A stretch of DNA of 64,000 nucleotides from Chiloscyllium plagiosum (Eukaryota), in assembly GCF_004010195.1 (NCBI RefSeq), contig NC_057732.1, positions 12,759,958-12,823,957 on the forward strand, given 5' to 3'. The notes beneath the pieces were generated by a model. It made no database searches and was not told where the DNA came from. It saw only the letters and a list, made by a program, of their open reading frames with translations. Of this stretch, positions 1 to 64,000 are shown in pieces. How positions within the stretch are numbered: position 1 is the first letter of the stretch; each line of letters opens with the position of its first letter. Made by a program: the position numbers and the translations under genes.

Positions 1-171
1 CATTGTACTCTATGCTTTCTCCCCACCCCCACCCTCCTCTAGCTTAACTCTCCACGCTTCAGGCTCACTGCCTTTATTCCTGATGAAGGGCTTTTGCCCG
101 AAACGTCGATTTCGAAGCTCCTTGGATGCTGCCTGAACTGTTGTGCTCTTCCAGCACCACTAATCCAGAAT
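1..171 (+). mobile_element. Penelope-like element 3' end / pseudo-LTR fragment
   Basis: Same sequence family as the 3' end of the GIY-YIG-containing element at 39642-40924; contains the hammerhead motif. Confidence 0.75.
76..111 (+). ncRNA. Minimal type I hammerhead ribozyme motif in a Penelope-like element 3' end
   Basis: attc CTGATGA a GGGC tttt GCCC GAAA CG TC gatt: intact core, 4-bp stem II, ACGT palindromic stem III, GUC triplet. Stem I is weak (U-U mismatch). Confidence 0.65.
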
Positions 172-1935
172 AAAGGTCAATCAAGGATAATAGTGGGAAG
201 TTATGTGTGGAGTCTGAGGAGATAGAAGTGCTAAATAAATATTTTCCATCAGTTGATGAATACTGGGAGGATGTTTGGTAATGCTCTTCAGGAGGGTTTA
301 AACTAATTCAGCAGCAAGATGGGAACCTAAATTGTAGTTCCAGTGTCCAGGAGGTTGAGAGGAGTGAGGTCAGAAATGAGGTTTCAAGGTCACAAGAGTT
401 CACCGGTAAGCAGGAAGGTAGATTCACACTGGAAAAAGACAATGTTGCCAAGAAGAATACTGAAATATAGGCTACTAGACTAGACAGGATTGAGGTTCAC
501 AAGGGGGAAGTATTAGCAATTCTGGGAAGTGTGAAAATAGATGTCCCCTGGGCCAGATGGGACTTGTCCTAGGCTTCCCTGGGAAGGCAGGGAGGAGACT
601 GCAGTCTCTTTGGCTTTCATCTTTATGTTGTCATTGTCAACAGGAATAGTGCCAGAAGACTGGAGGATAGCAAATATTGTCCCCTTGTTCAAGAAGGGGA
701 GTAGAGCAAACCCTGGTAATTATAGACCAGTGAGCCTTACTTTGGGTTGTCAGGAAAATGTTGGAAAAGGTTATAAGAGATAGGAGTTATACTCATCTAG
801 AGAGAAATAAGTTGATTGGGATAATCACATGGTTTTGTGAAGGATAGATCGATGTCTCACAAACCTTACTGAGTTCGTTAAGATGGTGACCAAACAAGTG
901 GATGAGGGTAAAGCTGTTGATGTGGTGCATATGGATTTCATTGCACAAAATACGGAGGCATGGGATTGGGGGTGATTTAATGGTTTGGATCAGAAATTGG
1001 TGAGCTGAAAGAATTGGTGGTCGTTGATGGGAAATGTTCATCCTGGAGTTCAGTTGCTAGTGATGTACTGCAAGGATCTGTTTTGGGGCCATTGCTGTTT
1101 GTCATTTTCATGAATAACCTAGATGAGGTTGTAGAAGGATGGGTTAGTAAATTTGCAGATGGCACTAAAGCCGGTGGAGTTGTGGACAGTGCTGATGGAT
1201 GTTGCAGGTTACAGAGCGACATAGATTAACTGCAGAGCTATGCTGAGAGGTGGCAAATGGAGTTTAATGCGGAAAAGTGTGAGGTGATTCACTTTGGAAG
1301 GAGCAACAGGGATAAAGAGTACTGGGCTAATAGTAAGATTCTTGGTCATGTAGAGGAGTAGAGAAATCTCTGTGTCCATGTACATAGATCCCTGAAAGTT
1401 GACAGGGTTGTTAAGAAGGTATATGTTGTGTTAGCTTTTATTGGTAGAGGGATTGAGTTTTGGAGCTACGAGGTTATGCTGCAGCTGTACAAAACTCTGC
1501 TGTGGCCGCACTTGGAGTATTACATACGTAGTTCTGGTCACCGCATTATAAGAAAGATGTGGAAGCTTTGGAAAGGGCTCCAAGGGGATTTACTAGGATG
1601 CTGTCTGGTATGGAGGGAAGGAAAGGCTGAGGGATTGGAAGATTGAGAGGTGACTTAATTGAGACAGAGAAGATAATCAGAGGATTTGATAGAGTGAACA
1701 GTCTTTTTCCTCAGATGGCAATGGCTAGTATGAGGGGACATAGCTTTAACTTGAGGAGTGATAGATATAGGACAGATGCAGTGCCTGCAACAGTAGTAGA
1801 CTCACCAACTTTAAGGGTATTTAAATGGTCATTGGATAAACATATGGATGAAAATGGAATCGTATAGGGTGGATGGGCTTCAGATTGGTTTCACAGGTCA
1901 GTGCAACATCGAGGGCCAAAGGGCCTGTACTGCGC
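172..1935 (+). mobile_element. CR1-clade LINE (HER-like), decayed ORF2 RT and 3' end
   Basis: ORF fragments [42 protein letters not shown] and RGDLIE, with frameshifts. Confidence 0.9.
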
Positions 1936-2160
1936 CAGTTGAGGCTGTCCTCATGGATGATGAATTTGGCTATCAGCCTCTGCTCAACAACTCTGCATTG
2001 TTCTGTATCCCAAAGTCCACCTTAGAGATCCGAGGCTCAATGTCTTTGACCGGTGAAGCGTTCCCAACTGGGAAGGAACATTGCTGTCTGGCAGTGTATG
2101 TCATGGACAACATTGGCCAAATCACTGGAGTATTGGCCGCAAACGGAATTCACCAACCTT
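1936..2160 (-). mobile_element. Penelope-like GIY-YIG C-terminal remnant
   Basis: Minus strand encodes fragments resembling the PLE endonuclease end (RQQCS.PVG..F...; RVVEQRLIAKFIIHEDSLN). Confidence 0.55.
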
Positions 2161-4764
2161 CACCTGGATTTACTAAGATTTACATTCTTGCAATGCCATT
2201 TCACCTAAAGCCATGCAATTGTTGTTGAAATACTTTAAAAGCTTTTTTTGTTTAAGCTCTTACATTCTCTTAATCTAATCTCTTTCCTACCATTTGTTTA
2301 TTCTGTTTGACAATCATTCACCTTACTTCATTCGCTCATATCCCATAAGTTATGAATCCTAACATTTCATTGTTAGCCATAAACAATTGGTTCCATTGTA
2401 TTACTTCTGGATTTCTCTTTATCCCAGTTGTGTGGGGATTTCTTCAAGCCTGGCCTAATGTGGATTCAGACACCTTGCCAGTCTAACTAGAAATCTTGCA
2501 AATAAATAATGAGATTTACTGCATTATTTACCATTATTTGCAGATTGGATTAAAATGATAGAATAGAAAAGGGTTGAGGGGGAAATCAGCCAAATGGGAT
2601 TAGATTTATTTAGGATACCTGGTCAGCATGGACGAGTTGTAGCAAAATGTCTGCTTCCATGCTGTACAGCCGTATGACATAACAGTCTCTGCAGTAAGGA
2701 GCACACTAGCCACACAGTTGCCCCAGCACGCTCCTTCTTTATTCTGACCAAATCCCAAGTACATCATTAGTGTAGCTAGCACTAACCATTAAGTATTAAT
2801 CATTTCAGACTCACAGGCTCACTTTATACTTTCAACTTTGACTCTCCTAAATTTCTTCCAACTGCACATTTTAGATTTCAATAAAAGGATCTCATCTCAA
2901 ATTGATTAAAACAGTGAAGTTATGCACCCGTGCTGTCTAATCAACTCCATGTTTGCCTCCATAGTAGCAGTGACTACAGTTCAAAACCCGATTTTTACTG
3001 ACAAAACATTTTGACATTGCAAGAGGATGCCACATAAAACAATTTCTTTGCATTGGGAATGCACATCCAAAAAGCAGTGGGAAGAATTTCAAACCCCCAC
3101 CAAACCAGCTGGCTTCTGGACGCTAAAAATCTAAAGCCTGATGTCAACTCCCCCATCTGCTGTAGGTTTTAAAAGAGGGGAGATTTGCGAGGGGAGACAA
3201 CCATCCAACCTCCAGGAAGTGGGATGACAATTTCCATCATAGTAAGGCAGCTTGACTCACACTTGAGTACCATTTCGGAGTGCACGCTAAACATTGTGCT
3301 TCCCTGCAGTTTATAGGGAGGTGGAGATTATCAGATCCAGGGTGGTAGCTGCTAATCCCTTGCAAACGTATCATGCTGTTGGTCTTTCATACCTCTACCA
3401 CAACCCCACCTGGTGATATCTTCCCACCCCCTCTTCTCCTTCACCAGCAGAGTATCCAAACATCCCTAGGTATGTCAAGCTACTTGTCCAAGTTCTCAAG
3501 ATGCAATTATGAGCAGTTAGGTACAGTGAACTGACCTGCACGCCTGAAATGATGACATGCACACCATATGCAAAGCTTCAATTTGCAGCATTCACCCCAT
3601 TATGCAAACAGCTGCATTAGAGTTTGCGCAAGTTGCCATTTCATGCTAAGTTACGTCATGGACCCCTATTACACATCTTCAATCCACCACAGCCACTTTC
3701 AAATATCATCCATATAATTCTCTTCAATTATTGCATTCTGAAACACATATTTACTCACCTTTCACTATTAAAAAAGCTGTGCAAAGTAAACAAAGTAGCA
3801 CAGAAACTGAAGGGAGACATCTGTCCATTGGTAGAATGTGCTTGCTCTCCATCTGTTCCTGCTAGTCGGAGAGGTACTTTGAGCACCAGTGCAGTGCTAC
3901 TCTGCCAATGGTGAGCTGCACACTGAGAAAGAGGGGCTGCTGCAGCTCTTCAAATGAATGTTACATGGAGAGAAGGCTCATCTGGTCAGCTCAAGAAGGT
4001 AACTGGGACTGCAGTGGCTCATAATATTCTGATGTAATCACACAGCACTCCTGGCTCCATTGAAACAATGCTAGATAAGTTAACCAGATTTTAGTTAATG
4101 GACCATTCTTGGTGCACCAAACTTAGCAGGAGGAGAGAGCTGGCAAATTAATCATCATAATCTTAAGTAAAGGATTGTCCCAACTCCATGGAGTGGCAGG
4201 AATTTGGAAGCTGCTCATCAAATCTTCCATGCAATCCCAAAAAAGTGAGCCCAGCTCACATGGAATATGTTGAACTTACTTTACAATCCAGTGAGTGTAT
4301 ACCAGAACATGTGCAGAATCTTTCAAGAGTACTTTAAAGAATGTGCTTAGAAACAATAACTTCACATGGAATCAATTCCAAGATTCAGTAAAATACATTA
4401 GACTACACAGTTGTATTAATATTTTAATGTGCACATTTCAAACGGTGGAGGAAGAGGAAAAATTTGAAAATAATATTTTCAGAGTTACTCAGAATTACAT
4501 CCTGTTGACATGGTGCTAGCAAATTCATTCATATTTTTCAGAATGCATCTCTATTTGATATCTGAATAATGAAATATGTAGATAATTAATGCAAATGATC
4601 AATTTAAACCTTCACATTAAAACATAAACTGGTTGTTTTGATCATGCCTTTTTGAATAATTTCAACAACAACCATCTTGCTTCTTGAAATCCAGTCTCTG
4701 GTTAGTAGGAAGGTGAATACAATCAGAAGATAGTGCTTCCTTTGTCGATGTGCCCATTCCATTA

Positions 4765-4816
4765 TTACTTCCAACGACCACCCACCTTACCCTTGCCACG
4801 AGCTGCTTTTGTACTG
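4765..4816 (-). CDS. TNNT2-like: Troponin T terminal coding exon (F)[16 protein letters not shown]
   Basis: cactcag acceptor (CAGCAG tandem), ends TGG AAG TAA TAA; GRWK is the characteristic TnT C-terminus. Confidence 0.95.
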
Positions 4817-7800
4817 CTGAGTGTTTGAAAATAAAAAATAATCATTCACCAATGTCATTTAATTAAAAACACATGTTAAAATCATGCATTACCTAGTTCT
4901 TAATCTTTGGTTCCCATACAACATGAAACAGTACGAGTCATTGCACAGATTTGACTAAATATTGTGTAATACAAGATTAATGGCTTTCTTAGAATGGTCT
5001 GATGAACAACGGTATAACAAAGCTGCAGTAAATGGGTAGGAATAGTCTGAAGGCCTGATGACTGTATTAACAGCAACAAAAACCACTGACTTTTGGCAGG
5101 ATACATCATTCAACCTGAAACAGCTTGAGATGGGGAACAGCAGCAATTTTAAAGTAGTAAGCAAAGTGAAACACATCACTTCAAAAAAAAAATCTCAATT
5201 TCCTAAGCTGAAAGGGAGATCAAAGATTAAAAGGAACATGAAAAATTTCACGCTCAAACCAGCTTTCTTAAAAACAATGACTATTGCAATTATCGAGAAA
5301 AAAAGAGAACGAATTAGAACTTGTGATTTTGTAGATATTGTTGCATTGGCCCCATTAGCAATATCTGTCCCATCCATTGCAAACAATGTCTGATAAATAG
5401 TTACAACCAGCATTTATCACTAGCTTTCAATCAAATACAAATGGTTAAATTGTACAGTCTACACATCAACTCCTCTTAAAAATTACTCACTCATTCTCAT
5501 TAAGAAGATAGAACATGTGTCACAAATTCTAAAAATAATGAAGCAAGCTTTTGTACAGGATACTTTATCTCTATTAACTTTTTGTTGCAAGAATTCTGAT
5601 TATTAGACAGTAGAAAACAGAAACCTGGAAGCTTGGATCTGGCAGTTCTTGGCCAGAGAGCTGTACAGTAGCTGTCGGCAATTGAGGACCTGGTCATTCT
5701 GTTGACCATCAATAGACAAAGTGGCAAAATTCAACCCCATGAATTTTTATTGGTAATGATCAACAAAGACGTTTCATTCATTTTACTTTGATACAAATGA
5801 TCTTGTATTTATGGATAACCTTCTATGACATTGTCCATCCTAAAGTCAACTTCTTTTGGGAAATGGGAAACTTGGCTGACAATGGACAAACCACAATGAA
5901 ACAAATGAGTACATCATCTATTCTCGATGTCCTCGATATTGGCTGATGGATTGCTTGCGTTGAAATGATTTTTATCATTCTAAGTAGGCAAACAGGACTT
6001 TGCTTTAAAGTCTTGTTTAGACGACTGTGGCACATCCTTTCCAGTAGATCACTGCAGCATTATAATCTGGAGATGCAGAATGGGACTTTGTGAAGGTCCC
6101 GGTGTACCTGACTACCCAGGAAGTTTAAACTTCCAACAGATAAATACCCAGCATCTGGAATCCTCCAAAAGAAAATTCCTAGCTCAGTTGGGAATTGGAC
6201 AACTTTGGAGAGTTTCAATCAGTGACCTGGATAGTCATAAACGGAAACAAAGAAGTTATAGGGATTAAAACCCACTCCCCTACTAACTGGCTAACTGCCC
6301 ACCCTGACCCAGCTTTTTCTGTCCTCAACCTGACTCGACCTTAACCATGTGCTGTCAAATAGAATCTTCCCAAACTGGATCAAATCCTGGAGTCCCCTTA
6401 CCAACCAAGATTACCTCCCAACTTCCATGCCACTCCACAGCCTCCATCCACCTGTCACCCTACTCCCCTCATCAAACACCAGGCTTTGCCTCCCATGCAC
6501 CGCATCATCAGAAGATTAACCATAAAATGCACAGGCAAGCACTCTTGTGCTTAAATGTCAAATGAGAATTGTTCCAACACCGATTGGAAGTTGTGGTCTT
6601 GTACTTTTGACAGTTTAATATGAAGTGTCTACCTAGATTATATACTCAAGTTTCTGCCTTAAATCTATTTCTTTTGATTCAGACAAGAATGAGAGCTACA
6701 ACAAATGCTGACATCTGAAAGTTTCATTTCAATTATTCCCACACCTGTTTTAAAAAAAAATTGAAAACTATTTATCTTAACAGCACTCAACACAATTAAT
6801 AACAACACTTGACTACTCAACACAATGAGGAGCTATCCATATAGAAGGACAAAGAAAGAATATCAATTGTTTAACACAGAACAATGATGTTTCTAAGTTA
6901 CAATTGTAGGTCTCAACATGGTGTTTTAATAATTCATTAACTAAGTCTGCTACATACTAGATCTTGTGGTACAATGGGTAACGTCTCTGCCTCTGAGCTA
7001 GAATCTCAGGGTTCAAGTTCTGCTTCAGGACCTGATGGCCAATTAAGACCATAAGACATAGGAGCAGAAATTCGGCCATTCAGCTCATCACGTCTGCTTT
7101 GCCACTCAATCAAGTCTGATAAGTTTCTCGACCCCATTCTCTTGCTTTCTCCCCATAACCCTTGATACTCAAGAATGAATCCATCTATCCATCTATCTCT
7201 GTATTAAACATATTCAGTGAACTGGCCTCCATAGCCTTTTGTGGCAGTGAATTCCATAAATTCACCATTCTCTGGCTGAAGAAGTTTCTCCTTACGTCCG
7301 TTCTAAAGGGTTTTCCCTTAACATGAAGGCTAGGCCTTCAGGTCCCAATCTCTTCTACCATAGGAAACACTTTCCCAACATCCCACTCTGTCCAGGTCAT
7401 TCAGTATTCTGTCTGTTTCAATTAGATTCCCCCTCATCCTTCTCAACTCCATCAAGTATAAACCCAGAGTCCTCAAATGTTCCTCATATGTTGAGCTTTT
7501 TATTCTTGGGACCATTCCCGCGAAGCTCCTCTGAACCTGCTCCAGGGCCAGTACATTCTTCTGAGATATGAGGCCCAAAATTGCTCACAATACTCCATAT
7601 ATGGTCTGACCAGAGCCATACAAAGTACATCCCTGCTTTTACATTAAAGTCCTCTCAAAATAAATGCCAACACTGCATTTGCCTTCCTAACTGCTGACTG
7701 AACCTGCAAGTTTACCTTGAGAGAATCCTGGATGAGAATTCTCAGGTTTCTTTGCACTTCAAACTTCTGAATTTTCTCCCCATTTAGAAAAAAAGTCCAT

Positions 7801-10800
7801 GCTTTTTCTCAAAGTGTATGACCTCACAATTTCCTATGCTGTACTCCATCCACTAGATGGAGTTTCAATTGGGAAATCCTTTCAACATTTGTAAGTAGTC
7901 GAAATGATTTCTGGTTAGCCATATGATGGAAAGAAATGGAGAGTCTCTCCAATCCATAGTCTGACCCTAATTCCATGAATGTAACCGTGTCACAGCAACT
8001 TGGATATCCTGATGGTTTGGAAGGCTGATTTGAAAGACTTTGTATTATTTGTTAATGGCACATATGGAAATCAAGTCACAGCATGCAAACTAATTAATTC
8101 CATGTCGAGTTGATGGATAGATTGAGATCTCCTTAAAAATCTTTTTTTAATGTCCTTCTCTGCATGACTGAGGAGCTTTCAGTTTGCTGGTGTTTATTGC
8201 CTCTTTCCCTTAAAAAGACAGAGACTGACTCTGAGCAACTATGACCAAATGTCACTGAACTGACACTCAAGACAAAGGGAAATTGCTGTTAAAGATTTTA
8301 AACTTACAATTTTCCCATCTGTTCATGAACTCGAATCTGCAGCAGGTTGATCTGAAACAACAAAAAATAAAGCAGCAAGATTATTCTGTTTGGGATACTG
8401 AAGTAATCAGCATTCAGAGAGAGCAAGATGTGGACAACATTCAGGGTTACGTTGATAAATAGCGAGGGACATCTATACCAAACAAGTGCCAGGCAATGAC
8501 AATCTACAATAAGAAAGAATTAGCCATTTCCTATTGACTTTCAATGACATTATTGTCACTGAATATCTCTATTAGTCTGGGGGTTTTCAGCTGACCAGAA
8601 ACGGAATTGGACGGAGGACACAGAATAGATGAGAAGGCAAGTATTGAGGTTGACACAAGGAGCCTGCAGAAGGGGAAAGGGGAGAGGTTGAGTGGACAAA
8701 AACAAAAACAACAAAATATAATAAAATGGGAAAAATGTGAGGTTATGCACTTTGGCAGGAAGAATAGAAGAGCTGAATGTTATTTAAATGGTTGAAGTTT
8801 ACAGAAATTTGCAGCACAGAGATTCGTGGATCCGAGTGCATGAATCACAAAAAGCTAGCATCCAAGTTCAGTGGGTAATAGAGAAGGTTAACGGAATGTT
8901 GCCTTTTGCTTTATAGATATTGGAGTATGAAAAGGTCTTGCTAAAACAATACAGTGAACAGCTTGGGGAGCTGGAAGTTTTTGTTGCAAACGTTTCGTCC
9001 CCTGGCTAGGCGACATCATCAGTGCTTGGGAGCCTCCTGCGAAGCGCTTCTTTGATGTTTCCTCCGGTGTTTATAGTGGTCTGTCCCTGCCGCTTCCGGT
9101 TGTCAGTTTCAGCTGTCCGCTGTAGTGGTTGGTATATTGGGTCCAGGTCGATGTGTTTGTTGATGGAGTTTGTGGATGAACTGACCCCAATATACCAACC
9201 ACTACAGCGGATAGCTGAAACTGACAACCGGAAGCGGCAGGGACAGACCACTATAAACACCGGAGGAAACATCAAAGAAGCGCTTCGCAGGAGGCTCCCA
9301 AGCACTGATGGTGTCGCCTAGCCAGGGGACGAAACGTTTGCAACAAAAACTTCCAGCTCGGCGAACAGAACCACAACAACGAGCACCCGAGCTACAGATC
9401 TTCGCACAAACTTTGAACAGCTTGGGGAGTTTTTTAGGGAGGGATGTACTGACGTTGGAGACAGTCCAGAGAAGGTTCTGGATGACAGGAAAAGTTATTG
9501 AAACATAAAATTCTTCAGGGAAGCAGGGTTGATGTGGAGAAGTTTTATTCCCTTATAGTAGAGTCTGAGACCAGAGGGCAAAATCTTAAATTATTAGGGA
9601 TACAAGGAAGATGGTTTCTCCCCCCTTAGAGATTCTGGATCTTTGGAATTCATTACCTAAAGGGTGCTGGGACTTGGTCAGTAAGTATATTCCAGGCTGA
9701 AATAGAGAATTAAGGTTTATAGGAAAGAGGATTTTCAAATCAGCCATAATCTCATTAAATGGCAAAGCATTCTGTTCCTACTCCATTTGATCTTACAGAA
9801 ATAGCAGTGGAGACATTATTATAGTGACATTCTGCTCTTCTGATGTAACTAAATCTTAAAATGAAGCTTCATTCTTTTTAAAGGTGAAAGGCACATTGAA
9901 TTTTTTTTAGTCATTTGACCATTAATGTCCATCTCAACAATTTTCTCTTTCCTGCATGTACGTTGGTAATGAACAAATGAATTGTTCAGTAACCTAGTCA
10001 CTATTTGAACAACATAATTTATAGAGCACCTTCTAGGACCTCAGCAATTCCCAATGAATAATTTTGAGTGTCTGGGTATCTGTTGTCGCATAGGAAGTGT
10101 AGCCAATTTGAGCAGAACATTGCATGAACTTTGGGACAAATGTTGGCCAAGTCACTATTAATACGAACAGCTAGCTCTGCTAACCCTTGACTGTATATTA
10201 ATTATGATCAATAATTGTATTATAGTCAAATTATTTGCAATGACTCTTCCTTCATTTTATTCGCATTGTTATCTGAGTGAACCTACCATGGCTCTCTCTC
10301 CCCATTTCAGTGTTCCTGCTGCTTTGCATTTACAGATACAAAATATTGAACCTATTTCGGGATCATTAGGTTTCTTTGTAAATTTCTTTTCAGTTCAGTT
10401 GACAGCCAAAGAAAACATATTCTCCAGCTCATTTCTCTGCAGTTCATATCTTAAATGTTCAGGTTGCAGGCTGACAACAGCTCTGGTTGTGATTGGATAT
10501 CTGTTATGTATAGGAAATGAACATCCAACCAAAACTTCTCAACTAGGGTCTATTAACTTAGTGACAGGGTCTATCTATCTATGGATCTGTATTTTGTACC
10601 ATAGCTTAAAAAAAAATTCTTTTTGCTTATAATTCCTAGCTCCTACACAAACCTGGCAAGGTGATTGGACAATTTGAGAAACCTGCTAAAAAGAATACAG
10701 GCTAAGGGCTTTATAAATAGAGGTACAAGAATTCAAAAACAAAGGTGCGTTGTTATGATTTTATAAAATCAATTATCTGGACTCGGCTGGTACCTATATT

Positions 10801-13800
10801 CAATTCTAGGTTTAGGTTTGAGGTCATGACCTATAAAAGGGTGCAGAGGCGATTTACTATTTAGTAACTCTTTCTAAAAGGGCAGCATTAGCAAGACTAG
10901 CATCTTGTTCCTCATCCCATATTGCTCTAGGAAAGAAACTTTACTTTCATGATTACACCAATGCTCATGTCTCCAAAGGAGTGACAGGGCAGAGTCTGCA
11001 TGTACAGGAGGGCGTCCTTGACTGGTAGGTGTTACAGGGGCTGGAATGCTCCATCTTCCTTCAAGGTGCAATTTAAATTTAACAAGTCTCTGTTGGAATT
11101 TTGATTTCTGTTCAGCGCTGCTTTATAGGGCTGTCATGAGTTAATTTTGCCAGTTTTTTGGGGAGCTTCAAAACACCATTGTATCCCAAGCGGCTTGGCA
11201 GAGTGGTTCGTTCCTATCCTGGGCCGCTGAGAGCCAGGGGACAGTTAAAAAATTTAGGATCTCCCATTTGAGACCGGAGATAAGTAGAATTAGGTTTTCT
11301 TGGATGCTGATTTAAAGAATTCTTTACCCCAGTGAGTATATATTCAGATGGCTTATGGAAGGCAGACAGGTAGAGCAGTTGCTACCACAATCAGACCAGC
11401 CAAAATCTTATCAAATGACAGAGCAGTGCAGGGAGGCCAAATAACCTTTTCTGCTCCCAATTCCTCAAGTCTAATGAACAATTGGATAGATTTTTTGAAT
11501 AATTAGCACAGACAATGGGCCAAATAGCCTCTTTCTATAATGTATGACTCTATTTCTTCAATAGGTTGAGATTTTGGATGCCTAAGGTTTTTTTTTTAAT
11601 TATCGAAAAGCAAACTATTGCAGATGCTGAAAGTCTGGAAAAAAAAATAGCAAAATGCTGGAGAAACTCTGCAGGTCTGGTACATCTGTACAGAGAGAAA
11701 CAAAGTTATTGTTTCAACTCTTTGGACCTGCAATTTCTCCAGCACAATTTCTTTTATTGAATGGAGTAAATTAAGAAAGTACATCAGACAAAAAGCAATT
11801 ATGAGAATAATTGTCACTATAAAACACACAGTGGCAGAACCACTTTATCAATTCCATCCCCAAAGTGTAGTTTTCTTTTCTAACTGAGCAGCTACAGAAG
11901 TGATTATATTGGAGAAGCCCTACAATAGGCGAAGTCAATTGGTCAATGGAGCATGCCAGGTCAGTGCAAATAAGGCTCAATTCAACAGCTTCTATTGCTT
12001 TGTTCAAATGATACACATCCAGAATGGCTGAATGATTTAAGGTGCAGTCAGATACAGTACTAAGGAACTGGGAAGTGAATGTAAGACTGCCTAAGCTGTG
12101 ATTAGGTGAATCAGTTTTAATGTCAATAGAGCTGAATCCCACAACCTGCAAACCTGTGTAAGATTACTGTGACCTGGTCAGCTCAACTGGGACGCAAAGA
12201 CTTCGATATTAAACTCGATCTGCCACTGCCAAATTTTTTTGTCTTGAAAGGCTGATTCATTTGCATGGCCTGACAATCTAAGAAATTCATAATGCAGGCA
12301 TTTGTGTCCAGGCCATAAGGGGTTCAAGATCAGTTACTAGAGTCTAGCATTACCAAGGAGCTCTAGGACAGGAAATCATATTTTAGGGCTACTCTAACTA
12401 CAGAAAGTTGTAAAATTCACAACTTACAAGACTAGAAAATTTCTTTCAGTTCTGTTAAGTCAAGTAGGTGTCGTAGTTATGCCTTACATTTGTATGCAAA
12501 TACACAACCCCAGAATGTGTTTAAACAGCATAGCAGATAGAATTTCCAGCCTACGCACAGAACCCCAAATTCATTGGCGAAAACTATTTGCAGAATGTTT
12601 TAGAAAACTACCGATAAACTCCAGAACTACATTTATTTCCTCATGTGGAGGAAGTGATAGCCTAGTGGGTATTATCGCTGGACTATTAATCCAGAGACCC
12701 AGATAATATCTGGGGACCCATGTGTGAATCCTGCCATGGGAGATGGTGCAATTTGAATTCAATAAACATCTGGAATTAAGAATGTAATGGTGACCATACA
12801 ACCATTGCTGATTGCTGGTTCACTGTAGGGAAGGAAACTGCCACCTTTACCTGGTCTGGCCTACATGTGACTCCAGACTCTCAGCAATGTGGTTGATTCT
12901 TAATTGCCCACTGGGCAATAAATGCCCTCATAGCCAGTGATGCCCACATCTCAAATGATTTTTAATAATGGCTTTCGAGAAAAGTATGTTGGCCTTGTGT
13001 TAATTATATTTCTAAACATATAGCTTGATCAGAGTTGCAATGATCCACAAGACAATTTACTTTTTTTTTAAAAAACAGGACAGGCATTAGGTGTAGAATC
13101 ATCTGCTTTCCAGTCTTTAAGTTGGGTGGCAGGATTGAAGAGGGATGTGTTGAGTTCGCTTTTGTCTAGAGATCACGTGCAGCTTGGCTCATTAGCTAGC
13201 CAAGTGTGGCTCAAATATTGGGCAGGCACTGACACATATTGAAGGCCCTGGTGCTTTTCAATGCCTCAGGCTCAATTTTGTGGCCCTTCACCCTTCTCTT
13301 AGGGCAGCACAGTGGCTCGTAGTTAGCACTGCTGCCTCAACTACCAAGGACCTGGGTTTGATGCCAGCCTCAGATAACTGTGTGAAGTTTGCACTTTCTC
13401 CCAGTGTCTGCATCAGTTTCTGCAGGGTGCTCCAGTTTCCTCCTACAGTCCAAAGATGCGTAAGTTAGGCAGATTGGCAATGCGAACCAAATTTGCCCCA
13501 TAGCATTCAGGGATGTGTAGGTCAGGTGGGTTAGCAACCCCAATGCAGTTTTATGAGGTTGGGTCTGGATGAGCGAGTTTTCAGAGAGTCAGAAAAGACT
13601 CAATGGGCCAAATGGCCTCTTCCTACAAGATAGGGATTCTAGGAGTGTATGATTTCCCCAGTCAGACTGCTACCCTCAGCTATCCTCCTATCATACACAT
13701 CCACATCATACTTCAGCCTCTCACCCCTTTCATCCCCCAAGCCTTTGCTAGCTGACAATCTGCTGCATGGCATTCATAAACAAGCACTCTCGAACAAGAA

Positions 13801-16800
13801 TGAAGCAGAAAATACTTACTCCAAAGACCAGGAAGAAGAGTACCATGCCAGGTTCACACCACATATATGCAGAGTCAGGTATCTGAATGACTGTACTGTT
13901 CATTTCATCAAAAAAGTAAAACTGGGACGGGGAACTTAATTATGGCAAGTCGGCCTTTTATTGAACATTTATGAGATACAAATAAATGCTGCCTTGCCAT
14001 CTGGAACTTGACTCACCTTTAAAGCTCAGGAGCACTAACTTGTGAAATTTCATCCCACCACTGGGTTTCTGAATGTTGGCCTCCCACCCAATTAATGTGC
14101 CCTGACCATCTTTCCTTTCATTCCCAGGAGTGGGACACAATCCCACCTTTGGAGATGGACAGTCTGAATGAGTCAGCCCTCGGTGTGCAGTAGAGAAACC
14201 TTAATTACAAAGTTAACAAGCAGAAATGGAGCCTCTTTGGTCCCTCAAAGACACACACGTTTAGGCAATGCAGATATGTTAAGCAGAAATCTTTCAAATT
14301 GGCAGGAAAACAGCTTTATTGAGAGAGCCAGCCATAACAAAAATGAGATGAGTCACATCCTTCTGTATTAAAACGTTTTACGATTCTAACAAAGAATAAT
14401 GTCAGAACAAACAATGTGAAAATTGTACATACTTCATATTTCTGCCTCTTCAGGTTTTCACATAGATCAAATTTCTCTCCCTCAAGTTGCTGCAGCCAGT
14501 CTGCCAGTTCCTGCGCTTTCTCTCTAAATGGTAACAGATATTATGACACAGTCTGTATCTGATGTATATTCTTCTACGGATATACAGGTGTACATAGATC
14601 AACATCTTCATTCAACACATGCAGAGTTAGAAATGCTTTACACCTTCTCTCACAATATTTTCAAGGAACCCAATTTCGCAAAATGCAGTGTTAGCTTTCA
14701 GTTTGGCGGAAATGGCAATGGGGCTGGAAAACAATGAAAATGTTACTTTGGTTCCTGGCCGACAGAGAGCTGAACAAGGATGCTACATCGTACACAGGTG
14801 GCAGAGGGACCAGGGACACATTAGCAAGAGCTGTTAGCATTTGTTGCAGTTAACAAACTGATAAAAGGTTAGTTAGTTCTGACAGCACTTGTGCTAAGCT
14901 ACAAATTATCACCACAGCAACTTTTTTTTTGCCAGTTCACGTCAATTTCACTGGCAAGCACTTACTTGAGTTTCTGTTCATTAAGGTTCTCTGTATTAAG
15001 AGGTTTGCGTCGATCTGCCAGAATCTTCTTTTTCTTTTCTCTCTCTGTTTGCTTCCTGCCACTTCGACGGATTTCAGTCTATCGAAGCAGTAATATGTAA
15101 TGACTTGCCATCCAAACATATCCATTCTACTGAGCGTATACACAAAATGCTTGTAAAATTGGTAAGCCCTCATCTGGAGGATTGGGTATAGTGCTGGTCA
15201 TCATACTTATGGAAGGACGTTATGCATTGAAAGCAGTTCAGAGAAGGTTTATTGGAATGAACAGATTGCCTTATGAGGAAAGGTCAGACAAGTATAGATG
15301 AGTCAGGGGTGACTTAATTAAAATAGAAGATCCTCTTGTGGGAGAATCAAGAACTAGGTGTCACCATTTTCTTTCCTTCCGCCCCTCTCAATTACTGTCT
15401 CTTTGGAATTCCCTTCCTCAAAAGGCAGTGGATGCAGGATCTTGAAATACCTTAAGGCAGAGGTCGATAGATTTTCAATTACCAAGGGGATTAAAGTTTG
15501 GGATATGCAGGAATCGAGTTAAGGTTAAAATCAGATCAGCTATGATCTTACTGAATGGTGAAGCAGGTTTGAAGCACTACATCTTGTTTTTTGTTTGTAT
15601 GGTAATTATCTCAAATTATAAAAGCAATATAATTTTCTTTAACACAATTAAATTCAAGCATAGGAATTTCTAACAGGAACAACATGAACAACAATTGACC
15701 TTGTTCACACAAATAGATGTTAACGACAGACAGTGTTAAATCACAACATCGCATACCTTCTGTAGGTAGCCTCCATAATGCAGTGCCATATTCGACAAAA
15801 CCTTCTTCTTCTTCATATCCTCTTCTGCTTTTTTCCGAAGTTCCTCCTCTTCTTTTCTTGCCTTTTCTTCCTGGGGAACAATAATTTTCAAAAACCTAAT
15901 AAGTAAACAGTGTTATATTTTGGTTTGTTATTGTTCTTGGTGCACAGCTTTGCAGAATTTGAGAGTACTCGGGCTGGGTGTGCACATTGCACTTCCTGAT
16001 GTGTGCTGTGATTCCCAGTACAGAATAACAGATGGAATACATTAATTTAAAAAAAAAATACACTCATAGGATTTGAACACCACAATTCCCCTTGTTAATT
16101 ACCTGGAAGAGGCTGTGTGGGCTACATTCCTAAACCATTTGGTCTATAGGGACATCACATGATTGTTAGGAAAGGTGTTCCAGGATTTTGCTCTAATGAT
16201 AGTGAAGGAATAGTAATAAAGTTTCAAGTCAAGATGGTATGGGGCTTGGGGGTGCATTTGCAGATGTTCCCATGTATAGGCTCCCCTTGTCCTCCTTGTG
16301 AAAGAGGCACAGGTTTGGAAGGTGGCGTGAAAGGACTTCTGATAATATATTGTAGTGCATCTTGTAGATGCTACCAATAGCTGTCATTGTGTATCAATGG
16401 TGAAGGGAGTGGTTGGATGTCAAGCAAATGGACTGCTTTGTCCTGGATGGTGCTCAGCTTCTTGAGTTACTCAATTGAGATTTCATGGCATCTAAACGGG
16501 TTTTGTAGTCAGTGTTTAAGGCTGGTCCACTTCAGTTTCTGGTCAATGGTAACCACTGGGAGAATAATAGTGGGGGTTCAGCAATGGCAATGCCATTGAA
16601 AGTCAAGGAGTAATGGGTAATTGCTCTCTTTTTGCAAATGGAAATTGCATGGCACTGTCTGGCCCAAATGTCACTTGCTGCTTGTCAGCTCAAACCTGGA
16701 TTTTGTCCATTTCCTGCGTTAAACGGACACAAACTGCTTCAGTATCACAGTTGTAAATGGTGCTAAACATTGAGCAATCATTGTGGCATCCCCAATTCTA

Positions 16801-19800
16801 ACCTTAAGATGGAGGAAAGGTCTTTGCAGCAGCTGAAGACATTTGGGCCTAGAACATTACCTTGTGAAACTCCAATTGGTGATGTCCTGGAGCAGAATTA
16901 ATGGACCTCTAACACCCATAACCATCTTTCTTTGCACTAAATACAAAGCCAAACACCAAAGATTAAAATTCCAACCCACACCTCAACAATTTCCCAGTGA
17001 CCCAATTTTGCTAGGACTTCTCAATACCATACTTAAAATGAGACCTTGATGTCAAGTTCAGTCACTCTCACCTCTGGAGGTCAGCTCTTTTGTCCATGTT
17101 TGGACTAAGGCTGTAATGAGATCAGGAGCTCAGAAGCCCTGACAGAATCCAAACAGCGCCTCAATAGGCAGGGCAATTCTGAGCAAGTACTGTTTGATAC
17201 CACTGTTAATTACCCCTTTCTATCATTTTGCTGATGATCAGCAATAAGATGATATTGAATTTATCTTGTACTGAAAAATGTGTTTTTTAAAAAATAATGT
17301 TCATCTGTGCCATTAGAATCTGGATGCTTCGATGTAATTCATGGAAATTATTAGGGTTCCAATTTACTCTTTGTATTGTTGGTTGCAAAATGCATTTTGC
17401 ATAGATGCTACTTTGATTAAGAAAATAGCTGAAATTGAAAGCGAATAAAATAAAAAAAAACTGTTCAGAGATACCATTATACATATTTGGAGAAGGCCCG
17501 ACTTGAATATGGGCCTCCTGGCTCACAGGCAGGGGCACTATCATTGTAACTCTCTTAGTAGCTATTTAATTAAACTCAGGAAATATTCAGCACCTCAGTT
17601 ATGTACAATTCCAGTGAAGTTTATGTTCACATCACAATTTTTTCCAAACTTCAGGAAGGAATTTGCCTCCCAATGTGTACCATATGTATAAGGTCAACAT
17701 TCCAAAACAAAGATGAATACAGAAAAGGAACTATGTATTGCAGAAAGTTTAATAAAAAAAAGGTGTTTTTCAGTCTCTATATAGCGGTCTTAAAATCATT
17801 AAAATATAACTCTAACCATAAACATAATAAATGCCAGTGATTTATTCCACAAAAACCTGAAGCCTTGGAGACCAAAGGTAGAACATGTTCAGAAATCCAA
17901 TAAAATTTGATGTTATTGTGAGCTTAACATAAAACTAAACTTTCAACCAATTGCTCGCTAGCTCCAAATATCTAAATGTCAATTAGTGTTAGCTCAGGGC
18001 ATAATATGACAACTTAATTGATCGTGATTGATGTTAGTCTGCTTTTTTATCTATTTTTGTTATGCTTGATCGATTAAAAATATGCAAAATGTGATTTTGA
18101 ATAGCTGCTACTTTGCTTTGTTTTATTCTTTTGCAATTTCAGTTATTTTCTAAATTAAATCGGTTTAGAAATGCTATTACATATAACTGGAGAAGGCAGG
18201 ACTAGAATCTGGGTCACCTGGCTCAGAGACAGGGACATTACCATTGTGCCACAAGATTTTTCATTGATTGATTAAATATTGGTATAACCAATTAGAGCCA
18301 ATAGAAACTTCCAAGAACCTGAGAAGCCAGTGTTATGAGCATACACCATCTACCAGTTTGCTGAGGACACCGTGGTAGGATGGATACCGAACAATGAGGA
18401 GTCAGAATACAGAAAGGAGTTAGAGGGCTTGGTGACCTGGTGCAATGAGAACAAACGCTCTCTCAATGTCATCAAAACTAAAACATCTGATCATTGACCT
18501 CAGAAAGAAAATAAAAGAGGCGAACACACCCCCATCTACATCAGAGCAGAGATGGAGAGGGTTGTGATGAAAGGAGTGACAATAACGGACAACCTGCCCT
18601 GGACATCTCATGTAGGTGCAACAATCAAGAAGGCACAACGATGCCCCTTTCCTCAGTTGGAGCAGGAAATTCGTCCTGTCCATAAAGACCCTCACCAACC
18701 TTTACAGTCTTACCACAGAAAGCACACTGTCCAGGTGCATAACAGCCTGGTAGGGCAACTACTCTGCCCAGGACCATAAGAAACTACAGAAGATTGTGTG
18801 CACAGCCCAGACCATCATGGAAGCTAGCCTCCCATCCAAGGAGATAAAGTGAGGACTGCAGATGCTGGAGATCAGAGGTGAAAAATGTGTTGCTGGAAAA
18901 GCGCAGCAGGTGAGGCAGCATCCAAGGAACAGGAGAATCGATGTTTCGGGCATAAGCTCCCATCCATGGACTCCACTCACACGTCATGTTGCTGTAGAAA
19001 AGCTGCCAACATCACAGACCCCTCCCACCCCGGTAATGATCTCTTACAACCTCTTCCATCAAGCAGAAAGTATAGAATCTTGAACAAATGCACCAGCAAG
19101 TTCAGGAACAGCTTTGTTCTTGTTATTAGACTGATGAATAGACTTTCCAACTTCAAATAATGTTATCTTGCCTCACATACATCCTATGCAACATAACCTG
19201 TATGCCTCACTCTATCCAAGTTTTTTTTTCTCACCCTATGATTTGTATGTCCTTGCTTACAATGATCTGCTTGTACTGCTCACAAAAGCTTTTCACTGTA
19301 CTTAGGTACACGTGACAATAAGTCAAATCAAACACACAAGGGAATCCTATGTTTGCTGAGTGATTGCTAATGGAAATCAAATATATAAAACACAGAGCAG
19401 ACACAGTGCACATGAGAATCGAGGAGAGGATGTGGGGTATTGAACACGCTAGTGATATCCGAGGAACCTGAGCATTTATTGCTTGTGAGACCAGAAGAGT
19501 GACCCACTTGGTGTGAGGACAACAGTCAGAACCCCAAAGTGCTCTGGACATTTTTAAACTTTTGATTTCAAAATGTGTCATACATAAGAAAAGGAGACGG
19601 TTACAGCCAAAAATGGTACAGCAGCTCGGTCAACTGCTCCTTCTCCTTTTCAGCTCAGATTCTTTGCTGCCCAGATCCTTCTGCCCTGGTAGATGTAAAT
19701 TAACTGCTTGCCTAGGGAGTGGCCAATAGAATTAAACACCTAAATTTTCAAAGATACTTCAAACAGACTATACTGTGGTCTCTTGCAATTACCAAAGTAA

Positions 19801-22800
19801 AGAGAGGCGATTGACCTCCTGCTTAACAGCAAGCCACCCCATCCCCTCCAGATTATATCTTAATCTGCAAACATACCTTGTGTATTCTTCAAATGGAGAA
19901 ACAGAAGAACAGGTGCTTAAAGAGCATATCTATTGGAGTGAACTAGTGGAACTGAATCTTCCCGGTACAGCTGCCTGTATGCAAGTGTTAGTGTGCTGTG
20001 AAGGTCATGGCTCAAAAACTATCCCCTAGTTACCCCTGCACTGCAGGTGATGAACTTTCCTGAAGAAGATTATCACAAAGGAAGCAGGATTCTCAGTCAC
20101 CCTGAATCACAGTCAAAAAGCATTAGGACGACAGAATCTCAACCCTCTGCAAAACTATTGTTCATCAATCCAAATATTCACCTTCCAATATTAATGAAAC
20201 TAATAACCTCCACTGCAACATGAAAGATACGAGACACTGTCCATATATTTTTGGAAAACTTTTATCCTTTTGGATGCCATTCTTATTTCCAATCTGTGTA
20301 TACATGTGCTGCATTAATATTTCTTCTTACAGTTAGTAATTAATAAAAACTCACTTTTTCTTAATTCACAACACGTTGATTAAATTATCCCTCTTTAAAT
20401 ACAATTTCCACTTGTGACTGGGAGAAGAGAATCCTAAACTGGGCCTTGTTATGACCAACTAACAAGGCGGATAAATAAAGAAGGAAAGCCAGTTGATCGC
20501 TATCACCATAGGTTAACATTGAGTTCTCCTGTCTGGAACTGAAATGAATCAAGAAACCCCAGCCAGGGACAGGCTGAAATAGATTAGCAGGAAGAGCTGA
20601 TAAATCCTACTGTTTGGCTGAGTTTTTTGCCTCTTGCTAGGCTCTGCAGGTGTATGATATCATGTCTCATGTCGCCAAGCCAGAAGGTGACCAGCAACTC
20701 ATCCTAGGCCTCCAACAAAACTAGATTTAAAGCTGATCTTTCCCAATATTCACTGATTGTGTATTATTCCTACTTTTTTTTAATACTTTCCTTGCCATTG
20801 GATGGGGAGGGAATACATAACAATTCAATGCAAGGCCTTCATGATGTCTGCACAAAAAACTTACAGCAGCTCGGTTCAACCGCTCCTTGTCCTTTTCAGC
20901 TCGGATTCTTTGCTGCTCAGATCTTTCTGCCCTGCGCTTCTCCTGTGAATATTTCATTTGGAAGTAGTTATAAAATGATTTTTAAAAATTGGGTACAAGA
21001 ATGCTTCATATAAACTGTAATGTAGCAGAGATATATACTGGTCCACGATCACTACATACGACAGACAGCTATAATTCATTAAAATGGACATGAACAGCTA
21101 TTTCTGAAAAATGAAAAATAGCCAAATGCTACATTAATGCGAGACATACCTTCATAAGCTGCCAGGTAGTTTGGTGTCAACCTCATGAAAGAATTACCAT
21201 TTCAGACAGTTGACATGTCATCACATGACTTTCCAACACAGCCTGAACCTTGACTAACTGCAAGTGAACCCCAGGCTCTTCTGGGATTTTGCAATCTTAG
21301 GAATGGGTGCCTGCTGTTTTGAATAGCCACATGCAGCAGAAGCTGGTGTCCTCCCTGTAGCAGGTTCAATGGAGCTGGGCTTTGAAATTAGGTGCAAGGG
21401 TGGCAGACGGCTTTCTAACTATTTTTCCACCTTCAAGTGAGCAGTTAGTGCTCATCTGACTGTCACTGGTATTAACGCAGTAGCAATCAGGGAGACTCTT
21501 TATACAGAAAGCAATATGGAGGTGACATGGGACTCCTGCTGACCCTCCAACAGGCATACACTACCTCCCGGAATTTGCATATGAAGTGAAACTACAGACA
21601 TGATACAGACTCTGAACTAGGGCTTCAAATTTTGAGCATAAAATTCATGAACTCCACCATACTGACGGTAATTGCTATTCTAACAAAGAAACAGTCTCTG
21701 CTTGTGCATATGCTCATCCTCTGCACAGCAGCTGCTGGAACAAAGCACACACAGAATTATTGATTAAATTACATAAAGCGTACTCAGATTTTTAAGCACC
21801 ATAAGTGTCAGGGAACTATGATTTGATCAGCAAGAATTGAAATAAAGCGTACATTTTTGTGGGGTTAGTTGGCAAATTGTGCGTGCGCTATGTTTTTACA
21901 TCTGGCACCGGCATTAGTTCATAATTGAAATTTGCTTGATAAAACATTTGTTATACTTGGCTCCAACATCCTGTGGATATACAGATACAGTCTCCAGTCA
22001 ACTCTTGGGCCATTAGAACCAAACTGTTTGATCTAGGTTTGGGTCTTCAGATAATACTGGATTCTCTGAATTGAGGCAGACAAGACGTTGGTGGTATTTA
22101 CCAAAACCCCAACACTTCTGGCTGACTGCCTTAGATTTGGATACAACCAAATGTTAAATATAAATGTAAACTTTGCAACACAAAACTGTTGATATATGGG
22201 TGTACCAATGGGAGGATTGGGCATGGAATCCAGCACTGGGTACTCTATGCAATTCTGTAGTCTGTTTCTTCCACTTCGTGACACAAAGCTAACACAGAAG
22301 ACTCTGAAAATTAAACATTTCATTTTTCCACACAAAATGAGGGCTTAATAACGGTACCCATTTAAGTGACAATCATTTGAAATGGCACTTTGCAAATTAA
22401 TATTAAATTTGGTTTTCTCCCACAGTCCAAAGATGTGCAGGTTAGGTGGACTAGCCAGGCTAAAATTGTCCATAGTGTCCAGGGCTGTGCAGGCTAGGTG
22501 GCTTAGCCATAGGAAATGTGGGGTTAGTGGCATTGGGGGAGTGGGATGCTCTTTGGAGAGCTGATGTGGACTTGATGGGCCAAATGGCCTTGCTTCCACA
22601 CTGTTGGGATTATTTGATTACTATATGATTCTAACTCTTCTTTAAGGAAAGAGAGCAAATCACAACTTCAAGATTTTACCGTATAGCTGCTCTGAAATTT
22701 CTAGGAAACTGGTAGCATCAAGCAAGTTCAACACTTGGCAATGATAGACACTTACTGTGCAACAATCAGCATTCTTAAACAATAGCATTATAGATAAAGC

Positions 22801-25800
22801 CTTTAAACCAAACCGTACAATTCTCTCTTTTAAAGCAACAAGATCTTCTTCCTCCTTTTTCCTCCTCTCGAAATGGGCTTCGATGAGAGTTTGCAGTTCC
22901 AACAGATCCTTTTCCATACGTTTTCGTTGAATGTCCTGTGGGCAAGAACATAACACTGATAGTGAAGGCCTTTGAATAACTATCATCTATGTAAGGGAAC
23001 TGTTCCTTTAGAAAGTGACCTAGCTGTACAATACAGGGCTTACTCTACAAAAGTATATGCTCAGCATGAAGTCTTGTCCAGCAGTAAAAAAGTGCTAGTT
23101 ACTGGGGCACAGTCATAACAGATGCACATTGCTCACAGCAAACGCACATGTCCAGAGGAGTGTAATTTTGCAATAATGATAAAAGTCATAGGAGAATCTT
23201 AAGTAAGGAAAGAGATGCTATATCATGGCTTATTTAAAAATATCTTTGACTTTATACCTGAATTAATCACCATGAAGAATTTATTTATGACCTATTATTT
23301 GAGTAAAGAAACAGTACAATCAGCTACCAGAATGCTTTATTGTTGATACCAATGTCCCTGTTTCAAGAAAAAAAGTAAATCTTTTAGTCCACTTTAAATT
23401 TCATTATATTGTTATAAACGAAAGGGAGAACATACGCTTTGACAGGAAATGAAAGATTTAACGGGAGAAAGTGAGGACTGCAGATGCTGGAGATCAGAGC
23501 TGAAAAATGTGTTGCTGGAAAAGCGCAGCAGGTCAGGCAGCTTATGCCCGAAACATTGATCCTCCAGCTCCTTGGATGCTGCCTGACCTGCTGCGCTTTT
23601 CCAGCAACACTTTTTTCAGCAATGAAAGATTTAATCCCAGGCTTGGTTAGTATATTTACAATGAACAAAGTATCAATTCCTAATTGTGTTTTGTTTTCTT
23701 TTATGCTTGGGGAAGTGAACAGTGTTAATGATAAAGCAAAATACTGCAGATGCTGGAAATTTGAAATAGAAATGGAAAGTACTGGAAATACTCAGCTGGC
23801 CTGGCAGCATCTGTGGAGAGAAAACCACACTTAATGGGCAGGATCTTACCACCTTAGGCTTTCTGTCAGTGTTTGCTAACTGACTCAGGAAAAGGGGAGG
23901 AAGAGAGTGGGTAAGGGAATACTACTGTATTTTTATTGCCCAGAAAGTAAGTCAGCCAACGATCTACAAGTTTGTGCTTAACTGTAGTTTTAAAAAGTTG
24001 AATATTGCATTATAGAGTTTAAATGTGGAAATAAATAAATAAATCAGTTTAATAACTAAGTAAGGCAAAAGGATAAAATTTGTTTAAATTTCAAATAAGG
24101 ACTGGAAGATAAAAAACCTCAGTGGAATTGTCCCAGTCCATGAATGATGTTGCAATGGTGAGGAAGTGGAGAATATCCAGTGAGGAGCTTCTAGACGTCA
24201 AAAGCACAATGGAAGGAAATAGCACTCGTTCAGGCTATGGAGAGTCTCAGGCTCAACCTCTTAATATTAGTGAACCTCATATGCACAGATTCCCTTCTTG
24301 GTATCCCTCCCTGTCAACACCACAGGCTGTGAAACTGCCCACATTGCCATCCAATGTGTCTTTGTAAAGTTCATTTCAGGTGGAGGAGGAAGTGTCTTGC
24401 AGAGTCAGTGTCTTGGCCTCAGAGCCCATGTAGATACCACTGGCATCTTGGGAGACAAAATAATGTTGCGAACAAGGGGTAGAAGCTCAAGCATGTTGAC
24501 AGTATATTCACAGTGAGAAAGTGAGGGCTGCAGATGCTGGAGATCAGAGCTGAAAATGTGTTGCTGGAAAAACGCAGCAGGTCAGGCAGCATCCAAGGAA
24601 CAGGAGAATCGACGTTCCGAGCATAAGACCTTCTTCTCCTGAAGAAGGGCTTATGCCCAAAACGTCGATTCTTCTGTTCCTTGGATGCTGCCTGACCTGC
24701 TGCGTTTTTCCAGCAACACATTTTCAGTATATTCACAGTGGTGATAATGGAACAGCAACACAGCATTAGACAAGAATAGGCAACACAGGGTGCGATGCAT
24801 AGGTAAATCAGGCACAATTTAGAAGATAGTGCAATGAAACTTGCCGGAGCTCACAGAGAGAAGCCCTCCATAAAACATGACAATAGAGAATAGTTGGCCG
24901 ATTTCTAATAAGATTCTACCTTCAGTTTTTGCAATGTTTCAAAAAATATAAAAGACTATTGGAAGAACTTCAGAGTTCCAACCTTACTAAACAGGACAAA
25001 AGAACTGAATACAGGGGGGAGGACGCCTATTTTTCAGGTCATTCAAACTAAAAATCACTAGAAAATCAAGAGCATTATACTTCAACCAGACAAACCTCAC
25101 ATCTAATTTACCTGATTTGTCTTGCTCTTGGTGGGCAAAACCACATAGGCACCACCCTCCACAAAAGTGAACCCAATTGAAGATAAAAATCACTAGAAAA
25201 TCAAGAGCATTATACTTCAACCAGACAAACCTCACATATCTAATTTACCTGATTTGTCTTGCTCTTGGTGGGCAAAACCACATAGGCACCACCCTCCACA
25301 AAAGTGAACCCAATTGAAGAAATATACTCACATCAAAGTCAACTTTTTCACCATCAGGCATTTTGGGAGCATGACTTGGTACAAATAACCTGAGGGAGAA
25401 GGAAAGGGAGAGAATGGGATTAAATATTATTTCTGAATTTCTGCATTACATACAAGGGAGGTACGAAGGATGTAATCAGTTATTCGGTCACTACAATTCA
25501 TACTTAAACTACCATAATGCACAATGACAACAACTTACATTTCTATTATGATTTTTAATGCTGCAAAACATGAAGAAGTAGGTTATAATCCCAGCTGATG
25601 GTAATGTTAGAGAGGTCAGAGCCTGGAATGAAATTTGGCTTGTTGGACCCCAAAATTTCTTTTTTGCAATTTGTTTACAGCAGTGGTCATTCACTGAACA
25701 TATTCATACAGTTGCAAATGCACTTTTAAAAAGATAGACCTTATTACACACAAAAGAAAAAAAAAGCTCTGTTACACTGTAAAAACTGTCAAATTAGAAA

Positions 25801-28800
25801 GAAGAAAAAAAATTAAACACACGTTTACCCTCAACATCGACCTTACACACAACCCTCAGCCTGAACGATCACCCTGTTCCTACATTAAAGGTCGTTGTTC
25901 AGGTGGCATGGTTTACCCGGCTCCATTCCAGCGCATGTCTGCATTCACCAGATGTTATCATCTTTAATTAATACATTTTCATGAGACCCTAAAACCAACA
26001 GCTAATGCGGTTTATTCCTTACCAGGTGTTCCTCAAACCTTGTTGTAAGCTTTCACCTTGGACAACTAAAAATATTTGGAAACTTTTTAAACTTACCTTT
26101 CCTTCTAAAAGTACTCAAAACATTTTCATCCCCTGACTGTTCTGGAGACTGCTAAACTATACTGCTGTACATACAGGGTCTTTTCTCTCTTGCTTCTTGC
26201 TAAAAGAAACCCACACATTCACTAACCTTCAGGATGGCTCTCTGTATTAAAAGAAAACTGGTTTCTGGTCTCATCTCACAGAATCCCTACAGTGTGGAGA
26301 CATGCCATTCAGCCCAATAAGTCCTAACAACCCACTGAAGAACATTCCATCCAGACACATTCTCCTATCTTTTTCCTTATTACCCAACATTTCCCTTGGC
26401 TAAGGCACCTAACCTGCACATCCCTGAACACAATGGGCAATTTAGCATGACTTATCCACCCAACATGCACATCTTTGGACTGTGGGAGGAAACCCACACA
26501 GACATGGGGAGAATGTGCAAACTCCACATAGACATTTGCCTGAGGGCGGAATCAAACCCAGGTCCCATGGTGCTGTGAGTTAGCAGTGTTAACCACAGAG
26601 CCACCATGCTGCCCTTGTATCACAGGACACCACAGCCCAATTAATTTTCCCTTGTTTTCGGAAGCACTAAGTCCCTCTTCCATTTTTTCTTTAAAATGCT
26701 TAATTTAAATGTTTATTGTGGTTAGGGAGCCATCATTCAGGCCACTTTGTTCTGGGTGGTTTTGACTTCCTTGAGTGCTATTGGATTTGCACTTATTCAG
26801 GCAGGACGATTCCATCACACTCTTGCCGTGTGACTTCTAGACCGTGGATAAGCTTTAGGAGGAGAGCTACACATCACAACCATATAAATACTGTGGCTAC
26901 AGAGGCTGCTTCTGTTCAGTTTCTACTCAATAGTGACCTCAGCATGTTGGCAGTGTGAATTCAGTGATGGTAACGTATCGAATATCAAGTAGTCTGGTCA
27001 TTGTTTCTTGACACTGAAGTGCCAAGCATTCACTTCACATACCAGCCCAAGCCTAGATTCTTTCCAGGTTTTGGTGTAGGTGCATATGGAATGCTTCAGG
27101 CTCGGAGGAATCGGGAACAATGCTGAATACTATGCAAATGTTAGGGAACATCCCTACCTACCAGCTTATGAAGGCGTTAAAGATGGTTGGACAAGGGATT
27201 CTGCCCTGAGAAACTCCCTTGGCCATATTCTAGGACTGAGCTGATTGACCTACATCAACCACAGCCATTTGCCTTCGTATGAGACATGACTTCAATCAGA
27301 AGAGGAAGTTTCCAACCCTACATTCCCATTGACTCCTGTTTTTGCTTGGGTTCCTTCACGCCGTATGCAGTCAAATGGTGCTTTGATATCAAGGGCAGTC
27401 ACTCGTATTCTTATCTTTGGAATTAAGCTCTTTCGTCCACATTTGAACAATGAGTTAGTGATATTAGGAATGGAGTGCTCCTAGTAGAATGCAGACTGAG
27501 CATCAGTGGGCATGATACTGGCTTCTCAAATATGCAGTTCAAACACTTGGAGGAGCCCTCCAATATTTGCCTACAGAGGTGCTGGGGATAACACTGCCGT
27601 ATTGCACAGCATGGCACAATGAAGGGACATTCACATCCGGCAATAAGAACGCAGAGCTCTCAGGAGGGCTTGCAGTTCCCTCTCACGTCAGATGGCAATG
27701 CCGATGGAGAGAATGATATTGAGAGAGAGCCTGAGAGATATTCTTGGTCGGATCAGTACATGACCACATTGTCATCAGGATCCACCTAATATGGAGGCAG
27801 TTCTGTTCAGGAACCTGAAGGATCTCACTGTACTTTCAGTACCCATTACCTAGTGAGCTGTTGCTGGATAAGCACCCAGAAACATTAGTGCTGTGTTCTC
27901 CCAGGTGATGACCATCTCCAACAAGAGAAAATGTCAATAAGAACATACATAAGCACTTGGAGCAGGAGTAGGCCATCTGGCCCTTGGAGCCTGCTCTGCC
28001 ATTCAATAAGCTCATAGTTGATCTTTTCTTGGACTCAGATCCACTTACCACCCTCTCACTGTATCCCTTCATTCATTTATTGTTCAAAAATAAAATCTAT
28101 CATAGCTTTAAAAACATTTACTGAAGTAGCGCCAACTACTTCACTGGGCAGAGAATTCCATAGCTTTACAACCCTCTGGGTGAAGAAGTTCCTTCTCAAT
28201 TCAGTCCTAAATCTGCTCCCTCTAATTGTGAGGCTATACCCTCTTGTCCTTGTTTCACCCGTCAGTGGAAACATCTTCTCTACTTCTATCTTATCTATTC
28301 CCTTCATAATTTTATATGTTTCTATAGGATCTCCCCCTCATTCTTCGGAATTCCAATGAATATAATCCCAGTCTGCTCAGCCTCTCCTCTAAGAGGACCC
28401 TCTCAACTCCGGAATCAACTTAGTGAACCTCCTGTGCACCCCCTCCAGTGCCAGGACATCCTTTCTCAAGTAAGGAGACCAAAACTGCACATAGTTCTCC
28501 AGGTGTGGCCTCACCAGCACCCTGTACAGCTGCAACATAACCTCTCTGCTTTTAAACTTAATCTCTTTAGCATGAAGGAGAAAATTACATTTGCCTTCCT
28601 AATTACTTGTTGTACCTGGAGACCAACCTTCTGTGATTCATGCACAAGGACACACCGGTCCCTCTGCATAGCAGCATGCTGCAACTTTTTACCATTCAAG
28701 TAATAATCCTTTTTACAGTTACCCGTACCAAAATGGATGACTTCACATTTATTAACATTGTAGTCCACCTGCCAGACCTTTGCTCACTCACTCGATGTAT

Positions 28801-31800
28801 CTATATCAACCACTGTCCTTGACATCTGCTGGCTTTACAAAGCTAACCACTCTGGGTTCAGTGTTCAGGGATTGTCAATAAGATACTTTTACAGGTCCCC
28901 TTTGTCACAGAGCATGTTAGAGCTGGCACTTACTAGGAAATAACTAAACCTCTTACCAAGCAAAAGCCTAACCGCTCCCTCAAGAATGCGCCCAAGCGGA
29001 GAGAGCAGAGACGGTGTGGATACCATTGCTGAAACAACAGCAAGTTAGCAATTCCACTCTGTGGATGACACAAGTTGGACATAAGTGTGATCATCATACC
29101 AGCTACTTCCTTTTGAATTTCATCTGACTGCTGCGCAGTGACAGGCAGTGTGCAACATACAACACAGCAACTCACTGAGGTTCCTCATTGGTCAATGATA
29201 TTTATTGTCTGCAAGGACAGTGACATTATTTGTAAGGAGTGGAGGTATCAGTATATGGGATATCTTCCTTATCTGTGATGGAATCACCAGAGTTCCACAA
29301 AGTCTTGAAATAATATCACTGCCTTTCTCTAGCCACTAAGGATAGGTCGGTCCCAGAGAGGTCTGATCAGCATGGCTTCCATGAATACAGCCACAGATGG
29401 CAACCAAACAGTCAAAATAACCCTTGATGTTCACGTCCCATGAGGGGTACACACATATACCGGCAGTCTGAATGAGGGCTTGAACTTGCCCTAATGTGTG
29501 TGCTTGGGTCACATCTTTCATTCTATCCTGTTGTTACTGAGACTCCAGGCTGCAGTCTCCATCAATCACTGGGAAGAACCTGTTGCATTCCATTTCCCTG
29601 AGAATTGTAGCTATCACTCAATAATGACAGGTCACCCATTCATTTCAGACAGTCTCCGCACTGTAGTTAGACGATGTGGAAAAGTAGCTAGAGCAATATT
29701 CCTAGTATCCAACATGCATGGGGAGTTGGGTGTGGGCAGGGAGTGCCAGTCACATGAGGAATACTAGGGGTGACTGGACCACTCAATTAGTCACTGCCAC
29801 AAGGTGACCATGCGTTTTAAAAACAAGTGGTCTGGACTGCTCATAAGTACCAATTAGTGAGGTTTTGATCAAAAGGTGGGATAGAGAGGGGAAAGATTGA
29901 GAGTGAGGCAACCAAAATGGCTGGTTCCCAGAGCAAGAAAATCTTCTCCTGTTCCAATAAGTCAGTCACTGTACTTTGGCCAGGTCTTCATGTCGTTTAC
30001 AATGGTGATATCTCAGTTTGCATCTCAGCCTACTACATTGTAGGAGTACTACAATGTGCACTAGGGAGATGCTTTTCAGATTACTGGCTCCATGAGAGTT
30101 CCAGGTGCTTGGCTACTGGATATTTGGGACTTTATTGCATTCCTATTGTGAAATACGATATCACTGTGAAACCATTAGCAGTTTTTATTTATTTCTTCAC
30201 TTGTGGGAGTCACTGGCTGGTCTAGCTCTAGACACCACTGGTTCATGCCCAGGTCTAGATACTGCTGAGAAGGAAGGGAGCTACCTTCTTGAACCACTGC
30301 AGTCCATAATTGAGGCTACACAGTGTCCTTTACTTATGAGTAACATGGTGTTCGGTGTCACCTGAGGTGTAGGCAGTCTCCTCATGTCTGTCCATGAAGA
30401 GGTATCAAGGAAGCATAGCAATTTTACATTCCATGCATTCAGCTCTGGCAACCTGCCTGAGATAATGAGGGGGCAGCTGTGGTTCCAAGGACACATACTA
30501 GAGAGGACAGCTCTGGACAAATAAGCTGGGTAAGCCTTGGAAGACAAAAAGGTGCAGAAATGGTCTTTAGTATCATCTTCATCCGGAGTTGGTTTTCAGG
30601 CATGTTAGTAGGGCTGGCTGATGGGCTGCAGCAGTTCTCCACTCTGTGTCACTAACACCAAAGTCTTGTCAAGAGGAAAAAGCTTGTCATGTATTCCACA
30701 GTGATACTCGGAGGCTACCGACTGAGTCTTCAGGTGCTGGGTCCTCTACTTTTTGTCATTTACATAAATGATTTGGATGCGAGCATAAGAGGTACAGTTA
30801 GTAAGGTTGCAGATGACACCAAAATTGGAGGTGAAGTGGACAGCGAAGAGGGTTACCACAGATTACAACAGGATGTGGACCAGATGAGCTAATGGGCTGA
30901 GAAGTGGCAGATGGAGTTTAATTCAGATAAATGAGAGGTGCTGCATTTTGGGAAAGCAAATCTTAGCAGGACTTATACACTGAATGGTAAGGTCCTAGGG
31001 AGTGTTGCTGAACAATTTCGGGCAAAAGCCCGGGCTGAATTGCTGTGCTCTTCCAGCACCACTGATCCAGAATCTGGTTTCCAGCATCTGCAATCATTGT
31101 TTTTACCCCACTTTTGGAATATTGCCTATAATTCTGGTCTTCTTGCTATCAGAAACATGTTGTGAAACTTGAAAGGATTCAGAAAAGATTTACAAGGATG
31201 ATGCCAGTGTTGGAGGATTTGAGCTATAGGGAGAGGCTGAACAGGCTGGGGCTGTTTTCCCTGGAGCGTCGGAGGCTGAGGAGTGATCTTGTAGAGGTTT
31301 ACAAAATTATGAGGGGCATGGATAGGATGAACAGACAAAGTCTTTTCCCTGGGGTTGGGGAGTCCAGAACTAGATGGCATAGGTTTAGGGTGAGAGGAGG
31401 AAGATATAAAAGAGACCCAAAGGGCAACTTTTTCACACAGAGGGTGGTACATGTATGGAATGAGCTGCCAGAGGAAGTGGAGGCTGGTACAATTGCAACA
31501 TTTAAGAGGCATTTGGATGGGTATATGAATAGGAAAGGTTTGAAGGGATATGGACCAGGTGCTGGCGGGTAGGACTAGATTGGGTTGGGATATCTGGTCG
31601 GCATGGATGGGTTGGACCGAAGGGTCTGTTTCCATGCTGCTCATCTCTATGATTCTATGTTGCTCTTGCACGGACTGGAAGTGATGCAGCATGGGTCGCT
31701 CGATGATGGTGAACATTCCATCGTTGTTGGAGTTCACGATTTGGAGTCCTCAAGACAAGGTCAAGCTCATCAGTGTTCAGACTCCTCTCCTAGAGTGCAC

Positions 31801-34800
31801 ATTGCCTCAGGGAACTCTCCGTCAGATGTCCATACATCTGCTACTTTAAGTACTGTTTTCCATTATGTGACTTTGAAGGCTCTAACTGTCTCTGTGCTCC
31901 TTCCTCCAAACGGAGCTGTGCACAGATAGTCTCCTCCTGCCCTCTAGTGCCGTGCCCATTACCACATGCCACTGAGTCTAATTGAGTGCCATATCCCTCT
32001 GAAATGCTAGTATCAGTGTTGGCGGAGTTTGAGCTAGTCAAACATCATGGTGCTTCCTCTGGCATCTCCTCTTTCTCCTGATGCTGGAGGTGGTTGCATA
32101 GTCAAGGGATTTATGAGAGAATGACAACAGATAAACAAGACAAGCCTTGGATCTTTGGACAGCACATGCAGCTTAAGGTCATTATCTCCAACCACATCAG
32201 CAGAACCCCCCACTGCAACTAATCCTTCCTGCTCCACATTACGTCAACTTCCCAATATAGTTTGTCCATTTTCCTCATGCATTGCCATCAATCCCAATAA
32301 TTTTAAAAAAGTGCTAAGATACCTCCAACACCACCTCTAGCACCTACTTTAGCCAATTCACTGGTCTCGGAGGGCACCATGACATGAATCACTCATGGGT
32401 GTATTGCCTACCTTTGGTTTTGACCATCACCTTAGCGTCATGAGCCTTCTTTTCCAGCAAGTGTACAATACCTGAAGGCATTTAAAAGGTCATTCTCTCC
32501 TGTATCCAGTGACTTTCATCAAAGTTGTAGTGGGTTACATTCATATGCCAATTTGTGAATGCTTGCGCATACAAGACCATCTATTCGATCATGGTAGGAG
32601 GATGGTGTGTGCCAAATGTAACACTGCTGTCTGAAACATTAGGGCAATCAGTGAAACAAAAAGTGTTCATGCCAAGCAACTCACTTTGGCAGAGGACGTC
32701 GTAGGACTGTTCACAGGCACGAGGGTATGTCTCTGCTATGCTCACCATGTCTGTCATGGTCTGTGATACTGGAAGGCTCCCTTCTTCCTTCAGGATACAA
32801 AGGATTCCTCCAGCCTTCAACTTCCAAGGCCAGGAGCACCAGACTGTGGGCACAGTATTGGAGCTTCTAAAACACTACTGGGACATTATGGCACAACAAA
32901 GATACCATGGGGATAGACAATGTTTCGAGCTAGATATAACTTTTGCTTTCTGAAGCTGGACAGCAAGGGGAGCACAAGCTGATGCTGTCTTATGTGTGAA
33001 TACACAAATAGCGTCTGGTATGTCCCTGAGTGAAAATAATCAGGGTGCTATAATTAGATTAGATTACAATCTAATTCTACAGTGTGGAAACAGGCCATTC
33101 GGCCCAACAGGTTCATACCCACTCTGAAGAGTAACCCACTCAGACCCATTTCCCTCTGACTAATGCACCTAACACTCTGGGCAATTTAACACGGCTAATT
33201 CACTTAACCTACACATCTTTGGACTGTGAGAGGAAAACCACGTAGATACGGGAAGATTGTCTGTATGGAGTTTGCACAGTCACCTGAGGCGGGAATCAAA
33301 CCCAGGTCCCTGGCGCTGTGAGGCAGCAGTGCTAACCACTGAGCCACCATGCCACTCCAAGTGTACTTTAGAGTGCCCAGAATGTGAGGGGTTCAGTGCA
33401 TGTAGCAGGGGTAAAGATTAAATTCCAAACAGGAGCTGAGGCAAAATATTGATGTAGGGATCACGACCTACGAAAAAGGTAGCCAGCTGCATTACTGGCA
33501 TTGAGAGACTTTACCAATATGGAGTGAGGCTATGTGGCCATTCCTTACATTAGGCAGCACCAAAACCCATACTTTCATATTGAAGACCCATGAAGGTTAG
33601 TCTCTTGCAGCATTCATAACCAGTTGGCCAGAAATTCCAGTTTCTACTCACTTAACTACTTTCTTGCCTCTCTTCCCTCAAGCCTTAATTACTGTTGCTG
33701 CTCCCTCAGATCGCACTTTATAATTAAGTGCAAAGTGGGAATCAATGGGGCCTGCCCCACAGCTGAGCCACTTCCTAATTCTACCCCATAATAAAAATTC
33801 ATCCAACAGAGATAGAACATTTCCCCATTTGAGCTACACACCTTGGCTGCTAAAATCTGGCATAAAATGAGAACAGAATAATAAAACTTACTGTCTAATT
33901 TCTAATCAGACACCAGCTCAGGCATACAGTGCGCACTCAAAATTCATTAGATATCACATGGAGAAGAACTGGTTGCTGCCATGCCAATCTGATAGCATTC
34001 AGATGAACTTATGAAAGGAAAATCTTGAATCAAGAGATCAATATAATAGATGGCTGGGCATTTGCAATTTGCTGCCCGAATCTTATTTCCTATTTGACAG
34101 ATTTCACAAGACATTCCAATTCCATTCACCTAGAGTTCTACAAGTACTCAGACTGATGACTTACTTTGGCTTTGGCTTTGTCTCTTCTGTAACAGAGAAA
34201 AACATAACTAGGGTGTTGTTAGTGAATACACATCGCTGGACTCTTACATTCAAAAACTAGCATCAAATTATTCACAATTATGAATGTATACATTTATCCC
34301 AAAATCTGCAAACCTTAAAATTTAGAGAGATTAAATGAAAATTAAGAGTGATACACATTATGGTCATGGAGTGGTTTATTTCCGGACTAGTAATTCAAAA
34401 GTCCAGTCTTATAAACAGGAAAAGTTCCAATCCAGCCTGAGAATTTAAAAGGCATTTTATTTTTAAAATTCTGGAAATAAAATAAACAAAAATAAAAAGA
34501 GGTACCAGTCTTAGATAAAAACTAAAAGAACTGCAAATCAGAAACAACAAATAAAAGCTGCTGGAAAAGCTCAGTAGGTCTGGCAGCATCTGTGCAGAGA
34601 AATCAGGGTTAATGTTTCGGGTCTGGGTTCTGAAGGTCACCAGACCTGAAATGTTAAATTTGATTTCTCTTCACAGATGCTGCCGGACCTGCTGAGCTTT
34701 TCCCGCAGCTTCTGTTTTGGTAACAGTCTTAGATTGTTGATAAAGATAAACTCAGCAAATTTATTGGCGCTGCTTAGGCCCTATTCAATATTGGATTTAG

Positions 34801-37800
34801 GCTTTACTTTGACAGATTGACCAAGACAACTTATGAATCCCTTCTGCAAATTATCCAAAGAATGCTGCTGATATTATTTCCTCAATTACAGAGCTATAAC
34901 AAAACAGGCCAGGTAGGAGACAAACTCAGACCAGCACCCACTGCTGGCTCCAGCTGAAGTTGGAAGCCGAATAGGTGACTAACCTGATGCAAGGAGGTGG
35001 GCTGCAGTATTACAGGGAACAAAATGAGCCTGGGAGCATCATCGTTCAAATTTTCATCCTTAAGTCGACAACATTTTCCATACATCAGGAAACTCGGCAA
35101 TTGGCTGGTTTAGATGGCAACTGCTTTACTTACTGGATCCAGGTGTGTGCCTGAGAAGCTCCAGAGTTTACTGATTATCAACAGGCTGCTGATCCATTAC
35201 AAGGTGGATTTTCATGTCCAAATTCTAGCATTTTTGGACAATCGGCATCAATATGTTACAAATTTACGATTGGCTGTGGGCTTATGAAGGTAACCATTAG
35301 TCATCGGTTAGGTCTGTTTTATATTGGACCTGTGCACCCAGCAGTCTTGATTGGATGTGCACCTAATGTGCCTCTTGGTTTCTGAAGTACAGGTCCAGTC
35401 TAGTTCAGCAGTTGCAGTTTAAATGGCCATACCTAAGTTTCTAGCTTGCTCATTTACACTTTTGTATCAAAACAAAAATTATTTATTGATTGTTTGATTT
35501 GTCCACTGAAAAAGTCTTTCAATTGTATACTTGTCTGTGTCAAAGCTTAATAAAAATCTCCAAAATTAATAGCTTGTAATGCTATCAAATAGAATTCATT
35601 CCATACAAATACAGTCAGAAAAAAAAAAAAGCCATTAAAATTTAACATACCTTCTTCTGCGTCTTCTGCTAAAGAGAAAATAAAAACTTTGGAAGTTAGC
35701 AAAATGTTTTTAAAAAAATGTTTAATCTGTTTAACTTAAACATTAAGTATTGAACCTGCTATCTTATAGTAGAACCAATTTAATTTTAAGTCTTTCGAAA
35801 AGACAAATCAAATTGGTCTAGAACAGACGGTTGATTTGCTTCCACATTACAATATTTTAAAGTTTCTACCTATGCATCTAAGCCACTTGTAACAGATTTT
35901 GAGTTAAGTACAGTAAAAATGCCAATTGTGAATACTAGTCTAAATTTTAAGGCTTGGCAGAATGTAAGCATCAAAAAGTTTCAAACAACACACAGCTTAA
36001 GTGATAGTATTAGAAGGTTGGGTTTGATTTTTAAATCTGCAAATGGTTTATATGTATAGATATCATGATTTGTTGATTTTACTACTCAGTGACAACAATG
36101 CAAACTTAAGTGTAATTTAAGACAACATATTTCTTGAGTCAAGAGAGTGGTGCTGGAAAAGCACAGCAGGTCAGGCAGCATCTGAGGAGCAGGAGAGTCG
36201 GAAACATCGACTATTGCTCTTCGGATGCTGCCTGACCGGCTGTGCTTTTCCAGCAACACACTTTTCAACTCTGACTCTCCAGCATCTGCAGTCCTCACTT
36301 TCTCCAACCTATTTTCTGGGAAAATCTGCCATATTTGTGCATCAAAGAGAGAGAAAAAAAAAACACATTGTACAAGTCAGTATGATTAAAACATGAGGAT
36401 TTTACAAAGTTAAGACAACCTCACTCTGTAGACTGTACTTTAGTCAAACATGTTATCAGCACATGGACAAAGGATGTACCTTCAAGAGTTGGTTGTTCAG
36501 TCTGAAGTGCAGATAAATCTGATTCTACCAGACATGGAAAGACATAGAACAAATCAGTGTCCAGCTCTGAAAAATCATGGCACATGTTATGTACTGTGAG
36601 AGGTAATTTCGGTTTAAACTTTAAGATGTGCCTGGACCACAGACTGATCTATAATAAAAGACAAAACTTTTGTTTCTTTTCTAGAACATTTTATATACTC
36701 AAAAGTAGAATAGTTTAAATTGTGCAGAATGCTGACAATTTGTGAGCAGAGTAAAAAACAAACAGGCTCTTGATTGATGAAACCATTAACACAGGCAGGG
36801 AAGGATGAATCCTTGACTGATAAGACTCCAGGATAGGGAAACGACCCGAGAGACATCTGCTACAGATTGATAAGACCGCTAGCACAGACAGAGAAGAATA
36901 AGTCTTTCACTGATAAGACTACAGGGTGAGAAAAACAACAAACTTTGGAGACTCTGGAGCCTTTTGTTGCAGACTTTGTGATAAAAATAATGATGTTTTT
37001 AAGAATGTGAACCTCATGGCTTGTTAGAGCCAAGGAGGGGAGGGACTTGTACTGTATATAATGGGAGACTTTGTAAGCCTCAGCGCGCCTTTTTTCAAGG
37101 GTGCCCAACTCTGCAGACTTGTTAATAAAACTTTGTTCTCCTGAATTTGTCTAGAGTGATTATTGAGAAGCGATTTTCGTTTCTAACATGTACTATTGCT
37201 CACTTTTGTTTGATGAACATACTGCTGATGCATTGGCATTGAAAAGTGCTCAATGAGCACTTTGGAAATGCTCCAAATTGATTACAATGTGTGGTATAAT
37301 AAATCTTTGAATAGCTCAAGCAAAATGCATTAATACTCAGCACCTCATTTTTGTAATTTACACTAGCAGTTTGCAGGATCATATTTTGTCAATTTCCACA
37401 AATCAGTCGATGTCACGCACATAAATCCTTTAAAATACCCAAAAGTATTAATCAACATTCATTTTCCATCCATTGCAATGGTTATTTCAAAATCATGTGA
37501 AAGTCTGCAAACACTTAAAATATTAGTTTTGTTTAGCTGAAATCAGAGGCAATTTCTTTTCAACTTGCAAAAATTATTGGGGGTCAAAAAGAACAGAAAC
37601 CAGCTGCCGCAAACATTTTATAATGTAAATCATATTTTTGCAATGCAAATTACTACAAACTGCCACAAATTGCTACATTATGAATATATGAAGATTATTT
37701 CCCAAACAGATTGTCTTGGTTTAATAGAAAGATAATTATGGAATAAATGCTGGCCAGGATACCAACTAAGTAATCTCCATTGAATACTGTCATGAGGTCT

Positions 37801-40800
37801 TCAAACACGCCAATGCACAGGTAGGGAAAACTCTGATCTAATGCCGCAGAGTTACAGCACTTCTAAAACAAAAATGCAATATTCTCCCCATATAATGGTA
37901 TGATAGATAATGGGTGTATATTCTGACAGTGATTGAATTTGAAGTCTCTGACCAACCGCTCAAGTCACAACCAACTGAGTTAAAGGCGGTGTTTGCGAGG
38001 ACCAGTTTCAGGTGCATGAACTAGAGCTTTACGGGAGTTCAGAGTGGACAATTAGGGCAGAACACACCCAGGATTTCAAACTGTATGCAGTTGTCCCCAG
38101 GAAATACCCATCTAACGTTGGCCTTACACAAGGTTGGCAGTTGGTGGGTGTTCTGGATCTCTTTAAGAGACTTCACTCCTAAGAATTCTTGAGCCATGTG
38201 CACATAATATTTCCAGTTTTGTCGGCTGTGGATGTGCAACATCCACACAGAAATCAGGTGCTCTCTGCTGCAATGTCTGCTTCGTCACTTGTAATGTCTT
38301 TTGCTTTTCTAAAAAAAAACTAACCCACAAAGTTAAATAATATCTGCCGCTTCGACTACCATTATGAACAAGACAGTGGAAAGCAGAGATAAATGACAAC
38401 TTTGTTCAGAATGTTGGCAATTTTACCTTGTTCCAATTTGGCCTCTTCATTTTGTGTTTCTTCTTCTAAAAGAAAGAGACTTTAGTTAAAACAGCAACTT
38501 AGAAAGATACTCTTGGTTTTGTTTAGAAATGGTTGTAAAGACACCACCAATAAATCAGCAAGTTTATCTATTAGATGTAGGACAGCTCAGAACATATATC
38601 CCGTGACTATCCTAATATAACAGGTGTGCATTTCGGGAAATTCACTTAGAGTCACTACAGAGATAGTTCACACACCATTCACAGGAGAATGGAGCCATAT
38701 TCATTCCCATGCACAACTGGATTAATAAACTGTGCTGAGGGAGGATATTCCCGGAAATACAGCCAGGGAAGTTATTTGGATGGAACAGAGAAATAAGAAA
38801 GGGATGATCACCTTATTGGGATTAGATTATAGACCCCCTAATAGTCAGAGGGAAATTGAGAAACAAACTTATAAGGAGATCTCAGTTGTCTGTAAGAATA
38901 ATAGGGTGATTATGGTTGGGGATTTTAACTGTCAAAACATAGACTGGGACTGCCATAGTGTTAAAGATTTAGATGGAGAGGAATTTGTTAAGTGTGGGGC
39001 CAGCGACCAGAATTCTATTAGCTTTAAAATAATGACGAAAAAGAATACACCAGATCTAAAAGTTGAAGTTCTAAATTGGAGAAAGGCCAATTTTGACGGT
39101 ATTAGGTAAGAACTTTCGAAAGCTGAATGGGGGCAGATGTTTGCAGGTAAAGAGACGGCTGGAAAATAGGAAGCCTTCAGAAATGAGATAACAAGAATCC
39201 AGAGAAAGTATATTCCGGTCAGGGTGAAAGGGAAGGCTGGTAGGTATAGAGAATGCTGGATGATTAAGAAATTGAGGGTTTGGTTAAGAAAAAGAAGGAA
39301 GCATATGTCAGGTATAGACAGGATAGATCAGGTGAATCCTTAGAAGAGTATAAAGGAAGTAGGAGTATACTTCAGAGGGAAATCAGAAGGTCAAAAAGTG
39401 GACATGAGATAGCTTTGGCAAATAGAGTTAAGGAGAATCCAAAGAGATTTTACAAATACATAAAGGACAAAAGGGTAACTAGGGAGAGTATAGGGCCCTC
39501 AAAGATCAGAAAGGAGGTCTTTGTGTGGAGCCACAGAAAATGGGGGAGATAATAAATGAATATTTTGCATCAGTATTTACGGTGGAAAAGGATATGGAAG
39601 ATATAGACTGTAGGGAAATAAATGGTGACATCTTGCAAAATCTAGATTAGAGTGGTTCTGGAAACGCACAGCAGGTCAGGCAGCATACGAGGAGCAGGAA
39701 AATCAACGTTTCGGGCAAAAGCCCTTCATCAGGAATAGAGGCAGGGTGCCTGCAGAGTGGTTGGAACTGGGGTGAGGTGGGGGGAAGGGGAAATGAGGAA
39801 ACTGGTGAACACCACATTGATGCCCTGGGGTTGAAGTGTTCCGAGGTGGAAGAGGAGGCGTTCTTCCTTCAGGCGTCGGGTGGTGAAGAAACGGTGGTGA
39901 AGGAGGCCCAGTACCTCCATGTCCTCGGCAGAGTGGGAGGGGGAGTTGAAATGTTGGGCCACAGGGTGGTGTGGTTGATTGGTGTGGGTGTCCCAGAGAT
40001 GTTCCCTAAAGCGCTCTGCTAGGAGGCGTCCAGTCTCCCCAATGTAGAGGAGACCGCATCGGGAGCAATGGATCCGATAAATGATATTGGTGGATGTGCA
40101 GGTAAAACTTTGATGGATGTGGAAGGATCCTTTGGGGCCTTGGATGGAGGTGAGAGAGGAGATGTCGGCGCAGGTTTTGCAGTTCCTGCGGTGGCAGGGT
40201 AAGGTGCCAGGACGGGAGGGTGGGTTGTTGGGGGGCGTGGACCTGACCAGGTAGTCACGGAGGGAACGGTCTTTGCAGAAATGGGTGGGGAGGGAAATAT
40301 TCCCTGGTGGTGGGGTCCGTTTGGAGGTGGCGGGAATGTCATCAGATGATTTGGTTTATGCAAAGGTTGGTAGGGTGGAAGGTGAGCACCAGGGGATTCT
40401 GTCCTTGTTAGGGTTGGAGGGGTGGGGTTTGAGGGCAGAGGGGCAGGATGTGGATGAGATGCGTTGGAGGGCATCTTTAATCACGTGGAAAGGGAAATTG
40501 CGGACTCTAAAGAAGGAAGCCATCTGGTGTATTCTGTGGTGGAACTGGTCCTTCTGGGAGCAGATATGGTGGAGAAATTGGGAATATAGGATGGCATTTT
40601 CGCATGAGATAGGGTGGGAAGAGGTGTAATCCAGGTAGCTGTGGGAGTCGGTGGGTTTGTAAAAAATGTGAGTGTCAAGTCGGTCATCATTAATGGAGAC
40701 GGAGAGGTCCAGGAAGGGGAGGGAGGTGTCAGAGATTGTCCAAGTGAATTTAAGGTCGGGGTGGAATGTGTTGATGAACTGCTCAACCTCCTCGCGAGAG

Positions 40801-43800
40801 GACGAGGTGGCGCCAATGCAGTCATCAATGTAGCAGAGGAAAAGGTGGGGAGTGGTGCCAATGTAACTACGGAATTGTTCTACATAGCCAAAGAGACAAA
40901 CATCTGCAGTCCTTGATTTTGCCTACATCTTGCAAAATGTCCAGATTACAGAGGAGGAAGTGCTGGATGTCTTGAAACGGGTAAAGGTGGATAAATCCCC
41001 AGGACCTGATCAGGTGTACCCGAGAACTCTGTGGGAAGCTAGACAAGTGATTGCTGGGCCTCTTGCTGAGATATTTGTATCATCGATAGTCACAGGTGAG
41101 GCACCGGAAGACTGGAGGCTGGCAAACGTGGTGCCACTGTTGAAGAAGGGTGGTAAGGACAAGCCAGGGAATATAGACCGGTGAGCTTGACGTCGGTGGT
41201 GGGCAAGTTGTTGGTGGGAATCCTGAGGGACAGGATGTACATGTATTTGGTAAGGCAAGGACTGGTTAGGGATAGGGATAGCTTTGTGTGTGGGAAATCG
41301 TGTCTCACAAACTTGATTGAGTTTTTTGAAGTAGTAACAAAGAGGATTGATGAGGGCAGAGTGGTATATGGACTTCAGTAAGGCGTTCGACAAGGTTCCC
41401 CATGGGAGACTGATTAGCAAGGTTAGACCTCACGCAATACAACCATTTGGATCCAGAACTGGCTCAAAAGGTAGAAGACAGAGGGTGGTGGTGGAGGGTT
41501 GTTTTTCAGACTGGAGGTCTGTGACCAGTGGAGTGCCACAAGGATCGATGCTGAGTCCTCTACTTTTCTTATTTACATAAATGATTTGGATGTGAGCATA
41601 GGAGGTAACGTTAGTGAGTTTACAGATGACAACAAAACTAGGTGTAGTGGGCAGCGAAGAGGGTTACCTCAGATTACAACAGGATCTTGACCAGGTGGAC
41701 CAATGGGCTGAGAAGTGGCAGATGGAGTTCATATAGAACATAGAACATAGAAGAATACAGCGCAGTACAGGCCCTTGGGCCCTCGATGTTGCGCCGATCC
41801 AAGCCCACCTAAACTACACTAACCCACTATCCTCCATATACCTATCCAATGCCCTCTTAAATGCCCATAAAGAGGGAGAGTCCACCACTGTTACTGGCAG
41901 GGCATTCCATGAACTAACGACTCGCTGAGTGAAGAACCTACCCCTAGAGGGGTGACCTTATAGAGGTTTACAAAATTATGAGGGGCATGGATTGGGTAAA
42001 TAGACAAAGTTTTTTCCCTGGGGTCAGGGAGTCCAGAACTAGAGGGCATAGGTTTAGGTTTAGGGCGAGAGGGGAAAGAGGTGGAGGCTGGTACAATTGC
42101 AACATTTAAGAGGCATTTGGATGGGTATATGAATAGGAAAGTTTGGAGGGCTATGGGCCGGGTGCTGGCAGGTGGGACTAGATTGGGTTGCGATATCTGG
42201 TCGGCATGGATGGGTTGGACCGAAGGGTCTGTTTCCATGCTGTACATTTCTATGACTCTATGACCTGGTTAGTTTCCAGCAATTGTGCTATTCATTGGCA
42301 CTCCCTCCTTCCTGTCTTGAGCTTGGGAAGGTAGGGACAAACAAAGAGGTGACAGGGGTTTATTCCCAAAGCCATTTAAATGCAGACTACAACTCCCAAA
42401 AATTGGAGATGCATCTTGACTGCAACTTTCCACAGTAATCCTAATGCCACACAAGTATCTGATGATAATAATCTTTTCTAATTAATCATCTCTCTGACTT
42501 TCAACAGCATGACTGCAGTGGAATCCCCCATCATCAACATCCTGTGGATTACTGTTGATCAGAAACTGAACTGGACCAGTCAGATTATACTAAGGCTACA
42601 ACAACAGATGAGAGATCGGAGTTGAGCAACTCTCCTCCTGATTCCTGAAAATCTGTGCAGCATCTATAAGGCACTGATCAGGAGAATGCTGGAAACAAGT
42701 TACTTGAAATGATCCAGGACACCTGTGACATTCAGACACTGACAAGAATGTGCATCATTAAGGCCTTTGTGAAAGCATCTTCCAAACTTCCACCCTCTAC
42801 CAGCTAGAAGAACATGGGCAGCAGATCAATGGCAGTGCACCATCGGCCAGCTGCCCTCCTATTTCCAGGCCCTCCTAATTAAATTGATGCTCCCTCACCA
42901 AATCTAGGTCAAAATGCTGGAACTCTCTCCAGAACAGCTCTGTGGATGGAGCTAAGCTACACGGGAGCCAAAGGGAGCCAGCTCACAGTCACCTTCGAGG
43001 ACATCGAGGGAAGGACCACAAATGTTAATGATGCTCATATCCCAAGAAAGCAGTCCAACAGTGGTGGATAGATGGGAAAAAAAAAGTCCTACACCCAGAA
43101 TTTCTGACACAGTTTCTAGCACAAAAGAGAAGTGACCTGATAGAAGTTTATAAAATAATGAGGGGTATAAATGGATTTGATGCTAGTTGTCTGTTCCCTA
43201 AGGAGTGGAGTTTCAAGACTAGGGGGGCACATTTTTAAGATGAGTGGAGAGAGATTTAAAAAAAAAGACATAAGGAGGCAAACCTTTTTACACAGAGGGT
43301 GGTTTGCCTGTGGAATGAACTTCCTGAGGAAGTGGCGGATGCGGGTACAATTACAAGATTGACGACATTTGGAAAGGTTTGGAAGGATATGGGCCAGGAG
43401 CAGGCAGGTGGAAATAGTTTAGTTTGAGATTATGTTCAGCATGGACTGGTTGGACCGAAGGCTCTGTTTCCCTGCTGAATGACTGTAAAAAAGGAGAGAA
43501 ATAAATCTTCCAAACACTGAACAAGAATGTTTCCAAGCTCCATGCTCATCACTTGGAGGATAAAGTGTCTGCAAAAAGACTGGTGATAAAAGCATTGAGC
43601 CATGAGCTGGCAGAAGCACAAAACTCAGTATAATCAGCAAGTTAAGTCTCCTACTTACCATCTGGCTTGCCCAGCACCAAGCTCTGAGGTATCTGTATAG
43701 TCAGGTTGAAATGCAGGCAATTGAATGCTACCAGGAAGGCAGCGACCAACAGGAATTATGCATTGCATGTTGTTACACACTAGCTGGATAATCAGAGCGT

Positions 43801-46800
43801 CAAACCTCCTTGCTGTTAACATACTTAGCAGTCAGTGTGTAAAGCTTCCTATCCTTGCAAAGTTCCCAGCATTCTTACTTTGCTACTTCAATAGGTAATA
43901 AAGATTGATTAATTCCTCTTCGCATAGAGGGCATTCATGACATCCCAGATGCAGCAGCATAGGATAAATCATGTTGGATGCAGCAATGCTGCTAATGCCA
44001 CTTGTTTCAGCAGAGCAGAAATGTGGAGCAGAATATCAGCACTATCACATTTACAGCCTTCACAAGTGCTCTTCAGGTCCTGTGTGGAACCTCAACGACC
44101 AATGACACCAACCACTGTGAGACTGAAGCTAGTTATGTCTACCTCATGACAGGTCCAGGTCGACAACACATGTTTGAAAATCCATATGGTGTATGGCCTT
44201 CTGCACCTACCTTCTCTTTATCCCTCTTCACATAAAACCACCAATTTCTGAAATTATCCTTATTGATCCCTCTTCAGCCTCCAGCTCCAACAGCAGATCT
44301 ATCATAATATTAACTATGTTGAAAGTAAAAGTAGAGAAAACTTTCTCAAAAAAGGTGATGACTCAGATTATTTTTATAAAAAAAAAGCACTCGATACTTG
44401 ACTTCTAGCCAACATTCATCCAAACAAAAAACTCCATAAGTCATTACAATGACTAACCAAGATACTCAACCAAAACAGAGGGAAGAATCCCTTTAAATAC
44501 CATCTCTGCAGGCTATTCCTCAGCATGATTTGCTGAGTGAAATCAGACACAGGTACACAGCAATATAACAAAAGCAGCCCGAAACAATGAAGCTTGCCAA
44601 TTTCAATGCTTCTTTCTGGTAGCTTTGTAGATGATTGAAATCTTTTTCAAATTGGCAAGAAACACACTTCCTTTGTAATATGGGGTTGTACAAATCACCT
44701 AGCAAAACAAAAATTCAATTTCTCTTTAGATACATACAAATTGCTTAACTTGAATGACGGGACCAATTATGAAAGGAAAATGTATTTATGAAGTAAAGAG
44801 CATTTCTCAGTCTAATTAATTATGACCAAGTCATTCAAAGTTGTCTACAAGATCAGATGTGGATATTAAGGTTGCTTTTGATTGGCAATAGAGACTAGCT
44901 GTAGCAAGGATGGCAGAGTCAGATGTACAGCACGGAAACAGACCCTTCGGTCCAACCTGTTCATGCCGACCAGATATCCCAACCCAATCTAGCCCCACCT
45001 GCCAGCACCCGGCCTATATCCCTCCAAACCCTTCCTATTCATATACCCATCCAGATGCCTTTCAAATGTTGGAGTTGTACCAGCCTCCACCACTTCCTCT
45101 GGCAGCTCATTCCACACACGTACCACCCTCTGCATGAAAAAGTTGCCCCTTAGGTCTCTTTTATATCTTTCTCCCCTCACCCTAAACCTATGCCCTCTAG
45201 TTCTGGACTCCCCGACGCCAGGGAAAAGACTGCCTATTTACCCTATCCATGCCCCTCAATTTTGTAAATCTCTATAAGATCACCCCTCAGCTTCCGATGC
45301 TCCATGGAAAACAGCCCCAGCCTGTTCAGCCTCTCCCTGTAGCTCAAATCCTCCAACCCTGGCAACATCCTTGTAAATCTTTTTGGAACCCTTTCAAGTT
45401 TCACAACATCTTTCCGATAGGAAGGAGACCAGAATTGCATGCACTATCCCAACAGTGGCTGAACCAATGTCCTGTACAGCCACAACATGATCTCCCAATT
45501 CCTGTACTCAATACTCTGACTAATAAAGAAAAGCATACCAAACACCTTCTTCACTATCCTATCTACCTGTGACTCCACTTTCAAGCTATGAACCTGTACT
45601 CCAAAGTCTTTGTTCAGCAACACTCTCTAGGACCTTACCATTAAGTGTACAAGTCCTGCTAAGATTTGCTTTCCAAAAATGCAGTACCTCACATTTATCT
45701 AAATTAAACTCCATCTGTCATTTCTCAGCGCATTGGCCCATCTGATCAAGATTCTGTTGTAATCTGAAGTAAGCTTCTTTGCTGTCTGCTAACCTCCAAT
45801 TTTGGGGTTATATCAAACTTACTAACTACACCTCTTATGCTCACATCAAAATCATTTATATAAAATGAAGTGTACCCAGCACCAATCCTTGTGGCACTCC
45901 ACTGGTCACAGGCCTCCAGTCTGAAAAACAACCCTCCACCACTACCCTCTGCCTTCTACCTTTGAGCCAGTATCCAAATGGTGAGTTCTCCCTGTATTCT
46001 GTGAGATCTAACCTTGCTCACCATTCCCCCATGGGGAACCTTGCCGAATGCCTTACTGAAGTCCATATAGATCAATGCTACTGTTCTGCCCTCAATCCTT
46101 TTGTTACTTCTTCAAAAAACTCAAGTCAAGTTTGTGAGACATGATTTCCCATGCATAAAGCCAGGTTGACTATCCCTAATCAGTCCTTGCTTTTTCAAAT
46201 ACATGTACATCCTGTCCCTCAGGATTCCCTCCAACAACTTGCCCACCACCGACATCAGGCTCACTAGTCTATAGTCAAGGTTAGAGTGATGCTAGAAAAG
46301 CACAGCAAGAAAAGAGGGCTGATTCCTGATGAAGGACTTTAGCCCAAAACATTAAGTTTCCTGCTCCTCGGAAGCTGCCTGACCTGTTGTGCTTTTCCAG
46401 CACCACTCTAATCTTGATTCTGATCTCCAGCATCTGCAGTCCTCACTTTCATCCCCTTGGTAGTCAAGAATCTACCTCTGCCTTAAAAATACTTGAAAAA
46501 TCTGCATCCACTACTTTTCAGGAAGGGAATTCCAATGGCTTACAAATTCCCGACATAACAAAGAACAAAAGAAAATGACAGCACACGAACAGGCCCTTCA
46601 GCCATCCAAGCCTGCGCCTGTCACCTATTTTCCAAGGAACTGTATCCCTCTGCTCCCTGCCCATTCATGTACCTGTATAGATATATTTTAAATGATATTA
46701 TCATGCCGGCCTCTGCTCCTTCCACTAGCATGTTCTAGGCACCAACCACCCTCTGCATAAAGGACTTTACACGCATATCTCCCTTAAATCTTTTCCCCTC

Positions 46801-47756
46801 TCACCTTGAAATCATGGCCCCTCGTACCAGAGTCCCCCACTCTAGGAAAAAGCTTCTAGCTATCCCAGTCTACATCTCCCAGGATTTTGTAGACCTCAAT
46901 CAGGTGTCCTCTCAACCTCTGTCTTTTTAGTGAAAATAATCCTAATCTACTCAACCTCTTTATAGCTAGCGCCCACCATACCAAGCAACATCCTGGTGAA
47001 CCTCCTCTGCATGCTCTCCAAAGCATCTACATTGTTCTGGTAATGTGGCAACCAGAACTATATGTAGTATTCCAAAAGTGGCCAATCCAAAGTCCGGTAC
47101 AAGTGTAACATGAAATATTTTCTTTCCTCAACTTGATTTTAAATGGATGACCCCTTTTATTAAAACATGACCCCTAGTATTTGATATTTCCACAAGAGGA
47201 AACATCTTACCACATCCACCTGGTCAGGCCTCCCAGGGTCTTATGTGCTTCAATTAAATCAACCTGGTTCTTCTAAACTCCAGAGGATAGATAGCACAAA
47301 TCATTCACATTCTCAAAAACTTCCTTCCAGTGACTGACAGCTTAATAGGTTAAGATTCTTTCCCACGCATACAAAATGTTGTATTATTTCTGCTCCACTT
47401 CAATGAGCAATTCTCTCGCGTTCCAAAAAACAATAAAAGAAGTGGAAGACAATATAACAATGTGTGTTAGAAAATAGACATCTTCTACCTTCTATGACTG
47501 GTGTTTGCTCTGTGGAAAATAAAAAGAAAGAAGTTGACAATTTCGGAAATGTCAAGCCAATTCTGTTTTCTTTAAAAAACAACATTTAACAGTATCAGTA
47601 GTGTCTTACCTTCCACCTCCTCCCTGTTGGCAAAAGAAAAGGCACATAGGATATATTATCCCAACAAAATAAACCATTTATATTCAACAGTTATATAATA
47701 GACATAATTATTAATGCTTACTGCAGCTCTTCCAAGATAGCTTCAGTGTCTGCCAT
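4765..47756 (-). CDS. TNNT2-like: Troponin T, multi-exon gene (13 coding exons, 264 aa); cardiac/TNNT2-like, possibly TNNT4 class
   Basis: Coding exons 47722-47756, 47610-47623, 38427-38465, 35651-35668, 34165-34186, 25332-25389, 22819-22935, 20865-20942, 15757-15870, 14966-15078, 14433-14523, 8308-8351 and 4765-4816 sum to 795 nt with consistent phases and GT-AG ends. Hallmark TnT motifs: [38 protein letters not shown]...QKYE, C-terminal KGKVGGRWK. Family assignment is firm; the paralog is uncertain. Confidence 0.95.
7045..7852 (-). mobile_element. CR1-clade LINE 3' fragment
   Basis: ORF 7330..7578 [20 protein letters not shown]; CR1-type 3'UTR. Confidence 0.85.
8308..8351 (-). CDS. TNNT2-like: Troponin T penultimate exon [14 protein letters not shown](F)
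   Basis: ttttttgttgtttcag|ATCAACCTG...AAAATT|gtaagt; 44 nt, phase 0 to 2; IN-L--R pattern of the TnT penultimate exon. Confidence 0.85.
8971..9413. mobile_element. Penelope-like element remnant with inverted pseudo-LTRs (about 176-bp fold-back) and 16-bp TSD
   Basis: Arms about 8968-9143 and 9183-9359 are near-perfect inverted repeats. Encodes GIY-YIG ORF end [23 protein letters not shown] tgaacagcttggggag at 8955-8970 and 9414-9429. Confidence 0.88.
8986..9025 (-). ncRNA. Minimal type I hammerhead ribozyme motif (intact core)
   Basis: gca CTGATGA t gtcgcct agcc aggggac GAAA CG TT tgc: 3-bp stem I, 7-bp stem II with one mismatch, AAACGTTT palindrome. The mirror copy at 9302-9341 (+) has CTGATGG. 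Confidence 0.75.
12655..12960 (+). mobile_element. tRNA-derived SINE, second family (non-HE1)
   Basis: Degenerate A/B-box head followed by a non-HE1 body; related head at about 34360-34440. Confidence 0.55.
13301..13650 (+). mobile_element. HE1-type SINE
   Basis: gggcagcacagtggctcgtagttagcactgctgcctca tRNA-like head, HE1-like body, LINE-like 3' tail. Confidence 0.8.
14433..14523 (-). CDS. TNNT2-like: Troponin T exon (K)[30 protein letters not shown] (IT-arm coiled coil)
   Basis: 91 nt, catttag / gtatgt boundaries, phase 2 to 0. Confidence 0.96.
14966..15078 (-). CDS. TNNT2-like: Troponin T exon [37 protein letters not shown](K)
   Basis: 113 nt, cgatag / gtaagt boundaries, phase 0 to 2. Confidence 0.95.
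15110..15600 (+). mobile_element. Decayed CR1 3' fragment
   Basis: Remnants of RPHLE, VQRRF and RGDLI plus a CR1 3'UTR. Confidence 0.65.
15757..15870 (-). CDS. TNNT2-like: Troponin T exon [38 protein letters not shown]
   Basis: 114 nt, ttccccag / gtatgc boundaries, phase 0-0. Confidence 0.96.
16080..17240 (-). mobile_element. Old CR1/L2-superfamily LINE fragment
   Basis: Degenerate RT; similar decayed copies at about 26700-27470 and 47960-49700. Confidence 0.55.
18340..19335 (+). mobile_element. Rex1/Babar-type LINE 3' fragment
   Basis: FAEDT.VG....[37 protein letters not shown] matches the Rex1-type RT C-terminus; interrupted at 18839-18956. Confidence 0.7.
18839..18956 (-). mobile_element. 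Penelope-derived mini-element, 10-bp TSD
   Basis: TSD ctcccatcca at 18829-18838 and 18957-18966; 5' end falls in hammerhead stem II. Confidence 0.8.
19617..19688 (-). pseudogene. Degenerate partial duplicate (pseudo-exon) of the 78-nt troponin T exon at 20865-20942
   Basis: About 70 nt nearly identical to 20862-20934, with a 1-nt deletion, about five substitutions, CGA>TGA in the original frame and a weakened donor (gtacca). Confidence 0.85.
20865..20942 (-). CDS. TNNT2-like: Troponin T exon [26 protein letters not shown]
   Basis: 78 nt, ttcacag / gtaagt boundaries; lies inside ORF 20727..20957. Confidence 0.96.
22410..22630 (+). mobile_element. HE1-type SINE, 5'-truncated
   Basis: cccacagtccaaagatgtgcaggttaggtgg body and tail. 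Confidence 0.75.
22819..22935 (-). CDS. TNNT2-like: Troponin T exon [39 protein letters not shown] (T1 tropomyosin-binding region)
   Basis: 117 nt, ccacag / gtacgg boundaries; lies inside ORF 22660..22986. Confidence 0.97.
23462..23620. mobile_element. Penelope-derived fold-back mini-element, 14-bp TSD
   Basis: Inverted arms; TSD aatgaaagatttaa at 23448-23461 and 23621-23634. Confidence 0.85.
24516..24724. mobile_element. Penelope-derived fold-back mini-element with two head-to-head degenerate hammerheads, 16-bp TSD
   Basis: Inverted arms meet at ttcttc/tcCTGAAGA; TSD cagtatattcacagtg at 24500-24515 and 24725-24740. Confidence 0.88.
25049..25320. repeat. Near-perfect tandem duplication (135 + 137 bp)
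   Basis: Units 25049-25183 and 25184-25320 appear identical except for a 2-nt insertion. Confidence 0.95.
25332..25389 (-). CDS. TNNT2-like: Troponin T exon (K)[19 protein letters not shown]
   Basis: ttctccctcag acceptor, GAT|gtgagt donor, 58 nt; conserved PK-PDGE-VDFD. Confidence 0.95.
26275..26615 (-). mobile_element. HE1-type SINE
   Basis: Reverse complement of the tRNA-like head at about 26550-26615; HE1-like body. Confidence 0.85.
27935..28800 (-). mobile_element. CR1-clade LINE 3' fragment
   Basis: ORFs [23 protein letters not shown] and [12 protein letters not shown]; same subfamily as 59983-61755. Confidence 0.9.
28950..29800 (-). mobile_element. Highly decayed PIF/Harbinger transposase remnant
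   Basis: GCIHGSH resembles the GAIDGTH catalytic motif; VVCCTL resembles the ACC-LHN C-terminal motif. Similar remnants at about 27590-27800 and 32570-32950. Confidence 0.4.
30730..31640 (+). mobile_element. CR1/HER1-type LINE 3' fragment with Penelope-derived insert (31017-31108)
   Basis: [24 protein letters not shown]; [16 protein letters not shown]; ctatgattctatg tail. Confidence 0.9.
33055..33355 (-). mobile_element. HE1-type SINE
   Basis: Well-preserved reverse-complement head ggcatggtggctcagtggttagcactgctgcctcacagcgccagggacctgggtttgattccc. Confidence 0.88.
34165..34186 (-). CDS. TNNT2-like: Troponin T 22-nt exon EETKPKP(K)
   Basis: tttctctgttacag|AAGAGACAAAGCCAAAGCCAAA|gtaagt; phase 1 to 2; KPKP motif. 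Confidence 0.9.
34535..34722. mobile_element. Fold-back mini-element of a second Penelope-derived family
   Basis: Inverted arms gctggaaaagctcagtaggtctggcagcatctgtg / cacagatgctgccggacctgctgagcttttccc, with a degenerate CTGAAG..GAAATGTT core at the centre. Confidence 0.75.
35651..35668 (-). CDS. TNNT2-like: Troponin T 18-nt microexon AEDAEE
   Basis: gctaac branch-like motif, ttttctctttag|CAGAAGACGCAGAAGAAG|gtatgt; phase 1-1. Confidence 0.8.
36136..36305. mobile_element. Penelope-derived fold-back mini-element
   Basis: Inverted arms meet at gaaacatcga; TSD degenerate. Confidence 0.8.
36595..37188 (+). mobile_element. Solo LTR (594 bp)
   Basis: TG...CA termini, 5-bp TSD tgtac (36590-36594, 37189-37193), TATATAA at 37055-37061, AATAAA at 37124-37129, degenerate U3-like tandem repeats. 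Confidence 0.85.
38427..38465 (-). CDS. TNNT2-like: Troponin T 39-nt N-terminal variable-region exon [13 protein letters not shown]
   Basis: ctctttcttttag acceptor, CAAG|gtaaaa donor, phase 1-1, acidic sequence. Confidence 0.78.
39642..40924 (-). mobile_element. 5'-truncated Penelope-like retroelement (RT C-terminus + GIY-YIG + pLTR), 14-bp TSD
   Basis: [35 protein letters not shown]-terminus; frameshifted RT remnants; TSD acatcttgcaaaat at 39628-39641 and 40925-40938. Confidence 0.9.
39701..39736 (-). ncRNA. Minimal type I hammerhead ribozyme motif (intact core)
   Basis: attc CTGATGA a GGGC tttt GCCC GAAA CG TT gatt, downstream of the GIY-YIG ORF; weak stem I. Confidence 0.65.
41733..41945 (-). 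mobile_element. CR1 3' end of another subfamily nested in opposite orientation
   Basis: (atagaac)n tail at about 41733-41752; host LINE lacks internal sequence at this site. Confidence 0.7.
43130..43490 (+). mobile_element. CR1 3' fragment
   Basis: [25 protein letters not shown], 3'UTR. Confidence 0.8.
44915..46277 (-). mobile_element. CR1/HER1-type LINE fragment
   Basis: [28 protein letters not shown]; [15 protein letters not shown]. Confidence 0.9.
46278..46452. mobile_element. Penelope-derived mini-element with short inverted arm and mutated hammerhead
   Basis: gattcCTGATGAaggactttagcccAAAAC followed by the family 3' tail catctgcagtcctcactttc. Confidence 0.75.
46560..47110 (-). mobile_element. 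CR1 3' fragment
   Basis: Reverse-complement CR1 ORF2 end and 3'UTR. Confidence 0.7.
47610..47623 (-). CDS. TNNT2-like: Troponin T 14-nt microexon (Q)EEVE
   Basis: ccaacag|GGAGGAGGTGGAAG|gtaaga; phase 2 to 1; 98-nt intron from the ATG exon. Confidence 0.85.
47722..47756 (-). CDS. TNNT2-like: Troponin T first coding exon (exon spans 47722-47777; ATG at 47756), [11 protein letters not shown](Q)
   Basis: ttctttttccag acceptor, 21 nt of 5'UTR, GAG-ATG-G start context, CA|gtaagc donor (phase 2). Confidence 0.88.
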
Positions 47757-47959
47757 CTCTGCACAATTGTAATGTACCTGGAAAAAGAATATAATGTGTC
47801 AAGTTTAAATATTAATTTTTTTACAGACAATCACTAAACCCCATTTAAAAATAAATGCACTGCTGCAGAAGCCCAGTGTTTTACTACCGAGCTAACAGGA
47901 GTGTTGTAAGCCCAGGAGAAGCACTTCATTTCATAGCAATATGAATGAATGCTGAAGAT

Positions 47960-49700
47960 GATTTATTTTATAAAGTCGATCATGGGATGTGGGCATCGCT
48001 AGCTGGGTCAGTATCTATTGCCCTTTCCTAATCACCCTCGAGAAGGTGGTGATGAGCCACTTTCTTGAACCACTGCAGTCTATCTGCTACAAGTACACCC
48101 CCAAAGTGCTGTTAGGAAGGGAACTCCAGCAGTTTAACCCAGTAGTGAATGAACATCAATATGGTGCCGTCAGGGGAACTTGCAAGTGGTGCTGTTTCCA
48201 AATGTCTGCTACCCTTGTCCTTCTAGATGGCAAGGGTTCTGATTTTGGAAGGAGCTATCAAAAGTAACCTTGACTAGTTGTTGCAGTGCATCTTGTAGTT
48301 TGCATACATTGTTACTATCATGCATCAGTGGCAGAGGGAGTGAGTGTTTAGGTTGGTGCATGGGGTGCCAACCGAGTGGGTTGCCACTTCCTGGAGGATG
48401 TGGAGTGTTGTTGGAGCTGCACCAATCCAGCCAACTGACAGTATTCTATCACATTCCTGATGTGTGCCTGTAAATGATGGATAGATTTTGTAGAGGGAGG
48501 AAGCAAGTGAACCACTTCATAGCTTCCAGTCTTTGACCCATACCTGTTGTCACAGTATTTAAATGGCTGGTCCAGTTCAGTATTTGGTGAATTGCATTTT
48601 CCCCAGGATGTCAATATTGGGATTCAGTGATGGTATTGCCATTGAATGTCAAGGAGAAATGGTTTGATTCTCCCTTGTTGGCTAGGTCACAAGAATGGCA
48701 CTGGCATAGCAGATATGTTACTTGTCACTTATCAAGCCAAGCCTGAATGGTGTCCCAATCTGTTGCATATGGACATGGACAGTTTCACTATCTGAAGACT
48801 TCAATGGTACTAAATGCTGTTATCAGTGAACATTCTGATTTCTAATATTATCATAGAGAGGAGGTCACGGATTACAGTGCCCTGAGGAACTTCTGTAACA
48901 ATATCCTGGACGGAGATGACTGGCTTGCACAACCTCAAACATCGTCCTGTCAGCCAAGTATGACTGTAGTCATTTGAGAGCTTTCTCCCCTAATGACAGG
49001 GATGCTAATTGTCCGAATTGGATTTGCCTTGTTGTTTGTGGAAATAACAGACCCAACCAAATCTTCTTCATTGTCAAGTCTCTACTAGAACAGCTTGGCT
49101 AGGATGTAGATATTGCAGGAAACACAAGATTTCCGTACCATTGCCAGAATGCTGTCAGGGCCTATAGACTCCGCAGCATCCAATCTCTTCAGCCATTTCT
49201 TGATATCATGTTGAGTGAATCGAATAGGCTGAGACAGTATCTATGACACTGGAAACCAATGGAACATCTACTTAATGTTTTTAGATGGTTGGAAATACCT
49301 CAGCCTTATATTTTACACCAATGTACTAGATTCCCCTCAATGGAGAGGATGGGGATATTGATGGGGCTGCCTCCCCTTGTTGGCTGTTTACTTGTCCACC
49401 ATTATTCACCATGGATATGGCACAATTGCAGAGCTTAGGTCTAATCTATTAGTTGTGATTGCTTACCTCTGGCCATTGGATACGGCTTCTACTGTTTGGC
49501 ACACAAGGAGTCCTGTGTTGAAGCTTCATCAGGTTAACAACTAATTTTTAGGTGGCCCTGCTGCTGCCCCTTGCATGCCATTCTACACTTTTCACTGAGA
49601 CAAGGTTTACTCTTTGGTTTGATAATGGACAAATATGGGACATGCATGGCTAAGAGGTTACAAATTATTATTGAAAACAATTCTGCTCCTGCTTATGGAC
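47960..49700 (-). mobile_element. Old CR1/L2-superfamily LINE fragment
   Basis: Degenerate RT remnants (..AHIRNVIEYC..); same family as 16080-17240. Confidence 0.55.
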
Positions 49701-50194
49701 TCAGAACCTGTTGCATGAAAAACCTCGCATTGGTTCCATTCAAGGAAGTCGGATTTCCACAAGTGAACCTAAATCAAGCATGAGATCCCTCATTAAGACG
49801 GGCAATGTTTGAGGCTCAGACAAACCAAGGCATCCTTAGAATGCAGAGTCCTCATAAACTGCTGATTTCTGCATGTGGTTTCCCACCCAGACAAATGAGC
49901 AGCACAGTGTGCAAAGTGTACTCTTATTTCTGAAAAGATGAGGAGGCTACTGGGGAGTTTCCTGACACACTGCTGATTACCTCAGCTGCCTGGAAGCAAA
50001 GTCCCTGGAATTCCAAGATACAGACCACACAGATCTCCTTCAGTGTGTACCCAATAATAAACAAGTTGCAAAAGTTACATTGATATCCAGGTTTGAGCCA
50101 CTGTAAACCTATTAGCCCCCAGTTTCCAAAGGGCACAACAGTGCTTCCTTTTACATGGGGATCTACTCAGTGCAAGGGGGAATTTGAAAAAATA

Positions 50195-50460
50195 GAAACC
50201 TGACATTGTGGAAGCAGGTCATTGAGTCTACTCTGACCCTCCAAAGAGCATTCCACCCAGATCCACCCCCATAAATCTGCATTTTCCATTGCCAAGCTAC
50301 CCAAACTGCATATCTTTTTGATGTTGGACACCCAGATAAATCCCACACAGACGTAGGGAGAATACGCAAACCTCAAACAGACAGCCAGCCAAGGGTGGAA
50401 CTGAACCCAGGTCCCTGGCTATGTGAGGCAGTAGTGCTGAGCACTGAGCCACCATACCAC
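50195..50460 (-). mobile_element. HE1-type SINE
   Basis: Reverse-complement tRNA-like head at about 50395-50460. Confidence 0.75.
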
Positions 50461-51937
50461 CCCAATGGGAGCATGCAGCAGATAAATAAAGGTAAAGGCT
50501 GACGAAGTGGTTACTTTTACAGCAATGTTTGTGACTCAAAAGGATAAGAATGCTTCCTCCAGGACTACACATCTACCTGTAACCGTCCCACCTTCCCATG
50601 ATCCGACTTACGCACAATGAAGTCATCCCTCCTGTCCTCATTGTCATAAACATGAGGGAGACCAGTCAATGTCTCCAAATCCTGAAGCACTATTCTTACC
50701 TTTCAAATCCAAAATGTGTTTTTATCTTTGAAATAAAAAAGTGACTGTTCAGACTGTACTGTCAGGCAAATTCCTGTGGGAGAACTAGGGATTGTCATAT
50801 CTGCAGAGTTTGGGTAACAACAGAGAGAATCTTAACAGAACATGATAATGAGGAGTCTGACTATCTTTTCGCTCTCAGCAAAAAGCCATGTCTCATTGAT
50901 TTGTTTCTTGTATTTTGCCTTTCCAGGAATATTAAAAAAAATTCAAAAAAGAAATGACTGCACCAATGGACGTGCTATCGAACTGAGTTTTATGTAAGTA
51001 AGAGCCTGCGGGTGAGTACTATTGTGTTATGAAGATCACAGTCAAAGAACCAGCCATTAGTCACCCCAGCATTTGCAGGTAAAATTCATTTAATCAAATG
51101 AATGCTCGAAGCCAGCTAGCTAACATGGCATTCAAAAAGGAAACAGGTCGACAAAAGGATTCTCTCATTCTGAATGCTCCCAGGTAACCACTGTTAAAGG
51201 GAAAGAGAACAAAAGGATTTCGACAAACTGCAAAGCCAAGTATTCACTGTTCAATTCTTCGTGAATCACCTAGAGAGATATGTCTTTAAACATTTATTTT
51301 TGGACTTACTCTTTTAATGATGCGCATGTAGGAGTTATTAATTCTTCTCATGGTCAGTAACTATAACTCACCTTTTTTTTAAAAATGAACTCAAGAAAGC
51401 TTAGTTAAATAGGCTTCGTTTACATTTGGTCTGAGAGAAGGACATACACAAGGGAGGGATCTTGTCTCAACTAACCTTGTTGGGACCAATCAAGGGGACA
51501 GGTGATTAGGGACAGCCAATTCATCCCTCCTCTCCTGAGAGATTAACAATTTGACATGTCAGCTTGGATCTGTAATAACTTGGAGAACCTCACCATATTC
51601 TAGTTGTAACCCTCATTGTAACTCCATCTCCCTCACATCAGCTCCTCTGCTTCGGACTCCCTGAACCCACCCAACAGTGGGCACCATATGCTCTATCCTA
51701 TGAGCTCTGTACTACTCGAGTCCCATGACACAAGTCTCCCTCTGTCATTGCCTCAGTTGGATGCATCTGCTGCAGTCTCATCCCCACAGCCACTCATCTG
51801 AAAATCTGAAGAGACTTTTGGGAAACTTACACCAGCAGCATTTTTAAAGTCAAAAACTGTACAGCTTTTATTAGTGCTTTTTTGCAAATCTAGGTAAACT
51901 ACATTAGCCCAGTTTGGCTGCCCCTTCCCAGACAGTG

Positions 51938-52265
51938 AATCACAGAATCCCTACAGTCCGGATGCAAGCCTTTCAGGCTATGAAGTACGCACTGGCCTTC
52001 TGAATTGCATTTCACTCCATCCCTGTAACCCTGTATTTCTCATACTAATCCACCTAATCTGCACATCCCTGAACTATATGGGCAATTTAGCATGGCCAAT
52101 CCACCTAGCCTGCACAGGTTTGGCCTGTGGGAGGAAATCAGAGTACCCAGAGGAAACCCACACTGACACAGGGAGAATGTCTGTGTGGAGTTTGCACAGT
52201 CTGGGATTGAACTTGGGTCGTTGGTGCTGTGAGGTAACAGTGCTAACTATTGAACCACCATGCCA
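51938..52265 (-). mobile_element. HE1-type SINE
   Basis: Reverse-complement head at about 52200-52265; HE1-like body. Confidence 0.78.
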
Positions 52266-53131
52266 GGGACTAAGAGGTTTGACAGTTGGAATCTTCCCCC
52301 TTCTGAGAAGACTGTTGCAAGGTCATTATTAATTTTTGATGTAAATATCCTTGACATTCACTGTCCATACTTGATTTTTTTAGTTCACACACAATTAGTG
52401 TGAGACTAATGGATCTTTCTTCCCCTAAGAAAATTTGCTATCCCTCATTTGAATTTGGACATAATAATCTGCTTGCAACCCAGTGGCACATTATACCCAG
52501 CATCCCAACACTTCAGCTCACCCCCACCCCAACATCATAGACCCTGTGATTCATTCATCCCTACCAATTATTTTAGCACCTCACAAATCTCTTCACAATC
52601 CCTCTCTCTCTCTGTTGACAAATACCATCTATGCCTGGGAGATTATTAGCTTTGAGCCCTTTAGCCACTTACAAACTGCCATCCCAAATCATTAATCATA
52701 CCAGGTGCATTTTCTGCACCATTTCATGCTGAGTTCTGTCAATAAACAATATGCAAAACAAAAACATTGCGATCATAGGTTGCATTATTCAATCCCAATT
52801 ACTTTTCAAAGAAAACAATTGAGTTATCTAATTTCAAAGCACTCCCCACAAATAATTAAATGCATTCCTCACATAACACCTACATATCTTAACCATAATT
52901 TAAATATGAATCTGTACGATTAAAGTCTGCAATTTGCCTAAAGTTTTAACAGGACCCCAATGATTAATTGCACAACGATATCTAATAAAACTGAAGACGT
53001 AATGATGCGCTAAATCCTAAAGATATAGAGAAGGGTTTTCTAAACGACTTTGTTTTATTTTTACAATATCAATAATAACAAAAAGCAACCAGCCTGGAAA
53101 AAAAAAGTGCAATGCAGAATATCTGTCTTAC

Positions 53132-53290
53132 CTTGGATTGAGGAGTAGCACTACTCCAATACCTCACTCCACCAACCTCACCTTAACCTGCAAATTTGCG
53201 CGCACCCTTGTGCGCGGCCACATTTAGCGCGCACCCGTGCGACCCGTGACCGCGCCTTGCTATCCCATTGGCTGAGGGACGATATTTTAT
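53132..53290 (-). promoter_or_regulatory. Candidate troponin T non-coding exon 1 and CpG-rich proximal promoter
   Basis: Strong donor AAG|gtaaga with exon end at 53132 (second AAG|gtgagg about 50 nt upstream). The most CpG-dense unique patch seen in the window (about 53195-53260, GCGCGCACCC twice). CCAAT on the minus strand at 53267-53271. Lies 5.4 kb upstream of the ATG exon. Confidence 0.55.
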
Positions 53291-54124
53291 TTGTAGCAAA
53301 TGTGCGTGAGGCCGATTTTGTTTCGCATTTGTTGATTTATGGGGAGAGAGGAGAAGCTGGAAGGTTTTGCAAATGTATTTGTATCAAGTCGTTTTCGGTC
53401 TGAATACATTGGGTCGGGACCAGGCTGAGCAGCTGTTAGTTTTATGAAGTGGGAGGGATCTGCAGGGAGTCATCGAGTTGGTAAAGTTAGCTGCTGCGAT
53501 GCAAATCTCATTTTCAGTGTTACATTCCAGATACGATTGAAATTCCTCCGGTTGTTAGCACCAGCTGCTCTGAAGCATATGTATACATCGAATCATACAA
53601 GTTTACAGCATTCATTACATTTGTCTGAGTTAGAAGAATCAAAACTAATACTAGTGTCCTGCACTCTCAATAGCTCTACATTCATTTTTTAAAAAAATGT
53701 ATTGATTCCTGACTCAACCACTCCTCAGTGGATTCTTCATTAGCCTTCCATATTTTCACTTTTGATTTGATGATCCCTTACCATCTACCCTGCACAGCCA
53801 AAAGTCTTTCCTCATTCATTGTGGAACATTCAGTTGACGCTCCACTCCCGTTTTTCTGTCCAGTGAAAATTGTGCCAGTCTGCCCTCATAACATTACTCT
53901 TCAGTACCTGACATAATTGTAATAAGCTGCACTGTAAGATCCCATTTATACCATGCAAGCTATTTTTAATGCCTTTATATCTACCCGAACAACACTTAAA
54001 AAATTTTAGCCTGGAAATTGGTTTAACAATTAGTCTTTGTTGTTGTGGATCTTAGTTTAGGTTGTGCCATTGGTTAAGATTGTTCAGAACTGTTGGAGGT
54101 TAGACTGTTAGAAAACTTTATCTG

Positions 54125-55740
54125 TTAAGAAACAGGAACAGGAGTGGCCTGTTTGGCCTTTTGAGCCTGCACCACCATTCAATAGGGTCATGGTTGATCA
54201 GACATTTCTGATATCCACTTCCCTGCATTTTCCACTTAATCCTTTATTTCCCAGAATGTACCTATCTCAGCCTTGAATGTACACAAGGACTCTGCCTCTG
54301 CAGCTCTCTTTGGCAAGGAGTTCACAATCTTCTGAGAGAAGAAATTCATGCTCATCTCAGTCGCTTTATTCTGAGACTATGCTGTCTGGTCTTAGATTCA
54401 CCCATGAGGGGAAACATCCTCTCAGCATTTACCCTGTCCAGTTTCTTAGGGATCCTGTGTGTTTCAATGCGATCACCTCTCATTCTTCTAAACTCCAGTG
54501 AGGAATGTCCTCACATATTTAACCTTTGTTTATAAGACAATCCCTCCATGCTCGGCACCATCCCTAGTGAACCTTCTCTGAACTGTCTCCAATAAAATAA
54601 CGTATTTCCTACAGGACCAAAACTACTCACAGTACTCCAGATGTGGTTTCACCCGCACCTTGTACATTTGCAGCAAGACTTCCCTACTCTTATACTCCAA
54701 CCCTCTCAAAATCAGGATTAATATTCCATTAGCCTTCCTTATGACCTGCTATACCTTTATTTCATGCACAAGTGCACCCAAGTCCCTATGTGTTGCAGCT
54801 TTCTGCAGTTTTTCTCATTTAAATAATACTGTTATTTTGTCCTCCCTTCTAAATGAACAAGTTCATATTTTCCCACATTGTACTCCTTGTGCCAACTTTT
54901 GTGCACTTACTTAACCTATCAATATCTCCTTGTAAGTTGTTTGTATCCCTCCCACAACCTGCCTTCCACCTATTTTTGTGTCTTCTGCAAATTTGTCTGC
55001 AGTATACAGTATTGGCTTCCTTCCACCAAGTCATGAATATATATCATAAACAGTTGCGGTCCCAGCACTGATCCCTGTGTAACCCCACTGGTCACAGGTC
55101 ACCAACCTGAAAAAGAACCCCTTATCCCCACTCACTGTTTCCCGCCCATTAACCAATTCTCCGCTCATGCCAGTTTACTACCCACAACACTATGTTATCC
55201 TTATGGCAACTTTTTGTGAGGCACCTTGTCAACCACCTTCTGGAAGTCCAAATGCAACACATCTACTTGTTCCTCTCTATCCACTCTGGTTGAGACATCC
55301 TCAAAAAACTCTAATAAATTAGCCAAACATGACTTCCCTTTCATGAAGCCATGCTGACTCAGCTTGATGAGATTATGAATTTCCAAATGTTCTGATATTA
55401 CTTCCTTATTAATTTATTCCAATACCTTTCCAACAATAGTTGTTAGTCTAATCAGCCTGCAATTACTTGCTTTTTGCCTCCCTGCCTTTTTGAATAGAAA
55501 TATCACAATGATAGTTTTCCAAAACACTGGCACTTCTCACTATGCCTGGTGAAGAAGCAGCACACCGAATGCTTGTGATTTCAAATAATCTTGTTGGACT
55601 ATAACCTGGTGTTGTGTGACTTCTGACTTCTCAAGAATCCAAGGATTTTGTAAAATTACAACCACTGCATCCACTTCTTCTGTAGCTATCTCTTTTCAGA
55701 TGGAAGCCATCAGTGTAGGGAGACCTATCTACATTTAGTC
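54125..55740 (-). mobile_element. CR1-clade LINE fragment
   Basis: SQHGFMKGKSCLANLLEFFEDV..LDFQKVVDKVPH; small Penelope-type piece at about 55540-55625. Confidence 0.88.
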
Positions 55741-58419
55741 CCATTAATTGTCAAATATTATTTTATTATTTATTCCATTATTTTCTAAATATATACTGGA
55801 CAAGGCTTATCACAAAGCTTCACATAGAACCATCTTTCGGTAGATGCTGTTGTCGAGTGATCTTATATGCCCACTGTACATTTAAATATTTGACATTAAT
55901 CCTTTGCACTGCATTTCCTCAAATCTCAGATTCTATGTAACATATTATTTACATTTTCCTGCAGACACCAACACCTAATTTTGGTTACATAAACATCAAA
56001 TCATAGGAAGGGCCATAAGATCAACCAATCCAATTGATTAATTATTTTCTTAGCATTTGTATTGGAATGCACAAGTTTGATTTTTAATGTTGGAGTGCTC
56101 TACGATAATCAGTGTACTGTGGCAACCAACTTTGGCAATAAGAATCATGAGGCCCGAGGAGCAGAAAATTGTTAACAATTCTGTAAAGGTTCCAGGCTAA
56201 ATTCACCAATCCTTTGGCAAGCCTGACTGGAAATGCTACATTTCTCAACCTGGGAACATAGATCCCCAGTTGGAATTCAGATTTGATGCACTTACACTTT
56301 CATTTTTCAGTGCTTCTATATTTTAACCATTAATTATAACCTTGAGCTAACAGTATACTTTGGGATGAGGTCTTTGCGTCACTGATGGAAGCTGGTTAGT
56401 GATGAGGCTAAGGGGAATGTTCACAGTACCGCTTTGATTGTGACATCAGACATTAGAACCAGTCCTGCTCATTCAACCGGACCAACGTCTTAGCAAATAA
56501 GCTGCTGGTCATTACATACACTCTGGACAGCATCATTAAGAACTACAAACCTACCACTGGAAATAAGATGGAGTTAATCACTTATGAGTTAAGATTCTAA
56601 TGAGGAGAAGTATAAGAAATACATTAGACACTTCAAATCACTAGCAGATTTACCATGAGGAGTGAAGTAAAAGAGAAGTGGGATAAATGTTTTAGTGGAA
56701 TGACAAATAAAGTTTCTTGCATCATAAGCAAGTAATGTGATATTGTAGGTACATAGTGTTGCAAATATATTGTTTGTATACATTATGTTGGAAATATTTT
56801 ATCAGTGTCATATTTCATATTTCATACTCTCATATTTTATCTTGACTCCATCATGTGCTGTTGCATCAGTAAATTTTCCATATGTTAAGTACAAACCAAT
56901 GCTATCTCTTTTCTTGCTGCAGACTTTGGTTAGGATAAGAGGACCCTTCACCCAGGGTCACAGACAATCTTCTATCCAGGTGTCACTGGATTGGATTTAC
57001 AACAGCACTGAAAAGAAGGAGAAATTATTGTATTTAATTCAAAGTTAAATTTAAAGGTTATTTGGTTACCAGACACCAAATATGCTACTGAATAATAGAA
57101 TAACATCTCTCACAAGCTGTGAAAGTTTATGAAAAATGATATTCGGGATGAATGGAGAAGAGCAAGTAATTGTGTTGCCTCTCTTGCCCTACTCCCTCAG
57201 AAAGTTATACTATTTATCATAAGACAGTTTATGATGTACATAAATTAGCATTTTTAAGAAGTACAATGGTGTAAATATATTTCTGAATCAGTTGAGAAAA
57301 TAACAATGAAATCTTTGAACAGAAAAGCAAATCCAGTTTATGGAGCTAAGTAGCTTTTGCCAATTCCTTCACAGGTTTATTGACATATTGGCAATCAGTT
57401 GAGTTCAGAATTGCATTGGAGTGAAGCCTCTGCCAAAATCAGAAAGGGGGTCACAAAATTACACAATAAGAATAATGAATGCATTGGAAATTAATGGAGC
57501 AATGCAGATAATGCACACACAGGTGCTCCATCTGTGAAGGTCACAGCTGTTGTAATTCTTTTTACTATTTGTTTATTCCAATTACTGGAGGGAAGGTGGT
57601 CGATATTGGAGGTACTTGACAAAGAATTGTGTTCAACAGAACTTATAAGAGAGACACTGTATTGGAGGTAACAAAGATTTCTACAAAACAAGGAAGGTAG
57701 AAAATGTAAACATATATTGAAATACTGTCATAAAATATTTTATTGGGGAATGTCTGTGTTGTTTTCAAGTTTGCTTCTATATTATGAAAAGGTAGCTCTT
57801 TCTCCTTGCGTCATGCAGCTGGTCAGAATGGTAGTACACAAGGATAAGAATTGCCAACCCTCCCAACACCAATGTGATTTATGCCCCTTCCTTTGTCCCT
57901 ACCTCTCCCACACTTTTTATGGTCTGCACTAGCCTTAACAGGCAGCTGGAAAACACAGATCATTTACTGGTGCTGGTTATTAGCTGAAAAAATACCATGG
58001 GTGCTTTGGGAATGGGGAAAAAAGAAATAAATCATTCAGTTGTGTGTAAGAGCACTTCTGGATATGAAAACAAGTAGGGATCATCAAATTTACGTTGTCA
58101 CACACAGAGCCACTCTATAAATAGATCACGATAAATGCACAAGGAAAAGTGTAAAATGGGAAACTGTCAATAATTTAAATACTCTTGACATGTTGGCCTT
58201 GATTTCACAACATTTACTGGTGACCTGGATGAAACCTGCCCACAAAGGTGTTGCAATCCCTTTGGCATTGATTTCCCAATGCCAGTTTGAATCTGGCACC
58301 AAGCCAGGTTATCACTTGACATCCAGCAACAATGATGTCACCAAGTAGAGTAAATAGCTAATCACAATGATGGAGAGATATCATAGAAACTAAATTAAAA
58401 ATTAAAATACTCTGTTCTA

Positions 58420-58685
58420 TGGGCAACATGGTGGCTCAGTGGTTAGCACTGCTACCTCACAGTGTCAGGGACCCAGGTTCAATTCTGGCCTTGGGTGGCG
58501 TTCTGTGTGGAGTTTGTACATTCTCCCTGTGTCTGTGTGGATTTTCTCCCACACTCCAAAGATATGCAGGAGAGGAGATTTGGCCATGGGTTAAAACCCC
58601 ATATGGGGTGGAATGCTCTTTAGAGGGATGGTATAGATTTGATGGACCGAAATTGCTTCTATCTGCACTGTATGGATTCTATGCT
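58420..58685 (+). mobile_element. HE1-type SINE
   Basis: gggcaacatggtggctcagtggttagcactgctacctcacagtgtcagggacccaggttcaattc head; ggattctatg tail. Confidence 0.85.
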
Positions 58686-59164
58686 TTTTCAATTTTTTTA
58701 AGAGAGAGAAATAGGCTGGAGTTCATAGATATATACCTGGCATTGAGGTAGAAGCTAAAACATATGTTGATGGAGAAATTTGCATTGCAAAATTTGAACC
58801 TTTTGACAGTGAGTGGTTCAGATCTGGAATGCAGCACCTGGGATGTGGGGCAAGTTAATTTAATCATAGCTTTCAAATGGGAATTAAGTAAGAAAGTGAA
58901 AATAACAAATTGGAATAGATACCAGGAAGTGCTGGGCAGAGGGGCTCCCTGATTTACCTTTGCCAGGACAGTTCAATGCCCTCCTTCTCTGCTGTAGGCA
59001 TTCCTTTGAGGAAGAGAGTTCCACATTCCTACTACCCCTCTGGTTCCTAAATACTCTATCCTATGGCTTACTATGATTGTGTTCCTTCATTCTTGATTTC
59101 CGCAATTTAATGTTCTAATATGCTGTATTATTGGATAAAAATTGAAAGAACTGCATTTTCTGTA

Positions 59165-59420
59165 AATCAGAAACAAAAACAGAAATTGCTGGAAAAGCTC
59201 AGCAGGTCTGGAAACATCTGTGGACAGAATTCACAGTTAATACTTTGGATTGAGTGCCCTTCCTCAGAACTGATAGTAACTGGGAAAATGTCGGTTTATA
59301 TGCAGAAGATAGGGTGGGGGAAGGGGGTGAAGTGTAAATAGATCCCAAAGAGAGAGAAGAACAGTTGGACAGGCAAAGGAGTGGACAACAATCCAGCTAG
59401 GAAGGTGAATAGCTATTAAT
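59165..59420 (-). mobile_element. Penelope-like 3' fragment with degenerate hammerhead
   Basis: Same 3' tail as 34535-34722; minus strand gttCTGAGGAagggcactcaatccAAAG. Confidence 0.6.
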
Positions 59421-59982
59421 GACAATTGTGCTATACAATTGGATTGGTTTGTTGAGACAGGTGACGTGGATCCTATTTTAATATAATGACAACGTTTACA
59501 AATCTCATCACCAGATGTTTACCCGTTCCTTTCGATGTTTATGTACTGGAATAGAATGCATTGCCACATTGAATCATACAACACAGAAAGAAGCCATTCA
59601 GCCCATGATGATTGTGTTAGATGTACATCATAAACTGCTGGTGCTATTTGCAGTTTGATGACATCAATCTGAAAAGGTAATAATTTTGTGGTTAGGGCAA
59701 AGACTGGGATTATACATTTATCAGCATAAACGTGCAAGTAGTGTACTCAAGTCGTGGAATGAAATGACTAAGCAGATATGCCACCAATGACTACCTTACA
59801 AATACCAGTAAATAGATTTGAACATGATTTCCAGAAATTGAGTATGAGAGTAGGTTTAATAGGCTGTGATGTGTGTTTTGCTTCCTATAGGGTGTTGTAC
59901 CTGATGCAGGAATATTTATTTTATCCCAAGTAACATAAGAACTTATTACAGGTAATTTGGTATTGAAGGATCTAACAGACTT

Positions 59983-61755
59983 AAGAACATAAGCACTTGG
60001 AGCAGGAGTAGGCCACACGGCCCTTCGAGCCTGCTTCACCGTTCAGTAAGATCATGGCTGATCTTTTCTTGGACTCAGATCCACTCACCCGCACTCTCAA
60101 CATATACCTTAATTTCTTTCCTGTTCAAAGAAAACCTACCTTAGCTTTAAAAACGTTTACTGAAGTAGCATCAACTACTTCACTGGGCAAAGAACTCCAT
60201 AGCTTTACAACCCTCTGGATGAAGAAGTTCCTTCTCAATTCAGTCCTAAATCAGCTCCCCCTAATTTTAAGGCTATGCCCTCTTATCCTAGCTTCACCTG
60301 CCAGTGGAATCATCCTTTCTACTTCTTTCTTGTCTATTCCCTTTATAATTTTATATGTTTCAATAAGATTCCCCCTCATTCTTCTAAATTCCAATGAATA
60401 TAATCGCAGTTTACTCAGTATCTCTTCATAAGCCAACCCCCTCAACTCCGGAACCAACTTAGTGAACCTCCTGTGCACCCCCTCCAGTGCCAGTACGTCC
60501 TTTCTCAAGTAAGGAGACCAAAACTGCATGCAGTTCTCCAGGTGTGGCCTCACCAGCACCCTGTACAGCTGCAACATAACCTCCCTGCTTTTAAACTTAA
60601 TCCCTTTAGCATGAAGAACAAAATTCCATTTGACAAAGGGTCAGTTAGACTCGAAACGTCAGCTCTTTTCTCTCCTTACAGTTGCTGCCAGACCTGCTGA
60701 AATTTTCCAGCATTTTCTCTTTTGGTTACAAAATTCCATTTGCCTTCCTAATTACTTGTTGTACCTGCAGACCAACCTTCTGCGATTCATGAACAAGGAC
60801 ACACAGGTCCATTTGCATAGCAGGACGCTATAATTTTTTTTTTACCATTCAAGTAATAATCTTTTTTACTGTTACTCCTACCAAAATGGATGACTTCACA
60901 TTTATTAACATTGTATTCCATCTGCCAGACCTTTGCCCACTCACTCAATGTATCTATGTTCCTCTGCAAAGTTTCACAGTCCTATGCACACTTTGCTTTG
61001 CCACTCATCTTAGTGTCATCTGCAAACTTTAACACACTACATGTGGTCGCCAACTCCAAATCATCTATATAAATTGTAAATATATGTGGTCCCAACACTG
61101 ACCCCTGAGGCACACCACGAGCCACCGATTAACAATCATTAAACACCCATTTATCCCAACACCTTGTGTTGCTTTTTGTTAGTTCAGTGATAGTTAGTGA
61201 CAGTAGGACTCACAGGTCCATTTGCATAGCAGGACGCTATAATTTTTTTTTTACCATTCAAGTAATAATCTTTTTTACTGTTACTCCTACCAAAATGGAT
61301 GACTTCACATTTATTAATATTGTATTCCATTTGCCAGACCTTTGCCCACTCACTCAAAGTATCTATGTTCCTCTGCAAAGTTTCACAGTCCTCTGCACAC
61401 TTTGCTCTGCCCCTCATCTTCATGTCATCTGCAAACTTTGACACACTACACATGGTCCCCAACTCCAAATCATCTGTATAAATTGTTAATAATTGCAGTC
61501 CCAACACTGATCCCCTGAGACACACCACTAGTCACTGATTGCCAGCCAGAATAGCACTCATTTATCTCCACTCTTTGCTTCCTGTAAGTCAACTCTATCC
61601 ACGTTAATACTTTACCCCTAACGCCATGCATCCTTACCTTGTGCAGCAGCCTCTTATGCGGTACCTTGACAAAGGCCGTTTGGAAATCTAGGTACACCAC
61701 ATCCACTGGGTCCCCATTGTGCACCTTGCTCATAATGTTTTCATAAAAATCCAAA
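59983..61755 (-). mobile_element. CR1-clade LINE fragment with internal duplication and Penelope-derived insert
   Basis: [40 protein letters not shown]; insert 60633-60727 with 15-bp TSD acaaaattccatttg (60618-60632, 60728-60742). Confidence 0.9.
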
Positions 61756-62469
61756 AGAACACCAAAAGCATTTATGACAGTTCATTGATATACATATTAA
61801 TATTACATTCACAGACATATCTGAGTCTGGCCTGTTATTAAGCTACTCAGTTACAAATAATAGCACATTAACATCAACATGTCATGCTTCAAATGAACTG
61901 TGTTGAGATGGAGTCTGATACTTTTACACCCTGCTGTAACAGTGCTGAAACTATGAATGAAACTAGAAAGACATAATACAACGGGCTGAGTCTTTTTCTT
62001 GTTCAAAAGACAAGGTTGGATAATGACGTTATAGAGGTTTTTAAAGTTATATAAATTTTTGACAGAGTGGATACGGAGAGAAAATTTCAATTTAACAGGG
62101 GGTGGGGGAAGAGTGTGGACAGCAAAACCTAGAGTTGGTTTTCATAAGATAATCACCAAGAAATCTAATAGAGAATTCAGTATAAGCTTAGCAGATAACA
62201 GTAACAATGGTGAACTTGCTAGCAGTGGGTATGGTTGAAGTGAACATTATAGATCAGGCTTGTCCAACAGGCACTCAAGGGGTCCTCCATGTCTTGTGAA
62301 ATCTTTCTTCAAAATCCAGGTTGAATGTAACTGCAAGATTTTGAAAGTAGCCATTCCTTGAATGAAAGGTAATTTCTCTCCCGTGTTTTGAGTTGTGATG
62401 TTAGTAACAGGTCGAGGCAATGGAGGTTAGAGTGAGAGTCAGGCTGCCATGAGGAGTATGGTGTTTTGG

Positions 62470-64000
62470 GAATGATAATAGGTACATGAATGCACAATGC
62501 ATATGACATAAGATGGATGAGCTTGAGGCTCTTTTGGAAATTGGCAGATACGATATTGTGGGGATGACTGAGACGTGACTTCAAGTGGACAGGGCCTGGG
62601 AAATGAATATTCAAGGCTACACGTGCTATCGTAAGGACAGACNNNNNNNNNNNNNNNNNNNNNNNNNNNNNNNNNNNNNNNNNNNNNNNNNNNNNNNNNN
62701 NNNNNNNNNNNNNNNNNNNNNNNNNNNNNNNNNNNNNNNNNNNNNNNNNNNNNNNNNNNNNNNNNNNNNNNNNNNNNNNNNNNNNNNNNNNNNNNNNNNN
62801 NNNNNNNNNNNNNNNNNNNNNNNNNNNNNNNNNNNNNNNNNNNNNNNNNNNNNNNNNNNNNNNNNNNNNNNNNNNNNNNNNNNNNNNNNNNNNNNNNNNN
62901 NNNNNNNNNNNNNNNNNNNNNNNNNNNNNNNNNNNNNNNNNNNNNNNNNNNNNNNNNNNNNNNNNNNNNNNNNNNNNNNNNNNNNNNNNNNNNNNNNNNN
63001 NNNNNNNNNNNNNNNNNNNNNNNNNNNNNNNNNNNNNNNNNNNNNNNNNNNNNNNNNNNNNNNNNNNNNNNNNNNNNNNNNNNNNNNNNNNNNNNNNNNN
63101 NNNNNNNNNNNNNNNNNNNNNNNNNNNNNNNNNNNNNNNNNNNNNNNNNNNNNNNNNNNNNNNNNNNNNNNNNNNNNNNNNNNNNNNNNNNNNNNNNNNN
63201 NNNNNNNNNNNNNNNNNNNNNNNNNNNNNNNNNNNNNNNNNNNNNNNNNNNNNNNNNNNNNNNNNNNNNNNNNNNNNNNNNNNNNNNNNNNNNNNNNNNN
63301 NNNNNNNNNNNNNNNNNNNNNNNNNNNNNNNNNNNNNNNNNNNNNNNNNNNNNNNNNNNNNNNNNNNNNNNNNNNNNNNNNNNNNNNNNNNNNNNNNNNN
63401 NNNNNNNNNNNNNNNNNNNNNNNNNNNNNNNNNNNNNNNNNNNNNNNNNNNNNNNNNNNNNNNNNNNNNNNNNNNNNNNNNNNNNNTATTTTCCAGAGTT
63501 CGATAGATTCGGGGTCGGTTCCTGCGGATTGGAGGGTGGCTAATGTTATACCACTTTTTAAGAAAGGTGGGAGAGAGAAAGCAGGAAATTATAGACCAGT
63601 TAGTCTGACCTCAGTGGTGGGAAAGATGCTGGAGTCTATTATAAAGGATGAAATTACGGCACATCTGGATAGTACTAACAGGACAGGATAGAGTCAGCAT
63701 GGATTTATGAAGGGGAAATCATGCTTGACTAATCTTCTTGAATTTTTTGAGGATGTAACTCTGAAAATGGACGAAGGAGATCCAGTAGATGTAGTGTACC
63801 TGGACTTTCAGAAAGCTTTTGATAAAGTCCCACACAGGAGGTTAGTGAGTAAAATTAGGGCGCGTGGTACTGGGGGCAAAGTACTAGATTGGATTGAAAA
63901 TTGGTTGGCTGATAGGAAACAAAGGGTAGTGATAAACGGCTCCATTTCGGAATGGCAGGTGGTGACCATTGGGGTACCGCAGGGATCCATGCTGGGACCG
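62470..64000 (+). mobile_element. CR1-clade LINE ORF2 (APE start, gap, RT), runs off the window
   Basis: NIQGYTCYRKDR before the gap; [50 protein letters not shown] and GVPQGS after it. Confidence 0.9.
62643..63486. other. Assembly gap (844 N)
   Basis: Run of N. Confidence 1.

Follow-up and report, generated by a model that had tools for sequence, protein, structure and literature searches.

We observed that the nine short insertions considered here are the 3' ends of Neptune-like Penelope elements of at least three families, and that their 5' ends cluster at the hammerhead motif, the main boundary being the 5' edge of stem I and not the cut site. The window is the whole stretch analysed, 64,000 nucleotides from Chiloscyllium plagiosum (NC_057732.1). 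The stubs comprise the last 90-135 bases of ordinary Penelope-type elements, often joined head to head. We consider it probable, though not strongly so, that the reverse transcriptase (RT) begins copying at an internal site and continues until the RNA template ends at its 5' side, the stubs being short insertion products of Neptune-like Penelope elements.

All nine insertions of the original prediction were present at the sites given, with lengths of 86-209 bp (the one listed as 34535 begins at 34517), and at least three sequence families were seen among them where at least two had been claimed. Arm positions are counted from the C of CUGA (0; the cut site is +27/+28) and were read by eye from alignments, with a doubt of 1-5 nt. 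About half had been described as fold-backs, and five of the nine are head-to-head two-armed pairs. Two pairs belong to subfamily A1: 23462..23620 has a reverse arm (tail) from about +49 and a forward arm (no tail) from +11, 98% alike (TSD 23448-23461 / 23621-23634, 14 bp), and 24516..24724 is a near-perfect palindrome with arms from +2 (tail) and -2 (no tail; TSD 24500-24515 / 24725-24740, 16 bp). The family B pair at 34517..34723 has a reverse arm (tail) from +14 and a forward arm from -3, 80% alike, with an exact 11 bp TSD (34506-34516 / 34724-34734). At 36136..36305 the reverse arm starts from +27, the cut site, and the forward arm (tail) from +20, with a degraded border repeat of about 12 bp visible by eye. 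The arms of this pair are only 77% alike; an origin from two templates was considered and not established, and the insertion looks old. The A2 pair at 46278..46452 (reverse arm from about +58, 12 nt of filler, forward arm with tail from -4) lies between two different older repeats. Since its two flanks match different other repeats, its 8 bp border repeat is probably due to chance.

The A1 stub at 18839..18956 (minus strand, tail) is single-armed and ends at +11, in the stem II loop (TSD 18829-18838 / 18957-18966, 10 bp). Another single-arm stub, 60633..60727 (plus strand, family B-like, no tail), has its 5' end at +1 to +3 (TSD 60618-60632 / 60728-60742, 15 bp). The single-arm stub at 55540..55625 (plus strand) represents a third family, and its hammerhead-like core is decayed; its 5' end lies at about -6 to -4, its border repeat is 8 bp (55532-55539 / 55626-55633), it has no second copy in the window, and it was assigned to Penelope from the hammerhead motif alone. 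The A3 stub at 31017..31107 adds a short inverted ribozyme piece (+8 to +23) in front of a forward arm from +53 with tail. It has no TSD, and the LINE into which it inserted has lost about 150 bp, the flanks matching 45725-45610 and 45458-45336 of a sister LINE copy.

Clean TSDs of 10-16 bp had been claimed for four insertions; exact repeats of this length were found, but at five. The longest exact direct repeats at the borders were 10 bp (18839), 14 bp (23462), 16 bp (24516), 11 bp (34517) and 15 bp (60633), with weaker ones at 55540 and 46278 (8 bp each) and 36136 (5 bp) and none at 31017. For comparison, among 400 position pairs drawn at random, repeats of 10 bp were reached in 0.25% and of 8 bp in 2.3%. 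Between the TSDs there was only Penelope 3' sequence and 0-12 nt of filler. The stub 3' ends fall at two fixed positions, with or without a tail of about 35-40 nt, and in all eight two-ended units of the window (long copy included) the tail was on one arm only.

The original set had been chosen for shortness. Left out within its range were a 5'-truncated autonomous-element copy of 1.28 kb (39642..40924, minus strand), a family B copy with tail (59143..59420, minus strand; C of CUGA at 59267) and an old single-arm stub (23734..23836, minus strand; family B-like, tail). The last is short and fits the claim, its 5' end being at about +26 to +32, near the cut site, with a border repeat of 6 bp only. 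The 59143 copy probably extends about 150 nt beyond the ribozyme, as judged from pyrimidine content only; its extension did not align significantly to other upstream regions (211 and 138 of 500 shuffles), and scoring it as reaching -150 was a choice working against clustering. Three further copies lie outside the range: an A3 copy with an intact core whose upstream part, 79 nt or longer, meets the window edge (1..170, plus strand), an old family B-like head-to-head pair with arms from about +17 and +55 (11605..11752), and a young pair of a fourth family (8971..9413; arms 97% alike; TSD 8955-8970 / 9414-9429, 16 bp). The 5' ends of this young pair, at -157 and -127, are far from its own hammerhead, and the family is a counter-example to the hammerhead-edge rule.

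As had been predicted, truncation and inversion junctions lay near the hammerhead. Twelve of the 15 arms of the nine insertions started between -5 and +27 (the others at +49, +53 and +58), and each insertion had at least one arm within the motif. When the 23 primed arms of the window were taken (without the inverted piece at 31017, which has no 3' start), 13 ended within the 37 nt from -6 to +30, and no end fell between -7 and -78. The density of ends was 2.8 per 100 nt at risk in -6..+30 versus 0.6 in +31..+65, and zero across the 369 nt at risk in -7..-80. Six of the 23, tailed and tail-less both, fell in -5..+2. A clustering scan of these arms gave p of 0.003-0.01 with fitted lognormal lengths and 0.005 with exponential lengths of mean 100 nt. 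Anchoring by position and by length were not separated in the window by a rank test (p 0.28 vs 0.32); the means of arms ending in -10..+65 (+21 for nine with tail, +18 for eight without) lean towards position, in a comparison biased by the cut-off.

Ordinary smooth 5' truncation could give such a picture if the pile-up came from the selection of short copies together with an alignment edge where subfamilies diverge. The omission of longer copies from the original set, the scan p of 0.06 with exponential lengths of mean 60 nt, and the divergence of subfamilies just upstream of -4 all agree with this. We consider it improbable, since the window ends, with none in -7..-78, are set by TSDs and inversion junctions without alignment, and two further observations, from contigs and from reads, speak against it.

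The first comes from contigs placed on window positions 39632-39931, in DNA sets X1 and X18 (the latter with a second species label). Ends at -4 and -3 accounted for 1366 and 433 of 8561 partly placed contigs in X1 (21%) and for 1252 and 399 of 7737 in X18 (21%), the -4 count being inflated by another subfamily with a different upstream sequence (consensus starting GAGG), with ends from -4 to about -10 pooled. The next site on the upstream side had 299 (X1) and 263 (X18), and every unlisted site was lower. Even with all other partial contigs ending in the 65 positions downstream, the -4 site would stand at 14 times the mean. The letters beyond the boundary were random-like, with an agreement of 0.31 at -3 and 0.33-0.34 at -4 (simulated pure flanks gave 0.30-0.31), and the loose ends were long (median 133-255 nt). 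In contrast, a site of subfamily divergence at 39760 gave an agreement of 0.56-0.61 and a median of 19-28 nt. An agreement of 0.33 is compatible with run-ons making up about 10% if from one subfamily, 30% if from five and 50% if from 10-20. The loose-end agreement of RNA reads was 0.43. The peak lies at the 5' edge of stem I and not at the cut site, and the predicted non-smooth distribution holds both in the window and in contigs of the two species labels.

The second observation is from X21, where read counts fell 20-fold and then, between -69 and -137 over the ORF end, stayed flat (75 and 71). This set, of which 2% was read, is a single-cell poly(A) library and ill suited to mapping 5' ends; no pile-up of molecule starts was listed in it. 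Summed DNA depth of the tail was only 3.3-3.9 times that of the ORF end; ORF-bearing copies are therefore common.

We also evaluated the hammerhead as a barrier to copying. A folded motif, or a protein bound to it, could act as a point of stalling or template switching, giving ends at or in the motif regardless of where the RNA starts, and the original prediction had offered the fold as an RT stall. Of the 13 arms in the window cluster, seven have their ends between +11 and +29, away from the stem I edge, one of them at the base of stem II (+20). Among opposite-strand joints (nine rows listed, 44 contigs), one arm was at -2 to -9 in 43 of 44 contigs and the partner arm between +30 and +35 (stem I, base on the 3' side) in 41 of 44. 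The rows listed were 18 of 825 for loose ends and 15 of 39 for joints, with some left uncounted, and contig counts favour unique junctions. The long copy has a six-base direct repeat either side of the core (at -3 and +32), a 40 nt core duplication was seen in one contig of each DNA run, and X21 reads dropped by 43% from +45 to +4, partly as an edge effect. These findings agree with a stall, which could explain the +30 to +35 class. It accounts poorly for -4, however, since the main peak lies at the 5' edge, the far side, which the enzyme would reach only after unwinding the whole motif. Moreover, the isolated motif folded no better than shuffles in eight of nine copies, and the 8971 family has a hammerhead, yet both of its arms were copied through. 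A stall as the general cause is thus unlikely in our view.

It had also been proposed that the ribozyme defines the unit. One form of this is that self-cleavage sets it, as in retrozymes, with cut RNAs starting at +28 as templates. Two window arms do end at the cut site (the 36136 reverse arm and, approximately, the 23734 stub), and the +30 to +35 joint arms sit 2-7 nt inside it, so that self-cleavage may explain this minor class. The main boundary (-3/-4) is, however, about 30 nt upstream of the cleavage site. Eleven of the 13 arms in the cluster extend 5' beyond the cut site, and their templates were therefore uncut. The cut site was absent from the top loose-end sites among the rows listed, tandem units were absent, and the anole study had no reads at the cut site (PMC11167929). 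Self-cleavage as the delimiting event is very improbable.

Another claim was that the stubs form a SINE- or retrozyme-like family. This was not supported. In a tree of 17 arms (40-65 nt aligned, modest support), no clade of mini-elements only was found, and stubs joined longer copies in three of four groups: 31017 grouped with the 1-170 copy at a support of 0.99, 46278 with the 1.28 kb copy at 0.85 and 34517 with the 59143 copy at 0.76. The five window pairs have five different junctions, and the commonest joint class among the rows listed had eight contigs, each at about single-copy depth. None of the nine insertions has an intact catalytic core, which is cut off or altered in CUGANGA or GAAA. 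No tandem repeat of these elements was found in the window, where TRF finds one array (25049-25320), unrelated. The stubs are likely a by-product of copying to the RNA start and not a separate self-spreading family.

These observations also bear on whether the unit from -4 to the tail is a self-propagating, SINE-like solo terminal repeat, carrying an internal promoter and both start sites and re-copied in trans. We think this quite unlikely, although the unit is highly abundant with a fixed start, and A1 has no long copy in the window. In a rotifer, having the terminal repeats in cis is enough for an element to be mobilised in trans, and non-autonomous Chlamys elements are known, according to the parts of these papers available to us (PMC3846280, PMC8557442). 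Against it, along with the grouping of stubs with longer copies and the differing junctions, stand the absence of a unique head or body and the requirement of the anole enzyme for RNA past the tail end (PMC11167929), which a solo unit would lack unless its flanks substitute.

Returning to run-off at the RNA 5' end, each stub was likely produced afresh at insertion. The RT would start from either of two internal sites, lying about 90 and 130 nt to the 3' side of the hammerhead core, on uncut RNA likely starting 3-10 nt upstream of the core, and -4 would correspond to the RNA 5' end. This RNA would be started by a terminal-repeat promoter, by analogy with D. virilis Penelope, where the promoter was mapped in the terminal repeat (PMC2377424). 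In the pairs, extension would take place from both target ends, and the resulting copies would be joined to each other over 0-2 nt of overlap. Ends inside the motif may be incomplete or trimmed run-offs, and long copies may come from priming at the downstream repeat or from a template jump. In vitro, the anole Poseidon element PAc (Frangieh et al. 2024, PMC11167929) behaves in a similar manner: cleavage and extension occur on both target strands, there are two internal start sites for copying, which match the tail, uncut RNA is the main template, a shorter RNA 5' end gives a shorter product, product length being set from that end, and ribozyme mutants leave insertion unchanged. PAc belongs to another clade, however, its ribozyme overlaps the ORF start, and its genomic 5' ends were not reported in the available main text. 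When the shark tail was considered as an ORF start, it had no significant match to the N-termini of 71 longer relatives, the best E being 0.19 in a set without a clear shark N-terminus, and the anole layout was therefore not carried over to the shark element.

Two other candidates were set aside. Ribozyme-stem microhomology was not supported as a general cause of head-to-head joins, the window junctions sharing only 0-2 bases. A splice acceptor at stem I is described for D. virilis in the part of PMC4209133 available; the AG at -4/-3 occurs in family B and is absent in the A subfamilies, and the acceptor was rejected for A since a common upstream exon would raise loose-end agreement.

A bolder form, which we put forward only tentatively, is that the stubs are 'strong-stop'-like products, primed in the 5' repeat, copied to the RNA start and inserted alone hundreds of thousands of times; at its boldest, the solo unit would be re-transcribed as a ribozyme-headed SINE. 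If the strong-stop reading is true, the transcription start and the two priming sites are preserved in the genome, and a full-length copy could arise only by a jump from the 5' end to the 3' repeat of the RNA. Penelope-like elements are the closest retroelement relatives of telomerase. A sharp boundary upstream of the cut site in very many copies indicates that uncut RNA is the usual template in vivo, and predicts the position of the RNA start. This bears on the rebuilding of Penelope terminal repeats and inverted ends and on the role of the hammerhead (PMC2377424, PMC11167929, PMC7761336).

The elements themselves are of a known kind, with no host function implied. The long copy holds an RT end (YIDD), a Cys linker, a GIY-YIG domain and the 3' UTR, with an intact minimal hammerhead (C of CUGA at 39732) and then a short 3' end; a tail-only inverted piece lies at its 5' end, frameshifts break its ORF, and its TSD is 14 bp (39628-39641 / 40925-40938). 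Its RT part is 81% identical to P0099, which bears RVT_1, and its endonuclease (EN) part matches the C-termini of relatives of 740-890 aa at about 50% identity. The GIY-YIG match (E 5e-4) scored 20.8 bits, below the Pfam cut-off of 22.6. By homology, the copy has the canonical EN+ Penelope-like order, RT then C-terminal GIY-YIG endonuclease. The minimal hammerhead in the terminal repeat, and the inverted 5'-truncated copy with a tail at one end, are further canonical EN+ features present here. No full-length copy occurs within the window. A C-x4-C-xx-C motif, found in the long copy and in the C-terminal half of 67 of the 71 longer relatives, points to the Neptune clade; motifs of this type are a feature that Neptune shares with Nematis in the available part of PMC8557442.

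Core and stem II are directly visible in the copies at 80, 39732 and 9022. Rfam hammerhead models had no match in the window at E up to 5; eight weak Rfam matches were hairpin look-alikes. Metazoan Penelope-like minimal hammerheads likewise lack helix III and lie in the terminal repeat (Cervera and de la Pena 2014, PMC4209133). The portion available of that paper describes single motifs that are dispersed in their thousands and 'probably related to truncated PLEs', and opposite-strand pairs 100-700 bp apart, as in the shark; breakpoint mapping was not found in it. What differs in the shark copies is a stem II of 4-5 bp and a copy boundary that goes with the 5' edge of stem I.

Published work already covers truncated copies and their inverted arms and tails, as well as minimal hammerheads at dispersed sites. 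In the available portions of Craig et al. 2021 (PMC8557442) and Arkhipova et al. 2013 (PMC3846280), canonical EN+ insertions are heavily 5'-truncated, with solo pLTRs, and as in the shark they begin with an inverted copy that is itself 5'-truncated and have a tail of 30-40 bp at one end only, 8-10 bp TSDs round the whole unit and palindromes at inverted junctions. The shark units differ in being mostly the last 90-135 nt only, with 5' ends piling up at one site. Such a one-site boundary was not found in those portions, nor a sharp 5' boundary at the hammerhead edge in the literature searched. Animal non-LTR retrozymes, reported in one cartilaginous fish, share the type I hammerhead, an origin from Penelope terminal repeats and the lack of coding capacity, but form tandem arrays with a complete ribozyme per unit and circular RNAs (bioRxiv 10.64898/2026.07.22.740005; PMC7761336). 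The shark stubs, in contrast, are single or inverted units with mostly broken cores, and their ends are not at the cut site.

A 20-base tail pattern was seen at 17 loci in metagenome contigs; none matched beyond about 25 bases, and these were taken as chance. An initiator-like heptamer with its A at -4 is present in three copies; it is a weak signal, since the 100 nt preceding the long copy on its upstream side contain four other matches and stem I, too, starts at -4.

We observed that all nine short Penelope 3'-end insertions ("stubs") named in the original prediction were present in the window. Five of them, rather than four, carried clean target-site duplications (TSDs) of 10, 14, 16, 11 and 15 bp; among the other four, two had an 8 bp border repeat, one had a degraded repeat and one had none. 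Random position pairs (n=400) gave a 10 bp border repeat once and an 8 bp repeat nine times. The content between the TSDs was Penelope sequence and short filler, and nothing else. In line with the fold-backs first described for about half of them, 5/9 were arranged as head-to-head pairs. A profile search and self-BLAST of the window yielded six further insertions, three of them inside the range first described: a long copy at 39642-40924 (minus strand, 1.28 kb, 14 bp TSD), a copy at 59143 with a probable upstream run of 150 nt, and a short copy at 23734.

The long copy codes for a reverse transcriptase (RT) end joined by a Cys-rich linker to a GIY-YIG domain. After this come a pyrimidine-rich stretch, an intact minimal hammerhead (as described in PMC4209133) and the 3' end common to the stubs. 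The relatives of its protein were RT-plus-GIY-YIG proteins of 700-1000 aa, the best named ones being from bamboo shark. By its sequence, the long copy is an endonuclease-bearing Penelope-like element and, judging by the linker, putatively Neptune-like. Its endonuclease-end frame extends to a stop at 39729-39731 that is the UGA of the ribozyme CUGA, which may be a frameshift accident. Counting along the element from the C of CUGA as 0 (minus being upstream), the 3' ends of all arms (the copied pieces of a stub or pair) had just two positions, near +90 and near +130. The extra tail was confined to one arm in 8/8 two-ended units of the window. This layout of inverted arm and one-sided tail is published (PMC8557442 and PMC3846280), and the two 3' ends here match the pair of sites inside the anole element's RNA at which copying starts (PMC11167929).

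The cluster of breakpoints first described at the hammerhead was borne out. Among the 5' ends of 23 primed arms, 13 lay at -6 to +30, four at +31 to +65 and one downstream of that; the stretch from -7 to -78 had none, and five arms ran beyond it (two of these treated as censored). Per 100 nt at risk, the five zones from downstream to upstream had 0.23, 0.59, 2.77 (-6 to +30), 0 and 0.64 ends, with a zone-model likelihood-ratio p of 1.5e-4 that is optimistic, since the zone was picked from the same data. A sliding 37 nt scan gave p of 0.003 and 0.01 when arm lengths were fitted as lognormal, and of 0.06, 0.005 and 0.0006 for exponential lengths with means of 60, 100 and 150 nt. For the six arms that ended at -5 to +2, the scan gave p of 0.03-0.07 with the lognormal and 0.21 with the exponential of mean 60. 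The fourth family, at 8971, showed no clustering of 5' ends at the hammerhead. Its young pair (8971-9413, 16 bp TSD) has arm ends 127 and 157 nt upstream of the hammerhead and lacks an initiator-like heptamer at -4; it forms a natural control family.

Beyond the window, 67,675 contigs of one DNA set (X1) and 65,057 of a second with another species label (X18) aligned to 39632-39931 at 80% likeness, with 8561 and 7737 fitting partly. The biggest upstream-side loose-end sites listed were -4 (1366 in X1; 1252 in X18) and -3 (433; 399), together 21% of the partly fitting contigs in each set; the next listed was -28 (299; 263). Some of the count at -4 reflects an alignment edge, as a different subfamily departs from the reference from -5 on. 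Two features of the loose letters indicate that most of the signal is real, namely that they are long and that they are near-random: their agreement was 0.31 at -3 and 0.33-0.34 at -4, against 0.30-0.31 for simulated random flanks, and 0.56-0.61 at the divergence site -28. Simulation placed the ceiling for run-ons at about 10% with one subfamily and about half with 10-20 equal subfamilies; the peak stood 14 times higher than a worst-case flat baseline of 90-99 contigs per site. From the loose-letter agreement and this baseline comparison, we conclude that many copies terminate in the interval from -3 to roughly -10.

In the nine opposite-strand rows among the best 15 of 39 joint rows, one arm ended at -2 to -9 in 43/44 contigs and the other at +30 to +35 in 41/44, contig assembly favouring asymmetric pairs of this type. 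Summed DNA depth of the tail was 3.3-3.9 times that of the ORF end, which accords with 2/8 family A insertions of the window running upstream. Raw reads of a poly(A) single-cell RNA library (2162 aligned) lay on both strands of the element, with 1652 at +45, 948 at +4 and 75-71 from -69 to -137; they probably derive from intronic copies. At 39718 (+14), 87 of these RNA reads end with 98% agreement beyond, from one well-expressed stub-bearing locus. The window is vertebrate non-coding DNA with many LINE fragments and a troponin-like exon at 22660-22986 (minus strand; PF00992, E 4e-7), and the stubs close to this exon are probably situated in introns of its gene.

The observation stood, and its interpretation in part. 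A separate SINE- or retrozyme-like family was not supported, since the stubs group with longer copies, differ in their junctions, and have neither an intact core nor a tandem array. In a tree of 17 arms on a short alignment, stubs in 3/4 groups fell with longer copies from the same subfamily rather than in mini-element clades. The five window pairs had five different junctions, and the commonest listed joint class comprised 8 contigs of about 12-fold depth each, as for single loci. An intact catalytic core was present in 0/9 insertions, and the window held no tandem array of the stub unit. A retrozyme is by definition a tandem array whose units each contain a complete ribozyme (bioRxiv 10.64898/2026.07.22.740005 and PMC7761336); the stubs are therefore rejected as members. 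A solo terminal repeat propagating itself is unlikely. A 40 nt ribozyme unit (39697-39736) was tandemly duplicated in one contig per DNA run, a possible seed for retrozyme-like dimers.

The ribozyme had been proposed to define the unit. Arms spanning -4 to +27 need an uncut RNA template (the cut site in family A lying after +27 by hammerhead numbering), so something other than cleavage determines the main end. A polymerase stalled by the ribozyme fold, also proposed, would reach the stems first at +31 and +19 on going 3' to 5' along the RNA, which suits the ends at +30 to +35 and +20; it suits the main peak at -4 less well, where the polymerase would already have opened all the stems. On the simplest reading, so hard an edge on the upstream side would be the point where the RNA itself begins. 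For the anole element, copying is known to start inside the RNA, and shortening of the RNA 5' end shortens the product (PMC11167929); in D. virilis, the terminal repeat contains the promoter, with a start at 371 and an intron end at 491, at ribozyme helix I (PMC2377424 and PMC4209133). Given such an RNA start, products primed in the 5' repeat would share an upper length limit of about 95 or 135 nt, and the stubs correspond to products of this type. In three copies, from two families, the A at -4 lies within a heptamer that resembles the initiator consensus; this adds little, because heptamers of this type occur often in that region and stem I also begins at -4. For the partner arms at +30 to +35, cut RNA may have served as template; a stall or snap-back at stem I may also account for them, as may slippage between two six-base repeats, one at -3 and one at +32.

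Earlier publications already describe scattered single minimal hammerheads that derive from truncated Penelope elements, pairs on opposite strands, inverted arms and tails. In the openly accessible literature covered, the text of the papers cited here and the listed entries of others, we found neither a mapping of 5' ends against the ribozyme nor a description of such shark stubs. As elements, the stubs are of a known kind; their 5' boundary is sharper than we found described there and offers a testable handle on Penelope replication.

Some insertions had features of their own. The arms of the 36136-36305 pair were just 77% alike, with characters from different subfamilies; this is possibly one insertion from two RNA templates, or a difference due to age (its border repeat is degraded). 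Those of the 34517 pair were 80% alike. At 31017-31107, an inverted ribozyme fragment lacking a 3' end of its own resembled L1 twin priming, and about 150 bp of the target is missing. A 12 nt filler between arms (46310-46321) looks like ribozyme stem II and was possibly templated while the arms joined. The window also holds a tandem duplication at 25049-25320 (unit 137 bp, 98% alike) unrelated to Penelope ends, an 844-base N run at 62643-63486, and a 300 bp direct duplication at 60796-61504 (spacing 409 bp, 94% alike) within a LINE-like stretch.
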